Part shown: piece by piece, positions 1-64,000 of the stretch
Layout: each line of letters opens with the position of its first letter
How positions within the stretch are numbered: the stretch's first letter is position 1
Assembly: GCA_965262725.1 (NCBI GenBank)
Contig: OZ253555.1
Span: 2,240,001 to 2,304,000 of the forward strand
Source: Dehalococcoidia bacterium
GTDB taxonomy: Bacteria > Chloroflexota > Dehalococcoidia > UBA2979
Direction: 5' to 3'
Length of the DNA stretch: 64,000 nucleotides
Made by a program: the position numbers and the translations under genes
The notes under the pieces: model-generated
Database searches by the model: none
What the model saw: the letters and a program-made list of their open reading frames with translations, nothing else
What the model was told of the DNA's origin: nothing

Positions 1-1
1 T

Positions 2-115
2 GAGCTGCAGGTGCTCTCGATCCTGGGCCGGCGTATCAAGCAGGTGCGCGTGACGCGCGCTCAGCGGACGGGCGAGCACGCCGGCGCCGGCGAGTCCGGA
101 GCGGCCGAGCGCTGA
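2..115 (+). CDS. 3' end of a hemolysin-family/CorC-HlyC domain protein (partial, runs off window)
   Basis: Frame 2 reads ELQVLSILGRRIKQVRVTR...*, resembling the terminal strands of the CorC_HlyC domain; TGA at 113-115. Confidence 0.55.
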   Translation, partial: ELQVLSILGRRIKQVRVTRAQRTGEHAGAGESGAAER

Positions 116-275
116 TCGCCGCGCGGCCGGCGTCCCGGCCGCCCCGCGCCCGGGACGCCCGATCTCCCCGGAGCAGGGTTCGCGCCGCGCCTCGACTGAG
201 CAACGTTGCGCATTCGGGCTCCGGGGCCAAATGTAGGAACGACGCACGGGGGCATGCGGGAGAGGCGCAGGGCGC

Positions 276-3188
276 GTGAGTGAAGAAGCGGCCCAGGAGC
301 AGTCGAGCACGCCGGCTGGCGGGAGCCGCCGACGTTCCGCCGCGCGCGCCGCGGGCTCGGGGACACGCCTCGTGATCGTGGAGTCGCCTACGAAGGCACG
401 CACGGTCGGGGGCTTCCTTGGCCCGGGCTACGTCGTCGAGTCCTCGGTCGGCCACATCCGTGACCTCCCATCGGAGGCGGCCCAGGTGCCGGAGGGTGTG
501 ACCGGCGAGGCGAGGCGGCTCGGCGTCGACGTCGAGAACGAGTTCGCGCCGGTCTATGTCATCCCCCCCGGCAAGAGGCAGCAGGTCGCGAAGCTCCGGA
601 GGCTCCTGCGCGACGCTGACGAGCTCTACCTCGCGACCGACGAGGACCGCGAGGGCGAATCGATTGCGTGGCACCTGCGCGAGGTACTGAAGCCGCGCGT
701 GCCCGTGCGTCGCATGGTCTTCCACGAGATCACGCGCCCGGCCATCGAGGAGGCACTGGGCTCGCCACGTCAAGTCGACGAGGAGCTGGTCGAGGCACAG
801 GAGGCGCGCCGCATCCTGGACCGCCTCGTCGGCTGGGAGATCTCGCCCCTGCTCTGGAAGAAGGTGCGCCGGGGTCTCTCCGCCGGACGCGTGCAGTCGG
901 TCGCGACGCGCATCACAGTCGACCGCGAGCGCGAGCGGATGCGCTTCGTCCGCGGCAGCTACTGGGGCGTCGAGGCGTCGCTCGCACCCCGGGAGGAGCC
1001 GGAGGCGGGGGCGCCGCGCACCGTGCTCTCCCGTCTCGTGGAGATCGGGGGGCGCCGCGTGGCGGTGGGCCGCGACTTCGACGCGGCGACCGGGCGGCTC
1101 GCTCCCGGTGCCGCGATCACGCTCCTCGACGGCGAGCGCGCGAGCGCGCTGTCCGCATGGCTCAAGCAGGGTGATCGCCCCGGGAGCGTGCCGGGCCCCC
1201 GCCTGCGGGTGGTCGACGCCTCCAATCCCCCCCGCGGCGCCTCACTTCGCGTCGCCACGGTGGCCGAGCGCCCCTACACGCAGCGCCCGCCCGCTCCCTT
1301 CGTCACGTCGACGCTCCAGCAGGAGGCCTCGCGGAAGCTCCGTTTCACGGCGCAGCGCACGATGCACGCCGCGCAGCAGCTCTACGAGAACGGCTACATC
1401 ACGTACATGCGCACGGATTCGACGCAGCTCTCGGATGAGGCGACCACCGGCCTGAGACGGCAGATCGGCCAGCTCTACGGCGAGGAGTACCTCCCGGACC
1501 GCCCGCGTCGCTACCAGGGCGGCGCCCGCCGCGCGCAGGAGGCCCACGAGGCGATCCGGCCTGCCGGGGAGATCCTGCGCACGCCGGAGGGCCTCGCGCG
1601 CGAGCTGTCGGCGCTCGGCCGGGATGCACGGGCGCTCTACGAGCTGGTGTGGAAGCGCTCCGTCGCCTCGCAGATGCGGGACGCGCGGGGCGTGCGCACG
1701 CGGGTGCGCCTGGAGGGGGAGGCGCCGGCGCCGTCCGGCGGAGCCGATGCACTGGTGTTCAACGCCTCGGGGAAGGTGATCCGCTTCCCGGGCTTCCTGC
1801 GCGCCTACGTGGAGGGCTCCGACGACCCGGAGGCCGAGCTCGAGGACCAGGAGCGGCTGCTGCCCCCACTCGCCGTGGGGCAGATCCTCGACGTGATCGA
1901 GGCAGAGGCGGCGGGTCACGAGACGCAGCCGCCCGCCCGCTACACTGAGGCGAGCCTTGTGCGCGAGCTCGAGGAGCGAGGCATCGGCCGCCCCTCCACC
2001 TACGCCTCGATCCTGCAGACCATCGAGGAGCGGGGCTACGTGCGGAGGCGCGGCACGCAGCTCGTCCCGACCTTCACGGCCTTCGCGGTCGTGCAGTTGC
2101 TCGAGCGCCACTTCGCCGAGCTGGTCGACCTCGAGTTCACCGCGCGCATGGAAGACGATCTCGACGCCGTCGCCGATGGGCGGCTCGACAGCGGGCCGTG
2201 GCTGCGCGCCCTGTACTACGGCCGGCCCCGGGGCGAGCTGAAGGGTGCAGAGAGCGCCGGTGGTGAGGGGACCTCTCTCTCCGAGGTCGGTCTGAAGGAA
2301 GCGATCGAGCGCGGCCTAGAGGCGATCGATGCGCGCGCCGTCTCCACGATCCCGCTCGGCGAGGACGACCAGGGTCGAGCGCTCTCGGTCCGCGTTGGCC
2401 GCTACGGCCCCTTCGTCGAGGCGGCCGGCGAGAACCTGCGCGCCGACGTCCCGGAGGACCTCGCACCCGACGAACTGACAGTGGAGCGGGCGAGCGAGCT
2501 GCTCGCCGCCAAGCCCGGAGCGGAGGCGCTCCTCGGCGTCGATTCCGAGAGCGGCGAGCCCGTCTACCTCCGGAGCGGTCGCTACGGGCCCTACGTCCAG
2601 ATCGGCGAGGATCCCGAGCGCGATGCGAAGGGGAGGATCCCCCGGAAGGCGGCGAAGCCGCGGCGCGCGAGCCTCTGGAAGGGGATGGTCCCGGAGATGC
2701 TGACGCTCGCGGAGGCGCGGGAGTTGCTCTCGTTCCCGAAGACCCTCGGGCATCACCCGGAGAGCGGCGCGCCCGTCATCGCCCTGGACGGCCCTCGTGG
2801 CCCCTACATCCGCGCCGGCGAGGAGAGCCGTAGTCTCAGGGACCACGACCACCTCCGTGAGATCACGCTGGAGGAGGCGCTCGCCATCCTCGGCGAGCCA
2901 CGGCGCGGCGGCCTGCGCGGGCGGCAGGGACCGCTCGCGGAACTCGGCGCCCACCCGGAGAGCGGCGCGCCGGTCGTCGTACGCGACGGTCGCTTCGGCC
3001 CCTACGTCACGGACGGCACTGTCAACGCTTCCCTGCCCCGCGGCACGGATCCCGCCTCGATCGATCTCGATACGGCCGTGGTGCTCCTGACCGCGCGCGA
3101 GCAGCGCATCCGCGCGGAGGGCGGCGAGCCGGGGAAACGCCCGCGGGCTCGAGGCGGCCGGCGGGCAGGCGGGGGCCGAAGCGGTTAG
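276..3188 (+). CDS. topA: DNA topoisomerase I (type IA)
   Basis: LVIVESPTKA, ATDEDREGE, SAGRVQS, GYITYMRTDS (catalytic Tyr), AQEAHEAIRP, GIGRPSTY; C-terminal GRYGPY-type repeats instead of Zn ribbons. Confidence 0.98.
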   Translation: MSEEAAQEQSSTPAGGSRRRSAARAAGSGTRLVIVESPTKARTVGGFLGPGYVVESSVGHIRDLPSEAAQVPEGVTGEARRLGVDVENEFAPVYVIPPGKRQQVAKLRRLLRDADELYLATDEDREGESIAWHLREVLKPRVPVRRMVFHEITRPAIEEALGSPRQVDEELVEAQEARRILDRLVGWEISPLLWKKVRRGLSAGRVQSVATRITVDRERERMRFVRGSYWGVEASLAPREEPEAGAPRTVLSRLVEIGGRRVAVGRDFDAATGRLAPGAAITLLDGERASALSAWLKQGDRPGSVPGPRLRVVDASNPPRGASLRVATVAERPYTQRPPAPFVTSTLQQEASRKLRFTAQRTMHAAQQLYENGYITYMRTDSTQLSDEATTGLRRQIGQLYGEEYLPDRPRRYQGGARRAQEAHEAIRPAGEILRTPEGLARELSALGRDARALYELVWKRSVASQMRDARGVRTRVRLEGEAPAPSGGADALVFNASGKVIRFPGFLRAYVEGSDDPEAELEDQERLLPPLAVGQILDVIEAEAAGHETQPPARYTEASLVRELEERGIGRPSTYASILQTIEERGYVRRRGTQLVPTFTAFAVVQLLERHFAELVDLEFTARMEDDLDAVADGRLDSGPWLRALYYGRPRGELKGAESAGGEGTSLSEVGLKEAIERGLEAIDARAVSTIPLGEDDQGRALSVRVGRYGPFVEAAGENLRADVPEDLAPDELTVERASELLAAKPGAEALLGVDSESGEPVYLRSGRYGPYVQIGEDPERDAKGRIPRKAAKPRRASLWKGMVPEMLTLAEARELLSFPKTLGHHPESGAPVIALDGPRGPYIRAGEESRSLRDHDHLREITLEEALAILGEPRRGGLRGRQGPLAELGAHPESGAPVVVRDGRFGPYVTDGTVNASLPRGTDPASIDLDTAVVLLTAREQRIRAEGGEPGKRPRARGGRRAGGGRSG

Positions 3189-3527
3189 GACCCCGGGACT
3201 ACATCTCCCACGGCTCCACGCTCACACGCAGGACTGGCGCCGTCACACCGAGCAGAGGCGCCCGACCCGCCGGCCGATCGGAGCCGCACCTGCCCTGAGG
3301 GACTGGTTCGAATGCGCCGCGCGCCGCGTGACCTCGTCGGGCACGTGCGGCCGGTGGGCGAGTTCCCGGGCGTGAGGCGGGTCTCCCCCGATACGCCGTG
3401 AGCCCCGACCGAGTGGTGCCGCCGCCCGTCGCGCCTGCGAACGGCCGCCCGTCGCACGCTCCCTCCCGGTGCATCGGACGCGGTGATACGCTGGGAGGAG
3501 CGGGGTGGTGCAGGGGTCCTCTCGTCC

Positions 3528-4610
3528 ATGCCGTCCCAATCTGCGGGAAGCACTGCTCGCTCCGATCTCCGCGACCCGCATGAGGCGCTTGTACGCTACC
3601 TCGATGATCTGCGCTCCGTCCGCCGCCGATCCCCGCACACGCTCCGCAACTACCGCTCGGACATCGGTGGGTTCCTCGCCTACCTCGAGAGCGAGGGCGT
3701 GGGCTTCCTGGAGGCGGGGCGCAGCCACGGCCGCGGATACCTCGCCCTCCTGAGGGAACGCGAGATCGCTCCCGCTTCCGTCAAGCGCTGCGCCTCGACG
3801 ATTCGCAGCTTCTACGGCTGGCTCGACACGCACGATGTTCCGCTCGGCGCGCGCCGTGGCGACTCGATACTCCGGCTGCGCCACCCGAAGGCGCCGTCCA
3901 GACTTCCGCGCTTCCTCTCGGAGGAGGAGGCGGCTGCGCTGCTCGATGCACCGACCACGCGAGGGCCCAGCGCCGCATCCAAGGGGGAGGAGGGGGGTGA
4001 CGACGCGGAGTCCCTGCGCGACCACGCGATCCTGGAGCTGCTCTACGGCGCCGGGCTACGCGTGGCGGAGCTGGTGGGCTGCGATGTCCGGGATGTCGAC
4101 CTGGCGCAGCAGCACGTACGGGTCACCGGGAAGGGCGACCGCCCGCGCGTCGCGCTCTACGGCGCCCCCGCCCGCGCCGCGCTCGCCGGCTACCTGGAGA
4201 GGGGGCGGCCCGTGCTCGCCACCGGCGCGGAGCCGGCTCTCTTCCTCTCACGCACGGGCCGCCGGCTCTCGACTCGCTCGGTCCAGCGCATCGTGCGCCG
4301 CGCCGGGCTCAACGCCGGGATCGCCGCACGCGTGCACCCGCACCTCCTGCGCCACACGTTCGCGACGCACATGCTCGACAACGCGGCGGACCTGCGCGTC
4401 GTCCAGCACCTGCTCGGGCACTCGTCGCCCGACACGACGCAGGTCTACACGGCCGTCTCCCAGCGCGGGCAGGCATCGCTCGTGACCACCGCGCTCGCGC
4501 GAGCCCGCGAGCGCTCGACTCAGCGCGTGGGGCCCTCGCCCGCGCACGTCGGGGAGGAGAGCGCTGCCGAGGCGTCCGGCGGCGAGCCGAGAGCGGCCGC
4601 CGCCGACTGA
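3528..4610 (+). CDS. xerC: Tyrosine recombinase XerC/XerD family
   Basis: SPHTLRNY N-domain; GLRVAEL, VTGKG, HPHLLRHTFATH, LLGHSS, TTQVYT; follows topA. ATG 3528 preferred over GTG 3483. Confidence 0.88.
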   Translation: MPSQSAGSTARSDLRDPHEALVRYLDDLRSVRRRSPHTLRNYRSDIGGFLAYLESEGVGFLEAGRSHGRGYLALLREREIAPASVKRCASTIRSFYGWLDTHDVPLGARRGDSILRLRHPKAPSRLPRFLSEEEAAALLDAPTTRGPSAASKGEEGGDDAESLRDHAILELLYGAGLRVAELVGCDVRDVDLAQQHVRVTGKGDRPRVALYGAPARAALAGYLERGRPVLATGAEPALFLSRTGRRLSTRSVQRIVRRAGLNAGIAARVHPHLLRHTFATHMLDNAADLRVVQHLLGHSSPDTTQVYTAVSQRGQASLVTTALARARERSTQRVGPSPAHVGEESAAEASGGEPRAAAAD

Positions 4611-4735
4611 ACGCCGGTCGCGCGCAGGCCGCTGGCACGTGCCGCACCCCGACCTCCCCGCGCTGCGGCCGGTAGAATCTGGAGGCTGCCCGGCACCGCG
4701 ACGCGGTGCGGGCCGACGGGAAGAGGTGGAGGCGG

Positions 4736-5200
4736 ATGCGCGTGCTCGTGCTGAACGGACCGAACCTGAACCTGCTCGGCAGTCGCGAGCCGCAGATCTA
4801 CGGCTCGGAGAGCCTCGACGATATCGAGGCCATCCTCCGCGATCGCGCGAATCAGCTCGGCATCGAGATCGACTGCGTGCAGTCCAATCACGAGGGCGCC
4901 CTGATCGACGCCATCCACGAGCACCGGGACTGGGACGGCGTCATCATCAATCCCGGCGCGCTCACCCACACGTCGATCGCGCTCGCCGACGCCCTCTCCG
5001 CGACCGGGCTCGCCGCGATCGAGGTGCATGTCTCCAACGTGCACGCGCGCGAGCGGTTCCGGCGTCACTCCTACATCGCCCCCGTGGCGTGGGGGCAGAT
5101 CACGGGATTCGGCTTCCGGGGCTACCGGGCGGCCCTGCACCTCCTCCACCAGCGGTGGACGGAGATGCAGGAGGAAGGCGAGGCGGAGAGCACCGCGTGA
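4736..5200 (+). CDS. aroQ: Type II 3-dehydroquinate dehydratase
   Basis: MRVLVLNGPNLNLLGSREPQIYG, QSNHEG, INPGALTHTS, EVHVSNVHARE. Confidence 0.97.
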   Translation: MRVLVLNGPNLNLLGSREPQIYGSESLDDIEAILRDRANQLGIEIDCVQSNHEGALIDAIHEHRDWDGVIINPGALTHTSIALADALSATGLAAIEVHVSNVHARERFRRHSYIAPVAWGQITGFGFRGYRAALHLLHQRWTEMQEEGEAESTA

Positions 5201-6360
5201 GCAAGACCCCCGCGTCCCGGCCCGGGGCCGGGGGCACGCGCGTCGACCGCCTCCGTGCGCTGCTCGGCCGCGAGGGACTCGACGCTCTGCTCGTCACGTC
5301 GCCGGTCAACCGCCGCTGGCTCTCGGGCTTCACGGGCTCCGCCGGCACGCTGCTCGTCTCGAGTGGCTCCGCCCTGCTCGGCACCGACTTCCGCTACTGG
5401 GAGCAGGCAGAGGCGGAGGCGCCCTGCTTCGAGCTCGTGCGCGAGGGCGACCGCGGGACCGGCCCTCCGATCGAGCTCCTCGCCGGGCTCGGCGGGCGCG
5501 CCGTGGGCTTCGATCCGTGCGGGATCACCGTCGCGGAGCACGGCGAGTGGACGGGCGCGCTCGCGGAGCTGCTGGTGTCCGAGCGCCCCCGCCTGGTGCC
5601 GGCGCCGGGGCTGGTGGAGGAGCTTCGTCTGGTGAAGGAGCGAGGCGAGGTCGAGGCGCTCGAACGCGCCGCCTCACTCACCGACGCCTGCCTCGAGCAG
5701 GCCGTGGAGCTGGCGGTGCCGGGCACCACCGAGCGCGCGATCGCCTGGTCCATACAGCGCTACGCGATGGAGCACGGGGCCGACGGGCTCTCCTTCGACT
5801 CCATCGTGGCGGCGGGGCCGCACGCCGCGAGGCCGCACGCCCGGCCTCGAGACGTGCCGCTCGAGCGTGGGCAGCCGCTCGTGCTCGATCTCGGCGCTTC
5901 CGTGGACGGCTACTGCTCTGACCTCACGCGGACCATCGTGGTCGGCGGTCCGGACGCGGCCAGTCCGACCTTTCACCGGGTCTACGGCACCGTCCTTGCG
6001 GCGCAGATGCGGGCGCTCGAACGAATCGAGGCGGGGATGACAGGTGCTGAGGCGCACGACGTCGCCGCCTCCGTGATCGCCGAGGCGGGCTACGGGGAGA
6101 ACTTCGGCCACGGCCTCGGGCACGGCGTCGGCGTGGAGGTACACGAATCGCCCCGGCTCCGACCCGCATCGGATCATGTACTCGCCGACGGGCAGGTCAT
6201 GACGGTGGAGCCGGGCATCTACCTCGCGGGCTGGGGCGGAGTCCGCATCGAGGACATGTGCGTGATGGAGGGCGGACGCTTGCGGCCGCTCTCCAAGGCG
6301 GCGAAGCTCGACGGGGGCGCGCCGGGCCGGCGCCCGCGGGCGACGGGAGGCGGCGTGTGA
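5197..6360 (+). CDS. Xaa-Pro aminopeptidase (M24 family)
   Basis: GFTGSAG, TDFRY, YCSDLTRT, HGLGHGVGVEVHE, TVEPGIY, GGVRIED; GTG overlaps the aroQ stop. Confidence 0.93.
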   Translation: MSKTPASRPGAGGTRVDRLRALLGREGLDALLVTSPVNRRWLSGFTGSAGTLLVSSGSALLGTDFRYWEQAEAEAPCFELVREGDRGTGPPIELLAGLGGRAVGFDPCGITVAEHGEWTGALAELLVSERPRLVPAPGLVEELRLVKERGEVEALERAASLTDACLEQAVELAVPGTTERAIAWSIQRYAMEHGADGLSFDSIVAAGPHAARPHARPRDVPLERGQPLVLDLGASVDGYCSDLTRTIVVGGPDAASPTFHRVYGTVLAAQMRALERIEAGMTGAEAHDVAASVIAEAGYGENFGHGLGHGVGVEVHESPRLRPASDHVLADGQVMTVEPGIYLAGWGGVRIEDMCVMEGGRLRPLSKAAKLDGGAPGRRPRATGGGV

Positions 6361-6920
6361 TCGGGACCGGGGAACTCAAGCGCGGCACCACCGTGGAGAT
6401 CGACGGGTCCCTCTATCAGGTTGTCGACGTCAACCACATCAAGACCAAGAAGTCCGCGGTCTACCGCACCAAGCTCCGCGACCTCCGCGCCGGGCACATC
6501 ATCGAGCGCACGTTCAACGCCAACGAGAAACTCGCTCCCGCGCGCGTCGAGCGCCGGCAAATGCAGTACCTCTACGGCCAGGACGAACTGCACACTTTCA
6601 TGAACACCGAGACCTACGATCAGGTCACCGTCGAGGCGCGCGTGATCGCGGGGGAACTCCCCTACGTGACCGAGGGTGCGATCGTGCAACTGCTGCTCTT
6701 CGGCGACGAGCCGCTCGCGCTCGAGCTCCCGGCCGCCGTCGAGCTCACCATCACCGAGTCCGACCCTGGCGTCAGGGGTGACACGGCGACCGGCGCGACC
6801 AAGCCCGCCACCCTGGAGACGGGGCTCGTGGTCCATGTGCCACTTTTCATCAACCCGGGCGACCGCGTGAAGGTCTCGACCGACGGCGGCCACTACCTCG
6901 AGCGCGTCCAGATCGCCTGA
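6357..6920 (+). CDS. efp: Elongation factor P
   Basis: MQYLY, FMNTETYDQ, PGVRGDTATGATKPATLETG, VPLFI; GTG overlaps the upstream stop. Confidence 0.96.
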   Translation: MIGTGELKRGTTVEIDGSLYQVVDVNHIKTKKSAVYRTKLRDLRAGHIIERTFNANEKLAPARVERRQMQYLYGQDELHTFMNTETYDQVTVEARVIAGELPYVTEGAIVQLLLFGDEPLALELPAAVELTITESDPGVRGDTATGATKPATLETGLVVHVPLFINPGDRVKVSTDGGHYLERVQIA

Positions 6921-6999
6921 GGGACGCTGGGCCGCCAGGCGAACGTGATGTGCTGTCGCGACGCCCGCGGAACCGTCCGCCCCTGCGCCGGAGGTTAGC

Positions 7000-8253
7000 G
7001 TGTCCGCGACGCCCGGAGCCCCGCCCCCTCCCCGGGGCAACCCCGAGGCCGTTCCCGTCGCCCGGCTGCTGCACGCGCTCCGCGGCGTGCTGGAGGCGGA
7101 TCAACGCTTCCGGGACGTCTGGGTCTCGGGGGAGGTGCTCAACCTCGTCCACGCGCGGTCGGGCCACATCTACTTCACGCTGACCGAGGGCGGCGCCGCG
7201 CTGCGCTGCGCGTTCTTCCGCAACCGCAACGTCGGGCAGGCCGACCGGCTGAAGGACGGGGCGGCCGTGCTCGCACACGGCTCAGTTTCGCTCTACGAGG
7301 AGCGCGGTGATCTCCAGTTCATCGTCGACTTCGTGCAACCGGCGGGCGCGGGCGCGGCCGCCGCCGAGTTTGAGCGCCGCCGCTCGCGCTTCGAGGCTGA
7401 GGGTCTTTTCGACCCGTCGCGCAAGCGGTCGCTCCCGCGCTTCCCGCGCCGGGTCGCCGTCGTGACGTCGCCGCAGGGCGCGGTCCTCCACGACGTGCGG
7501 ACCGTGCTCGGACGCCGCTGGCCGCTCGCGACGCTCCTCGTGCAGCCGACCTCCGTGCAGGGTGCCGAGGCGGCAGGGGAGATCGCCGCCGCGATCCGCG
7601 CCGCCGCAGAGCCCCGAGGGCGGGACGGCACCAGAATCGCCCCGCCTGAGGTCGTGATCGTCGCGCGTGGCGGGGGCGCCGCGGAGGATCTCTGGGCCTT
7701 CAACGATGAGTCGGTCGTCCGCGCGATCTTCGGATGCCCGGTCCCCGTCGTCTCCGCGGTGGGCCACGAGACCGACGTCACGCTCGCCGACCTCGTCGCT
7801 GATGTGCGTGCCCCGACGCCCTCCGCCGCCGCCGAGCTCGTCGCCCCCGATCGCGACGAGCTCCTGGATCGCGTCGCGCGCGAGCGGGCGAGGCTCGCCA
7901 CGACGCTCCTCGGAGTGCTCGGATTCCATCGCGCGCGCGTCCGCGAGCAGGGAGCGTCGCTTGCACGCGCGCTCCCGGACCGCGACCAGCGCCGCCTTCG
8001 CGTGCGGGCGGTGGCCGATGCGATGGCCCGCCACGTGGAGGCGCGGACCGCCTCCCATCGCGCCGGCGTCGGCCGGTTCGCGGAGCGGATCGCCGCCCTC
8101 TCGCCCCGGGGAACGCTCGGGCGGGGCTATGCGCTCGTCTCGCGCCCGGACGGGAGCGCCGTCGCCGACGCGGCCGACCTCTCCGAGGGAGAGCGCGTGC
8201 TGCTCAGGCTCCGCGACGGCGCCCGCGGCGCGCGTGTAGAGTCTCCTCCGTGA
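7000..8253 (+). CDS. xseA: Exodeoxyribonuclease VII large subunit
   Basis: VWVSGEV, SGHIYFTL, EGLFD, ARGGG, DLWAFNDE, VSAVGHETD, RAPTPSAAAE. Confidence 0.96.
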   Translation: MSATPGAPPPPRGNPEAVPVARLLHALRGVLEADQRFRDVWVSGEVLNLVHARSGHIYFTLTEGGAALRCAFFRNRNVGQADRLKDGAAVLAHGSVSLYEERGDLQFIVDFVQPAGAGAAAAEFERRRSRFEAEGLFDPSRKRSLPRFPRRVAVVTSPQGAVLHDVRTVLGRRWPLATLLVQPTSVQGAEAAGEIAAAIRAAAEPRGRDGTRIAPPEVVIVARGGGAAEDLWAFNDESVVRAIFGCPVPVVSAVGHETDVTLADLVADVRAPTPSAAAELVAPDRDELLDRVARERARLATTLLGVLGFHRARVREQGASLARALPDRDQRRLRVRAVADAMARHVEARTASHRAGVGRFAERIAALSPRGTLGRGYALVSRPDGSAVADAADLSEGERVLLRLRDGARGARVESPP

Positions 8254-8561
8254 GCACCGATGCGCAGGAATCCGCCCCGGCCGCCGAGCACGGCGCGGGG
8301 CCCGACCCGGTTCCGGGCGCTGGCGACGGCGAGCCCTCCTTCGAGGCCCTCTACGAGCGGCTCGATCAGGTCGCCCAGGAACTCGGCGCGGGCGGCCTTT
8401 CTCTCGAGAAGTCGATCGCCCTCTACGAAGAGGGGATGAGACTCGCGGCGAGCTGTGAGCGCCTGCTCGATGGCGTCGAGCAGCGGATCGAGATGCTGCG
8501 CAAGGCCCGGGCGACGGGTGCAGCGGGACCGGGAGAGCCGCCTGGCGGAAGGCTCCTGTGA
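8250..8561 (+). CDS. xseB: Exodeoxyribonuclease VII small subunit
   Basis: SFEALYERLDQVAQEL...LSLEKSIALYEEG; coupled to xseA. Confidence 0.93.
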   Translation: MSTDAQESAPAAEHGAGPDPVPGAGDGEPSFEALYERLDQVAQELGAGGLSLEKSIALYEEGMRLAASCERLLDGVEQRIEMLRKARATGAAGPGEPPGGRLL

Positions 8562-8568
8562 GGCGCGC

Positions 8569-9354
8569 GTGACCCTGCGCATCGGCTGGTTCACCACAGG
8601 GCGCGGAGAGGGATCGCGCGGTTTCTACCGCGCCACACGCGACGCGATCGGAGCCGGCGCGCTCTCGGCCGAGATTGCGGTGCTCTTCTGCAACCGCGAC
8701 CCCGGCGAGGTGCCGGCGACCGACGCGCTGCTTGAGGAGGTGCGTGCCGACGGCGTGCCGGTCGTGACGCGTTCCTCGGTGGCGTTCCGCCGGGCGCGCT
8801 GCGGCGAGCGCTCGCGCCCCGGCGAGCCACTCCCGGCCTGGCGCGCCGAGTACGACCGCGCCGTCCACGAGGCGCTGGCGGCGTACCCGTTCGAGGTCGG
8901 CGTGCTCGCCGGCTACATGCTGATCCTCACCGCGGAGTTCGTGGAGCAGCATGTGCTGCTCAACTTCCACCCCGCGCTTCCCACAGGCCCGATCGGCACC
9001 TGGCGCGAGGTGATCCGCGCGCTGATCCGCAGCCGCGCGACGGCGAGCGGCGTGATGATGCACCTCGTCATCCCGGAGGTCGACGCCGGTGCCGTCGCGA
9101 CCTTCTGCCGCTACACGCTGCGCGACGCGGGGCTCGATCCGCTGTGGCGGGAGCTCGAGCCCTCGATCGACGGGGCGACCGACCAGGAGCTGGAGGAGAG
9201 CCCGCTCTTCGGCGCGATTCGGGAGCGCGGCCTCAGGCACGAGGCGCCGCTCCTCGTCGCCACCCTGGGCGCCGTCGCCGACGGCCGCCTCCGCCTCGCG
9301 GGCGGGCGCCTGGAGGGCGCGCCGCTGGAGATCCCCGTGCCGACCCTCCCGTAG
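8569..9354 (+). CDS. purN: Phosphoribosylglycinamide formyltransferase-like formyl transferase
   Basis: LAGYMLI, LNFHPALP (N-x-H), EVDAG; divergent N-terminus GWFTTGRG. Confidence 0.75.
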   Translation: MTLRIGWFTTGRGEGSRGFYRATRDAIGAGALSAEIAVLFCNRDPGEVPATDALLEEVRADGVPVVTRSSVAFRRARCGERSRPGEPLPAWRAEYDRAVHEALAAYPFEVGVLAGYMLILTAEFVEQHVLLNFHPALPTGPIGTWREVIRALIRSRATASGVMMHLVIPEVDAGAVATFCRYTLRDAGLDPLWRELEPSIDGATDQELEESPLFGAIRERGLRHEAPLLVATLGAVADGRLRLAGGRLEGAPLEIPVPTLP

Positions 9355-9432
9355 GCCGGCGCGGCCCGGCGTCGGGCGCGATTGGGTACGCTGTCGCGAG
9401 GTCGCCCCTGCGGCTGATGAAGGGATCGTACC

Positions 9433-9753
9433 GTGAGCGAGCATCGACCCGTCCCCGCCGCGGCCCGCTTCGGGCGCGCGCTGGCGGCCCTGCCCGCGCG
9501 GGCGCCGGCGGGACGCCGCCGGCGGGCCCTCGCGCGCGCTTGGTGCAGGACCGCGCCGGCCGTCCAGGGCGCGCTCGCCGCCGTCGCTCTGACGCTTGCG
9601 GCCGAGCGCGTGCTGCGCGCTGCGGGGAGTGTCGTGCTCTCGGTTGTCTCCACCGCTCCGCGCGCGCGGCCGGCGGGCAGCCCCGGCACGAGCCGCCGTT
9701 CGCGCACGGTCGTCACCGAGATCACCATCCTCGAGCGGCGCGTCCGTCGATGA
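9433..9753 (+). CDS. Hypothetical small protein with one hydrophobic segment
   Basis: Fills the gap between purN and the pseudouridine synthase; purine-rich RBS; ends TVVTEITILERR. Confidence 0.45.
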   Translation: MSEHRPVPAAARFGRALAALPARAPAGRRRRALARAWCRTAPAVQGALAAVALTLAAERVLRAAGSVVLSVVSTAPRARPAGSPGTSRRSRTVVTEITILERRVRR

Positions 9754-9820
9754 CCGGCCCGTGACCCGCAGGCGCTCTCCTCCCCCCGTCCCGCCCGCCG
9801 ACCCAGGCGGACGGGGCCCG

Positions 9821-10612
9821 GTGACCGCGGAGCCGCCACCGCAGGCGCCGGTCGACGGCGGGGCGCTCCGGGGCGAGCGCCTGCAGAAGGTCCTCGCCTC
9901 GCGCGGCGTCGCGAGTCGCCGGGCTGCTGAAGTCCTGATCGCGGCGGGACGCGTCACCGTCGACGGCCGCGTCGCGCGCCTCGGCGAGCGGGTCGACGCC
10001 GCGCGCCAGAGCGTCGCGGTCGATGGGCGGGCGATCGCCCGGGCGGCCCCGCCGCCTCGCACCCTGATGCTGAACAAGCCGCCCGGTGTCCTGGTCAGCA
10101 GGCGCGATGAGCATGGGCGGCGCACGGTCTACGATCTCCTGCCGGGGGCACCCCCCGGCCTGCGTTACGCCGGACGCCTCGATCGCGATAGTGAGGGGCT
10201 GCTCCTCCTCACAACGGACGGCAGGCTCGCCTTCCGCCTCGCGCACCCGCGCTACGGCGTCGAGAAGGTCTACGAGGTCACGGTCGACGGCGAGCCGTCA
10301 CCCGCCGCGCTCCAGGCGCTCCGGCGCGGCGTCCTGATCGAGGACGGACCGAGCGCGCCCGCCGGGGCGCGCCTCCTGGGTCGCCCGCGGGGCCCGGAGG
10401 GGCCGCGCCGCTCCCGCGTGCGGCTCGTGCTCCACGAGGGGCGGAAGCGCCAGGTCCGCCGCATGCTCCAGGCGGTCGGCCACCCCGTGAGGCGGCTCGT
10501 GCGCACGCGCGTCGGATCACTTGAGCTCGGAACGCTCCCGCCGGGCGCCGCGAGAGAGCTGACAGACGCCGAGCTCGGGGAGCTCTACGCGCTGGTCGGG
10601 CTCGCCCGCTGA
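9821..10612 (+). CDS. rRNA pseudouridine synthase, RsuA/RluB family (S4 domain)
   Basis: ERLQKVLASRGVASRR, LNKPPG, GRLDRDSEGLLLLT, EGRKRQVRRM; start uncertain (GTG 9761 or 9821). Confidence 0.93.
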   Translation: MTAEPPPQAPVDGGALRGERLQKVLASRGVASRRAAEVLIAAGRVTVDGRVARLGERVDAARQSVAVDGRAIARAAPPPRTLMLNKPPGVLVSRRDEHGRRTVYDLLPGAPPGLRYAGRLDRDSEGLLLLTTDGRLAFRLAHPRYGVEKVYEVTVDGEPSPAALQALRRGVLIEDGPSAPAGARLLGRPRGPEGPRRSRVRLVLHEGRKRQVRRMLQAVGHPVRRLVRTRVGSLELGTLPPGAARELTDAELGELYALVGLAR

Positions 10613-10715
10613 GCGCGCCGGCGCGCCGGCAGCGGCTCTCCTTTGTGGACGGCCCGGCTCAGCCGCCCATATCATCGAACGCCCTGGCGAGAGTGCCCAT
10701 CGATGGGAGCGTTCT

Positions 10716-11459
10716 ATTCCGCCTGATCTCGGCGCGACCGAGTCCCTCAGGAGAAGCATCGCGATCGACGGTCCGCTCGCCTCCGGCAAGAGCGTGGTTG
10801 GGCGCGCCCTCGCCGAGGTTCTCGGTATCGGCTTCTTCGACACCGGGCTGATGTACCGCGCCTGCACGCTCGCCGTCGGCCGCGCCGGCGTCGACGCGGA
10901 GGCGGAGGGCGCCGTCGTCGAGCTCGTGTGCGCGCTTGATCTGGACATGCGGTGGCCCGATCCGGCCACGCCCGAGCTCCTGCTCGCGGGCGAGAACGTC
11001 ACGCCGCTGTTGCGGGATCCGGAGGTCGAGACCGCGGTTTCGCTGGTCTCGCGCATCCCCGACGTGCGAGACGAGATGGTAAAGCGCCAGCGGGCATTCG
11101 CGGCGCGCGCGCCGGTCGTGATGGCGGGCCGGGACATCGGCGCCCGCGTCCTCCGCGAGGCGCGGGCGAAGTTCTTCCTCGATGCATCGACCGAGGTGCG
11201 CGCGCGGCGGCGCCGCGGCGAGGAGCGTGAGGCGGGGCGCGCCAGCTCCTTCGAGGATGTCCTCTCACAGACGAGGCGACGGGACGAGCTCGACCAGACC
11301 GGGCAGCGCACGATTCGCCGCGAGCAGGTGGCGCCCGACGTGCTCATCATCGACACCGACGCGCTTGGCATCGACCAGGTCGTCGCGAGCTGCGTCCACG
11401 CCTACCGCGAGGCGAATGGCGAGGGCGCGGCCGGCCCGAGGCGGGCGGCGACGCAGTGA
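10716..11459 (+). CDS. cmk: Cytidylate kinase (probable non-canonical start)
   Basis: In-frame IAIDGPLASGKS P-loop at 10758-10793 lies upstream of the first canonical start (GTG 10794); DTGLMYR, GRDIG, FFLDAS; proposed ATT start at 10716. Confidence 0.9.
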   Translation: MPPDLGATESLRRSIAIDGPLASGKSVVGRALAEVLGIGFFDTGLMYRACTLAVGRAGVDAEAEGAVVELVCALDLDMRWPDPATPELLLAGENVTPLLRDPEVETAVSLVSRIPDVRDEMVKRQRAFAARAPVVMAGRDIGARVLREARAKFFLDASTEVRARRRRGEEREAGRASSFEDVLSQTRRRDELDQTGQRTIRREQVAPDVLIIDTDALGIDQVVASCVHAYREANGEGAAGPRRAATQ

Positions 11460-12265
11460 GCAGTCCGTTCCATGCCCTCCTGCCCCGCATCGCGGCGGGC
11501 CGGCTCTCGCGCTGGGCCTTCCTCGTGGCGACGCTGCTCACGCGCGCGCTCTTCGGTGCCCTCGCCCGCGTCGACGTCCGGCACGGAGAGCGCGTACCGG
11601 ATGAGGGCCCGGTCGTGCTGATCGCCAATCACGTCAACCAGAGCGACCCTCTCATCCTGCTGGCCTACGCGCCGCGGCGGGCGCGTCCCCTGGCGAAGCG
11701 CGAGCTCTTCGAGTTGCCGCTCGTCGGGTGGTACTTCTGGCTCTACGGGGCGATCCCGGTGCGCCGCTACGCCGCCGACATGGGCGCCCTGCGCGCGGCC
11801 AGCGGCTACCTGAGGCGGGGCGAGGCCGTGCTCGTCTTCCCGGAGGGGACGCGTTCCCGCGACGGGCGGCTGCGCCCGGCCTTCCCCGGCGCCGCGACGG
11901 TGGCGCTGCTCTCGGGCGCGCCGCTGCTGCCGGTCGCGGTGAGCGGGACCCGCGGGCTCTCGGCCCGTGGGCTCCTCACCGGCTGGCTGCGCCGCCGGCG
12001 CCCGGAGATCCGCATCGAGTTCGGAGAGCCGCTCGACCCGCGCGCCGCGGCGCGCGCGGCGGCCGACGGCTCCGCAACCATCAAGTCCGGGGCCGTCGCG
12101 GAGGCGACCGACCGCGTCATGCGCGCCCTCGCCTCGCTTCTCGCCGAGGAGGCGCGCGGCGCCTACGCGGAACCCCGCAATGGCGGCGGGCCCGTCATCG
12201 CCCGCTCGCCCCAGCCGCAGCGGGAGAGCTCAGACGTTCCCGGCGGCTCTCCGAGCGGCGGATAG
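11456..12265 (+). CDS. plsC: 1-acyl-sn-glycerol-3-phosphate acyltransferase family
   Basis: NHVNQSD (H-x4-D), AKRELF, FPEGTRS; follows cmk. Confidence 0.9.
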   Translation: MSSPFHALLPRIAAGRLSRWAFLVATLLTRALFGALARVDVRHGERVPDEGPVVLIANHVNQSDPLILLAYAPRRARPLAKRELFELPLVGWYFWLYGAIPVRRYAADMGALRAASGYLRRGEAVLVFPEGTRSRDGRLRPAFPGAATVALLSGAPLLPVAVSGTRGLSARGLLTGWLRRRRPEIRIEFGEPLDPRAAARAAADGSATIKSGAVAEATDRVMRALASLLAEEARGAYAEPRNGGGPVIARSPQPQRESSDVPGGSPSGG

Positions 12266-12271
12266 ACGGCC

Positions 12272-14113
12272 GTGTGCGGCATCATCGCCTACACCGGAGC
12301 CCGCCCCGCCGGCCCGATCCTGCTCGAGGGCCTGCGCCATCTCGAGTACCGCGGCTACGACTCGGCCGGGATCGCGCTGGCGGTGGAGGGCCCGGAGCTC
12401 CACGTCGAGCGCGCGACCGGGAAGATCGAGGAGCTCGCGCGGCGCGTGCAGGGTCGTCTACCGCGCTCGCGCTGCGGTGTCGGTCACACTCGCTGGGCCA
12501 CGCATGGAGAGCCCTCCGAGCGCAACGCGCACCCCCTCACCGATCCGGAACGGCGCGTCGCGATCGTGCACAACGGCATCGTCGAGAACCACGAGGAGCT
12601 GCGCGCCTGTTTCGGCGACGGCGTGCCCTTCGCCTCCGACACCGACACGGAGGTGCTCGCGCACCTCATCGGGCAGGAGCTCGCGCGTGGCGTTGATGCG
12701 CTCGAGGCCGTGCGGCACGCCGCCGCAAAGGCGCGCGGCGCCTTCTCGGTCGTGGCGATGCCGCGCGACGAGCCGGGGCGGATGATCGCGGCCCGGGTCG
12801 GGAACGCCGGCGGCATCGTGGTTGGCCACGGGGACGGCGAACGGCTCCTCGCCTCCGACCTCGGGGCGCTCCTGCCGCACACCCGGCACGTCACCTTCCT
12901 CGAGCCCGGCGAACTCGCAGACGTCCGCCCGGGGAGCGTGCGCTACGTCGACGCCTCGGGCTCGGAGGTCGCGAAGCCGGTGGAGGAGCAGGCCTTCGAC
13001 CCTGTCGCGCTGGTGAAGGGGCGACACCGGCACTTCCTCGCGAAGGAGCTCCATGAGCAGCCCGACGCGATCCTCGACGTGCTGCGCGGCCGCTACCTCT
13101 TCGATCCGCCCCGCGTCGCGCTCGAGGGGATCCCCTTTAGTGAGGAGCGGGCGCGCGCGCTCCGCCGCGTGGTGCTGGTCGGCATGGGCACCTCGTTCGC
13201 CGCCTGCTCCGTGGGGCGCCACTACATCGAGCGCTTCGCTCGGCTCCCCGCCGAGGTCGACAATGCCTCCGAGTTCCGCTACCGGAGGCCCGTGCTGGAT
13301 CCGGAGACGCTCGTCATCTCCATCTCGCAATCCGGCGAGACCGCCGACACGCTCGCCGCGATGGACGAGGCGCGCCGGGCCGGGTGCCCGCAGATCACGG
13401 TCTGCAACACGCCTGGGGCGCAGGCGACGCGCATCGCCGACGGCACCGTGTACCTGCGCGCCGGGCCCGAGATCTCGGTGGCGAGCACGAAGTGCTTCAC
13501 CTCGTCGATCGTGGCGCTCCACGGCATCGCGCTCCACCTCGGCCGTCTCACCGGGCGGCTCGACGCGGCGCTGGGCGGGGAGCAGGTGCGGGCCGCGCTC
13601 CACCTCCCCGCGGCCGTCGGCGAGGCGCTCGACCTCGAGCCGCAGGTCTCGGGCATCGCCGAGCGCTACGCCCGCTACCAGAACTTCCTCTTCCTGGGGC
13701 GCGGCCTCTCCTACCCGATGGCGATGGAGGGGGCGCTCAAGCTCAAGGAGCTCTCCTACATCCACGCCGAGGGCTACCCCGCCGGCGAGATGAAGCACGG
13801 GCCCATCGCCCTTATCGACGAGTCGATGCCCACCGTGGCGATAGCGCTCCGCGACGAGGTCTTCGACAAGATGCGTTCCAACATCGAGCAGCTGCGCGTG
13901 AGGCGGGGGCCCGTGATCGCGATCGTGTCGGCGGGCGACCGCTCGCTCGACGGCCTCGTCGACGAGCGGATCGAACTCCCCGTCGTCGACCCGCTGCTCT
14001 CGCCTGTCGTCTCCGCCGTCCCGATGCAGCTCCTCGCGTACCACATAGCGCTCGAGCGCGGCGCCGATGTCGATCAGCCGCGCAACCTCGCCAAGACGGT
14101 GACGGTCGAGTAG
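12272..14113 (+). CDS. glmS: Glutamine-fructose-6-phosphate transaminase
   Basis: MCGI, LEYRGYDSAG, GHTRWATHG, SQSGETADT, EGALKLKE, EMKHGP, DQPRNLAKTVTVE. Confidence 0.99.
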   Translation: MCGIIAYTGARPAGPILLEGLRHLEYRGYDSAGIALAVEGPELHVERATGKIEELARRVQGRLPRSRCGVGHTRWATHGEPSERNAHPLTDPERRVAIVHNGIVENHEELRACFGDGVPFASDTDTEVLAHLIGQELARGVDALEAVRHAAAKARGAFSVVAMPRDEPGRMIAARVGNAGGIVVGHGDGERLLASDLGALLPHTRHVTFLEPGELADVRPGSVRYVDASGSEVAKPVEEQAFDPVALVKGRHRHFLAKELHEQPDAILDVLRGRYLFDPPRVALEGIPFSEERARALRRVVLVGMGTSFAACSVGRHYIERFARLPAEVDNASEFRYRRPVLDPETLVISISQSGETADTLAAMDEARRAGCPQITVCNTPGAQATRIADGTVYLRAGPEISVASTKCFTSSIVALHGIALHLGRLTGRLDAALGGEQVRAALHLPAAVGEALDLEPQVSGIAERYARYQNFLFLGRGLSYPMAMEGALKLKELSYIHAEGYPAGEMKHGPIALIDESMPTVAIALRDEVFDKMRSNIEQLRVRRGPVIAIVSAGDRSLDGLVDERIELPVVDPLLSPVVSAVPMQLLAYHIALERGADVDQPRNLAKTVTVE

Positions 14114-14129
14114 GAGGCGGAGACCGGGC

Positions 14130-16907
14130 TTAGCGCCGACCGCGCTCCGGCCCGCTCACTCCGAGGGCGGCCTGCGCGGCCGCCAGGAGCGCGATCGGGA
14201 CGCGGTAGGGAGAGCAGGAGACGTAGTCGAGCCCGGCCCCGTGGAAGAACGCCACCGAGGGCGGGTTCCCCCCGTGCTCGCCGCAGATGCCGACCTTGAG
14301 CCCGGGCTTCGCGGCGCGGCCCCGCTCGATCCCGAGCTTCACCAGACCCCCCACACCCACCGTGTCGAGCTCCACGAACGGGTCGCGCGAGAGCACGCCT
14401 GTCTCGAGGTAGGTCGGCAGGAAGCGACCGGCGTCGTCGCGGGAGAGGCCGAAGGCCGTCTGCGTGAGGTCGTTCGTCCCGAAGGAGAAGAAGTCCGCGT
14501 GCTCAGCAATGAGATCGGCGACGAGGCAGGCGCGAGGGAGCTCGATCATGGTGCCGACCGTGACGTCGATGCGCCGCCCGGCGGCCGCCATGGTCTGCTC
14601 CGCCACCGCGATCACGCGTTCGCGGAGCACGGCGAGCTCCGCTTCCGTGCTCACGAGCGGGATCATGATCTCCGGGTGGACGTCGACCCCCTCGGCCTCG
14701 AGCGTGCACGCCGCCTCGATGATCGCCCGCACCTGCGTCTCGTAGATCTCGGGGTAGGTGATGGCGAGCCGGACGCCCCGGTGCCCGAGCATCGGGTTGG
14801 ACTCGCGCAGCGCGCCCACGCGCCGCGCGATCGCATCCGGTGAGCGCCCGAGCGCCGAGGCAAGCTCCTCCTGCTCCCTCCCCGCGCGCGGCAGGAACTC
14901 GTGGAGCGGCGGGTCGAGGAGCCGGATGGTGACCGGGTATCCGTCCATGGCGCGCAGGATCCCGACGAAGTCCTCGCGCTGCATCGGGAGAATGCGATCG
15001 AGCGCGGAGCGTCGCTCCGCCTCGTCCTCGGCCAGGATCATCTCCCGCACCGCGAGGATGCGATCCTCTCCGAAGAACATGTGCTCGGTGCGGCAGAGGC
15101 CTATCCCCTCGGCGCCGAATGCGCGCGCCCGCTCGGCGTCCTCCGGCGTGTCGGCGTTCGCCCGGACGCCCAGCCGGCGCCTCGTGTTCACCCACCCCAT
15201 CAGCCGCTCGTACTCGGGTGGGAAGGAGGCGTCGGCGAGCGGGACGGCACCCCGCATCACCTCGCCCGTGGAGCCGTCTATGGAGATGACATCGCCCGCG
15301 TGGATCTCCAGCGTCCCGCCATCCTCGACGGGGACCGTGAAGAGCTTGCGGCGGTAGTCGATGTGCAGGCCGGAGCAGCCGGAGACGCAGGGCGTCCCCA
15401 TCCCCCGCGCCACGACCGCGGCGTGCGAGGTCGTGCCGCCGCGGGCCGTCAGGATCCCGGCGGCGCTCGACATTCCCTCGATGTCCTCCGGGCTCGTCTC
15501 GTCACGCACCAGGATCGCGGCGTCGCCCCTCGCATGCGCCTCGACGGCCTGGGCCGGCGTGAAGACGGCGTAGCCGACCGCGGCCCCGGGCGAGGCGGCG
15601 AGCCCGCGTGCGATCACAGCGCGCGCGGCGCCGGGCCGGAAGACCTTGTGCAGGAGTTCGGCGAGCTGCTCCGGATCCTGGCGGCGTATCGCCTCCGCCT
15701 CGTCGATGCCTCCCTCGTCGACCATGTCGACGGCGCTGGCCACCATCGCGTAGCCGCTGCGTTTCGCGTTCCGCGTCTGCAGGATCCAGAGGCGGCCCTG
15801 CTGGATCGTGAATTCGATGTCCTGCATGTCGTGGAAGTGGTCCTCGAGGCGCGTCGCGGCGGCGGTGAGCTCGCCGAAGGCCTCGGGCATCGTCTCCTGA
15901 AGCGTCGGGCCTTCGCCCGGGGCGCGCTGGGCGGCGACTATCTTCTGCGGCGTCCTCACGCCGGCCACGACGTCCTCGCCCTGAGCGTTGACGAGGAACT
16001 CGCCGACCAGTCCCGGTGCCCCCGTGGCCGGATCCCGCGTGAAGCAGACGCCGGTCGCGCAGTCGCCGCCGAGGTTGCCGAACACCATCGACTGCACGGT
16101 GACAGCCGTCCCCCAGTCGGAGGGGTAGCCGTGAAGGTCGCGGTAGACGATCGCGCGCGGCGAGTTCCAGGAGGCGAAGACGGCGGCGATGGCGCCCCAG
16201 AGCTGCTCCGCAGGGTCGTCCGGGAACGAGCGACCGCTCTGCTGGCGGACGACCGCCTTGTACTGGGCGACGAGCTCGCGCAGGTCCTCCGCCGTGAGCC
16301 CGGTGTCGAGCTCGACGCCGCGGCGCCGCTTCATCGCCGCGAGCAGCTCCTCGAAGGGGTCCTTGCTCTCGCCCGAGGCGCGGCGCACGCCGAGCACGAC
16401 GTTCGCGTACATCTGTACGAAGCGGCGGTAGGAGTCGAAGGCGAAGCGCTCATCGCCCGAGGCGCGCGCGAGGCCGGCCACGGTCTCGTCGTTGAGGCCG
16501 AGGTTGAGCACGGTGTCCATCATCCCCGGCATCGAGACCCGCGCCCCGGAGCGAACGGAGAGGAGGAGCGGGCTCTCGGCGTCGCCGAAGCGCACACCCG
16601 CGATCGACTCGATGTGCTCGATGCCCTCAGCGACCTCCGCCGCGAGCCCGGACGGGTAGCTCTCGCCCCGGGCGTAGTAGGCGGCGCAGACCTCCGTCGT
16701 GATGGTGAATCCCGGCGGGACGGGAATGCCGATCCCGCTCATCTCGGCGAGTCCGGCCCCCTTGCCGCCGAGCAGATCGCGCATCGCAGCCGATCCCTCG
16801 GCCGCGCCCGCGCCGAAGCGATAGACGAGCTTCGGGGCCGCCCAGACGCGGTCGGTCCCGTCGGTGGGCCGGGGAGGAGCAGCGGGGCTCTTGGGGGTCG
16901 TGGCCAT
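14130..16907 (-). CDS. ppdK: Pyruvate, phosphate dikinase
   Basis: LLGGKGAGL, SVRSGARVSMPGMMDT, GGTTSHAAVVARG, GIGLCRTEHMF, FSFGTNDLTQ, GICGEHGG. Confidence 0.99.
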   Translation of the reverse strand: MATTPKSPAAPPRPTDGTDRVWAAPKLVYRFGAGAAEGSAAMRDLLGGKGAGLAEMSGIGIPVPPGFTITTEVCAAYYARGESYPSGLAAEVAEGIEHIESIAGVRFGDAESPLLLSVRSGARVSMPGMMDTVLNLGLNDETVAGLARASGDERFAFDSYRRFVQMYANVVLGVRRASGESKDPFEELLAAMKRRRGVELDTGLTAEDLRELVAQYKAVVRQQSGRSFPDDPAEQLWGAIAAVFASWNSPRAIVYRDLHGYPSDWGTAVTVQSMVFGNLGGDCATGVCFTRDPATGAPGLVGEFLVNAQGEDVVAGVRTPQKIVAAQRAPGEGPTLQETMPEAFGELTAAATRLEDHFHDMQDIEFTIQQGRLWILQTRNAKRSGYAMVASAVDMVDEGGIDEAEAIRRQDPEQLAELLHKVFRPGAARAVIARGLAASPGAAVGYAVFTPAQAVEAHARGDAAILVRDETSPEDIEGMSSAAGILTARGGTTSHAAVVARGMGTPCVSGCSGLHIDYRRKLFTVPVEDGGTLEIHAGDVISIDGSTGEVMRGAVPLADASFPPEYERLMGWVNTRRRLGVRANADTPEDAERARAFGAEGIGLCRTEHMFFGEDRILAVREMILAEDEAERRSALDRILPMQREDFVGILRAMDGYPVTIRLLDPPLHEFLPRAGREQEELASALGRSPDAIARRVGALRESNPMLGHRGVRLAITYPEIYETQVRAIIEAACTLEAEGVDVHPEIMIPLVSTEAELAVLRERVIAVAEQTMAAAGRRIDVTVGTMIELPRACLVADLIAEHADFFSFGTNDLTQTAFGLSRDDAGRFLPTYLETGVLSRDPFVELDTVGVGGLVKLGIERGRAAKPGLKVGICGEHGGNPPSVAFFHGAGLDYVSCSPYRVPIALLAAAQAALGVSGPERGRR

Positions 16908-17091
16908 CGGTCACCCTCCCGCACCGGCGCCCCGGGGGAGTGACGGGGAAGCGTGCGACGCGCGGGAGGGCCCGCGTGGCCGCGCCGTGCGACACCAAGT
17001 ATACGGGGCACCCGGCCTACCCGCCCGCTACGCGGAGCTCCCACCCGAGGGCGGCTTGCCGCGCGCACCGCCGCTGCGCACACTCGTCGCG

Positions 17092-18201
17092 ATGGCAGCG
17101 CAGCGAGCCGGCCGGGCGGGGGTCTCCGTCGAGACGCGTGTGCGGGCGTCGCTCGAGGCGCGCGAGGCAGCGCTCGCCCCGGGCGCCGCCCGGGAGGCGA
17201 CCTCGCGCGGGCGGGAGCGGCCGGAGCCGCCGTCGGCGCTGCGAGTCGCCTACCAGCTCGACCGCGACCGCATCATCCACACGCGCGCCTTTCGTCGTCT
17301 CACGCACAAGACCCAGGTCTTCATCGCCCCCGACTCCGACCACGTCGTGACCCGCATGACGCACACGATCGAGGTCCAGCAGATCGCACGGACGATCGCT
17401 CGCGCGCTCGGGCTCAACGAGGACCTCGCCGAGGCGATTGCGCTCGGGCACGACCTCGGGCACACGCCCTTCGGGCACGCGGGGGAGGAAATGCTCGCCT
17501 CGCTGCTGCCCGAGGGCTTCCGTCACAATGAGCAATCTCTGCGCATCGTCGACCGCCTTGAGAACGCCGGCCGCGGCCTGAACCTCTCGGCGGAGACCCG
17601 CGAGGGGATCCTCATGCACTCCAAGGTGCGCGAGTCGGTGGCGGCCGAGGCGTGGGGCACCGCCGCCACGCTCGAGGGCCAGATCGTGAAGCTGGCCGAC
17701 TCCATCGCGTACTTGAACCACGACATCGAGGACGCGATCCGAGCCGGACTGATCACGCCCAGCGAGCTCCCCGATCGGGCCGTGGCGACCCTGGGCGAGA
17801 CGCGATCGCACCGCCTCGATCGCCTCGTGCGCGACTGCGTCGCGAACTCGTGGGAGGCAGCGCAGGACCCGCCCGGTGGGGAGGGGCCGGCGGGCCGCAT
17901 CACCCTCTCCGAGGAGGCGCTCGAGGCCACCGACACGCTGCGCGACTTCATGTTCGAGCGGGTCTATCTCGTCGACGGCCAGCTTGATCGGGCGCAGCGC
18001 GGCCAGCGGGTCCTGGAGGCGCTCTTCCGACACTACGAGGTCCACCCGCGCGAGATTCCCGGATACGCCTTGCCCGCCGACCCGCCGAGGCGGCGCGCCG
18101 CCGACTACGTCTCGGGGATGACGGACGGCTATGCGATCAGGCGGGCCCACGATCTCGGACTCGAATCGGCGGCTGACTGGCGCGTGACAGAGCGCGCGTA
18201 G
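17092..18201 (+). CDS. dgt: Deoxyguanosinetriphosphate triphosphohydrolase-like HD protein
   Basis: DRDRIIHTRAFRRL.HKTQVF, TRMTHTIEV, LGHDLGHTPFGHAGE, ADSIAYLNHDIED, DYVSGMTD. Confidence 0.93.
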   Translation: MAAQRAGRAGVSVETRVRASLEAREAALAPGAAREATSRGRERPEPPSALRVAYQLDRDRIIHTRAFRRLTHKTQVFIAPDSDHVVTRMTHTIEVQQIARTIARALGLNEDLAEAIALGHDLGHTPFGHAGEEMLASLLPEGFRHNEQSLRIVDRLENAGRGLNLSAETREGILMHSKVRESVAAEAWGTAATLEGQIVKLADSIAYLNHDIEDAIRAGLITPSELPDRAVATLGETRSHRLDRLVRDCVANSWEAAQDPPGGEGPAGRITLSEEALEATDTLRDFMFERVYLVDGQLDRAQRGQRVLEALFRHYEVHPREIPGYALPADPPRRRAADYVSGMTDGYAIRRAHDLGLESAADWRVTERA

Positions 18202-18614
18202 GAGCTATTCCGTCGCCGGGAGGAGCAAGTGCCGGCGCCTCCTCCGACGGTCCTCGCGAAGTGCCGGTGCCCGCTTCGAATGCTGAATCCGACTGACACG
18301 CCGGGGACGACCCCGCAGATGTCACGGACGTGGTCCACACCCGACAGCCGCGTCCGCCGCCACGAACACCGCCATCACGCACAGGACGAGCCCGTTCCCG
18401 ATGATCCGCCCCGGCGTCCCGCGCGCCATGCTCCACCGGATCCCCAGCCTCAGCCGCGGTCGGGTCTCGGCACCCGTGCGGCCGCGTTCGCTCCTCTGCG
18501 GCCCGCGCCGCCCGCCCGCGTCCGTGACCGCTACAATCAAGGTGAAGGGGGCGGGGGCCCGAGAGGTAACCGACCACGCGACGCACCGTTCGAACGCCCA
18601 CGCTCGCCGGCATC

Positions 18615-19376
18615 ATGGTCGTGCTTGTCGCCGCCCTGACGCTTGCGGCGCTCGCGATCCTGGGTACGGAGGAGGAGCCACCGGTGGCCATCTCCGGCGC
18701 CGGAGCGGGTCAGGCGAGCGCGACGCCGGAAGCACGGACCCCTCGCGCGGCGGCGCACGTCACGACCAACCTCCGCCAGTCGCCTCACCCCGCCGCCGAC
18801 GTGGTGGCGGTAATCCCGGGGGGTCGCGAGGCGGAACTCCTGGGCCGGAGTGCAGACGGTGCGTGGGCGCAGCTCGCCTACCCTCCGGGCGGGGTCGAGG
18901 GGTGGGCTCCCCTCGCCTCGTTCGCGATCGCGGAGCGGGACATCGCCTCCGCGCCGGTGCGGGCCTCCGAGTCGGGATCGACGCAGCCTCCCGCCGCGGA
19001 GCGCACGCCGGCCGCCGGAACTCCGGGGCCGGACGCGCTCCCCGACCTCGCCGTCGTGAATGCTTTCCTGCTTCCCGACGGCCGGCTGACGGTCTCGGTG
19101 CGCAACGGCGGCGACGCCCCGCTCGAGCAGCAGCGGATCTCGCTGCGGGTCTCGAGCGCCGAGGGGGAGATCCTCGGGGTCCTGGAGATCGGTCCCACCT
19201 CGCTCGCTCCCGGCGCCGTGGCGACCGCGATCACGCCGGTCACCGTGCGCCGCACCGGCGTCTACATCCTCGAGCTCGATCGCCTCGACGCGATCGCCGA
19301 GTCGAGCGAGTTCAACAATCACTTCAGCCAGCTCTTCGTCGCTCCCGCCGCGCCGCAGGGGAACGGCGGCGGATGA
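18615..19376 (+). CDS. Membrane-anchored protein with SH3b-like and CARDB-like domains
   Basis: N-terminal hydrophobic segment; TNLRQSP...LLGRSADGAW...EGW (SH3b-like); LPDLAV...VRNGG...IAESSEFNN (CARDB-like). Confidence 0.7.
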   Translation: MVVLVAALTLAALAILGTEEEPPVAISGAGAGQASATPEARTPRAAAHVTTNLRQSPHPAADVVAVIPGGREAELLGRSADGAWAQLAYPPGGVEGWAPLASFAIAERDIASAPVRASESGSTQPPAAERTPAAGTPGPDALPDLAVVNAFLLPDGRLTVSVRNGGDAPLEQQRISLRVSSAEGEILGVLEIGPTSLAPGAVATAITPVTVRRTGVYILELDRLDAIAESSEFNNHFSQLFVAPAAPQGNGGG

Positions 19377-19407
19377 GGGGAGACGCGCAGGTGGGAGGAA
19401 CGAGCGC

Positions 19408-19854
19408 GTGAGCGATCAGCCGCCCGACGCCGTCGCACGGACGCGCGCCCGCCTCACGCGCTCCCGCCAGAGCCTCCTCGCGGCGCTGGCCGGTGTGACC
19501 GAGGCCGACTTCCGGCGAGAGGTGGACGGCGAACTTCTGGTGGAGCGGCTGGCGAAGCTGGCGCGCCGGGAGCGCGCCGCAGTTGCGGCGGCTCGCCAGC
19601 TGCTGGCGGGAGCCGGCAGCTCGGACGACCTCTCGCCGGAAGTCGCGGCCTCCGGGGGCTCCACAACCCTGCCGCCACAGGCGATCCACGCGCTCGCCGG
19701 CGCGCGCCACCGTTCGCTCCGCCTGCTCGACGAGGTCGAGGCCTCGGAGCAAGCGGCGGCGGGCGAGCGGGCGCGTGATGCGGCGCTCGCGCTGCTCGAC
19801 GAAACCGCGGAGCGCGAGCAACGCGTCGCCGCGCTCATCGGCAGCGCGACCTGA
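19408..19854 (+). CDS. Hypothetical helical protein, weakly DinB-like
   Basis: RLTRSRQSLLAALAGVTEADF resembles DinB N-termini; GGGAGG RBS upstream. Confidence 0.55.
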   Translation: MSDQPPDAVARTRARLTRSRQSLLAALAGVTEADFRREVDGELLVERLAKLARRERAAVAAARQLLAGAGSSDDLSPEVAASGGSTTLPPQAIHALAGARHRSLRLLDEVEASEQAAAGERARDAALALLDETAEREQRVAALIGSAT

Positions 19855-19976
19855 GCGGCCTGCCGGTACAGGGGAGACTCCCCAATGCCGGATCGCGCGC
19901 TGCCTCGACCAACCGCCGCGTAACGGATCGGCCGCCGCGGTGTCTATACATGTGAGGCCGTAAGCACAGGAGCCCG

Positions 19977-22019
19977 ATGAGCGCGATCGACGACGTGAAG
20001 GCGCGTCTCGACATCGTCGAGACAGTGAGTCGCTACGTGCCGGCGCTGAAGCGCGGCGGCCGCACCTTCAAGGCGGCGTGCCCCTTCCACACGGAGCGGA
20101 CGCCCTCGTTCATCGTCGACCCGACACGCGGTACCTGGCATTGCTTCGGGGCGTGCTCCACCGGTGGGGACGTCATCGAGTTTGTGCGCCGTATCGAGGG
20201 GCTCGAGTTTCGGGAGGCGCTGAAGCGCTGCGCGGATCTCGCCGGCGTGGAGCTGAGGCCCCCCTCCGCGCGGGAGCGCCGTCAGCGGGAGGAGCACGAG
20301 AGGCTGCTCTCGGCGAACGAGGCGGCCGCGCTCTTCTTCCAGGCCCAGCTCGACGGCCCGGACGGCGTCGCCGCGCTCGCCTACGCCGAGAGCCGGGGGA
20401 TCGACGCCGAGGCGCGCCGGGAGTGGCATCTCGGCTACGCCCCGGCGAGCTGGAGCGCGCTGCTCGACCACCTGCTGGCCCGCGGCTATACGGAGGAGGA
20501 GTTGGTCCGAGCCGGCCTCGCCGTCGAGAACGAGGGACCCTCCCGCGACGGCCGTGGCGCGCACGATCGCTTCCGGGACCGGCTCATCTTCCCGACCCGC
20601 GACGAGCGGGGCCGGCTGGTGGGCTTCGGCGCGCGCGCGCTCCGGGCCGAGGACGAGCCGAAGTACCTGAACACGCCGCAGACGCCGCTCTTCGACAAGA
20701 GCGGGACGCTCTACGGACTCGACCGCGCCCAGGAGGCGGCGCGCCGGAGCGGCCAGGCGATCGTCGTCGAGGGCTACATGGATGTGATCGCCGCGCACCA
20801 GTTCGGAATGAAGAACGTCGTCGCCTCGAACGGAACATCGATCACCGAGCGCCAGATGCGCCTGGTGAAGCGCTACACGCCGAACCTCGTGCTCGCGCTC
20901 GACGCCGACGTCGCGGGTTCCGAGGCGGCGCTCCGGGGCGTCGAGGTCGCGACTGGCGCCGCCGACCGCCAGCTCGTCGCCGGTGTCGACTGGCGGGGCC
21001 TGGTCTCGACGCAGGAGGTGCTCGACGCCGACATCCGGGTCGCCTCCCTCCCCGGGGGGGAGGACCCCGACTCGCTGCTGCGCGCCGATCCGGAGCGCTT
21101 CCGCGCGCTGATCGCAGGAGCCCTCCCGGTCGCCGACTACCTCTTCGAGGCGATCCCGGGAGCGGGCGACCTCACCGACCCGCGCGCGCGCTCGCGTGCC
21201 CTCACCGCGCTCGCGCCGACGGTGGCGGCGATGGCGGATCCCGTCGTCCGAGCGCATTATGTGCAGAGACTGGCTCGCATCGGCCGCGTCGACGAGCGCT
21301 ACGCGGCGCAGCTCGTCGCGCAGGCGCGCCGGGGCCGCGTGCGTCTCGTGGAGAGCAGCGAACGCTCGCCGCTCTCCCCACGCGACCGCGCCGGCCGCCG
21401 CGGACCGGGGCCGGCCCGCGCGCCGGCCCTCGACGGCGAGTCGCAGCTGCTGCGGCTGCTGCTGGGGAACGAAGCGTGCCGCGAGGCCGGAGAGGCGCTC
21501 GACGCCGACCTCTTCGAGGACTCCGAGAACCGGGCCCTCTATGAGGCGTGGCTCGAGCGTCCCGGGCTCGCCTCACAGCTCGATGAGCTCGAGGATGGGC
21601 CGCGCCAGAGGGCCGAGGCGCTCCTCGCGCGGCCGCTGCCGCCCCACCCGGCGGAGGAACTGGCCGCGATGGTGGCCGACATAGCGGGGCGGCAGCGGGA
21701 GCGCCGCCGACGGGAGCGGCTGAGGGAGCGCACGAACGAGGTGGCGGAGGAGCTCGTGACCGCGCGCCGGGCGGCGGCCGCGAGCGAGGCGGAGCGGGGC
21801 GGAGCCGGAGCGGAGCGCGAGAGCGGGCTGGAGCGAACGCCCAACGGGGTGGATGCTGAATCCGGCGCGGAGCAGGGTGCCTCGCAGCCGCCGGCGCTCG
21901 TCGACGAGCTCGCGGCCGAGCTCGAGGAACTGGTTGATCGCCAGCGGCGGCTGGCGCAGGGCGCCGGGGTCGAGATGGTGGAAGCGGGAACGACGGGGGA
22001 CGGGGGAGCGAGAGAGTGA
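19977..22019 (+). CDS. dnaG: DNA primase
   Basis: [14 protein letters not shown]2 finger, [38 protein letters not shown]. Confidence 0.98.
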
Positions 22020-23533
22020 CGCAGACCTACGAGCCGGCCGGTATGGAGGAGCTCCTCGAGAAGGGGCGCCGCAGCGGGCAGGTGACGGCTGAGGACGTGC
22101 TGGTGGCCTTCCCGCAGGCCGAGACGAGCCGTGAGCGGCTTTCCTCGGTGATCGCGCAGCTCTCCGAGAATGGCATCAGCGTCCGCATCGACTCGGGCGC
22201 GGGCCGTGAGGCGTCGAGCGTCGTCGACGCGGCGCGCCGCATCGTGGAGGACGCCGCCGGCATCGACGATCCGGTGCGGATGTACCTGCGCGAGATCGGC
22301 AAGGTCGCGCTGCTCACCGCCGCCGACGAGAAGCGACTCTCCAGGCACATCGAGGAGTGGCGTCACGTCGAGGAGATCGTCGACGCCTTCGAGGAGAGGC
22401 ACCAGCGCCCGCCCAGCTACGGCGAGATCCTCGCCGAGCTCCTGAGGCAGCTCTACCAGGACCGGCACGTCTACCAGGCAGTCGCCCGCCACCTGGGGCT
22501 CCCGCGTCAGCCGATCTCCGAGCGCATCGCCGAGTTCTCGTTCCGCGCTGCGCTCGACGGCAATCTCGACGAGGAGATGCAGCAGAAGCTGATGCGGGAG
22601 TTCTCGTGGGACGAGGAGCGCGCCAAGCTCGCGATGGTCCGGCTCTCGATCATCACGCACATCCTGCAGTCGCAGCACGTGCGCTGGGCGGGCTCGATCG
22701 CCGGCCGTGAATCGCGGACGCTGCCGCCGCCGCAGAAGCTTGGCGTCGAGCTCGAGGCGGCGCACGGGGGTGCGCTCCAGTACTACTTCGAGAAGCTCAT
22801 CTTCGACGGGCGTCGCTCCGAGCGTCAGCTGACGGAGGCGAACCTCCGCCTCGTGGTCTCGGTCGCGAAGAAGTACATCGGCCGCGGGATGTCGCTCCTC
22901 GACCTGATCCAGGAGGGCAATATCGGCCTGATCCGCGCGGTCGAGAAGTTCGACTACCGCAAGGGCTTCAAGTTCTCCACCTACGCGACCTGGTGGATCC
23001 GCCAGGCAATCACCCGGGCCATCGCCGACCAGGCGCGCACCATCCGCATCCCGGTGCACATGGTCGAGACCATCAACAAGCTCGTCCGCATCTCGCGCCG
23101 GCTGGTGCAAGAGTACGGTCGCGAGCCGACCTCCGAGGAGATCGGGCGTGAGCTCGAGCTCCCCTCGGAGCGCGTGCGCGAGATCCTCAAGGTCTCGCAG
23201 GAGCCGGTATCGCTCGAGACGCCTATCGGCGAAGAGGAGGATTCCCACCTCGGCGACTTCCTCCCCGACGAGTCGGCGCTGGAGCCGGCCGAGGCGGCCT
23301 CGCACCAGCTCCTCAAGGAGCAGGTGATGGAGGTTCTTTCCAGCCTCACACCGCGCGAGCGCAAGGTGCTGGAACTGCGCTTCGGGCTTGAGGATGGCCG
23401 CTCCCGCACGCTCGAGGAGGTGGGGCGGGAGTTCAATGTGACCAGGGAGCGCATCCGCCAGATCGAGGCGAAGGCGCTCCGCAAGTTGCGCCACCCGACG
23501 CGCTCGAAGAAGCTGCGCGACTACCTCGAGTAG
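22016..23533 (+). CDS. rpoD: RNA polymerase primary sigma factor
   Basis: [57 protein letters not shown]; long non-conserved insert between regions 1.2 and 2. Confidence 0.98.
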
Positions 23534-23565
23534 ACACCGCGGAGCCGCCTGAGGGAGGGGGAGAG

Positions 23566-23802
23566 GTGCCGATCTACGAGTACCGATGCAAGAAGTGTGG
23601 GGAGCTCTTCGATCTGATGCGCCCCGTGTCGAAGGCCGACGCCCGCGCGCGGTGCACGAGCTGCCAGTCGACTGCGGTCAAGCGCCAGCTCTCTCGTTTT
23701 GCCGTCGTCGGCGGCGGCGACGACGCGGGCGGTGACAACGACCTCGACTTCGGCGGCGGCGGCGGCGGCGACGACTTTGGCGGTTTCGACGACGACTGGT
23801 AG
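23566..23802 (+). CDS. FmdB family zinc-ribbon protein with Gly/Asp-rich tail
   Basis: MPIYEYRCKKCG...CTSCQS. Confidence 0.9.
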   Translation: MPIYEYRCKKCGELFDLMRPVSKADARARCTSCQSTAVKRQLSRFAVVGGGDDAGGDNDLDFGGGGGGDDFGGFDDDW

Positions 23803-23905
23803 CAGGTGCGGGCCCTGACCGCGGCCTGCGCCTGCCGGGACCGGGATCGCCGGGCTCCCCGTCCCCTGATGGCCTGACCGCCTCTCCTCCCTCAGCCGGC
23901 CCCGG

Positions 23906-24844
23906 TCAGAGCGTTGGGCCCCGCTCCTCCGCCGGAGGCGGTTCGCCGCTCCCGGTCTGTTCGGTCTCCCCCGCCGCCGCCGGAGCCGATTCGTCGGTGC
24001 CGGCGCGGCCGGTCTCCCCCGCCATTGCCGGAGGCGGTTCGGCGCTTCCGGTCCGTTCGGTCTCCTCCGCTCCCGCCGTGCACCGCTCGTCGCTCGCGGC
24101 CGGGCCGGTCTCCGTCGTGTCCGACGCCGGTGGCGGCGTGATGACTCCGGCACGCCGTCGTCGCCGATCCACGTAGACGACGTAGCCGAGGCCGGTGGCG
24201 ACGAGCAGCATCGCTTCCACGATCGTGAGCAGCCCCACGCCGAGTGTCGCGTCGAACCAGAACCCCCGCGGGAACATCTGGATCAGGCGGTCGCGGTCGG
24301 GATCCAGCTTCCAGAGATCGTTCGAGAACGAGATCACGTGGAATTGGCGGAAGAGGTCGTCGAAGCCGGCCACCAGCGCCGTCGAGGCGAGCACGAGCAC
24401 GGCGACCGTGACGGCGCCGCCCAGCGCGACGAGCCGCGCGAGGTGCCGCATCGAGCGCTCCCGCGCCCAGAGGAAGACGATGGCGATGTAGCCGACGACG
24501 AAGATGAGCGAGAGCTCCTGCACGGAGAAGGCCCGTCCCATGAGCGCCTTCACGTCTCGCATGTGCAGCACCTCGCGCGGGTTGAAGAGCGCCTGCTCGC
24601 GCCCGTCGATCGCGACGCGGATGTCGAGCAGGTCACGGTCGTCCCGGAAGTAGAGGACGATGTCGCGCGCCGCGCGATCGAGATCCGTCCGGGTGACTCC
24701 TGTCCGTTCCTCTGCGCCGTAGCGGTCGAACGCGTAGCTGTAGACGGCGAGCGCGTTCGCCGCGATGCGCACGTTCGAGAGCACCAGGAAGAGCGGGAGC
24801 GCGACCAGGAAGAGGGCCGCCGCCACCCAGCGGGCGAGTACCAT
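23906..24844 (-). CDS. Integral membrane protein, TIGR01906/DUF1461-like
   Basis: FNPREVLHMRDVK, FDDLFRQFHVISFSNDLWKLDPDRDRLIQMFPRGFW; several TM helices; start ATG 24844 or 24853. Confidence 0.85.
   Translation of the reverse strand: MVLARWVAAALFLVALPLFLVLSNVRIAANALAVYSYAFDRYGAEERTGVTRTDLDRAARDIVLYFRDDRDLLDIRVAIDGREQALFNPREVLHMRDVKALMGRAFSVQELSLIFVVGYIAIVFLWARERSMRHLARLVALGGAVTVAVLVLASTALVAGFDDLFRQFHVISFSNDLWKLDPDRDRLIQMFPRGFWFDATLGVGLLTIVEAMLLVATGLGYVVYVDRRRRRAGVITPPPASDTTETGPAASDERCTAGAEETERTGSAEPPPAMAGETGRAGTDESAPAAAGETEQTGSGEPPPAEERGPTL
23930..24115 (-). repeat. Four degenerate 48-bp tandem repeats encoding a 16-aa acidic/Pro tail
   Basis: GGTCTCC recurs at 23963, 24011, 24059 and 24107 (exact 48-bp period). 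Confidence 0.85.
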
Positions 24845-24851
24845 GGCGCTC

Positions 24852-24906
24852 ATTCTATCGCCGGTGCGCCGCGTGGCGGCGCGGCGGCGCGGCCGCTCGT
24901 TATACT
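24852..24906. promoter_or_regulatory. Back-to-back -10 hexamers of probable leaderless promoters
   Basis: TATACT (+, 24901-24906) 6 nt before ATG 24913; TAGAAT (-, 24857-24852) 7 nt before ATG 24844. Confidence 0.55.
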
Positions 24907-24912
24907 GCGCGC

Positions 24913-26022
24913 ATGGCCGCCGACGCCCCGCATCCGGCCCGCGAGCCCCGCCTCGACGCGCTCCTGGTGTTGCTCGGGCTGCCGGCCGAGCGCGTGCAGT
25001 CCTTTGATCCGCTGGCCCCCCGCTTCGACGCGGGGAGACCACTGCTCGTCCTTCCCGCAGCCTACGGGGGTGCGCGGACCCTCCTCGCCGAACGCTACCC
25101 GGCCGCACACCCCGCGCGCGTCGTGGTCGGGGGTGAGGCGAGGGAGTCGGCGGTGGGCCTCCTCCCCGACGGCGCCGGCGCCTGGCTCATCGCTCCGCTC
25201 GCACCTGAGGAGGACCATCCTTCTTTCGCGGCCCTCCGCTCGATCGTCGAGCGACTCTACGCCCCCGGCGGCTGCCCGTGGGATCGCGAGCAGACGCACG
25301 AGTCGCTGCGCCAGTACCTGCTGGAGGAGAGCTACGAGGTCGCCGAGGCCATCGACGAGGGCGACGTCAGCGCCCTGCGGGAGGAGCTTGGCGACCTGCT
25401 CGTTCAGATCCTGATGCACTGCGCGATGGCGCAAGAGGCATCCGAGTTCACGGTGGAGGAGGTCGTACGGGACGCCTCCCTGAAGATGATCAGGCGCCAC
25501 CCGCACGTCTTCGGCGACGAGAGCGCCCAGGACGCCGCATCGCTCGTCGCTCGCCGCTGGGACGAGATCAAGGCCGCGGAGCGCGCGGCCCGGGGTGAGG
25601 GCGGTCTGGGCGCGGCACTGGACGCGGTCCCCCGCGCGGCCCCGGCACTCCTACGCGCGGCGGCGCTCCAGGGGCGGGCCGAGCGTGCCGGTGCGTCGCG
25701 CCCACCCGCGCAGCCGGCTGAACGGGTGCGCGAGGCGCTCGAGGGGGCGGAGGCGGCCGGCTGGGCCGAGGCCGAGTCCCGCATCGGGGAGCTGCTGTGG
25801 GCAGTGGTGGCACTCGCCCGGGAGCACGACATCGATGCCGAGGCGGCGCTCCGCGCGAGCGCCGCGGCCTTTGTCGAGCAAGTAGCCGGGCAGCCCCGCG
25901 GGGACTCGGTGGACCGAACGGATTCGGCGCCTGCGAGCGCCGGGGCGGATGCTACACTCCCCGCACAGGTTCGTACCGGCGCCCCGGTCGGGCGCCCCAG
26001 CAAGGAACAGAGGAGCGAATGA
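24913..26022 (+). CDS. mazG: MazG nucleoside triphosphate pyrophosphohydrolase (short YabN-like N-terminal remnant)
   Basis: GGCPWDREQTHESL, LEESYEV, EELGDLL, KMIRRHPHVFG; second MazG domain degenerate. Confidence 0.92.
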   Translation: MAADAPHPAREPRLDALLVLLGLPAERVQSFDPLAPRFDAGRPLLVLPAAYGGARTLLAERYPAAHPARVVVGGEARESAVGLLPDGAGAWLIAPLAPEEDHPSFAALRSIVERLYAPGGCPWDREQTHESLRQYLLEESYEVAEAIDEGDVSALREELGDLLVQILMHCAMAQEASEFTVEEVVRDASLKMIRRHPHVFGDESAQDAASLVARRWDEIKAAERAARGEGGLGAALDAVPRAAPALLRAAALQGRAERAGASRPPAQPAERVREALEGAEAAGWAEAESRIGELLWAVVALAREHDIDAEAALRASAAAFVEQVAGQPRGDSVDRTDSAPASAGADATLPAQVRTGAPVGRPSKEQRSE

Positions 26023-26606
26023 CCAGCCAGACCTCCGTCGTCACCCCCGAGCGCTTCGCCACTGGTCTCCCCGATTTCGGCTCGTGGATGGACGCGATCG
26101 AGCAGCGGAAGAACGAGTTCCAGCAGCACTACGACGAGTTCACCCCCGCCGAGGACGACCTGGCGGCGATCGCGGGGCTCGTCGAGCAGCACGGCGTGAA
26201 GGCGCTCGTGCTCGGCGAGGACTGGTGCCCGGACGTGTGGCGCGGCGTGCCGGTGATCGCCAAGGTCGCCGAGCGCACGGGGATGGAGTTGCGGCTCTTC
26301 AAGCGCGACGAGAACAAGGACATCATGGCCGAGTTCCTCAAGGATGGGGAGTTCGAGTCGATCCCGACCGTCGTCTTCTACGACCGGGAGCACCGCTACC
26401 TCGGCCACTGGATCGAGCGCGCCCAGGTCGCGAACCAGGAGATCGCCGAGATCCGGAACGAGGTCATGGCCGGCGCTCCGGCCGAGGGCCCGGAGCGCGA
26501 TCAGGCGATGGCCCGCTACCGAGCGGCGACGACGGAACGCGCCGGTCCCTGGCGGCACGCGCAGGTCACCGAGATTCGCGAGCTGCTGGCGGGCGAGCTC
26601 GGCTAG
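26019..26606 (+). CDS. Thioredoxin-fold protein (monothiol WCPDV)
   Basis: GEDWCPDV, RDEN.DIM, SIPTVVF, W.ER; AGAGGAG RBS. Confidence 0.85.
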   Translation: MTSQTSVVTPERFATGLPDFGSWMDAIEQRKNEFQQHYDEFTPAEDDLAAIAGLVEQHGVKALVLGEDWCPDVWRGVPVIAKVAERTGMELRLFKRDENKDIMAEFLKDGEFESIPTVVFYDREHRYLGHWIERAQVANQEIAEIRNEVMAGAPAEGPERDQAMARYRAATTERAGPWRHAQVTEIRELLAGELG

Positions 26607-26718
26607 GCACCTCGGCTCTCTCCCCCGATACGAGGATCATGCGGGGCGCGCCGGAGGCGCGCCCCGCTGGCGTTCGGCGCCAGCCCGTGCGGGCGATGCC
26701 ACTCTCGTGGATGCGGTG

Positions 26719-27480
26719 CTAGGTCCGGGCGTCCCCGTCCGGGTCGGCCCTCGCCGGGTCGGGCTCGCCGCCCGGCGGGGACGGCGTGCGGGGGAGGCGG
26801 TCCCCCGGGCGTCGCCTCGCCGCCGAGGCGGACTGGAGCGCGTCGCCGGCGGGTGCGGCCTGGGGCCGGTCGCCGCGAGTGGCCTCCGGGACGCGCGGGA
26901 CCGGTGGCGCCTCGCGGCCCGGTGCCGCGCGCTGCTGCTCGGCGCGCTCTGCTCCCCTCCGCGACGGGGGGGGAGCGCCATCGACGTCGCCGTCGCCGGC
27001 CGGAGGCGCCTCCCGCTCCGGCGCCGCCGGCCGCGGTCGGGGTGTCGCGCAATAGGGGCAGTTGCGCCACTGGTACGAGAGGAGTCGGCCGCAGGCGTCG
27101 CAGGGCACGCGCAGCTGCGTCCGGCAGTGCGCGCAGACCATGAAGTCGTCCTCCACCGGGCGGCGGCACCGCGGACACGCCGAGGCGGCGTGGAGCTCCG
27201 AGAGCATCGCCTCTTGCTCGAGCTGTCGGCTGTAGACATCCTCGAGCGTCTGGCGGGGCCTGAGCACGAAGTAGAGCGGGAGCCCCAGGATCGGGAACGC
27301 CAGCGCGATCGCGAGCGCCGTGAGATGAGAGATGACATCTCGTGTCCGCGAGCGGATGTCGCGGTAGACCCAGATCACGGAGACGGCCCAGATCAGGGCG
27401 CCGTAGCCGCCGACGATGAAAGCCGCGAGGCGGAGCGTCGACGCCATGTCGCCGCCGGGCCATCCGATGCCGATATCCAC
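26719..27480 (-). CDS. Membrane protein with double zinc ribbon
   Basis: Two TM segments, W..RDIRSRT, LYFVLRP; CPRC, CAHC, CDAC, CPYC. Confidence 0.85.
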   Translation of the reverse strand: MDIGIGWPGGDMASTLRLAAFIVGGYGALIWAVSVIWVYRDIRSRTRDVISHLTALAIALAFPILGLPLYFVLRPRQTLEDVYSRQLEQEAMLSELHAASACPRCRRPVEDDFMVCAHCRTQLRVPCDACGRLLSYQWRNCPYCATPRPRPAAPEREAPPAGDGDVDGAPPPSRRGAERAEQQRAAPGREAPPVPRVPEATRGDRPQAAPAGDALQSASAARRRPGDRLPRTPSPPGGEPDPARADPDGDART

Positions 27481-27663
27481 CCTCGGGGGCCTCCATCCTC
27501 ACCGCGGCGTGATCAGGCTACCACGGGGCGGGGCGAGGCTCCCGGCCCCGCCGTCCTACTCCGGCGCACCGCGTCCGGGTGAAAACGGCGCCGGCCATCT
27601 CGCCGGGCCGGGGATGGTGCGAAGGGGCGCTACAATCGGCTCAGTCCCCGTGAGCGGAGCCCG

Positions 27664-29961
27664 ATGAGCGAGGGAATCGAGAGGGAAGCCGTGGTGCGGA
27701 CCGCCGCGGGCGAGGGTACCCTCGGCGGGGCGTCCCTGAACCCGGCGCAGCGCGACGCCGTCGAGGCGGAGGACGGGGCGGTCCTCATCCTCGCCGGACC
27801 AGGATCGGGCAAGACCCGCGTCATCGCCTACCGCATCGCCCACCTGGTCGGGACGCGCCGCGTTCCGCCGGAGCGCGTTCTCGCGGTCACCTTCACCAAC
27901 AAGGCGGCGCGCGAGATGCGCGAGCGCGTGGAGTTGCTGATCGGCGGCCGGGCGCGCTCCCTGACGCTCGGCACGTTCCACGCGGTCTGTGCCCGCATCC
28001 TGCGCCGCCGGGGCGTGGGCGTCGGCGTGCCGCCGGAGTTCCAGATCTACGACACCGACGACCAGCGCGCGCTCGTGCGGCGCATCGAAGGCGAGCTCCA
28101 GGTCGATCCGCGGCAGTTTCGTCCCGGCGCCGTGCTGGCGACGATTTCGGCCGCCAAGAACGGTCTCATCGGTCCCGAGGCCTACGCGCGTTCCGTCGGC
28201 AGCTACTACGAGGAGATCGTCGCCCGCGTCTACGCTCACTACGAGCACGCCCTGCGCCGCTGTGGAGCCGTCGACTTCGACGACCTGCTGCTGCTCGTCG
28301 TGAAGCTCCTCGACGAGGACCCGGAGGCGCTCCACGCCTACGCGGAGCGCTACCTGCACGTCCTGGTCGACGAGTTCCAGGACACCAACCTGGTGCAGTA
28401 TCGCCTCGCGCGGCAGCTGGCCTCGGTGCACGGCAACATCACCGCGGTCGGCGACCCGGATCAGGCGATCTACTCCTGGCGGGCCGCCGATGCACGCAAC
28501 CTCCAGTACTTCATGCGCGACTTCCCCGACGCGCGGCAGGTCCTCCTGGAGCAGAACTACCGCTCCACCGGCCGCATCCTCCGCGTCGCGCGCGCGGTGC
28601 TGGCGAGCGACGCGGAGCGCCCGGAGAAGGGGCTCTGGACGGAGAACGCCGAGGGCGAGCGGATCGCGCTGTGGGACTTCCGCGACGGGGAGGAGGAGGG
28701 GCGTGCCATCGGCATGGAGGTGCGCCGGCTGCTGCGCGAGGGGGGGCGCCGCCCCGCCGAGATCGCCGTGATGTACCGCACCAACGCGCAGTCGCGCACG
28801 ATTGAGGAGTCCTTCCTCGAAGGCGGCATCCCGTACCGCATCGTCGGCGGCACGCGCTTCTACGACCGGCGCGAGGTGCGCGACCTCCTCGCCTACCTGC
28901 GCCTCGTGCACAACGAGTCGGACGTGATGGCGTTTCGGCGCATCGCCAACGTGCCGGCGCGCGGCATCGGCGGACGGACCATCGAGGTGGTGACCCGGGC
29001 GGCCGCCGACCTCGGCATCTCCCCACTCCGGGCGGCGTCCCGAGTGGCGGCCGGCGAGCTCGACCCCGCGCTCCCGCCGGTGCGGGCCGACATCCGCCGC
29101 GCGCTCGGCGGCTTCGTCGCGACGATGGAGCGGCTGCGAAGCGCGAGCGACGCGCTTCCCGTCACCGGGCTGATCGAGACCATCCTCTCGGTGACGCGCT
29201 ACCGCGACGAGCTCGCGCGCATCGAGGACGGCGATCCGGAGCTCGCCGAGGCGCGCTGGGAGAACGTGCAGGAGCTGCTCGCCGTTGCTGGTGGCTACGA
29301 GGCGCTGGAGGAGGACGCCTCGCTCACCTCGTTCCTGGAAGACGTGTCGCTCGTCGCCGACGTGGACGACCCCGCCGCCGACATCCCCGACGCGGTGACG
29401 CTCACCACCCTTCACGCCGCGAAGGGGCTCGAGTATCCGGTCGTCTTCCTCGTGGGGCTTGAGGAGGGCCTGCTCCCGCACGTGCGCTCGCTCGATGATC
29501 CGGCGGAGCTGGCCGAGGAGCGCCGCCTTCTCTACGTGGGGGTGACACGCGCCAAGGAGCGGCTCTACCTCACGCACGCGCAGCGGAGATTCCGAAACGG
29601 CGCCTACCGCGCCGCCCCCCGCTGCCGCTTTGTCGAGAAGATCCCGGGTTCCGAGCTCGCGCGACCGTCGAGGAGCCAGCGCGGCGTCGCGGCTGGCGGC
29701 CCGGGCTGGGCCGCGACGCGCGCGCGGGTGCCGGAGCCCCGCGCCGCCTCGCGCGCCGCCGGCGACCGGGCAGGTGCGAGGACCACGCCCGCAGACCGGC
29801 CCGCGTACGCGCCGGGCGAGCGGGTCGCGCACGCGACCTTCGGCGAGGGCGTCGTCGTCTCCTGCGATGTGCTGCCCGGCGATCAGCAGGTCACCGTCGC
29901 GTTCGCGGGCCGGGGCGTGAAGAGGCTGCTCGTCTCCTACGCCCCGCTCTCGCGCCTCTAG
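27664..29961 (+). CDS. pcrA: ATP-dependent DNA helicase UvrD/PcrA
   Basis: AGPGSGKT, TFTNKAA, VDEFQDTN, VGDPDQAIY, LEQNYRST, TLHAAKGLE, EERRLLYVGVTRA; C-terminal Tudor-like HATFGEG. Confidence 0.97.
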   Translation: MSEGIEREAVVRTAAGEGTLGGASLNPAQRDAVEAEDGAVLILAGPGSGKTRVIAYRIAHLVGTRRVPPERVLAVTFTNKAAREMRERVELLIGGRARSLTLGTFHAVCARILRRRGVGVGVPPEFQIYDTDDQRALVRRIEGELQVDPRQFRPGAVLATISAAKNGLIGPEAYARSVGSYYEEIVARVYAHYEHALRRCGAVDFDDLLLLVVKLLDEDPEALHAYAERYLHVLVDEFQDTNLVQYRLARQLASVHGNITAVGDPDQAIYSWRAADARNLQYFMRDFPDARQVLLEQNYRSTGRILRVARAVLASDAERPEKGLWTENAEGERIALWDFRDGEEEGRAIGMEVRRLLREGGRRPAEIAVMYRTNAQSRTIEESFLEGGIPYRIVGGTRFYDRREVRDLLAYLRLVHNESDVMAFRRIANVPARGIGGRTIEVVTRAAADLGISPLRAASRVAAGELDPALPPVRADIRRALGGFVATMERLRSASDALPVTGLIETILSVTRYRDELARIEDGDPELAEARWENVQELLAVAGGYEALEEDASLTSFLEDVSLVADVDDPAADIPDAVTLTTLHAAKGLEYPVVFLVGLEEGLLPHVRSLDDPAELAEERRLLYVGVTRAKERLYLTHAQRRFRNGAYRAAPRCRFVEKIPGSELARPSRSQRGVAAGGPGWAATRARVPEPRAASRAAGDRAGARTTPADRPAYAPGERVAHATFGEGVVVSCDVLPGDQQVTVAFAGRGVKRLLVSYAPLSRL

Positions 29962-29985
29962 TCCGTCGGCGGGCGAGGGGCCGGC

Positions 29986-30867
29986 TCAGTCCCCGAGCAG
30001 CAGCGCCAGCGACTCGTCGTCGACCGAGGCCGCCATAAGCTCGCCGATGCGTTCGATCTTCGCCTCGCCCGCGAACGGCGCGCTGCCGAAGGTCCCCTCG
30101 ACGTCCCGGACGGTCTCGACGGTGCCCTCTGGGGCGAGCAGGAGCGTCGTGTCGCGCCCCGCGGCGGCGCGGTCGAGCAGGTAGGGGCTCGGCTCGGCGC
30201 CGCCGGAGAGCATGAGGCAGCTCACGCCGGTGCGGAGCGCGCCGAGCGCGATGTCGACCTTCTCGGCGCGCGTGATGACCGCCGTCCGCGGGCGCCGCTC
30301 GAAATAGGACACGTCGGTCGCGTCGTGGGAGATGGCGCCGACGAGAATGTGCTCGATGATCGCGGCATCGCCCTCGCGCGAGCGCGCCAGCACCCGGGCG
30401 CCGCTGGCCTCGATCAGGTACCCGACGGTGGGGGCGGCGAGAAGCCGGTCCTCGGGCACCCGCAGAGGCCCGGAGGCGCCGGGGAGGGCGCCCCTGCTCC
30501 GCGTTCGAACGAGCTCGCCTCCGGCCGGCGGATCCGCCTCGGCACCGTCCGGCGCGACGAGCAGCGCGCGCGCGCCGAGCCGGGCGGCGAGCTCGCCCAG
30601 GGCCGCGCCGGGGGGCGTCTCAACGACCAGGACGCCGCCCTTCTCGGGGGGCAGGGCGGCGAGCGCCTCGGGCGCGATCGGCGCGCCGCTGCCGTCGGCG
30701 AACTCGAGCGACGCGAAGAGCTCCGCGTCGGCACCCGCGCGCGGGTCGCCGGTCAGACGCTCCACACGAACCGAGCGGCCGGTCCGGGCGATGCGGCTCG
30801 CGAGGCCGACCGCGACGGTGCTTGCCCCCGCGCCGATGCCGACGCCCCCCACGAGCAGGATCGCCAT
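29986..30867 (-). CDS. DRTGG-domain protein (Pta N-terminal/BioD-like, no catalytic Pta domain)
   Basis: Degenerate P-loop GVGIGAGAST, PEDRLLAAPTV, AVITRAEKVDIALGAL. Confidence 0.7.
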   Translation of the reverse strand: MAILLVGGVGIGAGASTVAVGLASRIARTGRSVRVERLTGDPRAGADAELFASLEFADGSGAPIAPEALAALPPEKGGVLVVETPPGAALGELAARLGARALLVAPDGAEADPPAGGELVRTRSRGALPGASGPLRVPEDRLLAAPTVGYLIEASGARVLARSREGDAAIIEHILVGAISHDATDVSYFERRPRTAVITRAEKVDIALGALRTGVSCLMLSGGAEPSPYLLDRAAAGRDTTLLLAPEGTVETVRDVEGTFGSAPFAGEAKIERIGELMAASVDDESLALLLGD

Positions 30868-31012
30868 CGCTCCTCCGAATCGGCTGCGGCCGCAGCGAGC
30901 CGTCCCGCCTGGAGCGGTCTCATCGGCCCGCCTCCGCGCCGGGGCCGAGTCTGACGAGGGCCGCCGCCGGTCGCAACCGCGTCCACCCGTTGCGGCGTGC
31001 GAGCGCCCGTGC

Positions 31013-31399
31013 TCAGCGCCCGGCGACGTTCCCTGCACCGGCCGGAACCCGGCGCGTGAAGAACTTGATCCGGTAACCGTCGGGCGCCGCGAGAGTCAGC
31101 GAGTGGGCCCAGGGCTCCTCGGCGACTGGCGGTAGCCCGGCGAGGCGGCCGGAGAGCTCCGCCCGGAGCGCGTGCACATCCGGCACCTCCATCGCCGCGC
31201 GCGTGCGCTCGTCGTCGGCCTCGGCCGCCGGGTCGTCGATGATCTCGATGCCCCAGTCACGCGTGCCGAAGCACACCCCGCGCCGCCCCTCCCCCGCGTA
31301 CTCGACGAAGACCGGCCAGCCGAGCACCTCGCCGTAGTAGCGGTAGCACTCGTCGAACCGGGACGTGCGGATCACGGTCCGCGTGCAGATCACATCCAT
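31013..31399 (-). CDS. VOC/glyoxalase family protein
   Basis: FDECYRYYGEVLGW, EVPDV, EPWAHS...APDGYRIKF. Confidence 0.85.
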   Translation of the reverse strand: MDVICTRTVIRTSRFDECYRYYGEVLGWPVFVEYAGEGRRGVCFGTRDWGIEIIDDPAAEADDERTRAAMEVPDVHALRAELSGRLAGLPPVAEEPWAHSLTLAAPDGYRIKFFTRRVPAGAGNVAGR

Positions 31400-31420
31400 C
31401 GAAAACCTCCGTGTCCCGTC

Positions 31421-32242
31421 CTAGGCCTCCGTGCCGTCGCCGCGCATGAAGTCAAGCACGGCCGCGACCCACGCGTCGGGTTGCTCGTCGACGATGTCGT
31501 GCGTGCCGCCCTCCAGCTCGACGTAGGGCAGATCCGGGCGAGCCTCGCGGGCGCGCTGGGTCGCGCGGTAGAGATCCTCCCCCGTGTTGGTCAGCAGCAG
31601 TGTGGGCACGGCGAGGTCACGCAGCGCTGCCTCGAGGTCGTACGTGAAGACCGGGATGTAGCCGTACCACTCCGTCTCGCGCACCTGCAGCATCTCGATC
31701 ACGCATCGCGTCATCGCACGCAGGTCGGTGTAGCCGGTCGTCACGCGGAGCCGGCGCTCCCACGGCTCCAGCAGGTGGCTGCCGTCCTCCCGGATCTCGG
31801 GCGCGCGCTCCGGGAGCCGCGCCAGGTAGCGAGCGCGCTGGTCGGCGCGGAAGAACGGGACGCCGTTGAGGATGAGCCGGGAGACGCGCTCGGGGTGGGA
31901 GCGGCCGAGCTCCGAGGCGGTCACGGCGCCGGTATGGTGCCCCAGCACCGTGGCACGCGGGACGTCGAGCGCGTCGAGGAGCGCGAGCGCCGCCCCGGCG
32001 TACCCCTCGGCGGTCGGCCGGCCGGGCAGCGGGTCCGACATCCCGTAGCCGGGCGTGTCGGGGGCCAGCACGCGGACACCCGCCGCCGCGAGCCGGGGGT
32101 AGGCCGCCTCCCACTGGAGCCCGGAGCTCGGCGTCTGGTGCAGGAGCAGGAGCGGCTCCCCGGCGCCCCCCTCGCGGTAGTGCAGCTGGCCGGCGTCGAG
32201 ATCGATGTAACCCCGCCGCGGTCCCCGCATCGTCGTCGTCAT
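31421..32242 (-). CDS. Alpha/beta hydrolase fold protein (GHHTG elbow)
   Basis: LLLLHQTP, PDTPGYGMSD, LGHHTGA, GGTHD. Confidence 0.9.
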   Translation of the reverse strand: MTTTMRGPRRGYIDLDAGQLHYREGGAGEPLLLLHQTPSSGLQWEAAYPRLAAAGVRVLAPDTPGYGMSDPLPGRPTAEGYAGAALALLDALDVPRATVLGHHTGAVTASELGRSHPERVSRLILNGVPFFRADQRARYLARLPERAPEIREDGSHLLEPWERRLRVTTGYTDLRAMTRCVIEMLQVRETEWYGYIPVFTYDLEAALRDLAVPTLLLTNTGEDLYRATQRAREARPDLPYVELEGGTHDIVDEQPDAWVAAVLDFMRGDGTEA

Positions 32243-32376
32243 TGCGCCTCCGGTCGCTCCTCGGGTGCCGGCGCATCGTAGCGCGTGCGCCAGCCGGGCG
32301 GACGCCGGCTCTGGACGTGGGCGGGCGGTTCGGGCATGGTGCCGGCGGCGCGGACGCGTCGGCCTCGGGGGCAGTA

Positions 32377-33471
32377 GTGCGCTTCAGTACGTTCCACCAG
32401 CCGCTCGCCCCGACCAGCGGCGACGACCGCCGTGTGATAGGCGAGCAGATCGAGCAGGTCGTCGTGGCCGAGGAGCTCGGCTTCCGGACGGCGTGGCTGA
32501 CCGAGCACCTCTTCAACGCCACCTGCGCCTACGGCGACCCCACGCTCATCGCGGCCGCGCTCTCCCAGCGGACGACACGCATCCGCATCGGCTTCGCCGT
32601 ACTCCAGATGGCGATGACGCATCCCTCGCGGCTCGTGATCCAGGCCGGGGTTCTCGACAACCTGCTCGACGGGCGTCTCACCATCGGGCTCGGCCGCGGC
32701 TCCGCCTTCAACCCGGGCGAATACGCGGCATTCGGGCGCTCGCCGGACGAGGAGCGCGACCGACGGCGGATGTTCGAAGCGATCGAGCTGATGGAGCGCG
32801 CGTGGGCCGGAGAGGGCGAGTTCGCTGGCGAGCACTTTCGGGTGACCATCTCGGAGGTCCACCCTGTGCCCGTCCAACGGCCGCACCCGCCGATCGTGCT
32901 CTCGGTGCTCTCGGATGAGACGCTCGGTTGGGCAGCGCGGCACGGGCACTCGGTGCTGATGCCGCGCCTGGAGATCGGGCGCGCCGTCAACCGCCTCGCG
33001 TTCTTCCGGGAGGCACTGCGCGAGGCGGGGCACGATGGCGAGACCATCGAGCGACTGGTCGACGGTTGCGCCATGACCAGGACGATCTACGTCGCGGAGA
33101 GCGACGCCGAAGCGCGGGCGGAACTCGAGGCGGCCGAGACACGCCATCGGCACGGCCGCGCGCCGGACGTCGACGGGCAGGCGCCAACGAGCCCCGATCC
33201 GAGGCTCTGGCAGGCGGAGCCGGCGGCGTCGTCCCCGCCCTCGCCCGATGGCGCCGCCGCCCTCCTCACGAAGACGATCCTGGGCCAGTCGATCGCGGGC
33301 ACTCCTGAGACCGTGCGTGCCGAGATCGAGCGGCTGCGGGCAGCCGGCGTCCCGGAGCTGATGCTCGCCTTCAGCCGGGGCGACATCCCGCACGAGAAGG
33401 TCGTGCGCTCGATGGAGCTCTTCGCCCGCGAGGTGATGCCGGCGTTCGCGGCCGATCCCGCGGCGGTGTAG
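32377..33471 (+). CDS. Luciferase-like (LLM) flavin-dependent oxidoreductase
   Basis: AEELGF...WLTEH, RTTRIRIG, LDNLLDGRLTIGLGRG, PVQRPHPP, GTPETV, SMELFAREVMP. Confidence 0.92.
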   Translation: MRFSTFHQPLAPTSGDDRRVIGEQIEQVVVAEELGFRTAWLTEHLFNATCAYGDPTLIAAALSQRTTRIRIGFAVLQMAMTHPSRLVIQAGVLDNLLDGRLTIGLGRGSAFNPGEYAAFGRSPDEERDRRRMFEAIELMERAWAGEGEFAGEHFRVTISEVHPVPVQRPHPPIVLSVLSDETLGWAARHGHSVLMPRLEIGRAVNRLAFFREALREAGHDGETIERLVDGCAMTRTIYVAESDAEARAELEAAETRHRHGRAPDVDGQAPTSPDPRLWQAEPAASSPPSPDGAAALLTKTILGQSIAGTPETVRAEIERLRAAGVPELMLAFSRGDIPHEKVVRSMELFAREVMPAFAADPAAV

Positions 33472-33530
33472 GAGCGAGCGGGGATGCACACGGGGTAGCC
33501 GGGCTGTCGCGTTCACCGAGGGAGACGATC

Positions 33531-34313
33531 ATGCCTCGAGGTTATGTCACCGGCCGCTGGGGCCAGGTGCACTACCGTGCCGCCGGCGAGCGCGGGCCGG
33601 CGGTGCTGCTGGTCCACGAGTCGCCCCTCTCCTCCGAGGAGTACGTCCGGGCGCTGCCGGAGCTCGGCCGCTCCGTGCGCGCGGTCGCCTTCGACACGCC
33701 GGGGTACGGGCAGTCGGACCCGCCCCCCGCGCCACAGGAGATACCCGACTACGCGGCCGCGCTCCTCGAGGCGGCCGACGAGCTGGGCCTCGAAGAGTTC
33801 GCGGTGGTGGGTACGCACACGGGAGCCTCGATCGCCGTCCAGATCGCGGTTCAGGCCGCGCCCGGGCGCGTCACGCACGCTGTGCTCTCCGGCATCCCGC
33901 TGATGAGGCCGGAGACGCGCGCCTCCCTGCTCGCCACGTGGGCCCCGGAGACGCCGCCCCAGGCCGACGGGTCACACTTCGCCGAGGTGTGGGGGCGTTA
34001 CGCGGCGCAGGGCGACCCGCCGCCCGACTTCATTACGACGCTCGCCTGCTCGCTGTTCTCGGTCTGGGACCGCTACAACTGGGCGTACAACGCGGCGTTC
34101 CGCTACGACCCCGCGCCCGACCTGCCGTCGCTGGCCTGCCCGACCCTCTTTCTCACGGCCGCGTCCGACCTGCTGCTGCGCGCCGACGAGCGCGCGCTCC
34201 GGGCCGTTCCGGACGGACGGATGGAGGTCGTCGAGGGGCGCTCGCACCCGCTTCCGTGGTGCGTGCCGGAGCGCTTCGCCCGTGAGATCGCGGACTTCGT
34301 CGGCGCGGGCTAG
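33531..34313 (+). CDS. Alpha/beta hydrolase fold protein (GTHTG elbow)
   Basis: GQVHYR, LLVHESP, FDTPGYGQSD, VGTHTGA, GRSHP. Confidence 0.9.
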   Translation: MPRGYVTGRWGQVHYRAAGERGPAVLLVHESPLSSEEYVRALPELGRSVRAVAFDTPGYGQSDPPPAPQEIPDYAAALLEAADELGLEEFAVVGTHTGASIAVQIAVQAAPGRVTHAVLSGIPLMRPETRASLLATWAPETPPQADGSHFAEVWGRYAAQGDPPPDFITTLACSLFSVWDRYNWAYNAAFRYDPAPDLPSLACPTLFLTAASDLLLRADERALRAVPDGRMEVVEGRSHPLPWCVPERFAREIADFVGAG

Positions 34314-35425
34314 ATTGCCCCGTCCCGCCGCGCCGGCACCGCGGCCGCGGGCGCGGGCCCGTCGAGCTGCGGCATGACCTCGGCCGCGAAGTGGCGCATC
34401 GACTCGAGAACGCGCTCATGAGGGAGGTCGCCCCAGCTGAACGCGAGCATGACGCGTCGCACGCCCGCCTCCGCGAGTTCTTCCAGCCTCGCCCGAGCCA
34501 TCTCGGGCGTGCCGATGATGTGGGTCCGCTGGATCACGCGCGAGAAGTCCTCGGCGCCCTCGACCGCCTGGGGCGCCGCGGCCGGCGCCCTCCATGCATC
34601 CATCGGGATCGCGAGCGAGGTCGTATTCAGGGCCCGGGAGTGCGCACGCGCCGCGTTGGCGCGCTCGGTCGCCGCAGCAGCGGTCGCGCGCGCCTGCTGC
34701 TCGCTGTCGGCGAGGTGAATGGAGCGCGAGATCGCGCAGTCGTCGAGCACCCGCTCGATCGTCGCCTCGTCGTGGCCGGCCTCCTCCATTGCGCGCGCGA
34801 AGAACGCCAGCCGCTCGCGGGCGCGACCCACCTCCAGGCGCGGGAGAAGGATCGCGTATCCACGCGCCGCAGCCCACAGCAGCGTGTCGTCGGAGAGGGA
34901 GGACAGCGCGATCGGCGGGTGAGGCCGCTGGATCGGCGCGGGCCGAACACCATGGACCTGCACCTGGAAATGCTCGCCCTCGAAGGGGCTGTGGTCGCCG
35001 GCCCACGCGCGCTCCATCAGCTCGATGGCCTCAAACATGCGCTCGCGCTGGCCCTCCGTGTCCGCGCCGAACCCCGCGTACTCGAACTGGTTGAATGCGG
35101 AGCCGCGGCCGATCCCGATGGTGAGACGCCCGTTGAGCAGGTTGTCGAGCGCGGACGTCTGGATCAGAACGCGCGTCGGATGGTGCAGGGCCATCTGCAG
35201 CACCGCGAAACCAATCCGGATGCGCGTCGTGCGCTGCGAAAGCGCTGCGCCGAAGATCAGCGGGTCGGCGAAGGCGGACTCACCCGTGAAGTTGTGCTCG
35301 GTCAGCCACGCCGTCCCGAACCCGAGGCGCTCCGCTTCCACGATCTGGTCGATCTGCTCGGTCATCACGCGGTGGTCGTCGTCCGCCGACGGCGAGTACG
35401 GTAGGTGGAATGTATCGAACAGCAT
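34310..35425 (-). CDS. Luciferase-like (LLM) flavin-dependent oxidoreductase
   Basis: Close paralog of 32377-33471: WLTEHNF, AALSQRTTRIRIGFAV, GRGSAFN, PIQRPHPP. Confidence 0.92.
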   Translation of the reverse strand: MLFDTFHLPYSPSADDDHRVMTEQIDQIVEAERLGFGTAWLTEHNFTGESAFADPLIFGAALSQRTTRIRIGFAVLQMALHHPTRVLIQTSALDNLLNGRLTIGIGRGSAFNQFEYAGFGADTEGQRERMFEAIELMERAWAGDHSPFEGEHFQVQVHGVRPAPIQRPHPPIALSSLSDDTLLWAAARGYAILLPRLEVGRARERLAFFARAMEEAGHDEATIERVLDDCAISRSIHLADSEQQARATAAAATERANAARAHSRALNTTSLAIPMDAWRAPAAAPQAVEGAEDFSRVIQRTHIIGTPEMARARLEELAEAGVRRVMLAFSWGDLPHERVLESMRHFAAEVMPQLDGPAPAAAVPARRDGAI

Positions 35426-35669
35426 GGCGGCTCCCGTCGTGGTGCCAGGGCGACCGCCCCGGCTCGTTCGCCTCGCCGGTGCTGCGGGGCGCGCGGCGCT
35501 GGCCGCGCCGCTTGGCCGCGACCGCCGCGAGACTACGATCGTCACGCCGCACGGCGCCAGCGGGCCCGGGAGATGCTCCGGCGATGATGGTGGGTCGTGA
35601 GGCTCCCCCGCGGTCCGACCGGCGGGCTCGCGGACCTCGGGGGACCCGTCCATCCGCGGAGCCCGCCGC

Positions 35670-36872
35670 GTGAGCGGGGAGGACGGCCGGGAGGCCGGGC
35701 CGCACCCGGGGCCGCTCGCGGGGCTCCGCATCCTCGAGCTGGGGGGCGGGCAGCCGGGCGCCTACGCGGGCTGGGTGCTGGCCGGGCTCGGGGCCGAGGT
35801 GGTCGTGCTCACGCTTCGCGACGGGCACGACCGCGCGGCCGGTGCAACCCCGGCTGGCCCGGACGACGTCGCGCTCCACGCCGGCAAACGCCGCCTTCTG
35901 CTCGATGCGTCCCGGCCCGGCGGGCGCGAGGTTGCCCTGCGAGTGGCGGCCCGCTCGGACGCGATCGTCAACAGTCTCTCACCGCGCATCGCCGAGGAAC
36001 TCGGTCTCAGCGTCGACTCGGTGCGCGCGGCCAGCCCGGGAATCGTCTACGCGCAGGCCACGGCGGCCGGTGCGATCGGTGGCGACCCGAACGAGCCTCT
36101 CGCCGACATCGTGGGCCAGGCGGCGGGCGGATTGATGTGGAAGACGGGCCTGGCTGGAAGCCCGCCCACGGCGGCCGGCGCCGCGCTCGGGGACCACGGC
36201 GCCGGTGCCTATCTCCTCGCGGCGACGCTCGGCGGGCTGGCGCAGGCGGCGCTCACCGGACGCGGTGCGCGCGTCGACGTCTCGCTCGTGGGCTCCCAGA
36301 TCGCCCTCCAGTCGTGGGAGATCGCCGCTGAGTCCGTGTTCGGACGCGACAGCGGTCGCGCGGGCCTGGGGCACCCCGAGGTGTCGCCGGGCGCGATCTG
36401 GGGCACCTTCGAGGCGCGCGACGGGTGGATCGTCCTCGGCTCGGTCGACGCCGCTCGCTTCGAGCGACTGAGCGCGCTGATGGATCTCCCGGATCTCTTC
36501 GCGCTCTACCCGGATGACGCGCGACGCTCGGCCGGCATCCCCGACATCGTCGCGCGCCTGCGCACGCGCTTCCCCGATCACGACTGCTCCCACTGGCTCG
36601 GCCTCTTCGCCGAGCACGACATCATGGGCGCGCGCGTGAGCGGCTACGACGACGTGGTCGCGGACGAGCAGGCATGGGCGAACGGCTACCTGCGCACGCT
36701 TGCCGATCCCGCCGGCGCCGCCGTCGCCGGCGCCCCGATCGAGTTCGACGGCGGCGGCGCGTTCGCGGTGCGTAGGCCGCTCGGCGATGAGCACGAGCCC
36801 GGGTCCCTCCTTGAGGAACTCGGATACGGTCCGGATGAGGTCGCGGCGCTGCGCGCGTCCGGCGTGCTCTGA
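35670..36872 (+). CDS. Family III (CaiB/BaiF) CoA-transferase, pair 1 upstream subunit
   Basis: PLAGLRILE, GKRR, QAAGGLM..TG, ALGDHGAG, DVSL, FEARDGWI, ANGY. Confidence 0.88.
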   Translation: MSGEDGREAGPHPGPLAGLRILELGGGQPGAYAGWVLAGLGAEVVVLTLRDGHDRAAGATPAGPDDVALHAGKRRLLLDASRPGGREVALRVAARSDAIVNSLSPRIAEELGLSVDSVRAASPGIVYAQATAAGAIGGDPNEPLADIVGQAAGGLMWKTGLAGSPPTAAGAALGDHGAGAYLLAATLGGLAQAALTGRGARVDVSLVGSQIALQSWEIAAESVFGRDSGRAGLGHPEVSPGAIWGTFEARDGWIVLGSVDAARFERLSALMDLPDLFALYPDDARRSAGIPDIVARLRTRFPDHDCSHWLGLFAEHDIMGARVSGYDDVVADEQAWANGYLRTLADPAGAAVAGAPIEFDGGGAFAVRRPLGDEHEPGSLLEELGYGPDEVAALRASGVL

Positions 36873-36882
36873 GGAGGAATAC

Positions 36883-38058
36883 GTGACCCGACCGCTCTCC
36901 GGCGTGCGCATCGTGGACTTCACCCTCTACCAGCAGGGCCCGTATGCGACCGTGATGCTCGCCGACATGGGCGCCGACGTGATCAAGGTCGAGCGGCGCG
37001 AGGGCGAGCGCACGCGCGCCTACCAGGACGAGCGCGCGCGCGCCCATCAGAAATGGACCGGCGTCGCCTTCTACATCAACAATCGCCGCAAGAGGAGCAT
37101 CGCGCTCGACGCGCGCACCCCCGGAGGTCGCGCGATCGTGCTGCGGCTCGCGGCGAGCGCGCACGCCCTCGTCCACAACTTTCGCCCGGGCGTCATGGAG
37201 CGGCTCGGCCTGGGCTACGAGGACCTGCGCGAGGCGAATCCGGCGATCGTCCACGCCCGTGCCTCGGGCTGGGGTCCGCGCGGTCCGCGGGCACGCCAGG
37301 CCAGCGTCGATCTCATCGCGCAGGCTGCGGGCGGGCTGATGTCTCGCACCGGCTTTCCGGGGGATCCGCCGCTTCCTCTCGGGGCGGCGGTCGCGGACCA
37401 GCTGGGGGCGATCCATCTCTGTGCCGGCATCCTCGCCGGTATCGTCCGCGCGTCGCGAGTCGGCGAGGGGAGCGAGGTCGACGTCTCCCTGTTCGGGAGC
37501 CAGATCGCCGCGCAGGGCCCGGAGCTCGCCGCACATGCGATGGGAGAACCGCCGCCCTCGCGCGGGGGGGCGGGCGAGGGGCTTCGGCGGCCGGATCACG
37601 CGGTGTCGGGCGTCTTCGCCACGTCGGACGGCTGGATCGCGCTGGCGGCGACCGAGGCGGCGCTCCCCCGCCTGCACGCGGCGCTCGAAGCGACCACGCC
37701 CGCAGGCGCACGGGCGGAGGAGGTCGACGCGGCCGTGCGCCTGCGGCTGGGGCACGGAACGACGGCCGCGTGGCTGGAGCAACTCTCCGCCCTGGACGGA
37801 GTCGCCGTCGGCCCCGTCCGGCGTTATGCGGAGATCCTCGACGACCCGCGCGCTCGCGCCAACGGCTACATCGTCGACCTGGACCACCCCGTGTGGGGAC
37901 GCCGAGCCGTCGCCGGCTCGCCGATCGTCCTTGATGGTGCACCGCTCACAGACCCCGGACGCGTCCCCGAGGTCGGCGAGTCAACCGAACTCGTGCTCGA
38001 GGAACTCGGCTACGGCTGGGACGAGATCACGGCGCTCCGCGAGGAGGCCGTGATCTGA
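36883..38058 (+). CDS. Family III CoA-transferase, pair 1 downstream subunit
   Basis: DFTLYQQGPYA..MLADMGADVIKVE, NRRKRSI, NFRPGVMERLGLG, VADQLG. Confidence 0.93.
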   Translation: MTRPLSGVRIVDFTLYQQGPYATVMLADMGADVIKVERREGERTRAYQDERARAHQKWTGVAFYINNRRKRSIALDARTPGGRAIVLRLAASAHALVHNFRPGVMERLGLGYEDLREANPAIVHARASGWGPRGPRARQASVDLIAQAAGGLMSRTGFPGDPPLPLGAAVADQLGAIHLCAGILAGIVRASRVGEGSEVDVSLFGSQIAAQGPELAAHAMGEPPPSRGGAGEGLRRPDHAVSGVFATSDGWIALAATEAALPRLHAALEATTPAGARAEEVDAAVRLRLGHGTTAAWLEQLSALDGVAVGPVRRYAEILDDPRARANGYIVDLDHPVWGRRAVAGSPIVLDGAPLTDPGRVPEVGESTELVLEELGYGWDEITALREEAVI

Positions 38059-38158
38059 GGAAGCGGGTGGGACGGGAACCCTTCGCCGGAACGCGCCTGC
38101 GACCGGTGTAGTAGGCTCCCCCGGAGCCGCTAGACCGCGGTCGCCGAGGGGGAGACCG

Positions 38159-39367
38159 ATGGACTGGTCGGATACGCCGGAGGAGGCCACGTTCCGCGCG
38201 GACGTGCGCGCGACGATCGCGGAGCGGTTGCCCGCTGTCTACTCGGACGCGGAGGCGCGGCTGCGCCGCCGCACCGTCCGCGTCTGGCGCGAGGACTTCT
38301 TCTCGGACGACCCCGCCAGGCGGGAGAAGGCCATCGCCTGGCGCGACGCGCTCGCCGGGCTCGGCTGGACGGCTCCGGGATGGCCCCGCGAGAAGGGCGG
38401 CGCAGGGATGTCGCTAGTGCAGCGCCGCATCCTCGGGGAGGAGCTCGCCGCCGCCGACGCGCCGGGCCTCGGCGTCGCGAGCGTCGACCTGTTCGCCCAA
38501 CACGCGAGCGAGCGACACCAGCGGGAGCACATCCCGCGCATTCTCGCCGGTGAGGCGCTCTTCGCCGGGGGATACTCGGAGCCGGGCTCGGGCTCCGACC
38601 TGGCATCGCTCTCGACCCGTGCGGTGCGCGACGGCGACGACTTCATCGTCGACGGGCAGAAGATATGGAGCTCGGGCGCGCACGAGGCCGACTGGATGAT
38701 GGTGCTCGTGCGGACCGACCCGGAGGCGCCGAAGCACCGCGGCATCTCGATGCTACTGGTCGACCTGCACTCGCCGGGCGTCCAGATCATGCCGCTCCCG
38801 AACATCACGTATGGGCACAGCTTCAACGAGACCTACTTCGACGGCGTGCGCGTGCCGGCCGAGAACCTGCTCGGTGCGGAAAACGAGGGCTGGCGCGTGG
38901 CGATGTCCGGGTTCGAGGCGGAGCGCTCGACGGAGTACAACGCGGACGTCTCCCGGAGGCGGCTGCGTGAGCCCCTCGCCTTCGCGCTCAGCGAGCGTGG
39001 CCGGCGGCAGGCGCCGATGGGCTCAGCACTCCGCGACGCCGTCGCCGACCGCGCCATCGAGATCGAGGTGGGCGCGCAGTTCACGCTGCTCATCGGCTCG
39101 CTCCACGGACGCGGCGAGCCGCTTGGCTACGTACCTTCGGCGACAAAACTCCACGGATCGCACACGCTACAGCGGACCACGGAGACGACGATGCGTCTCC
39201 TCGGGCTCTACTGTCAGCTCTGGGATCCCGACGAGCCGCGCGCTCCGCTCTTCGCCGCAGTGCCCTACCACTTCCTCTACTACATCTCCGCGACGATCGG
39301 CGGCGGCACCTCCGAGATCCAGCGCAACGTGATCGCCACGCGCGGGCTGGGGCTGCCGAGGGGCTAA
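38159..39367 (+). CDS. Acyl-CoA dehydrogenase family protein
   Basis: YSEPGSGSDLASL, GQKIWSS, KHRGIS, FNETYFD, GGGTSEIQRNVIA. Confidence 0.95.
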   Translation: MDWSDTPEEATFRADVRATIAERLPAVYSDAEARLRRRTVRVWREDFFSDDPARREKAIAWRDALAGLGWTAPGWPREKGGAGMSLVQRRILGEELAAADAPGLGVASVDLFAQHASERHQREHIPRILAGEALFAGGYSEPGSGSDLASLSTRAVRDGDDFIVDGQKIWSSGAHEADWMMVLVRTDPEAPKHRGISMLLVDLHSPGVQIMPLPNITYGHSFNETYFDGVRVPAENLLGAENEGWRVAMSGFEAERSTEYNADVSRRRLREPLAFALSERGRRQAPMGSALRDAVADRAIEIEVGAQFTLLIGSLHGRGEPLGYVPSATKLHGSHTLQRTTETTMRLLGLYCQLWDPDEPRAPLFAAVPYHFLYYISATIGGGTSEIQRNVIATRGLGLPRG

Positions 39368-39524
39368 GCCACCGCGACAGGGGAGGCGGGGCGCCGCCGG
39401 GGTGAGCCCCGTGCGCGAGGCCGGGCGCAGGCCCCCGGGCTATTCTCGACATCGCTCGAGTGGGCATGTACGGTCGCAGCGTCAGCGCCCGGAGGGCGCA
39501 GCTTCCACCGACGGGGGATGGCCA

Positions 39525-40442
39525 GTGGACACCGCATACATGGCTCGGCGCGCTATGCAGTTTGCCGTCGTCCTGTGGCTCCTCGTCACGATCCTCTTCA
39601 TCATCCCCAGGCTCCAGGGCGATCCGATCCTCCTGCTCACGGAGGGTGATATCGAGCCCGCGGAGGTGGAGCTGCTGCGCATCGCCTACGGGCTCGACCG
39701 ACCGGTCGTTGTCCAGTACATCGACTACCTCGGCAGCCTCGCGACCGGCGACCTGGGGACCTCAATCAAGACCAGCCAGGAGGTCACCGACCTCATCGGG
39801 CAGCGCATCCGCCGCACGCTGCCGCTCGTCATCCCGGCGAAGTTCCTCTCCCTCTTCGTCGCCATCCCGCTGGGAACCATCGCTGCCGTCAAACGCGGGG
39901 GAATCGATGTCTTCGCCGTGGGGATTTCCCTGCTCTTCCAGTCCGTTCCCAATTTCTTCGTCGCGATCCTGTTGATCTTGATCTTCGGCGTGAAGCTCCA
40001 GTGGCTGCCCACGTTTGGCAGCGGGGGGATTGATCACCACATCCTCCCGGTGCTGGTTCTCGCCGCCTACCCGATCGCCCGGTACACGCGGCTGATGCGC
40101 GCCCAGGTGAGCGAGGCCATGCACTCCGACTACGTGCGCACGGCGCGGGCGAAGGGCCTTGCGGAGGCCTCGGTGGTCCGGAGGCACGTGATGCGGAACG
40201 CTCTACTCCCGATCGTCACGCTGGTCGGCCTCGACTTCGGCACGCTCGTTGGCGGATCGATCATCATCGAGGCCGTCTTCAGCTGGCCCGGGTTCGGCAC
40301 GCTCACGCTCGACGCGGTCCTGCGCAAGGACTACCCCGTCATCCAGGGTGCGGGGCTGACGATCGGCCTCCTCGTCCTCACGGGCAGCCTTCTGGCGGAC
40401 CTCGCCTACGGGTATATCGACCCGCGCGTCCGGCGGCGGTGA
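39525..40442 (+). CDS. ABC transporter permease (DppB/OppB type)
   Basis: GLDRPVVVQY, GDLGTS, DYVRTARAKGL, IEAVFSWPG, DYPVIQG, IDPRV. Confidence 0.94.
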   Translation: MDTAYMARRAMQFAVVLWLLVTILFIIPRLQGDPILLLTEGDIEPAEVELLRIAYGLDRPVVVQYIDYLGSLATGDLGTSIKTSQEVTDLIGQRIRRTLPLVIPAKFLSLFVAIPLGTIAAVKRGGIDVFAVGISLLFQSVPNFFVAILLILIFGVKLQWLPTFGSGGIDHHILPVLVLAAYPIARYTRLMRAQVSEAMHSDYVRTARAKGLAEASVVRRHVMRNALLPIVTLVGLDFGTLVGGSIIIEAVFSWPGFGTLTLDAVLRKDYPVIQGAGLTIGLLVLTGSLLADLAYGYIDPRVRRR

Positions 40443-40664
40443 GCGCCGGGCCGGCGCGACGCCCCGCTCGTCGCATCGCCCTCGGGTCTCGCGATGCCAG
40501 GGGGGTGGCGGAGGGGCTCTCGCTTGCCGGAGGAAGGCGGTCGGGTGTCCGTCGTGACGCCGCATCGGTGAGCCCGGGCACGATACCGTCAGGCACTGTA
40601 GACTGCGCGTGGTATCGGCCCGGGGTGGCCGTGTGAAAAAAGAGAGAGTGGAGGACTGTCAGAC

Positions 40665-42350
40665 ATGGAAGAGTTGAGGACCTTGCTCGGCAGGCGCAGC
40701 TTCCTGCGGGGAGCCGCGCTCGGCGGTGTCGGGCTCGCGACGGCAGCCGTTATCGGCTGCGGCGACGGCGACGATGACGACGTGGCGGCGCCAGCCCCCG
40801 CCGCCACGCCCGCACCGCTGCAGGCCACCGCGACGCCGACCGCCTCGACGGCAGCGGCCACGCCCACGCCTACCGCCCAGCCGCCAGAGACCGTGAAGAC
40901 CGGGAGCATGACGATCGCGGTCCAGAGCAGCGTCGGCGAGACCCTGGACCCGAACTCCACGGCGGCGATCGCCGGCGACTACGCCGGCATCTTCGACCAG
41001 CTGCTGCGACGGGATCCGCAGACGAACCAGTACGTGCCCGAGGGACTCGCGTCCTCCTGGGAGTTCGACACGAGCAACCAGACGCGATGGCTCTTCAACC
41101 TCCGCGAGGCCGATTGGAACGACGGCACTCCCTTCACGGCCGATGATGTCAAGTTCAGCCTCGAGTACATCACCAACCCGGACAACAAGTCGCGGCTGAT
41201 CTCGCGACTCAACACCGTCGATCACGTGGAGGTCATCGACCCCCGCACGGCCGTGGTCGTCACGAAGGCACCGGACCCGATCCTCGATCGGCGCATGATC
41301 TCGAGCTGGGTCCTCCCGAAGCACATCTACGAGGACGCGTCGAAGGGTGCCGAGTGGCAGGCGCTCAGCGGGACCCCGGTCGGGACCGGGTCCTACGTCG
41401 TTGACAAGTGGATCCAGGCGGAGCGGACGGACCTGGTTGCGAGCGCGAGTTCGTGGCGCGGCAACAAGGGCGTGATCGAGGCTGTCGGGGCCAACATCAC
41501 CGAGGGGTCGACGCGCACGGCCGCGTTCGAGGCCGGCGATGTCTCGGCGATCGCTGCCCCCCTGCTCGAGGTTAGTCGCCTGCAGGGCCTGCACAACGGC
41601 GGCGTCACCGCCGCGGTCAACGTCAGCAACGCGCACACGAACTTCTCGGTGGAATACCACGAGGGACCGACGTCCGACCTGCGCGTGCGCCTGGCGCTCG
41701 CCCACGCGCTCGACAACGCGAGCTACGCCGGCCTCTACGAGGGCTTCGCCGAGGAGATGCAGGGGCAGCAGCTGACGCGCTCCGACTTCGGATTCAACCC
41801 GAACGTCGGCCCGTACGGCTACAACCAGGAGATGTCGCGGACGCTGCTCAAGGACGCCGGCTTCGCGGGCGGCTTCGATGCCCCCATCGGGCAGCTCACG
41901 GGTAACGATCCCGTCGTCGACGCCCACACGCTGGCCGTGAAGGATGCCCTCGACCAGATCGGCCTGAACACGAGCATCGTGAACATCGATGTCAGCACGT
42001 GGCGCGATCACATCTACGGCCGGACGCCGCGGATCATGCTCGAGCGCTGGGCCTTCAGCGGGATCGGACAGCACGACGCGTCGTTCGCGCTCAGCTGGTC
42101 GGAGGGCAGCCAGCCGTCGAAGTTCTACGCCAATGCCGATTTCGACCGGGCGTTCAACACGGCGATCACGACGATGGACTCCTCGGCACGTGAGAAAGTG
42201 TTCTGGGAGGCCGTGCAGGTCATGCACGACGACCCGCCCGCCGTGTGGTCGACCACGCGGCCGTCGGTCGTTGCGTGGCGCAGCGACCAGTACGATCTCT
42301 CGCTCTGGGAGCGGCCGACCATCTTCTTCGACCAGGTGGCGATCATCTGA
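40665..42350 (+). CDS. ABC transporter substrate-binding protein family 5, Tat lipoprotein
   Basis: RRSFLRG twin-Arg plus lipobox VIGC; P/T/A linker; LASSWE, WNDGTPFTADDVKFS, PVGTGSY; GGAGG RBS. Confidence 0.93.
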   Translation: MEELRTLLGRRSFLRGAALGGVGLATAAVIGCGDGDDDDVAAPAPAATPAPLQATATPTASTAAATPTPTAQPPETVKTGSMTIAVQSSVGETLDPNSTAAIAGDYAGIFDQLLRRDPQTNQYVPEGLASSWEFDTSNQTRWLFNLREADWNDGTPFTADDVKFSLEYITNPDNKSRLISRLNTVDHVEVIDPRTAVVVTKAPDPILDRRMISSWVLPKHIYEDASKGAEWQALSGTPVGTGSYVVDKWIQAERTDLVASASSWRGNKGVIEAVGANITEGSTRTAAFEAGDVSAIAAPLLEVSRLQGLHNGGVTAAVNVSNAHTNFSVEYHEGPTSDLRVRLALAHALDNASYAGLYEGFAEEMQGQQLTRSDFGFNPNVGPYGYNQEMSRTLLKDAGFAGGFDAPIGQLTGNDPVVDAHTLAVKDALDQIGLNTSIVNIDVSTWRDHIYGRTPRIMLERWAFSGIGQHDASFALSWSEGSQPSKFYANADFDRAFNTAITTMDSSAREKVFWEAVQVMHDDPPAVWSTTRPSVVAWRSDQYDLSLWERPTIFFDQVAII

Positions 42351-42367
42351 TCGAAGTAGTCGCGTGC

Positions 42368-42400
42368 GGTGGGGGACCGGCCGTAAGCCGGTCCCCCACC
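42368..42400 (+). terminator. Perfect 14-bp stem-loop after the SBP gene (terminator or mRNA stabiliser)
   Basis: GGTGGGGGACCGGC-cgtaa-GCCGGTCCCCCACC; no U-tract. Confidence 0.7.
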
Positions 42401-42444
42401 CACCCGCGAAGCCCCGCCCGGCGGTCCATCCCGGGGGGCACGGC

Positions 42445-43551
42445 GTGACGGGGTCACGGCCCCACCGCGTCGGCGTGATCGGCACCTCCTGGGCGGCGCG
42501 CGTCCCGCTCCCCACCTTTGTCTCCTACCCCGGCGTGGAGGTCACCGCGATCTGCAGCGGCCGCCTCGAACGCGCCGAAGAGGCAGCGCGGCGCTTCGGC
42601 GCCCGGACGGCGGTGGACGACTACCGCGCGCTTGTCGAGTCGCCCGACGTCGACATCGTCTACATCGGGGCGCCGGTCCGGCTGCACCGCGAGATGGCCC
42701 TGGCCGCGGCGGCGGCCGGGAAGCACATCCTCTGCGAGAAGCCGCTCGCGTTCGATGTCGCGGAGGCCGCGGAGATGCTGGCCGCCGCGCGAGCCGCCGC
42801 CGTCGCACATGTCACCTCCTTCTTCGTGCGCCCGTTCGAGAGCCACCAGTACGTCAAGCGGCTCGTCGAAGATGGCACCATCGGCGAGCCGCGCCAGCTC
42901 TCCGTCACGCACTTCCCCGGCTGGCAGCGCGGCGCGTGGAGCTGGCTCGACTCGGTCGCCCAGGGCGGAGGTCATCTCGGCGCCGTCGGTGCGCACTTCA
43001 TCGATCTGGCGCGCGACTGGCTCGGCGAGTTCGCCACCGTCTCGGCGCACGTGCGCACCTGGGTAGCCGAGGCCGACGACGCCGACGGCGTGCGCCAACA
43101 GGTCGACGCGGACGACGCGTTCCTGCTCACGGGAGCGATGGAGAGCGGCGCCCTCTACTCGATCCACTTCGGGCGCAACGTGCCGCCCGGGCGTGGTCGC
43201 CGCATCGAGCTCTACGGCAGCGAGGGCGCGGTGACCGTCGACGGTGACGAGGCGCGCGGTGGCGCACGGGTCTACTTCGCGCGGCGCGGCGCGCGGGCGC
43301 CCCACGAGGTGACGCTGCCCCCGTCGCGGCTGCCCGCCGCCGTCCGCGAGAGCGCGGTCCCGATCTTCGGTGCGATGATCGACGCGCTCCTGAGGTCGAT
43401 CGAGGAGGGATCTGCCAGGGGGCCGAGTTTCGAGGACGGGCTGCGGTGCCAGGAAGTGCTGGACGCCGCGCGGCTGTCGGCGACGGAGGGACGCACTGTG
43501 CCGGTGACCCGGGTGGCCGCCGGCGCGATGGGAGAGAGGACACCGCGATGA
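42445..43551 (+). CDS. Gfo/Idh/MocA family oxidoreductase
   Basis: VGVIGT, DVDIVYI, GKHILCEKP, GGG.L...G.HFID, IELYGSEG, PSFEDG. Confidence 0.92.
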   Translation: MTGSRPHRVGVIGTSWAARVPLPTFVSYPGVEVTAICSGRLERAEEAARRFGARTAVDDYRALVESPDVDIVYIGAPVRLHREMALAAAAAGKHILCEKPLAFDVAEAAEMLAAARAAAVAHVTSFFVRPFESHQYVKRLVEDGTIGEPRQLSVTHFPGWQRGAWSWLDSVAQGGGHLGAVGAHFIDLARDWLGEFATVSAHVRTWVAEADDADGVRQQVDADDAFLLTGAMESGALYSIHFGRNVPPGRGRRIELYGSEGAVTVDGDEARGGARVYFARRGARAPHEVTLPPSRLPAAVRESAVPIFGAMIDALLRSIEEGSARGPSFEDGLRCQEVLDAARLSATEGRTVPVTRVAAGAMGERTPR

Positions 43552-44009
43552 TCGTTGGCCTGCATGTGATCCTGCTTCGCGTGGAAGACGTTGAGCGGGA
43601 GCGACAGTTCTACGAGGACGCCTTCGACCTGCCCCTGGAGGAGATCCCGCGGGTCGAGGGCCAGCTCGCACACCTCCGACTGCCCGGGATCGCGTACGAC
43701 GGGGGGTCCACCTTCAGCGGGACGCTCGAGATCATCGCAGGCGGGAAGCCCCAGCCGGTCCCCGACGACCGCATCCACTCCCCGACGACGCCCGTCTTCC
43801 AGGTCGACGATATCGAGGAGTCGATGCGCCGCGTGGTGGCCGCCGGTGGCACCGTCGTGAACGAGCCATGGAGCAGCACGCAGCGCAGCGCGTTCACGAG
43901 CCAGGAGATCTTCGAGAGTGCCCGGCGCTCGGGGCGAGGCGTGCAGCTCGCCTACTTCGCCGATCCCGAGGGGCATGTGATCGGCCTGCGGCGCCCGATC
44001 GCCGTGTAG
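43548..44009 (+). CDS. VOC/glyoxalase family protein
   Basis: LHVILLRVEDVERERQFY, FQVDDI, AAGG, YFADPEGHVI. Confidence 0.88.
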   Translation: MIVGLHVILLRVEDVERERQFYEDAFDLPLEEIPRVEGQLAHLRLPGIAYDGGSTFSGTLEIIAGGKPQPVPDDRIHSPTTPVFQVDDIEESMRRVVAAGGTVVNEPWSSTQRSAFTSQEIFESARRSGRGVQLAYFADPEGHVIGLRRPIAV

Positions 44010-44094
44010 CAGCGGTTCCTTGATCGGCAGGCCCCCGGGTCGCGCCCCGGCGGCGTGATCGGGGGCGGCGACCGGCGTGATGCGGCGCGGTTCG

Positions 44095-45228
44095 CTATGT
44101 CGCGCCGCGCCACATCCGGGCGAAGTCCGTCGGGGCGGCCGAGCCGCTGCCGAGCAGCGCTGGAAGCAGGCCAGGGTCGGGCTCGATGTCACGGAGCACC
44201 GGGAGCACGCGCTCGACGAAGCGGCCGAGGCTCGCACGGATGCGCTCGTCCTCCATGTGGCCGAAGTTCATCCAGCAGAGCAGGTTCTGAATGCCGAGCT
44301 GTGCGAGCGGCGTGAGGCGCTCCACCACCTCCTCGGCGGTGCCGGCGACGAGCCAGCCGCCGCGCATGTAGCGATCACGCCAGTCGGAGAACTGTGACGG
44401 CGAGAGGTCCGCCCCGGCCTCGCCGGCGTTCGCCACGGCGCTCTTGCGGACGTAGACATCGATGGGATCGGCGATCGAGCGCCGCCAGTCCTCGCCGTCC
44501 TCGGCGACGTAGATCTGACGGAGCACGCTCGTGTCGGCGAGACCGCGGGCGCGGACGCCTTCCCCCCCGTTCGCTGAGGCGACCTCGAGTCCGCCGAGGT
44601 AGTGAGCCAACCGCGGCGCCAACACGTCCACTTCGACCGGGCCGAGCAGCAGCGACCAGCCGCGCCGCCCCGCCATCTCGAGCCGGCCGGGATCGGAGGA
44701 GGCGAAGGCGATGTGCGGGTGAGGTTTCTGCACGGGCGCCGGGATGACGCGGCCACGCACCTCTCCCTGGTAGTGGGATCCCTGGTAGGCGAAGCCCGCA
44801 GGACCCGCGGACCACGCGAGGTCGCAGACCTCCATGAACTCGGCCATTCGCTCATGACGGCGCGTTATGTCGACCCCATACCCGGCGAACTCGTCGGGGG
44901 CGTTGCCGGGCCCGATGCCGATGACGACCTTCCCCGCCGTGAGCTGGTCGAGGAGGTTGCAGCGCGTCACGAAACGGATCGGGTGCTCCAGGGGGACGAC
45001 GTTGACCGCGAAGCCGATGCGCATCGAGGGGTTTCGTTGGCTGATCGCCGCCGCCATCGTGATCGGATCCGAATAGACGTTGTAGCCCGTGAAGTGATGC
45101 TCGGTGATCCAGATGTCCGAGAAGCCCCGTCGCTCGGCGAGGTCGACCTGCGCGAGCACCTCCGCCAGCACGCGGCGATCGTCGGCGGGCCCCGGCGTCT
45201 GCGGGTTCAGGTAGTAGCTCGCGCGCAG
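44095..45228 (-). CDS. Luciferase-like (LLM) oxidoreductase, probable CTG start
   Basis: WITEHHF, IGFAV, LDQLTAG, PVQKPHP, AGTAEEV; N-terminus extends in frame to CTG 45228 with GGAG 7 nt upstream. Confidence 0.9.
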   Translation of the reverse strand: MRASYYLNPQTPGPADDRRVLAEVLAQVDLAERRGFSDIWITEHHFTGYNVYSDPITMAAAISQRNPSMRIGFAVNVVPLEHPIRFVTRCNLLDQLTAGKVVIGIGPGNAPDEFAGYGVDITRRHERMAEFMEVCDLAWSAGPAGFAYQGSHYQGEVRGRVIPAPVQKPHPHIAFASSDPGRLEMAGRRGWSLLLGPVEVDVLAPRLAHYLGGLEVASANGGEGVRARGLADTSVLRQIYVAEDGEDWRRSIADPIDVYVRKSAVANAGEAGADLSPSQFSDWRDRYMRGGWLVAGTAEEVVERLTPLAQLGIQNLLCWMNFGHMEDERIRASLGRFVERVLPVLRDIEPDPGLLPALLGSGSAAPTDFARMWRGAT

Positions 45229-45255
45229 CGTTCGACTCCGTCCGGTGGCCGAGGG

Positions 45256-46416
45256 CTAGTAGACTTTCTCGTCGCGCAGCCGCGTGATCTCGTCCCAGCC
45301 GTAGCCTATCTCCTCAAGGTAGCGCTCGGTGTGCTCACCGTAGGTCGGCGGCGGCGTGGCTCGCGCCATGGGCTCGCGGTCGAATGTGATCGGCATCCCC
45401 ACGACCGTGATCGCGCCGTGCTCCGGGTGGTCCATGTCGAGGAGATAGCCGTTCGCGCGGGCCTGGGGGTCGTCCCGGATATCGCCGTAGCGCTGCACCG
45501 GCGCTGCCGCGATCCCCGCACCCCGCAGCCGCTCGACCCAGTCGGAGGCGCGGCGGGACGGGAGCCGCTCGCGGAGGCCGCTGAGGATCGAGCCGAGAGT
45601 GTTCTCGTCCGCCTGCTCGGTCGGCGGATCCAGACCCGCGACCTCGCAGAGCGTCGCGATCCCCGCCGGATCGGTGCAGCCGATGGCGATCCAGCCGTCG
45701 GCCGCCTCGAATGCCTGCCAGACGCCGCGGCCGTTGATCAGCGAGTGGCCGACGCCCGCGCGGGGCTCGGCGCCCCCTCCCCGCAGCGATCGCTCCGCGA
45801 ATTCCCACGCCTGGAGAGCCACCTGGCCACCGTAGAGCGACGTGTCGACCTGCTCACCGTGGCCGGTTCGCGCGGCGCGGGCGAGGGCGGCGAGCAGCGC
45901 CGAGCAGAGCACGAGCGCGCCGACCTGATCCGTGACCGCGCACCCGGTCGTCATCGGCGCTCCGCCGTCGAAGCCAGTGCGCCACATGAGCCCACCGCGG
46001 GCATGGCCCACCATGTCGACGGCGCCCTCGGAGACGCGCGGGCCGAAGGGGCCCCAGCCCGAGCCCTGCACGACGACGACCCGCGCGTTCACGCGGCGGA
46101 GGTCCTCGAATCCGAGGCCGAGCTTCTCCATCACGCCCTGGCGGAAGTTGCTGGTCACGACGTCGGAGGTCGCCGCCAGGCGCCGGGCGATCTCGTTGCC
46201 CTCCGGGTGCTTCAGGTCGAGGCTGATCGACCGCTTGTTGCGGGTGTGCGCGAGCACGAAGCCTCGCATCCACGGCTCGCCGCCGCCGATGCGCCCACCG
46301 CTCCTCTCGACCTTGATGACCTCGGCACCCATGTCGGCGAGCAGCTTCGTGGCATGCGGGCCCTGCTGAGCGATGGTGAAGTCGAGGACGCGGATGCCGG
46401 TGAGGGGGCCGCTCAT
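45256..46416 (-). CDS. Family III CoA-transferase, pair 2 downstream subunit
   Basis: DFTIAQQGPHA..LLADMGAEVIKVE, NKRSISLDLK, NFRQGVMEKLGLG, VTDQVG. Confidence 0.93.
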   Translation of the reverse strand: MSGPLTGIRVLDFTIAQQGPHATKLLADMGAEVIKVERSGGRIGGGEPWMRGFVLAHTRNKRSISLDLKHPEGNEIARRLAATSDVVTSNFRQGVMEKLGLGFEDLRRVNARVVVVQGSGWGPFGPRVSEGAVDMVGHARGGLMWRTGFDGGAPMTTGCAVTDQVGALVLCSALLAALARAARTGHGEQVDTSLYGGQVALQAWEFAERSLRGGGAEPRAGVGHSLINGRGVWQAFEAADGWIAIGCTDPAGIATLCEVAGLDPPTEQADENTLGSILSGLRERLPSRRASDWVERLRGAGIAAAPVQRYGDIRDDPQARANGYLLDMDHPEHGAITVVGMPITFDREPMARATPPPTYGEHTERYLEEIGYGWDEITRLRDEKVY

Positions 46417-47603
46417 GCGACCACGCCGTCCGCGCGCAGCGCGGCGATCGCGTCGGGCGTGTAGCCGATCTCGGCGAGCAGCGCCTCGGCATCGGCTCCA
46501 CGAGCGGGCGGCGGCGTGGGCGCCGGCGACGGCTCGCGTCCGAACATGAAGGGCGAACCGCAGACCGGCACGGTGCCGCGCTCCGGGTGCTCCACGTCGA
46601 CCACGTAGCCATTCGCTCGCGCCTGCGGGTCGGCGGCGATGTCGTCGTCGTCCTGCACCTTCACGCCGAGGATGTCGCGCTGCGCGATCTCCTCGAGCCA
46701 CGCCGTGACCGGACGCGTGCGCAGCCGCTCGCCGAACGTCGCCACGATCTCGTCGATGTGCTCGGCCTGGGCTCGCTCGTCGGGCCAGCGCTCGGACATC
46801 TCCGGCTCGCCGATCATGTCGCAGAGCTGGGGCCAGCGTGCGCGCAGCACGCCCGCGATCTGGAGCCAGCCGTCGGCGGTCTCGAACGCGTGGCAGATGC
46901 GACGATCGCTGACGTCGGGGTGGCCGACGGAGATGCGTTCCGTGACTCGCCCGAGCAGCCACTCGCTGTCTATTTCCCAGGACTGCATCCCGATCTGCGA
47001 GCCGTAGAGCGAGACGTCGACGCGGCGTCCGCGCCCCTCCCGCTCGGCGCCGGTCACCGCCGCGAGGACACCGACCACCAGGTAGAGAGCACCGACGCCG
47101 TCGGCGAGAGCGACGCCGGCCGGCATCGGGGGGCCGTCCGGCTCGCCCGTCTTCCACATCACGCCGCCGACCGCCTGCGCGGTGATATCGGCGCCCGGAG
47201 CGCCGGCGAGCGGGCCCAGCGGACCGTACGGAGAGGTCACGGCGAGCACGGCGCGGGGAGACTCCGCGCGCAGCCGCTCCTCGTCGAGGCCGAGCTCGGT
47301 GAGCAGTCCGAGCCCGAGCGGCGCGACGATGGCGTGGGCGTGTCGCACGAGCGACAGCACGAGCTCGGCCGCCCGGGGGCTCCCCGGCTCGACCGCGATA
47401 CTGCGCTTCCCGCTCTCGACTGCGATCTCCCACGACGACGGTGCCGGCTCGCCGAGGTCCACGGGCGAGCCGCGCCGCGGCTCACCGGCTCGCTCCACCT
47501 TCACCACGTCGGCGCCCATCTCCGCCAGCATTTTCGTGGCGAGCAGGCCCTGCCCCGTCTCGGAGAGGTCGAGGATGCGCACGCCCGCCAGCGGCGATGT
47601 CAC
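46413..47603 (-). CDS. Family III CoA-transferase, pair 2 upstream subunit
   Basis: PLAGVRILDLS, LAEMGADVVKVE, GKRSI, LADGVG, DVSLYGSQIGMQSWE, FETADGW. Confidence 0.9.
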   Translation of the reverse strand: MTSPLAGVRILDLSETGQGLLATKMLAEMGADVVKVERAGEPRRGSPVDLGEPAPSSWEIAVESGKRSIAVEPGSPRAAELVLSLVRHAHAIVAPLGLGLLTELGLDEERLRAESPRAVLAVTSPYGPLGPLAGAPGADITAQAVGGVMWKTGEPDGPPMPAGVALADGVGALYLVVGVLAAVTGAEREGRGRRVDVSLYGSQIGMQSWEIDSEWLLGRVTERISVGHPDVSDRRICHAFETADGWLQIAGVLRARWPQLCDMIGEPEMSERWPDERAQAEHIDEIVATFGERLRTRPVTAWLEEIAQRDILGVKVQDDDDIAADPQARANGYVVDVEHPERGTVPVCGSPFMFGREPSPAPTPPPARGADAEALLAEIGYTPDAIAALRADGVVA

Positions 47604-48421
47604 GATTGCGCGGCCGCCTGCGCCGCCGGAGACTCGGAGGCTCGAGCACCGATCATTTCGTTCCGGGCCGTGGCGACGCAGGCGACGAGCGAACGCCCGA
47701 AGACGCCCCGCTCGTCGTGAAGCGCGCACTCGCCGACCGCCACCCCCTCGGCGCTCCCGCGAGCCACGACATCGAGACAGATCCACTCGCCCACCGGCAG
47801 CCGGTGCATGTAGAGCGTCATGTCCGCGTTCTTGAAGTAGAGCCCCACAGGACTGCGGTTGCTCACCGGGCTCGTGGCCTCGGCGCCCTCCGACGCCCTC
47901 ACCAGCGGCGTCAGCGGCGCGCCGTCGACGAGCGGCATCCGCATTCGCGTCCAGCGCGCCGCGGGCTCCGACCCCCCCGTCGGGCGCAGCGAGCGATTCT
48001 CGATCGAGGACGTGGCGGGGTTCCGACCCGGCCATCGATCCGTGGCGATTCCCTCCGGGCCGGAGACGGTTCGCGGGGGCGTTGTGGCGACGTCTCCGGG
48101 CGGCTCCTCGGTCCGGCGGATGAGCAGCGCCGTGGCACGGCTCACCTCGACGCCGTCATGCGTGAGCGAGACGTCGACGACCCGGATGCGCCGCCCGTCC
48201 CTCACGACCCGAGAGCTCATCCCGAGCGGCCCACGCGGCACAGGGCGGTACATGTCGAAGGTGAGGCGCGCGGGATGCAGCGTGCCGTCGACGTGGCGCT
48301 CGACCTCGTGAGCGAGGAGCCCCGTCACGAGTCCGCCGCCGAGCTCATTGTCGCCCCACGGCCCGCGGGCATTCTCACCGGGAATGTAGAGCCCGTCCTC
48401 GAGCGTGAACGCGGCGCTCAT
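47600..48421 (-). CDS. Thioesterase family protein (double hotdog)
   Basis: ARGPW....GG, RLTFDMYRPVP, RDGRRI, NADMTLYMHRLPVGEW, LHDERG; start ATG 48421 or 48454. Confidence 0.82.
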   Translation of the reverse strand: MSAAFTLEDGLYIPGENARGPWGDNELGGGLVTGLLAHEVERHVDGTLHPARLTFDMYRPVPRGPLGMSSRVVRDGRRIRVVDVSLTHDGVEVSRATALLIRRTEEPPGDVATTPPRTVSGPEGIATDRWPGRNPATSSIENRSLRPTGGSEPAARWTRMRMPLVDGAPLTPLVRASEGAEATSPVSNRSPVGLYFKNADMTLYMHRLPVGEWICLDVVARGSAEGVAVGECALHDERGVFGRSLVACVATARNEMIGARASESPAAQAAAQS

Positions 48422-48542
48422 CGTGGCGCAGCCCGGCGAGCGGTCTCTCTGCATGACGATTGCTGGTGCATCGATCCCGCCCCTCTGGCCTCGCGTGGAC
48501 GCTAGGCGGGCACCGGGGGACTGTCAACAGGAACCGCGGGCG

Positions 48543-49406
48543 CTACCGCTCGCCCCTCGCGAAGCGGCGGATCGCATCCAGGACGGCGGCCGGCTGGTCG
48601 TGGTGTACCCAGTGGCCCGCATCGGGAACGACGAGGGTCTGTGCGTCGCGGAAGTGGTCGGCGTCCGCAGGACTCTGAACCCCCCGCCCAGCAGCCTCGT
48701 CGCCGATGAGCAGCAGCACGGGGCAGCGCACGCGCGCCCAGATCGGGGGCGCCTCCTCGGGACGGAGCTCGACCGGATCGCTGGAGTCTACCCACGGATC
48801 GAACTTCCACGCGTGGCCCCCGTCGACCGGCCGCACCGCATACGACGCGAGCTCGAGGGCCCGGTCCGCGGGAAGCCGCGGGTTGCCGCGACGCATCCGC
48901 TCGGCGGCGGCCTCGATACTCGGGAGGAGCCGCGGCAGGCGGCGCTCGAGGGCCCGCGTGTGGTCGACCCACTCCCGCAGCGAGTCGGGCTCGGCGCGCG
49001 GCAGCCTCTGCAGGTGGGCGCCCGTCCCCTCGATCGCGACGATGCGCTCGACATGCTCGGGATAGAGCCCGGCTGCGAGAGTGGCGACGAGACCCCCGCC
49101 GGAGTGCCCGACCACCGACGCCCGGCCGCCGACGACATCGATCAACGCGATGAGGTCGGCGATGTAGTCCGCGAAGACGTAGTGCGCGCCGATCGCCCAC
49201 TGCGAGTCCCCGTGGCCGCGCAGGTCGGCAGCGACCACGTACCACTCCCGCGACAGCTCGGCGGCGAGTCGATCCCACGAGCGCGCGTGGTCGCGCTTCC
49301 CATGAAGGAGGATCAGGGGAGGGCGGGCCCCGTCTCCCCACGCCCAGTACGCGAGGCGCAGCCGCTGCGACTCAAAGACGTGCTGTGTCGGATCGCTCGC
49401 CGTCAT
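48543..49406 (-). CDS. Alpha/beta hydrolase (canonical GHSGG)
   Basis: LLHG, DLRGHGDS, VGHSGGG, WKFDP, AGHWVHHDQP. Confidence 0.92.
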   Translation of the reverse strand: MTASDPTQHVFESQRLRLAYWAWGDGARPPLILLHGKRDHARSWDRLAAELSREWYVVAADLRGHGDSQWAIGAHYVFADYIADLIALIDVVGGRASVVGHSGGGLVATLAAGLYPEHVERIVAIEGTGAHLQRLPRAEPDSLREWVDHTRALERRLPRLLPSIEAAAERMRRGNPRLPADRALELASYAVRPVDGGHAWKFDPWVDSSDPVELRPEEAPPIWARVRCPVLLLIGDEAAGRGVQSPADADHFRDAQTLVVPDAGHWVHHDQPAAVLDAIRRFARGER

Positions 49407-49627
49407 CGGCTCCGCCTTATCGTCGGCCCGCGCGCAGCGCTCGGAGCCCGCCTCGCGGCGCCGGCCGGGACGCCCGAGACGCCCGCTCACAGCGACACGC
49501 GTCGGGCGCGAGATGGGCGGGCATCCTTCTCGTCGCGGAGCCTGACGCCACCATTCTACGCGCGGGTGTGATACTCCTAGGAGCGACCGTGCGCATTGCG
49601 CCGGGACGGTCGGGAGGGAGCCATTCG

Positions 49628-50815
49628 ATGACGGCCGCACTCGCGGGTGTGCGCGTGCTGGAGCTGGTGCCGACGCGCCAGAGCGCCTATGCGACGCGGA
49701 TGCTCGCCGACATGGGCGCGCTCGTGACCCTGGTCGAGCCGCCCGCGGGGACGGCGCTCTCCGCGGCGCGCTTTGAGCACGAACTCGACCGCATCACCTT
49801 CCACGCGCGCAAGCAGAGCGTGGTGCTCGACATCGAGCGGGAGCAGTCCCGCGGGATCCTGGGGCGCCTCACGGCGGAGGCCGATGTCGTGGTGCGGAGC
49901 GTCGGCGAGGCGACCGCGGAGCGACTCGGCATCGACGAGGAATCACTGCGAGCGCTGAACGGCCGGGTCGTCTATGCGGTCTGCTCCGGCTTCGGACCGC
50001 GGGGGGATCTCGCGGACGCGCCCGCCACCGACATCAACGCTCAGGGCGCGGGCGGCTACATGGCTCGTTCCGGCTTCGAGGGCGAGCCGCCGCTCCCCGC
50101 CGGCGCGGTGATCGCGAGCTCGACCGGCGCCATGTACCTCTGCTCGGGCATCCTGGCCGCGCTCATCCGCGCCGGGCGAACCGGAGTCGGAGGGCGCGTC
50201 GATGTCTCGCTCTACGGCGCTCAGATCGGCATCCAGTCCTGGGAGCTCGACTCCCAGTCCGTGCGCGGGATCGTGAGCCCGCGCATCGGGCGCGGGCACC
50301 CCGACATCAGCGACTACACGCTCTGCCACGTCTTCGAGGCGAAGGACGGCTGGATCACGCTGGCCGGCATGGGCTCGCCGCGCTGGGAGGCGCTCTGCGG
50401 GCTGCTGGGGCTGAGCGAGCTCCAGGGGCAGTTCATGCCCTACGGCGACCGCTCGAAGTGGGCCGTGAGCATGGCGGAGGTGCTCGAGATTCTCGGCGAG
50501 CACTTCCTGCTGCGGACCCGCGCGGAGTGGCTGGAGGCGTTCGAGCGCGTCGGCGTCACCGGCGGGTCGGCACAGACGCACGAGGAGATCCTGGGTGAGC
50601 CGCAGGCCCGGGCCAACGGCTACATGACCGAGATGGCCCATCCCACGCTCGGACCGATCACGGTCGTGGGCTCTCCCTACGTCTACGGCGGCGAGCCGGC
50701 GACACCGCCGCCTCCGCCGCCAGCGCCCGGCGCCGACACGGAGCGCCGCCTCGCGGAGCTCGGCGTGGCGGCGGGCGAGGTTGCTGCTCTGCGGGGAGAG
50801 GGGGTGCTTGGATGA
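49628..50815 (+). CDS. Family III CoA-transferase, pair 3 upstream subunit (catalytic Asp replaced by Ser)
   Basis: LAGVRVLE, MLADMGA, KQSV, GAVIASSTG, DVSLYGAQIGIQSWE, FEAKDGW. Confidence 0.88.
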   Translation: MTAALAGVRVLELVPTRQSAYATRMLADMGALVTLVEPPAGTALSAARFEHELDRITFHARKQSVVLDIEREQSRGILGRLTAEADVVVRSVGEATAERLGIDEESLRALNGRVVYAVCSGFGPRGDLADAPATDINAQGAGGYMARSGFEGEPPLPAGAVIASSTGAMYLCSGILAALIRAGRTGVGGRVDVSLYGAQIGIQSWELDSQSVRGIVSPRIGRGHPDISDYTLCHVFEAKDGWITLAGMGSPRWEALCGLLGLSELQGQFMPYGDRSKWAVSMAEVLEILGEHFLLRTRAEWLEAFERVGVTGGSAQTHEEILGEPQARANGYMTEMAHPTLGPITVVGSPYVYGGEPATPPPPPPAPGADTERRLAELGVAAGEVAALRGEGVLG

Positions 50816-51996
50816 ACCGGCCGCTGGATGGAGTTCGCGTTCTCGACTTCTCGATCGCCCAGCAGGGGCCGCATTCGATGATGATGCTCGCCCAGATGGG
50901 AGCCGAGGTGATCCGCGTCGACCGGAGCGGGCCGGGTGTTCCACCCGCGCGCCCGCCCTCTCGGGATCACCACATGGTCGGATTCTCGTTTGCCCACGCG
51001 CTCGGTAAGAGGAGCATCGCCGTCGACGTGCGTCGGCCGGAGGGCCGCACGATCGTGCTCCGACTCGCCGCGACGGCGGACATCGTCACGAGCAACTTCC
51101 GGCCGGGCGTCATGGAGAAGCTCGGACTCGGCTTCGAGGACATGCGAACCGCGAACCCCCGCATCGTCTACGCGACGGGAAGCGGTTGGGGCCGGCTTGG
51201 CCCGTACCCGCAGCGAACCTCGCTCGACATGGCGGCACAGGCCGCCGGGGGGATGGTGTGGCTCTCTGGCTACGAGGGCCGGGCGCCCGCGCCGGCCAGC
51301 TGCGCCATCGCCGACCAGGTGGGAGCTCTCACGCTGTGCGCCGGCGCGCTCTCCGCCCTCGTCCGCGCCGATCGCACCGGCGAGGCCGTGCAGGTCGACA
51401 CATCGCTCTACGGGGGCGGCGCGGCGCTGCAGGCCTGGGAGATGAACGCGTCGTCGCTTCAAGGGCGAACGGTCCGCTCCGGCGACGCACATACCGTTCT
51501 TCGGCCGCGGGGGTCGGTCGGGCGGGCGTTCGAGACCTCCGATGGGTGGATCACGATCGCTGCCGAGGATGCCCCCACCTTCGCGCGCCTCTGTGAAGCC
51601 ATCGACACTCCCGACCTGGCCGAACGCTACCCGCACGACGAGGCCCGCTCGGCCGGAATCGACGCCATCGAGCGGCGTCTCGCCGAGCTGCTCGCGTCGC
51701 GGCCGGCGGAGCACTGGCTCGCGGCGCTCCGCGAGCGGGAGGTGCCCGCGGGACGTGTGCAGAGCTTCGCCGAGGTCCTTGCCGACCCGCAGGCGCGCGC
51801 CAACGGCTACATCGGGCGCACCGCGCACCCCGACTTCGGTGAGATCGACGTGGCGGGCCTTCCGATCCTCTTCGAGCGCGAGCCGGTCGCGCCCCCGCCC
51901 CCGGCCCGGCCGGGCGCCGACACGGAGGCATACCTCCAGGAGGTCGGCTACAGGTCCGACGAGATCGAGCGGCTGCGGGACGACGGCGTGATCTGA
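50812..51996 (+). CDS. Family III CoA-transferase, pair 3 downstream subunit
   Basis: DFSIAQQGPH, GKRSI, NFRPGVMEKLGLG, IADQVG. Confidence 0.93.
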   Translation: MNRPLDGVRVLDFSIAQQGPHSMMMLAQMGAEVIRVDRSGPGVPPARPPSRDHHMVGFSFAHALGKRSIAVDVRRPEGRTIVLRLAATADIVTSNFRPGVMEKLGLGFEDMRTANPRIVYATGSGWGRLGPYPQRTSLDMAAQAAGGMVWLSGYEGRAPAPASCAIADQVGALTLCAGALSALVRADRTGEAVQVDTSLYGGGAALQAWEMNASSLQGRTVRSGDAHTVLRPRGSVGRAFETSDGWITIAAEDAPTFARLCEAIDTPDLAERYPHDEARSAGIDAIERRLAELLASRPAEHWLAALREREVPAGRVQSFAEVLADPQARANGYIGRTAHPDFGEIDVAGLPILFEREPVAPPPPARPGADTEAYLQEVGYRSDEIERLRDDGVI

Positions 51997-52037
51997 CCGC
52001 CAACCCCGGCGAACAGGCATTCAGGAAGGAGACGACC

Positions 52038-52688
52038 ATGGCGACAAGCGAGGGATCGCCCGCCTATCCGGCGCGCCTGGAGATCGACTACCCCGAGCGA
52101 CTCAACCGCTTGACCACGGTGTTCCGGCTGATCTGGATCATCCCGATCCTCGCCGTGGCAGGAATACTCAGCGGCACCGGAAACCAGTGGGTGGTCACCG
52201 ATTCGGGTGAGTGGGTCCAGGGATCCGCCGGCGGCTTCAGCGCCGGACTCTTTCTCGCGACGCTCCTGATGATCCTCTTCCGCCACCGCTACCCGCGGTG
52301 GTGGTTCGACTTCGCGCTCGAACTCACACGCTTCAGCACGAGGATCTTCGCCTACTTCGCCCTCCTGACAGATCGGTACCCCTCTACGACGGATGAGCAG
52401 TCGGTGCATCTCGACGTCGACTACCCGGACGCGGAGCGCGATCTCAACCGCGGGCTGCCTCTCATCAAGTGGCTGCTGGCCCTCCCGCACTGGCTCATCC
52501 TGAGCCTCCTCTCCATCCTCGCGATGTTCGCGATCGTCATCGCCTGGGTCGCGATCCTGTTCACGGGCCGGTATCCGCGGGGACTCTTCACCTTCGTCGC
52601 CGGGGTCGCCCGCTGGGGGCTCCGCGTGTCGGCCTACTCCCTCCTCCTGGTCACCGACCGCTACCCGCCGTTCCGCCTTGAGTCGTAG
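52038..52688 (+). CDS. DUF4389 membrane protein
   Basis: Two internal repeats: YPERLNRL...ILFRHRYPRWWFDF...LLTDRYP and LNRGLPLIKWLL...ILFTGRYPRGLF...TDRYPPF; AGGAAGGAG RBS. Confidence 0.88.
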   Translation: MATSEGSPAYPARLEIDYPERLNRLTTVFRLIWIIPILAVAGILSGTGNQWVVTDSGEWVQGSAGGFSAGLFLATLLMILFRHRYPRWWFDFALELTRFSTRIFAYFALLTDRYPSTTDEQSVHLDVDYPDAERDLNRGLPLIKWLLALPHWLILSLLSILAMFAIVIAWVAILFTGRYPRGLFTFVAGVARWGLRVSAYSLLLVTDRYPPFRLES

Positions 52689-52817
52689 GGGCGGCGAGCC
52701 GCGCGGCGCCTCGTGGCATAGTGCGGACGCCGTGTCTACCGTGAGGCGCCGCGCAGGAGTGGGAGCGAAGCACGGGGGAACCGTCACGACCGGCCACGGC
52801 CGTATTGTGAGCCGTGC

Positions 52818-53771
52818 GTGAGCGAGGAGCCGGTCCCGCAGGATCCGCGAGGGGACGCGGCCCCGCCGGCACCGCCCGCAGGGCCCGACCCCGCCCCCGG
52901 GGCCGACCGGCCCACCTGGTCCTACTTCCTCACGCCGATCGCGGTCCTGATCGGTGCCACCGCCATCATCGCCGCCGTCGTCGCGACCGATCGCGGCGAT
53001 GACTCCGCGGCCTCCCTCGCGCCCACGCTCGAGTCGCTCTCGGCGACCGCCGGGTCGCTCTCCGCCACGGCGCGCTCGCTCTCCGACACAGCCGAGTCCC
53101 TCTCCGGCGGCGCCCAGCCGACCCGCGCCGCGCCGGGAACTCCCGCCACGCTCCGTGGCGCGGTGAGGGACTACGCAGCGTCGCTGGGCCTCGACGTCGC
53201 CCTCTTCGACGAGTGCCTCGCGGCGGCAGCCCCCTACGAGGTGATCAGCGCGCGGCTCCAGCTCGGGGTCGACCTCGGCGTCAGGGCCACGCCGACCTTC
53301 TTCGTCAACAACAAGCTGATCGCCGGCGCGCAGCCAGCCTCCGTCTTCGCCGAGGTCATCGCCGCCGAGCTCGCGGGCGCCCCGACGAGCATCGACGACT
53401 ACTCGCCGGTGATCCGGCAGCTCGCGGAGCGGGATCCACCCAGCTTCGTCATCCACTCCGAGCGGCCCGACCTCGCCGGCGCGTTCATCGAGGGAGATCC
53501 CGACGCCCCGGTGGTGATCGTCGAGTTCAGTGACTTCCAGTGCCCCTTCTGCCAGCGCTGGTACTACGATTCCCTGCCGGCCATTCGGACGCTCGTGGGC
53601 GACGACGTCGCACTCGCGTTCTCCCACTTCCCGCTCACGCAGATCCATCCCAACGCGGCCGGCGCCCACGTCGCCGCCGAATGCGCCGGGGCACAGGACC
53701 GGTTCTGGGAGATGCACGACCTCCTCTACGAGAAGCAGGAGGAGTGGGCGAGCCTCCCGGACACGGGCTGA
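52818..53771 (+). CDS. Membrane-anchored DsbA-family thiol-disulfide oxidoreductase with permuted domain order
   Basis: TM anchor; GVRATPTFFVN..I.GAQP precedes GDPDAPVVIVEFSDFQCPFC...HFPL..IHPNA...AAECA..Q..FWEMHD. Confidence 0.9.
   Translation: MSEEPVPQDPRGDAAPPAPPAGPDPAPGADRPTWSYFLTPIAVLIGATAIIAAVVATDRGDDSAASLAPTLESLSATAGSLSATARSLSDTAESLSGGAQPTRAAPGTPATLRGAVRDYAASLGLDVALFDECLAAAAPYEVISARLQLGVDLGVRATPTFFVNNKLIAGAQPASVFAEVIAAELAGAPTSIDDYSPVIRQLAERDPPSFVIHSERPDLAGAFIEGDPDAPVVIVEFSDFQCPFCQRWYYDSLPAIRTLVGDDVALAFSHFPLTQIHPNAAGAHVAAECAGAQDRFWEMHDLLYEKQEEWASLPDTG
53034..53105 (+). repeat. 21-bp (heptad) tandem repeat inside the DsbA stalk
   Basis: TCGCTCT at 53034, 53055, 53076 and TCCCTCT at 53097: SLSATAG SLSATAR SLSDTAE SLS. 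Confidence 0.75.
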
Positions 53772-53775
53772 CCCG

Positions 53776-54675
53776 GTGGACTTCGACCGCGAGCATGACC
53801 GTCGCGTTCGGGAGGCGGCGTTCGCCTGGCTTGATCGGCTGGAGTGGATCCACGGGGAAGTGCTCCCCCGCCGCGAGCTCCAGAACGGGTTTCCGCTGCG
53901 CGGGGAGCGCGTCCACCTGGTGAGTCCACAGGGGATCTTCACGCCGAGAACGCTCGCGGCTCCCCTCTCGATCCTGACCGTCCACGACAGCCCCTACGCG
54001 GACGAGCGCAGCCCGTCCGGCCTCTTCCGCTACATGTACCGCGGCACCGATCCCGCGCACCGCGACAACGTCGGCCTCCGCTTCGCGATGGAGCAGCGCC
54101 TTCCCCTGGTCTACTTCCTCGCCGTGGCGAGGGGGAGATACCAGGCGCTCCGGCCGGCGCACGTGCTGGACGAGTCGCGGAACGATCGGTCGTTCTGGAT
54201 CGGGATCGGCGAGCCCGCGGATCCGTTCGCGCCCGCCGAGCCGTCCGATCTCAGGCACTACGCCACCACGGAGGCGCTCCAGCGTCTGCACCAGGGGCGC
54301 TTCCGTGAGCGCGTGCTCGACGCCTACCGCGAGCGCTGCGCCTTCTGCAGCCTCCGGCACCGGGAGCTGCTCGATGCCGCCCACATCATTCCCGACAGCG
54401 AACCCGGGGGCGTCCCGGAGGTGCGCAACGGCATCGCGCTCTGCCGTCTCCATCACGCCACGTTCGATCGCTACGTCGTCGGCATCCGGCCGCGCGATCA
54501 CGTGATCACGGTGCGCCCGGACGTGATGGAGGAGGAGGACGGCCCGACCCTGCGCTATGCAATCCAGGGACTGGACGGGCAGCGCATGGCTCTGCCGCCG
54601 CGCCCCGGCGACAGGCCGGGGCGCGAGTTCCTCGAGACGCGGTACGAGCGCTTCCTGGCCGTCGCACCGTCCTGA
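53776..54675 (+). CDS. HNH endonuclease with SRA-like N-terminal domain (putative restriction enzyme)
   Basis: RLHQGRFRERVLDAYRERCAFC, LDAAHII, NGIALCRLHHATFD; N-domain PYAD...YMYRG...DNVGL..AM...PLVYF. Confidence 0.85.
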   Translation: MDFDREHDRRVREAAFAWLDRLEWIHGEVLPRRELQNGFPLRGERVHLVSPQGIFTPRTLAAPLSILTVHDSPYADERSPSGLFRYMYRGTDPAHRDNVGLRFAMEQRLPLVYFLAVARGRYQALRPAHVLDESRNDRSFWIGIGEPADPFAPAEPSDLRHYATTEALQRLHQGRFRERVLDAYRERCAFCSLRHRELLDAAHIIPDSEPGGVPEVRNGIALCRLHHATFDRYVVGIRPRDHVITVRPDVMEEEDGPTLRYAIQGLDGQRMALPPRPGDRPGREFLETRYERFLAVAPS

Positions 54676-54794
54676 GGGTGCCGCCCCGGGGGCTCCGGTC
54701 GCTCCGCCCTGGCTCCACGCGCCCTGTGCCGGTCGTGTGCGCCGCGGAACGCGACCAGCGGTGCACACGGGGGGAGGGGGCTCCGCAGGGATGG

Positions 54795-54870
54795 TGGTGC
54801 CGAGGGCCGGAATCGAACCGGCGACACCACGATTTTCAGTCGTGTGCTCTACCGACTGAGCTACCTCGGC
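54795..54870 (-). tRNA. tRNA-Phe (GAA)
   Basis: GCCGAGGTAGCTCAGTCGGTAGAGCACACGACTGAAAATCGTGGTGTCGCCGGTTCGATTCCGGCCCTCGGCACCA: 76 nt, cloverleaf, encoded CCA. Confidence 0.98.
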
Positions 54871-54943
54871 GTAGCGCTGAATGTAGCGAGTGGCGGCGAT
54901 GCGGGCCAGCGCGCGGCGCCGCCGCGGGAGCCGGGAGGGGCTC

Positions 54944-55519
54944 TCAGTGCCAGATCATGGCCGCGCGGGCGCTCTCCTGCTCCCGCTCGCTCTTCTCGGC
55001 CCAGCGCGCGAGGAAGTCGCCGCCGATCCGTCCGCGCGCGTCGGCCCAGCGCATCGGACGGCGCGCCTCGCCCGCGGCTCCGAGGCGCGCGCGCTCGCGC
55101 ACGGCCACCAGGTAGGCGGTCGAGTCCCCGAGGGCGACGGCGTCGAGAGCCTCGCAGGCGAGATAGCCGACCCCCTCCGTGAAGAGCGGGTCCCCCGCCG
55201 CCGTGGTCCGGAGCGGAAGGCCCGAGAGCTTCTCGCTGTCTCGCCCGGAGCGCAGTCCGAGCGGCTCGAGCAGCTCCAGCTGGTCCTCCGCGAGCAGCGT
55301 GACGGCGAGCGTGCCCGACTCCAGGACGAGATCGTGGGTGAGGGTCGTGCGGCTGAGGACGACGAGCAGCCGCGGCCGCTCCGGCACGATCGACGCCCCG
55401 AAGACGGAGACGCAGATCTGCGCGTTGAGCCGCCCGGCAGCGTCGTGGCTCCCCACGGCGCAGAGCGGCGCCCAGAACTCCGAGAGCAGGTCGGGAAGCT
55501 CCGGGGCGCCCGGGCTCAC
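54944..55519 (-). CDS. Flavin reductase-like protein
   Basis: AVGSHDAAGRLNAQ, ASIVPERP, THDLVLESGTLAV, GLRSGRDSEK, LGDST; GTG overlaps the hisN stop. Confidence 0.8.
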   Translation of the reverse strand: MSPGAPELPDLLSEFWAPLCAVGSHDAAGRLNAQICVSVFGASIVPERPRLLVVLSRTTLTHDLVLESGTLAVTLLAEDQLELLEPLGLRSGRDSEKLSGLPLRTTAAGDPLFTEGVGYLACEALDAVALGDSTAYLVAVRERARLGAAGEARRPMRWADARGRIGGDFLARWAEKSEREQESARAAMIWH

Positions 55520-56367
55520 GGCGTGGCGCGGGGGCCCGGGGACGGGGGCGGAGGTTGCTGCTCGCCCCGGAGCACGCGCAGCGCCGGCCCGTGCAGGGCG
55601 CCGTTTGAGCTGATCGCGTGGGGGATCCCGAGATCCGCGCGCCCGTCGACGTCGGTCAGGTGCCCTCCCGCCTCCTCCAGGATCGGGCCGAGCGCGGCGA
55701 TGTCCCACGCCGCGACCGCCGGGTCGAGCATCAGCTCGGCCGAGCCCTCGGCGACGAGCAGGTGCCCCCAGCAGTCGCCGTAGCCGCGCTGGCGCCAGCT
55801 CGCCTCGAGCAGCAGGGCGGCGCGGCCGCCCCACGTCCGCGCCATCAGCCGGTAGGAGCCGAAGACGATGTGGGCGTCCTCGATGCGGTCGACGGCGGAG
55901 ACGTGGATCCGCTCGCCTCCACGCGCTGCGCCCCGGCCCTCAAGGGACCGGCTGCGGTAGGCACCGAGCCCGCGCCCCGCCCACCAGCGCGCGCCGAGCG
56001 CCGGCGCCGACGCCACCCCTACCTCCACGACACCCCTGCGCTCGCAGGCGATGAGCGTCCCCCAGACCGGCACGCCTCGTGCGAAGGAATGCGTCCCGTC
56101 TATCGGGTCGAGGATCCAGCGCGCCGGCGCATCCGGCGCCCCGCCGAGACCCTCCTCTTCCCCGAGCACGGCGTGCCCGGGGAAGCTCCTCCCGATGCGG
56201 ATCCGGAGCTCGCGCTCCGCCGCCTCGTCGGCAGCCGTCACCAGCGACCCGTCCGGCTTGCGGCGAACCGGCGCCCCACCGCGGAAGGCCGGCAGCGTGA
56301 CGGCATCCGCCGCGTCGGCCAGCTCGAGCGCGAACGAGAGCAGATCGCGCGTGGTCGGCTCGCTCAC
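55516..56367 (-). CDS. hisN: Histidinol-phosphatase (inositol monophosphatase family)
   Basis: [45 protein letters not shown]; lies in the his operon. Confidence 0.88.
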
Positions 56368-56987
56368 GCGGTGAGCGTCCCCTTCGTGGAGGGGATCTGG
56401 CCGGCGAGGCGCTCGTCGATGCGCGTGGCGGCGTCGAGGGCGCGGCCGAGCGCCTTCATCGCCGCCTCGGCGACGTGGTGGTCGTTGGCGCCGGCGAGCT
56501 GTCGCACGTGCACCGTCGCCCGGGCGCCCACGGCGAAGGAGCCGAGCACGTGCGAGACGAGCTCGGTCGGTGCCTCGCCGATCCGCTCCCCCGTGAACTC
56601 GAGATCGACGGCGGCGTAGGGGCGGCCCGAGAGGTCGATCGCCACGTGCACGAGCGCCTCGTCCAGGGGGACGGTGGCGTCGCCCATGCGCACGATTCCC
56701 GCGCGCTCCCCGAGCGCCCCGTCGAAGGCCTGACCCAGCGCGAGCGCGACGTCCTCCATCGTGTGGTGCGCGTCGACCTCGAGGTCGCCCTCGGCGCGTA
56801 CGTCGAGGTCGAAGCGGCCGTGGCGCGCGAAGGCCTCGACCATGTGGTCGAGGAATCCCACGCCGGTGCTCGCCGACGCGGCGCCCGAGCCGTCGACGTC
56901 GAGCTCAACCGTGACGCGGGTCTCGCCCGTCTCGCGCTCAAGCGACGCCCGGCGCCCGCCGGCCGCCGCTGCGTTCTCCTGGGTCAT
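56364..56987 (-). CDS. hisB: Imidazoleglycerol-phosphate dehydratase
   Basis: [47 protein letters not shown]. Confidence 0.97.
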
Positions 56988-58174
56988 CGCTCGTCCTCCG
57001 TCCGTCCCAGCTCGCCCGAGGCGGCTACCTCCCGGATCGCGCCGAGCAGCGCGTCGGTCTCCTCAGGACGCCCCGCGGAGATGCGCACGCACCGCTCGAG
57101 CCGCGCCGCCGCGAAGTGCCGCACGAGGACCCCGCGGCGGCGGAGCGCCTCGTAGAGCCTCCGACCCGCGTCCTCCGGCGCAGAACCGCCCCCGGGCGTC
57201 CCCGTCATCTCGACCAGCACGAAGTTCGCAGAGGATGGGTGCGACCTCAGCCACCCCGTCTCCGCGATCGCCGCGGCCATCCGGTCGCGCTCCGCGAGGA
57301 GTGCGCAGGCCCGCTCGTCGAGGAGGGTGCGCTCCTCGAGGCTCGCGAGCGCGGCCGCCTCCGCCGCGACGCTCACGGAGTACGGCTGCTTCACCACCAT
57401 CAGCGTCTCCGCCAGCTCCGGCGGCATCGCGGCGTAGCCGGCGCGGAGCCCCGCGAGACCGCCCCACTTGCTGAAAGTGCGCAGCACGACGAGCGGTGCG
57501 CCGGCCGCCGCCTCCTGGGCCATCGACGGCGTCTTCGTGAACTCGATGTACGCCTCGTCGAGCAGGAGCAACGCCCCGCTCCCCAGGAGCGCCTCCAGGA
57601 GCGCCCGCGGCGCCACACCACCGGTGGGGTTGTTGGGCGAGGCCAGCGCGACGAGCTTCGCCCGCCGCGCCTCGGCGAGCAGCTCCTCCTCGTCGAGCGA
57701 CCAGTCCGCCAGCCGCGGCACCTCTACGATCTCAGCACCGACCTGCCCGGCATCGAAAGCGTACATCCCGAAGGTCGGCGGCGCGACGACGACGCGGTCG
57801 CCGGGCCCCACCACGCAGCGGATGACAAGGTCTATGAGCTCGTCGGATCCCGCGCCGGCCACCACCGCCTCGGGTCGAACGCCGAGGTGGCGGCCCAGAG
57901 CCTCGTGCAGCCGCCTCTGCTCGGGATCGGGGTACCGGTGCGGCGCGACCCCTCGCAGCGCCCGAAGCGCCCCGGGCGAGGGCCCCTCGGGGTTCTCGTT
58001 CCCGTCGAGCTTCACCAGGCGCCGCGGGTCGAGGCCGTAGCGCGCCGCGACCTGCTCCGGCGACTCGATGGCCGCATAGGGCTCGACTGAGCGCAGCTGC
58101 GGGCGGAGCAGCCGCCTCGGGTCGGCGGGCACGGGTGGGTCGTTCCCCCGGCGGCCTGGCGTCCCGCTCATCAT
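56984..58174 (-). CDS. hisC: Histidinol-phosphate aminotransferase
   Basis: [55 protein letters not shown]. Confidence 0.95.
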
Positions 58175-59541
58175 CGTCCCTCCAGACGCAGCTCGACGGC
58201 GCGCGCATGAGCGGTCAGCCCCTCGGCCCGGGCGAGCGTCGCCGCGTAGCCGCCGAGGCGGTAGAGGTCGGACTCGGAGAGGGCGACCGTCGAGGTGACG
58301 CGGAGGAAGTCGAGGACGGTGAGAGGCGACGCGAAGCGCGCCGATCCCCCGGTGGGCATGACGTGGCTCGGGCCGGCCGTGTAGTCGCCAATGACCTCGG
58401 GCGTGTCTTCGCCGAGGAAGAGGCCGCCCGCGGAGGTGACGAACGTGGCGAGCCGCTCCGGCTCGCGCGTCAGGAGGCAGAGGTGCTCCGGCGCAAACTC
58501 GTTCGCGAGCGCAACCGCCTCCTCGAGGTCGGCGGCGATCACCGCTCCTCCCCGTTCGATCGCGGCGCGCGCGATCACCTCGCGCTCGAGTTCCGGGAGC
58601 TGGCGGTCGACCTCCGCGGCTACTGCCTCGGCCTGCTCCCGGTCGGTCGTGATCAGGATTGGAGTCGCGAGGGCGTCGTGCTCGGCCTGCGCCAGCAGGT
58701 CGGCGGCGACGAGATCCGAGGCGGCGCTCCCGTCCGACAGTACGAGCGTCTCCGTCGGTCCGTAGAGCGAGTCGATCCCCACGCGGCCGTAGAGCTGCTG
58801 CTTCGCGAGCGTGACGAAGAGATTCCCAGGGCCCACGACGATGTCGACGCGCGGGATGCTCTCCGTCCCGAGCGCGAGCGCCGCTATCGCCTGCGCGCCG
58901 GAGGCGCGCACGACCCGCGTCAGCCCGGCAAGCTCCGCCGCGGCGAGCTTCAGCGGGTGCACCGAGCCGTCCGCGCGCGCCGCCGTGGCGCCCACGCGTT
59001 CCTCGACGCCGGCGACGGCGGCGGGCACCGCCGTGTGGATCACGGAGGAGGGAAGGACGGCGTCGCTTCCCGGCATGTAGATGCCGGCGGAGGCGAGCGG
59101 CGTTACCCGCATCCCGAGCCCGTGCCGGGCGAAGGGTCTCGGGCCGTGGTCGAGCTGCAGCTCGTGGAAGTGGCGCACGCGCTCGGTCATAAACCGGAGC
59201 GCTTCGAGGAGATCGGGCGGCGTCTCCTCCAGGGCGGCGCGGAATTCTGCTCGCGTCACCTCGATCGGCGCCTCCGCGGATCCGTCGAAGGCGCGCGAGT
59301 AGCGCACCACGGCAGCGTCGCCCTCGCGCTCGACGTCGGAGATGATGCGCGCCACGGCGGAGGCGGCGTCGAGCTCCTCGCCCAGCACGTCGCGGATGCG
59401 CTCGCGCACGGGCTCGGGGAGCTCGGGACTCGCCAGGGGGCGGCGGCGGAGCACGCTCGCGCGCGCCGCCTCCGCGCCGTCCACGATCCGAAGCGCGCGC
59501 CCCTCGCCGCCGCCCGGCCCCACCGCTGCCGGCTCGCTCAC
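58171..59541 (-). CDS. hisD: Histidinol dehydrogenase
   Basis: GIYMPG, GAQAIAALA.GT, IVVGPGNLFV, GPTE, DLLAQAEHD, APEHL, GDYTAGPSHVMPT. Confidence 0.97.
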   Translation of the reverse strand: MSEPAAVGPGGGEGRALRIVDGAEAARASVLRRRPLASPELPEPVRERIRDVLGEELDAASAVARIISDVEREGDAAVVRYSRAFDGSAEAPIEVTRAEFRAALEETPPDLLEALRFMTERVRHFHELQLDHGPRPFARHGLGMRVTPLASAGIYMPGSDAVLPSSVIHTAVPAAVAGVEERVGATAARADGSVHPLKLAAAELAGLTRVVRASGAQAIAALALGTESIPRVDIVVGPGNLFVTLAKQQLYGRVGIDSLYGPTETLVLSDGSAASDLVAADLLAQAEHDALATPILITTDREQAEAVAAEVDRQLPELEREVIARAAIERGGAVIAADLEEAVALANEFAPEHLCLLTREPERLATFVTSAGGLFLGEDTPEVIGDYTAGPSHVMPTGGSARFASPLTVLDFLRVTSTVALSESDLYRLGGYAATLARAEGLTAHARAVELRLEGR

Positions 59542-60302
59542 GGGATCTCCTCCCACGCGAAGTAGTTGGCGATGCGCCGGGCGCACGCTTCGGCCGTCTC
59601 CTCCCAGAACGCGCTCATCCGCTCCTCCGTCACCGCCGCAAACGCCTCCGCCGCGAGCTGTGGTCCGCGCGCGACCTGCTCCTCGATGGCCGCCTCGTCG
59701 AGGCCGGCCCGGCCGAGGTGGAGACGCAGCATGCGCGGAAAGCGCTCGTAGGTGGGCGGCTGCGCCGCGATGTCGGCGACCGCCTCGCGCCACCGAGCGA
59801 GGTCGGGCCCCGGAAGGAACGGGACCCGCGGGTCGCCCTCCTGCGCCGCGAGCGCCGCGCGGATCTCGTCCATCGCCGCCGCGTCCTCGCGCTCGCGCCG
59901 ATCCATCTCGAACTGGAGCGCCCGGTCCAGCACGTCGCGCCGCGGATTGCGGGCGCGCCGTGAGCGCTCCCCGAACTCGCTGCGGTAGACCTGCTCGATG
60001 TATCGCTCGTCCATCACCAGGTGCGTGACGTAGCCGGCGAGGAAGGCCGGCGTCGGGCGCGGCAGCACGGCCGGCCGGGCGAGCTCGGGGTACGCCCGGG
60101 CCATCCGCCCGAGCGAGTCCTGCGGCCCGAAGTCGTCGAGGTCGTAGAAGTGCGTCTCGCTGCGATCGCGGCGCGTGATCGCGCGGATGTCCGGCGCCGT
60201 CGCGCCGAGGTAGTAGGCGCCTCGGTCGGCGTCGATCACCGGCCGGCCCAGACGCTCCGCGACGCGCCGCGCCACCACGAGGTGCGAGCCCAGCGACGGC
60301 AT
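59538..60302 (-). CDS. Zinc-dependent phospholipase C-like family protein
   Basis: MPSLGSH, YYLGATAPD, THF, AGYVTHLVMD (putative metal ligands). Confidence 0.75.
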   Translation of the reverse strand: MPSLGSHLVVARRVAERLGRPVIDADRGAYYLGATAPDIRAITRRDRSETHFYDLDDFGPQDSLGRMARAYPELARPAVLPRPTPAFLAGYVTHLVMDERYIEQVYRSEFGERSRRARNPRRDVLDRALQFEMDRREREDAAAMDEIRAALAAQEGDPRVPFLPGPDLARWREAVADIAAQPPTYERFPRMLRLHLGRAGLDEAAIEEQVARGPQLAAEAFAAVTEERMSAFWEETAEACARRIANYFAWEEIP

Positions 60303-60306
60303 GGCG

Positions 60307-61737
60307 CTACCCCGAGCCGGAGGCGGCGTCCGCCAGCCGGCGCACGAGCTCCGCTCGGAGCTCCCCGCGCCTCCCGGTCGGGGGCTCCCTGTGGCCGATT
60401 GCACAGTTCGTGGACTCCATCACGACGTCGATCATACGCAGCCTGTTCGCGCGCAGCGTGGTCCCCGTCTCGGTTCCCTCCAGCAGTATCTCGGCGTCCT
60501 CCGGCACGAAGCCCTCGGAGGCGCCGGCGATCGGGATGACGCGGTAGCGGCCGAGGTGCCGGTCGCGCGCGTACTGGTCGGCGAGGGCCGCGTACTCCGA
60601 GGCGATGCGGATCACGCGCGCCGGGTCGTCCCGGCGCCAGTAGGCGACCGCCTCCTCGATGCTCTCGGCCGGGAGCTCCTCCGGGACAACGGCGCCGAGC
60701 CGGTAGTTGCTGCGCCTGAGGTCGCAGAGCTCGACGACCGGCGAGCCGGGGAACATGGCAACGTACACCGCGAGCCAGTCCCGTCCCGTGAGCGCGAGAT
60801 CGAAGAGCCCGAGCGCGACGGCGCGCGGCATATCCTGCGGCCGCATCACCTTCACCGAGACACCCTCCATCGGCGAGACCGGGTGCCGCACGGCACGCTC
60901 TTCATCGTAGCCCTCGAAGACGATCCCGGCGCCCGCGAGCGCGGCCACCGTGTGGCGCTGCGCGTGCCCGTCCGGGACCGCGATCCGCAGCGTCTCGCGC
61001 CCTGTGACCTCCGCGCGACGAGGCCGCCGCCCGGGCCGGAGTACCAGCGGGAGCGGATCCACGGGGCCGGCCGCGGCTCCCTCGCCGGCGGGGAGCGCGA
61101 GCAGCGGGCCCAGCGCCTCCGTCAGGTCGCGGCGCATGAGCGCCTCCCGGTTGCCGAGAAGCCACGCGCTGCCGCGGTGGAGCGTCGCCAGCTCGACCAG
61201 CTCCTCGGCGCGCGCCCGCTCGGAGGTGACGACGGCGGCGTCGGCATCTTCCGGGGGCCACGCCTCCGCGTTCGCCCACACCTCCACGAGGCGGTGGTCC
61301 GGGACGCGGGCGCGCGCGAGGAAGCGCGCCGCGAGGTTCGGGAACTCCGTTGCGACCCGGAGGATCCCCTCGTCGGCGAGTCCGTCCAGCGTGGCCCCCG
61401 CCGCTCCCGCCAGCACCAGCCGGCTCTCGCCGATGTCGAGGGCCCGCAGGGGGATGACGGAGTCGTGCGGGTAGCGCACCAGGAGCTCGTCGATGTGGGC
61501 ACGGCCGGTGATGCCGAGATCGTAGTGGCCGAGCGCGACCTGGATCGGGATGTCCGCCTCGGAGAAGACGCGGACGCGCACCCGGGGCCTTCCCTCCACG
61601 TCGAAGCGGTAGGAGCGGGAGCCCTCCCCGTAGCCGGGGACGCGGAAGCCGGCCGCCTGGAGCCGCTCCGCAAGCTCCCCGCGCAGGTCGCCGCGCGGCA
61701 GCGCGACGCGGATCTCCCCGGAGCCGCCCGCACTCAT
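60307..61737 (-). CDS. hisG: ATP phosphoribosyltransferase with two tandem short-form HisG domains
   Basis: Domain 1 RVALPRG...DIPIQV..G.YDLGITG...VATEFP; domain 2 RIAVPDG...RPQDMP..V..G.FDLALTG.D...IASEY...GASE...ETGTTLRANRL. Confidence 0.9.
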   Translation of the reverse strand: MSAGGSGEIRVALPRGDLRGELAERLQAAGFRVPGYGEGSRSYRFDVEGRPRVRVRVFSEADIPIQVALGHYDLGITGRAHIDELLVRYPHDSVIPLRALDIGESRLVLAGAAGATLDGLADEGILRVATEFPNLAARFLARARVPDHRLVEVWANAEAWPPEDADAAVVTSERARAEELVELATLHRGSAWLLGNREALMRRDLTEALGPLLALPAGEGAAAGPVDPLPLVLRPGRRPRRAEVTGRETLRIAVPDGHAQRHTVAALAGAGIVFEGYDEERAVRHPVSPMEGVSVKVMRPQDMPRAVALGLFDLALTGRDWLAVYVAMFPGSPVVELCDLRRSNYRLGAVVPEELPAESIEEAVAYWRRDDPARVIRIASEYAALADQYARDRHLGRYRVIPIAGASEGFVPEDAEILLEGTETGTTLRANRLRMIDVVMESTNCAIGHREPPTGRRGELRAELVRRLADAASGSG

Positions 61738-62813
61738 CGCGGCGTTCCGTCGACGGCCGGGGAGCCGGCTTCGGGGGCGAGATCGGCGAGGCGCAGCAGG
61801 TCGACGCCGAAGCCGGAGGCGGGGATGGCCGGCCCGCCGAGCGCCTCGGTGAGGCCGTCGTAGCGGCCGCCGGCGAGGCACTCGGCCTCGCCGGCGAGCG
61901 CGCGGAAGGTGACGCCGGTGTAGTACTCCAGGTTTCGCGCGGTCGCCGGGCGCACGCGGTAGGGAACGCCGGCCCGATCGAACACTCCGGCGGCCACGGC
62001 CAGCTCCTCGATGGCCGGCTCCGACTCCGGGAGCACGGGGAGCAGCGCCGCGCGGAGGTTCGCGAGGTAGCCCGGACCCTCACCCGTTATGTCCAGCAAG
62101 AGACGCAGGGCCGTCGTCGCGGCCGGGTAGGCGGCGGCGAGCTCCTCGGTGACGCCGCCGTCGCCGTCCAGCACGCGGTCGTAGGCGGCGAGCTGCTGCG
62201 CCGGATCGAGCCCCGCGGCGCGGAAGGCGGAGCGCATGATGCCCGCGTGCGCCAGCTCCATCCGCGGCGCCAGGCCGAGCGCGCGGAGGAGGACCACCGC
62301 CAGTCCGAGCAGCTCGCCTTCGCCCTCCGGCGCGCCGAGCCCGAAGAGCTCGACGCCGGCCTGCCACTGCTCGCGGTTCCCGTCGCCCGGGACGAAACGG
62401 TAGACGGGCTCCACGTAGGAGAGGCGCACGCCGTCGCCGAGGTCGTCCGCGCTCAGGAGGGCCTCCTGCTCCAGCAGCCAGCGCGCGGCCGGGACGGTCC
62501 CGTCCGGGCGCAGCACGACACGCTCGCCGCTCCACCCGTCCCAGTCGAGGAAGGAGTAGACGCGCTCCAGGAGCTGCGGGGAGAGGGTGCCGGCCGCCGT
62601 GAAGAGGTGGAGCGGCTCCAGGGTCGGCGTGCGGATCTCGCGGTACCCGCGCTCCGCCGTCACCTCCAGGAAGATGCGCTCCACCAGGCGGAAGCGGCGC
62701 ATCTCCTCGGGGCCGAGCTCGCGCATCCCGCGGCTTCGTAGCATCTCGGCCGCGGCGCCCGCTCCCCCGCCTGTCCCCGTCGCTCGATTGATCCCGCCGT
62801 CAGTCGGCGTCAT
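61734..62813 (-). CDS. hisZ: ATP phosphoribosyltransferase regulatory subunit (HisRS-like)
   Basis: RGMREL, GYREIRTPTLE, VLRPDGT, REQWQAGVE, RNLEYYTG, GGRYDGL, ASGFG; no anticodon domain; coupled to hisG. Confidence 0.9.
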   Translation of the reverse strand: MTPTDGGINRATGTGGGAGAAAEMLRSRGMRELGPEEMRRFRLVERIFLEVTAERGYREIRTPTLEPLHLFTAAGTLSPQLLERVYSFLDWDGWSGERVVLRPDGTVPAARWLLEQEALLSADDLGDGVRLSYVEPVYRFVPGDGNREQWQAGVELFGLGAPEGEGELLGLAVVLLRALGLAPRMELAHAGIMRSAFRAAGLDPAQQLAAYDRVLDGDGGVTEELAAAYPAATTALRLLLDITGEGPGYLANLRAALLPVLPESEPAIEELAVAAGVFDRAGVPYRVRPATARNLEYYTGVTFRALAGEAECLAGGRYDGLTEALGGPAIPASGFGVDLLRLADLAPEAGSPAVDGTPR

Positions 62814-62947
62814 GTCCTCCCCCTCCGCCCGCGGGCCGGGCTGGGCCCGAGGCCCGACCGGCCCGCTGGATGGATCTCGGGCGGCGCGCACGGCGGCGCC
62901 GCCGGCGCGCCGCCGCCGCTCGCTCTCTCGCCCGTGCCTGATGACTG

Positions 62948-63031
62948 CTAGCGCGGGAGGGGAGCGCGCGACGGCGACGCGCCGGGATGCACGTGCATGC
63001 AGGCGGAGATCGCGCGCTCTGTTCGGTTCAT
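62948..63031 (-). promoter_or_regulatory. Putative his operon leader peptide MNRTERAISACMHVHPGASPSRAPLPR
   Basis: 27-codon ORF in the hisZ 5' region with two His codons (CAC, CAT) and flanking complementary segments. Confidence 0.45.
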
Positions 63032-63097
63032 GACGTCGAGGCTACGGCTCGCCCTCGCCGGGGGCAACCGGCGCCCGCGATCGTACGCACCCGCCGC

Positions 63098-63982
63098 CTA
63101 CTCGGGGGCAGCGTCGCCCGCCGGACCGCTCGTCGCGACGTCGGCCGCCGCGTAGGCGGTGGTGGAGCCGTCGGCCGACCGGATCAGGAGCTCGCCCGTT
63201 GGCGAGACGTCGAGGGCCAGGCCCTCCACGACGCTCGCGCCGGGGCCGGAGGCCGGGACGGCGAGCCGCACCCGCTGCCCCAGCGTCAGGAGGCGCGACC
63301 GCCACGCGGCGGTGAGCGACGCCGGCTCGTCGGCTGCCTGGCGCCACCTCTCCCCGAGCGCGGCCGAGAGCGCCGCGAGCACCTCCTCGGGGGAGACGGA
63401 GCGCCCTCCTGCCTCGACGACGCCCGCGGCCGCCTCGGCCAGCGCGGCCGGAAGCGCCGCGGCGCTCGTCAGGTTCACGCCGATGCCGAGCAACACGTCG
63501 ACGCGGCCACCCGGCGCCGCCGCCGACTCGGCCAGGATGCCGGCGACCTTGCGGACCGCGCCCGAGCCCTCGCCGCCGGAGCCCACCACGACATCGTTCG
63601 GCCACGTGTAGCGCGGATCGAGGCCCGCCGCCTCGCGAAGGGCGTCGCCGACGGCGAGCGCGCCCGCGATGGTCGCGCGCGCGGCCTGATCGGACGAGCC
63701 GCAGAGGTGGTAGGTCACGAGGAGTCCGGAGCCGGCCGGCGAGTCCCATCGCCGCCCGTGCCGACCGCGGCCCGCCTCCTGTTCGCCGGCGACGAAAGCG
63801 CTGCCGCAGGAGGAGAGCCCCTCGCTCTCCGCGGCCGAGCGCGCGTCGTCCATCGTCGAACGCGTCCGCTCGCGGAAGCGGACGCGTTGCCCGACCGCGC
63901 CGCGCCCGCGCCGCGCGCCGAGCAGCGCCCGGTAGCGGTCCTCATCGAACGGCGGCACGAGATCTTCCCTCCCCCGGCTCAT
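63098..63982 (-). CDS. birA: Biotin--acetyl-CoA-carboxylase ligase (no HTH)
   Basis: STMDDA, EQEAGRGRHGRRWDSP, WPNDV, RKVAGILAE, LGIGVN, GELLI. Confidence 0.93.
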   Translation of the reverse strand: MSRGREDLVPPFDEDRYRALLGARRGRGAVGQRVRFRERTRSTMDDARSAAESEGLSSCGSAFVAGEQEAGRGRHGRRWDSPAGSGLLVTYHLCGSSDQAARATIAGALAVGDALREAAGLDPRYTWPNDVVVGSGGEGSGAVRKVAGILAESAAAPGGRVDVLLGIGVNLTSAAALPAALAEAAAGVVEAGGRSVSPEEVLAALSAALGERWRQAADEPASLTAAWRSRLLTLGQRVRLAVPASGPGASVVEGLALDVSPTGELLIRSADGSTTAYAAADVATSGPAGDAAPE

Positions 63983-64000
63983 GCGCGGGCCGCGGCCCGC

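Follow-up and report, generated by a model that had tools for sequence, protein, structure and literature searches.

The locus described here raises the question of whether a dense array of degradation-type genes in a member of the Dehalococcoidia, a Chloroflexi bacterium of marine type, encodes one pathway, several pathways, or only neighbours without a common task. The window (the whole stretch of DNA that was analysed, 64 kb) comes from a 3.67-Mb genome, and the block lies at positions 31013-51996 of it (Table 1). The original prediction read the block as a single regulator-free route from uptake through oxygenation, hydrolysis and CoA activation to dehydrogenation.

Gene content and density of the block

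Gene models were guided by GC3 with refined starts, and families were assigned with Pfam. The 21-kb block contains 19 genes (g1-g19) arranged as six alternating transcription units and not as a single operon, and its tally (three LLM oxygenases, six family III (CaiB/BaiF) CoA-transferases, three alpha/beta hydrolases (ABH), two VOC proteins, and one each of a bulky-substrate-type acyl-CoA dehydrogenase (ACAD), a TesB-like thioesterase, a Gfo/Idh/MocA dehydrogenase, a Tat-lipoprotein solute-binding protein (SBP) and an OppB-type permease) agreed with the predicted one, g1 being assigned to VOC through its homologues and a structural model. HTH, AMP-binding, integrase and transposase domains were absent from all 19 proteins in the Pfam and NCBIfam searches, as had been claimed for transcription factor, CoA ligase, integrase and transposase, and an Rfam search of the block detected no RNA element. 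The six units have no common regulator. The widest intergenic gap was 245 bp, and the 4-nt overlaps at g16/g15, g15/g14, g18/g19 and g11/g12 are read as translational coupling, in the case of g16/g15 and g11/g12 between different families. RNA-library contigs (two runs from one study) spanned positions 40628-42426 (g10). The analysis shows directly which genes are present, which of them are paralogues and how they pair, and that the block is conserved, deleted or moved as a unit; since no gene reached an equivalog-level NCBIfam model (every score was under the cut-off), all reactions are given below as predictions, as are the kind of substrate, the cofactor and any heteromeric assembly.

Table 1. 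Genes of the block and the segment missing from one genus member (positions in the window)
Feature	Position	Strand	Remark
g1 small VOC-fold protein, 128 aa	31013..31399	-	outside deletable block
g2 alpha/beta hydrolase, enol-lactonase-like	31421..32242	-	Abhydrolase_6/1; outside deletable block
g3 LLM oxygenase, inverted paralogue of g5	32317..33471	+	Bac_luciferase 162.6 bits; variable gene
g4 alpha/beta hydrolase	33531..34313	+	Abhydrolase_1/6; left edge of G001 deletion
g5 LLM oxygenase, divergent from g6	34310..35425	-	Bac_luciferase 168.7 bits
g6 family III CoA-transferase, pair 1 first member	35670..36872	+	CoA_transf_3 210 bits
g7 family III CoA-transferase, pair 1 second member, predicted catalytic Asp172	36883..38058	+	CoA_transf_3 310 bits
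g8 acyl-CoA dehydrogenase, PimC / Tcur3483 / 4x28 type	38159..39367	+	three ACAD domains (Pfam)
g9 OppB/NikB-type ABC permease without partner	39525..40442	+	BPD_transp_1
g10 family 5 solute-binding lipoprotein, Tat-type signal	40665..42350	+	SBP_bac_5 169 bits
g11 Gfo/Idh/MocA dehydrogenase, sugar/cyclitol-dehydrogenase-like	42445..43551	+	GFO_IDH_MocA (Pfam)
g12 VOC protein, start 4 nt into g11 stop	43548..44009	+	Glyoxalase 35 bits, cut-off 20.6
g13 LLM oxygenase, last in minus-strand operon g17-g13	44095..45171	-	Bac_luciferase 152.7 bits
g14 family III CoA-transferase, pair 2 second member, Asp kept	45256..46416	-	CoA_transf_3 320.8 bits
g15 family III CoA-transferase, pair 2 first member	46413..47603	-	CoA_transf_3 272 bits; 4-nt overlaps with g16, g14
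g16 double-hotdog acyl-CoA thioesterase, TesB-like	47600..48454	-	4HBT_3 55.7 bits + 4HBT_3C 46.2 bits
g17 alpha/beta hydrolase, first in minus-strand operon	48543..49406	-	Abhydrolase_6 79.8 bits
g18 family III CoA-transferase, pair 3 first member, Ser for catalytic Asp	49628..50815	+	CoA_transf_3 265.6 bits
g19 family III CoA-transferase, pair 3 second member, Asp kept	50812..51996	+	CoA_transf_3 317 bits
17.6-kb block, g5 to most of g19	34302..51938	.	missing at same locus in G001 (blastn)

The block is built from families massively expanded in this genome (about 69 CoA-transferase domains, about 41 LLMs, 32 ACAD-type ORFs and 50 ABH-type ORFs), and their clustering in it exceeds chance. 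Counted over CoA-transferases, LLMs, ACADs and ABHs, the block was the top sliding 21-kb window of the whole genome with 13 genes (runner-up, 9), a number attained by only 0.04% of such windows; for CoA-transferases and LLMs alone it ranked joint first with 9 genes. Further dense spots of these families were found at 0.91 and 1.00 Mb. Of the 36 CoA-transferase loci, 16 have an LLM within 5 kb (random mean 4.6, maximum 13; 1000 trials) and 13 have a PimC-like ACAD at that distance or less (random mean 4.0, maximum 11); such proximity to CoA-transferases holds across the genome for both LLMs and ACADs and exceeds what random placement gives.

Predicted enzymes and their known relatives

The six CoA_transf_3 proteins (210-321 bits) form three paralogous tandem pairs (g6+g7, g15+g14 and g18+g19), and 63 of the 69 domains in the genome are likewise fused (14 ORFs) or adjacent. 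In the tree, first members and second members each had a deep clade of their own (23-row clade, SH-aLRT 99), the six block genes and one singleton made up a single clade (SH-aLRT 100), and within it g15 and g18 (SH-aLRT 94) and g14 and g19 (SH-aLRT 96) were sisters; the tree places all six block proteins as descendants of one ancestral pair. The catalytic position was located by aligning g7 to SUGCT and Frc. In the window and in the relative L001, Asp is strictly conserved in g7, g14 and g19, and the corresponding column (window/L001) reads D/E in g6, D/E in g15 and S/S in g18. Because of the genome-wide pairing and fusion, and because throughout the genome the second member or domain mostly retains Asp while the first often lacks it, the six proteins are probably three two-part heteromeric enzymes. 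Benzylsuccinate CoA-transferase (PDB 9fn0), both of whose different chains matched g7 (134 and 90 bits), shares the arrangement of two family III subunits encoded adjacent or fused. SmtAB of Chloroflexus is reportedly a heteromeric family III CoA-transferase, and DddD is a two-domain one with the catalytic Asp in the C-terminal domain; however, there was no equivalog-level similarity to any of these three. In contrast to heteromeric or fused family III enzymes, five of the six block subunits retain a carboxylate (Asp in the window) and might be active as homodimers; hetero-association is here a prediction.

The three Bac_luciferase proteins (153-169 bits) cover the full-length domain. g3 and g5 are 53-55% identical and make up inverted repeat I1, by which g3 is recognised as an inverted duplicate of g5; the closest paralogue of g13 (64%) sits elsewhere in the genome. 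The nearest solved relatives were FMN enzymes of the luciferase type (110 and 90 bits; F420 enzymes at most 52 bits), and the best match of g5, 8cbb (110 bits; top F420 enzyme 46.8 bits), is linked by the search listing to LuxA of Enhygromyxa salina. Among the PDB matches at E<=1e-8, no Baeyer-Villiger or diketocamphane monooxygenase chain was named, and by these matches no known type II Baeyer-Villiger enzyme is a close relative of the LLMs. Searches of the genome with models of CofG and CofH found no match. F420-dependent redox chemistry may nevertheless apply, since CofE and CofD-family genes are present and the F420 family TIGR03619 is the top NCBIfam match of g3 and g5 (91-104 bits). The LLMs are probably of the FMN type and dependent on a reductase whose gene lies outside the block, and the predicted oxygenation step would accordingly not be self-contained; five flavin reductase matches were found in the genome, one of them 3 kb past the right-hand end of the block. 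LuxA-type two-component flavin monooxygenases resemble the LLMs in the full-length domain and in the best PDB scores to FMN enzymes, and they too need a separate flavin reductase; the LLMs differ from them in scores of only 90-110 bits and in the lack of lux genes, and any Baeyer-Villiger activity is putative.

The g8 protein had TIGR03204 (PimC) as its top NCBIfam match (206 bits; cut-off 624 bits) and, with 6wy8_B (189 bits) and 4x28_A (169 bits) well ahead of generic ACADs (117 bits or less), is classified by similarity as an ACAD of the bulky-substrate type. We take 6wy8 (Tcur3483) and 4x28 to be alpha2beta2 ACADs of steroid degradation. ACADs of this type, PimC included, are reportedly the products of two neighbouring genes; the block contains a single ACAD gene, and the PimC score is far under the cut-off. 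Hydratase, hydroxyacyl-CoA dehydrogenase and thiolase were not found among the 19 genes, so that the predicted dehydrogenation stops at a single ACAD without later beta-oxidation enzymes. Under their cut-offs, g2 best matched a PcaD-type model (66-67 bits) and g11 matched NF052479 (153.6 bits) and IolG (122.8 bits), together with PDB 6a3f (133 bits). The g10 N-terminus reads RRSFLRG...AVIGC and is followed by an Ala/Pro/Thr linker. The g9 permease matched Opp2B (292 bits, under the cut-off). A family 5 SBP adjoining an OppB-type permease recalls the Opp/Dpp/Nik-type ABC importers; unlike in these, no OppC-type permease was found near g9 and no match to the ATPase query anywhere in the block, and the predicted uptake function shrinks to one SBP and one orphan permease. 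With the queries used, the genome gave five OppB-type but only two OppC-type matches. Genes for the second permease and the ATPases, like those for the flavin reductase and the remaining steps of beta-oxidation, lie outside the block.

The g1 protein stayed under the Pfam VOC threshold (18-19 bits); its homologues are named VOC or carry PF00903, and its AF2 model (pLDDT 82) has a VOC fold (PDB matches, TM 0.65-0.74). Its top structural matches are the antibiotic-binding VOC proteins TnmS1-3 and ZbmA, and TIGR04020 (MupA/Atu3671 secondary-metabolite LLM) was among the top LLM matches (87-97 bits), as might be expected if the genes served not catabolism but the tailoring or detoxification of a secondary metabolite or a host-derived compound, with MupA-type LLMs and VOC proteins for binding or resistance. 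We regard this as very improbable: the TIGR04020 scores are far under the 244-bit cut-off, VOC-fold similarity at 13-23% identity assigns no function, the 64-kb window contains no PKS, NRPS, terpene or other core biosynthetic genes, and the SBP-dependent importer, the ACAD and the CoA-transferases point to assimilation.

Conservation, relocation and loss within the genus

The block is syntenic in two genus relatives (same gene order in L001/G003; L001 orthologues, 70-91% amino-acid identity). In a third (G004), g3-g17 lie together on a contig with different flanks, and this copy carries an IS481 and, between g5 and g6, a TetR gene; the description as regulator-free therefore holds for the source genome and L001 but not for G004. 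In a fourth (G001), g5-g19 are cleanly deleted, as confirmed by a junction alignment, with the last ~58 nt of g19 surviving as a 3' remnant; at the deletion edges, blastn matched L025:1082-1864 to window positions 33520-34301 and L025:1985-3784 to 51939-53779. The empty site of G001 retains g2 and g4, and g4 is also kept in L001 and G004; g3 is present in G004 and missing from L001 and L025. Three other genera have the housekeeping flank without the cluster, and the nearest named records were Dehalococcoidia/Chloroflexi MAGs. Because no orthologues were found beyond the genus (36 searched genomes of other genera), conservation is shallow, which could partly reflect short divergence time. The block is genus-specific and dispensable. 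Scattering of the genes in relatives, named in the original prediction as contrary to it, was not seen within the genus, where order is kept or the genes are moved or lost in one piece.

These comparisons bear on a recombination hot spot, in which abundant paralogues of separate pathways would have piled up by local duplication without shared function. The genome-wide abundance with its other dense spots, the duplication of g5 into g3, the common ancestry of the six CoA-transferases, the lack of a regulator and the variable periphery all suit it; still, g5-g17 stay together in three genomes, even after relocation in G004, genes of different families appear translationally coupled, and LLMs and ACADs adjoin CoA-transferases genome-wide more often than at random. 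We judge a hot spot of this kind unlikely.

A proposed modular block of SAR202-like Dehalococcoidia

A linear and self-contained route with all 19 genes in series and one substrate class would explain why every step type is represented, why the order is conserved in L001 and why G001 lost the block as a unit. It is nonetheless quite unlikely in our view. The three CoA-transferase pairs, three LLMs and three hydrolases resemble repeated modules, the six units are divergent or convergent, and the transporter and beta-oxidation are incomplete; a fixed single pathway is further disfavoured because g1-g2, g3 and g18-g19 differ in presence between genus members. Of the predicted single route, the set of step types and the kept order remain, and its linearity and self-sufficiency do not. 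We favour, with about even confidence, a genus-specific, dispensable catabolic block of SAR202-like Dehalococcoidia in which two or three parallel modules surround one core operon. In such a modular block, the lipid-anchored, Tat-exported g10 and g9 would capture an organic solute with a second permease and ATPases borrowed from elsewhere; g11 would form a ketone by oxidising a ring or secondary alcohol; g3, g5 and g13 (probably FMN-type, with the external reductase) would insert oxygen; g2, g4 and g17 (enol-lactonase-like) would open the resulting lactone or ester; the three pairs would convert the acids to CoA thioesters at no ATP cost; g8 would desaturate the thioester; g16 would release CoA from dead-end products; and g1 and g12 may be isomerases, epimerases or ring-cleaving helpers.

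Landry et al. 2017 (PMC5395668), in the part of the paper available to us, reported that the FMN/F420-dependent monooxygenase and CaiB/BaiF CoA-transferase families have expanded into sets of paralogues in SAR202 and proposed a scheme from ketone through oxygen insertion to a lactone, an esterase and ATP-free CoA loading. The predicted expansion of SAR202 type is borne out to this extent: the same families are expanded in the same class, and the roles fit the published FMNO/BVMO, lactone, esterase and CaiB/BaiF logic. That part of the paper gives family counts in partial single-cell genomes and not this cluster, whereas the present analysis shows that the genes are physically linked, that they are deleted and relocated as a block, and that the CoA-transferases are paired or fused. 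The block is a dense example of an expansion already described for relatives, and the general scheme that it would serve is the one already published for SAR202.

Gene content and genomic setting of the block

ORF lists for this region were crowded with shadow frames because the window has a GC content of 73%; genes were called by third-position GC, followed by refinement of the start sites. The block (31013-51996) was resolved into 19 genes (g1-g19; see the table), and 18 of the 19 deduced proteins (all except g1) passed the Pfam cut-offs. The homologues of g1 are named VOC proteins or carry PF00903, and its predicted model (pLDDT 82) matched VOC-fold structures at TM 0.65-0.74. Pfam gave no DNA-binding, AMP-binding, integrase or transposase domain among the 19 proteins. 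The only Rfam match at the gathering thresholds was a tRNA outside the block, so that no riboswitch explains the missing regulator. Thus, the inventory in the original prediction, a 21-kb catabolic cluster with neither regulator, CoA ligase nor mobility gene, was right. Since every NCBIfam score of the 19 proteins was below the cut-off, none of them can be given an equivalog- or subfamily-level name.

Positions of the block genes and of other features (window positions unless a locus is named; G000:C1, the contig of the window's own genome; L016 and L017, loci of the genus member G004; L025, locus of the genus member G001; L018-L020, loci within G000:C1)
Feature	Product or match	Coordinates	Strand	Remark
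g1	VOC-fold protein	31013-31399	-	Below Pfam threshold; homologues and structure model
g2	Alpha/beta hydrolase	31421-32242	-
g3	Luciferase-like monooxygenase (LLM)	32317-33471	+
g4	Hydrolase	33531-34313	+
g5	LLM	34310-35425	-
g6	Family III CoA-transferase	35670-36872	+	First member, pair with g7
g7	Family III CoA-transferase	36883-38058	+	Second member
g8	Acyl-CoA dehydrogenase (ACAD)	38159-39367	+
g9	OppB-type permease	39525-40442	+
g10	Family 5 solute-binding protein	40665-42350	+
g11	Gfo/Idh/MocA protein	42445-43551	+
g12	VOC protein	43548-44009	+
g13	LLM	44095-45171	-
g14	CoA-transferase	45256-46416	-	Second member
g15	CoA-transferase	46413-47603	-	First member, pair with g14
g16	Double-hotdog thioesterase	47600-48454	-
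g17	Hydrolase	48543-49406	-
g18	CoA-transferase	49628-50815	+	First member, pair with g19
g19	CoA-transferase	50812-51996	+	Second member
DRTGG	DRTGG protein	29986-31038	-	26-nt overlap with the end of g1
DUF4389	DUF4389 protein	52038-52688	+	Just right of block
HNH	HNH_2 endonuclease-domain protein	53530-54675	+	Right of block
tRNA	tRNA gene	54798-54870	-	Right of block
Flavin reductase	Flavin_Reduct-domain protein (64 bits)	54944-55834	-	Tail of IMPase-like/his gene string
Inverted repeat	370 nt, 74% complementary	32366-32735 / 35067-35436
TetR	TetR-family gene of G004	L016:11657-12418	+	Between g5 and g6
Transposase	IS481-type transposase and Usp fragment of G004	L017:3599-4537	-	Between g12 and g13
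Scar	Deletion scar of G001	L025:1865-2083
Fused ORFs	Two-domain CoA-transferases (examples)	L018:77-2461; L019:103-2583; L020:143-2593	+; -; +	Very short linkers between domains
F420 genes	One CofE (F420 ligase) and two CofD-family matches	G000:C1 776610-777257, 1336613-1337431, 941146-941937
Importer genes	Importer matches	G000:C1 1205085-1207045, 3398326-3400161, 123295-124203, 1296729-1297673

The block comprises six transcription units, which alternate in direction. Two of its gaps are divergent, at 245 bp (the widest in the block) and 222 bp, and its genes are not all co-oriented with short gaps as in a single operon. Start and stop codons overlap by 4 nt at g16/g15, g15/g14, g18/g19 and g11/g12. 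A scan of 30500-50400 for sigma-70 promoters and terminators gave no promoter-like site and one terminator-like site, fewer than in shuffled sequences, and was uninformative at 73% GC. The DRTGG gene overlaps g1 and may be co-transcribed with g2-g1. According to the inverted repeat (see the table), g3 and g5 are inverted duplicates flanking g4.

The left flank carries housekeeping genes (topA, xerC-like, aroQ, efp, xseA, cmk, glmS, ppdK, dnaG, rpoD, pcrA and the DRTGG gene), and the right flank carries the DUF4389, DsbA-like and HNH genes, a tRNA gene and an IMPase-like gene, followed by hisBCD, hisGZ and birA. The GC content was 0.69-0.745 in the block versus 0.69-0.77 outside, a composition no different from that of the flanks. 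Of the features expected of a horizontally acquired genomic island (integrase or transposase, tRNA target, deviant composition), the window copy has none.

The genome is a single contig of 3.67 Mb, on which CoA_transf_3 had 70 matches and Bac_luciferase had 42. A three-sequence LLM profile recovered just 19 LLM ORFs and was replaced, for the proximity and window counts, by 41 Pfam places (two fragments at 3.447 Mb merged; the LLM tree has 40 rows, with the split gene left out). For CoA-transferases, LLMs, ACADs and alpha/beta hydrolases together, the block was the densest 21-kb window of the genome (13 genes versus 9 in the next best), a count reached in 0.04% of such windows; for CoA-transferases and LLMs alone (9 genes), it shared first place with spots at 0.91 and 1.00 Mb. 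Of the 36 CoA-transferase loci, 16 had an LLM within 5 kb, compared with a mean of 4.6 and a maximum of 13 over 1000 random trials, and 13 had an ACAD of the g8 type within 5 kb (random mean 4.0, maximum 11). The association of CoA-transferases with LLMs and g8-type ACADs is a genome-wide rule.

Conservation, relocation and loss within the genus

Synteny tables were built with tblastn, and matches with at least 45-50% identity over more than half of the query length were kept. In the locus of the genus member G003, the DRTGG gene, g1, g2, g4-g19 and the DUF4389 gene were found in the same order (70-91% amino-acid identity), without g3. An 8.9-kb contig of a genus member (L002) kept g10 (partial) to g18. 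In G004, g3-g17 were found together on a contig whose flanks differ from those of the window, with OppB, OppC and ATPase genes upstream and a SnoaL protein gene and a two-component pair downstream; g1, g2, g18 and g19 do not adjoin this copy, and the DRTGG gene is on a separate contig. The G004 copy contains a TetR-family gene, for which we found no counterpart in the window's genome when it was used as a query, and an IS481-type transposase gene with a Usp fragment, and its g5 is apparently frameshifted and split over two frames. The genes stay together in relatives, and within the genus the scattering that was to count against the original prediction was not observed. The possibility that the block is a hot spot of paralogues without common function has to be set beside this shared gene order, and we consider it unlikely.

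In G001 (estimated 85% complete), the contig order is g1, g2, g4, approximately 120 nt, the last approximately 58 nt of g19, DUF4389, DsbA and HNH. Homology with the window ends at 34301 and resumes at 51939; at the scar, approximately 120 unmatched nt follow the stop codon of g4 and precede the 3' end of g19. The remnant of g19 shows a deletion of a formerly present block, not an empty ancestral site, and orthologues of g10, g8 or g19 were not found elsewhere in that genome. The DZR-PcrA-DRTGG string was kept on a contig of G001, and the order of DUF4389, DsbA and HNH was as in the window. The gene g3 was present in the window's genome and G004 and absent from the G003 and G001 loci.

Three of the 4 other genus members had a match to g10 at the orthologue level (at least 77% identity); the 36 genomes of other genera had none, their best match being 36% identical. 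For g8, the identity was 85-93% inside the genus and did not exceed 51% outside it, no better than that of its 23 paralogues in the same genome. The DRTGG gene was present in all five genomes searched; in three complete genomes from other genera (G006, G008 and G009) it was kept, with the cluster absent from the 17-19 kb beyond it, and in G009 the whole rpoD-Lit-MazG-Trx-DZR-PcrA-DRTGG string was checked and found to be kept. A further locus (L003) was rejected as a 33% identical paralogue without synteny. The nearest named records are metagenome-assembled genomes labeled 'Dehalococcoidia bacterium' and 'Chloroflexi bacterium'. Because of the synteny, relocation and deletion within the genus and the absence from other genera, the block is a genus-level accessory unit that moves and is lost as a piece, with a variable periphery, and it is old enough for its proteins to have diverged by 10-30%.

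Among environmental data, 18 run entries from a set of 9 studies contained half or more of the words sampled from 35670-44009, and in two DNA data sets from different studies the block differed little from that of the window. From one study, two metatranscriptome libraries gave contigs over g10 (40628-42426; approximately 94-100% likeness) and one piece of g18. Note that parts of the block without listed RNA contigs are not thereby silent, that contig depth cannot rank genes, and that an RNA library may contain DNA; these contigs are weak evidence for expression of g10 and imply nothing for the other block genes.

CoA-transferases as pairs and fusions

The six block CoA-transferases are full-length CoA_transf_3 proteins (210-321 bits versus a Pfam cut-off of 23.3) arranged in three co-oriented pairs; the members overlap by 4 nt in two of these pairs and are 10 nt apart in the third. 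Genome-wide, the matches were split into 69 domains: 28 in 14 single fused ORFs of approximately 800 aa with two domains each, 28 in 14 adjacent co-oriented pairs, 7 in two arrays (one of three and one of four) and 6 singletons. None of the 14 fused ORFs reached an NCBIfam equivalog.

In the maximum likelihood tree, first members (N-domains of fused ORFs and upstream genes) and second members formed separate deep clades, including a 23-row clade of first members only (SH-aLRT 99), and the position labels required 19 changes versus a mean of 40.6 after shuffling (none of 200 shuffles was as low). The block CoA-transferases formed their own clade together with one singleton (SH-aLRT 100). Within it, the first members g15 and g18 were sisters (94), as were the second members g14 and g19 (96), and at least two of the pairs thus originated in the duplication of a pair. 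The positions of g6 and g7 in the tree were not resolved; by path length, each was closest to CoA-transferases in the same position as itself.

The catalytic residue of family III is Asp169 of CaiB/Frc/YfdW (PMC9196870); the corresponding column, located by alignment to SUGCT and Frc, is Asp172 of g7. Asp was found there in 15 of the 16 second members of adjacent pairs (Ser in the other), 13 of the 14 second domains of fused ORFs (Thr in the other) and all 6 singletons, versus 3 of the 16 first members of adjacent pairs (13 with other residues, Glu in one) and 3 of the 14 first domains of fused ORFs (Glu in 8, Thr in 2 and Arg in 1). In most fused ORFs, the column that holds the catalytic Asp in the C-domain is occupied by Glu or a different residue in the N-domain. 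Five of the six block CoA-transferases have Asp in the aligned column, and g18 has Ser. Compared with the G003 locus, Asp is shared in g7, g14 and g19 and Ser is shared in g18, and g6 and g15 have Asp in the window's genome and Glu in G003.

A reading as three heterodimeric enzymes, in place of six independent ones, is favoured by the fusions found in this genome, by the lineages specific to each position, by the coupling of translation and by the asymmetry of constraint. Two-part family III enzymes have precedents: DddD is a two-domain protein with the catalytic residue in its C-terminal part, and SmtAB of Chloroflexus has two subunits. The solved heteromeric family III enzyme 9fn0 consists of two different chains, and g7 matches both. 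Top hits resembling DddD in SAR202 were noted by Landry et al. (PMC5395668), and passages of PMC10664990 gave no statement on the domain structure of DddD. A narrow literature search found nothing relevant on heteromeric family III enzymes with a degenerate subunit and no statement of the pair/fusion rule. As the search was narrow, we make no claim that the pattern is unpublished.

We tentatively propose, with somewhat less than even confidence, that the 'CaiB/BaiF expansion' of SAR202-like Dehalococcoidia consists of about 35 obligately two-part, asymmetric CoA-transferases, fused or coupled, instead of about 70 independent enzymes. The second part would keep the catalytic Asp, and the first part, freed from catalysis, would diversify and provide half of the active site at the interface, and hence specificity; duplication of whole pairs, as for the three pairs of the block, would be the unit of innovation for ATP-free CoA loading of many unusual acids.

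Oxygenases, partner functions and reading of the block

The structures nearest to the block LLMs were those of the FMN-dependent luciferase type, 8cbb (110 bits for g5 and 90 bits for g13; linked by the search listing to a preprint on Enhygromyxa LuxA) and 7bip, versus at most 52 bits for F420 enzymes (47 for g5 and 52 for g13). The top NCBIfam matches were a mixture of F420 and FMN families, all below the cut-off. No match to CofG or CofH models was found in the genome, which has one CofE and two CofD-family matches; this bacterium may depend on scavenged FO for F420 synthesis, or may make no F420. Five flavin reductase matches were found in the genome, one of them 3 kb right of the block; here the third-position GC filter had favoured an opposite-strand ORF (54890-55783) without Pfam match over the Flavin_Reduct gene. 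We lean towards FMN-type LLMs in the block. At E<=1e-8, g5 matched 18 distinct sequences and g13 matched 10, none of them a solved chain named Baeyer-Villiger or diketocamphane monooxygenase, and no tie of the block LLMs to a characterised Baeyer-Villiger enzyme is apparent. In the tree of 40 LLMs, a single ten-member subfamily contained all three block proteins: g3 and g5 fell into a four-member clade (99) and g13 into a neighbouring small clade whose other members are encoded at other loci of the genome.

The nearest structures to g8 were Tcur3483 (6wy8_B, 189 bits) and 4x28_A (169 bits), followed by generic ACADs at 117 bits or less. We take the former two to be steroid-type heterotetrameric ACADs, whereas the block has a single ACAD gene. 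PimC-like ACADs of the g8 type gave 24 genome matches at E<=1e-60 (44-49% identity to g8), several of them adjoining CoA-transferase pairs or fusions. The protein g11 resembles sugar/cyclitol dehydrogenases, and the block hydrolases are weakly most like 3-oxoadipate enol-lactonases in NCBIfam.

At its N-terminus, g10 carries a Tat-type signal with a lipobox cysteine, behind which lies a linker rich in Ala, Pro and Thr. A complete Opp/Dpp importer is not encoded in the block, which has only g10 and g9, and an ATPase query was unmatched there. With the queries used, the genome gave five OppB-type and two OppC-type matches (the latter at 1.206 and 3.399 Mb), none near g9, and g10 as a query gave 10 matches at E<=1e-20, 9 of which are paralogues. 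Complete importers seem to be fewer in this genome than binding proteins and B-type permeases. As for beta-oxidation, g8 is the sole component; enoyl-CoA hydratase, 3-hydroxyacyl-CoA dehydrogenase and thiolase were not found among the 19 proteins.

The original prediction read the block as a route of uptake, oxygenation, hydrolysis, CoA activation and dehydrogenation. This interpretation is supported in part: it agrees with the published SAR202 hypothesis and with the finding of the genes together in relatives, but the block is not a self-contained linear route, the importer and beta-oxidation being incomplete, and a single linear pathway is in our judgement quite improbable. A tailoring or detoxification role appears very unlikely. 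We favour, at about even confidence, a set of two or three modules in parallel around a core operon, dispensable and restricted to the genus, with partner genes elsewhere. Each module would combine an oxygenase, a hydrolase and a two-subunit CoA-transferase; the core operon g6-g12 would add solute capture, an alcohol dehydrogenase, a VOC protein and the ACAD; and the rest of the importer, reduced flavin, downstream oxidation and regulation would be supplied from elsewhere in the genome.

Oxidation of recalcitrant dissolved organic matter has been proposed for SAR202-type bacteria, and to our knowledge no substrate has been established for any of their expanded enzymes. This kind of cluster is already known, and the block adds another member: a compact, naturally delimited test set that includes a binding protein screenable for ligands. 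Because some sister species have it in place, one has it at another site and one has lost it by a clean deletion, comparing them can link the block to phenotype or habitat. Of the by-products, the pair/fusion rule of the CoA-transferase expansion is the most interesting. Such pairing means that expression and assays of these proteins should use both partners together instead of one gene at a time, and that CoA-transferase gene counts overstate the number of enzymes approximately twofold; if general, the rule would halve the apparent enzyme count and change how the proteins should be assayed.
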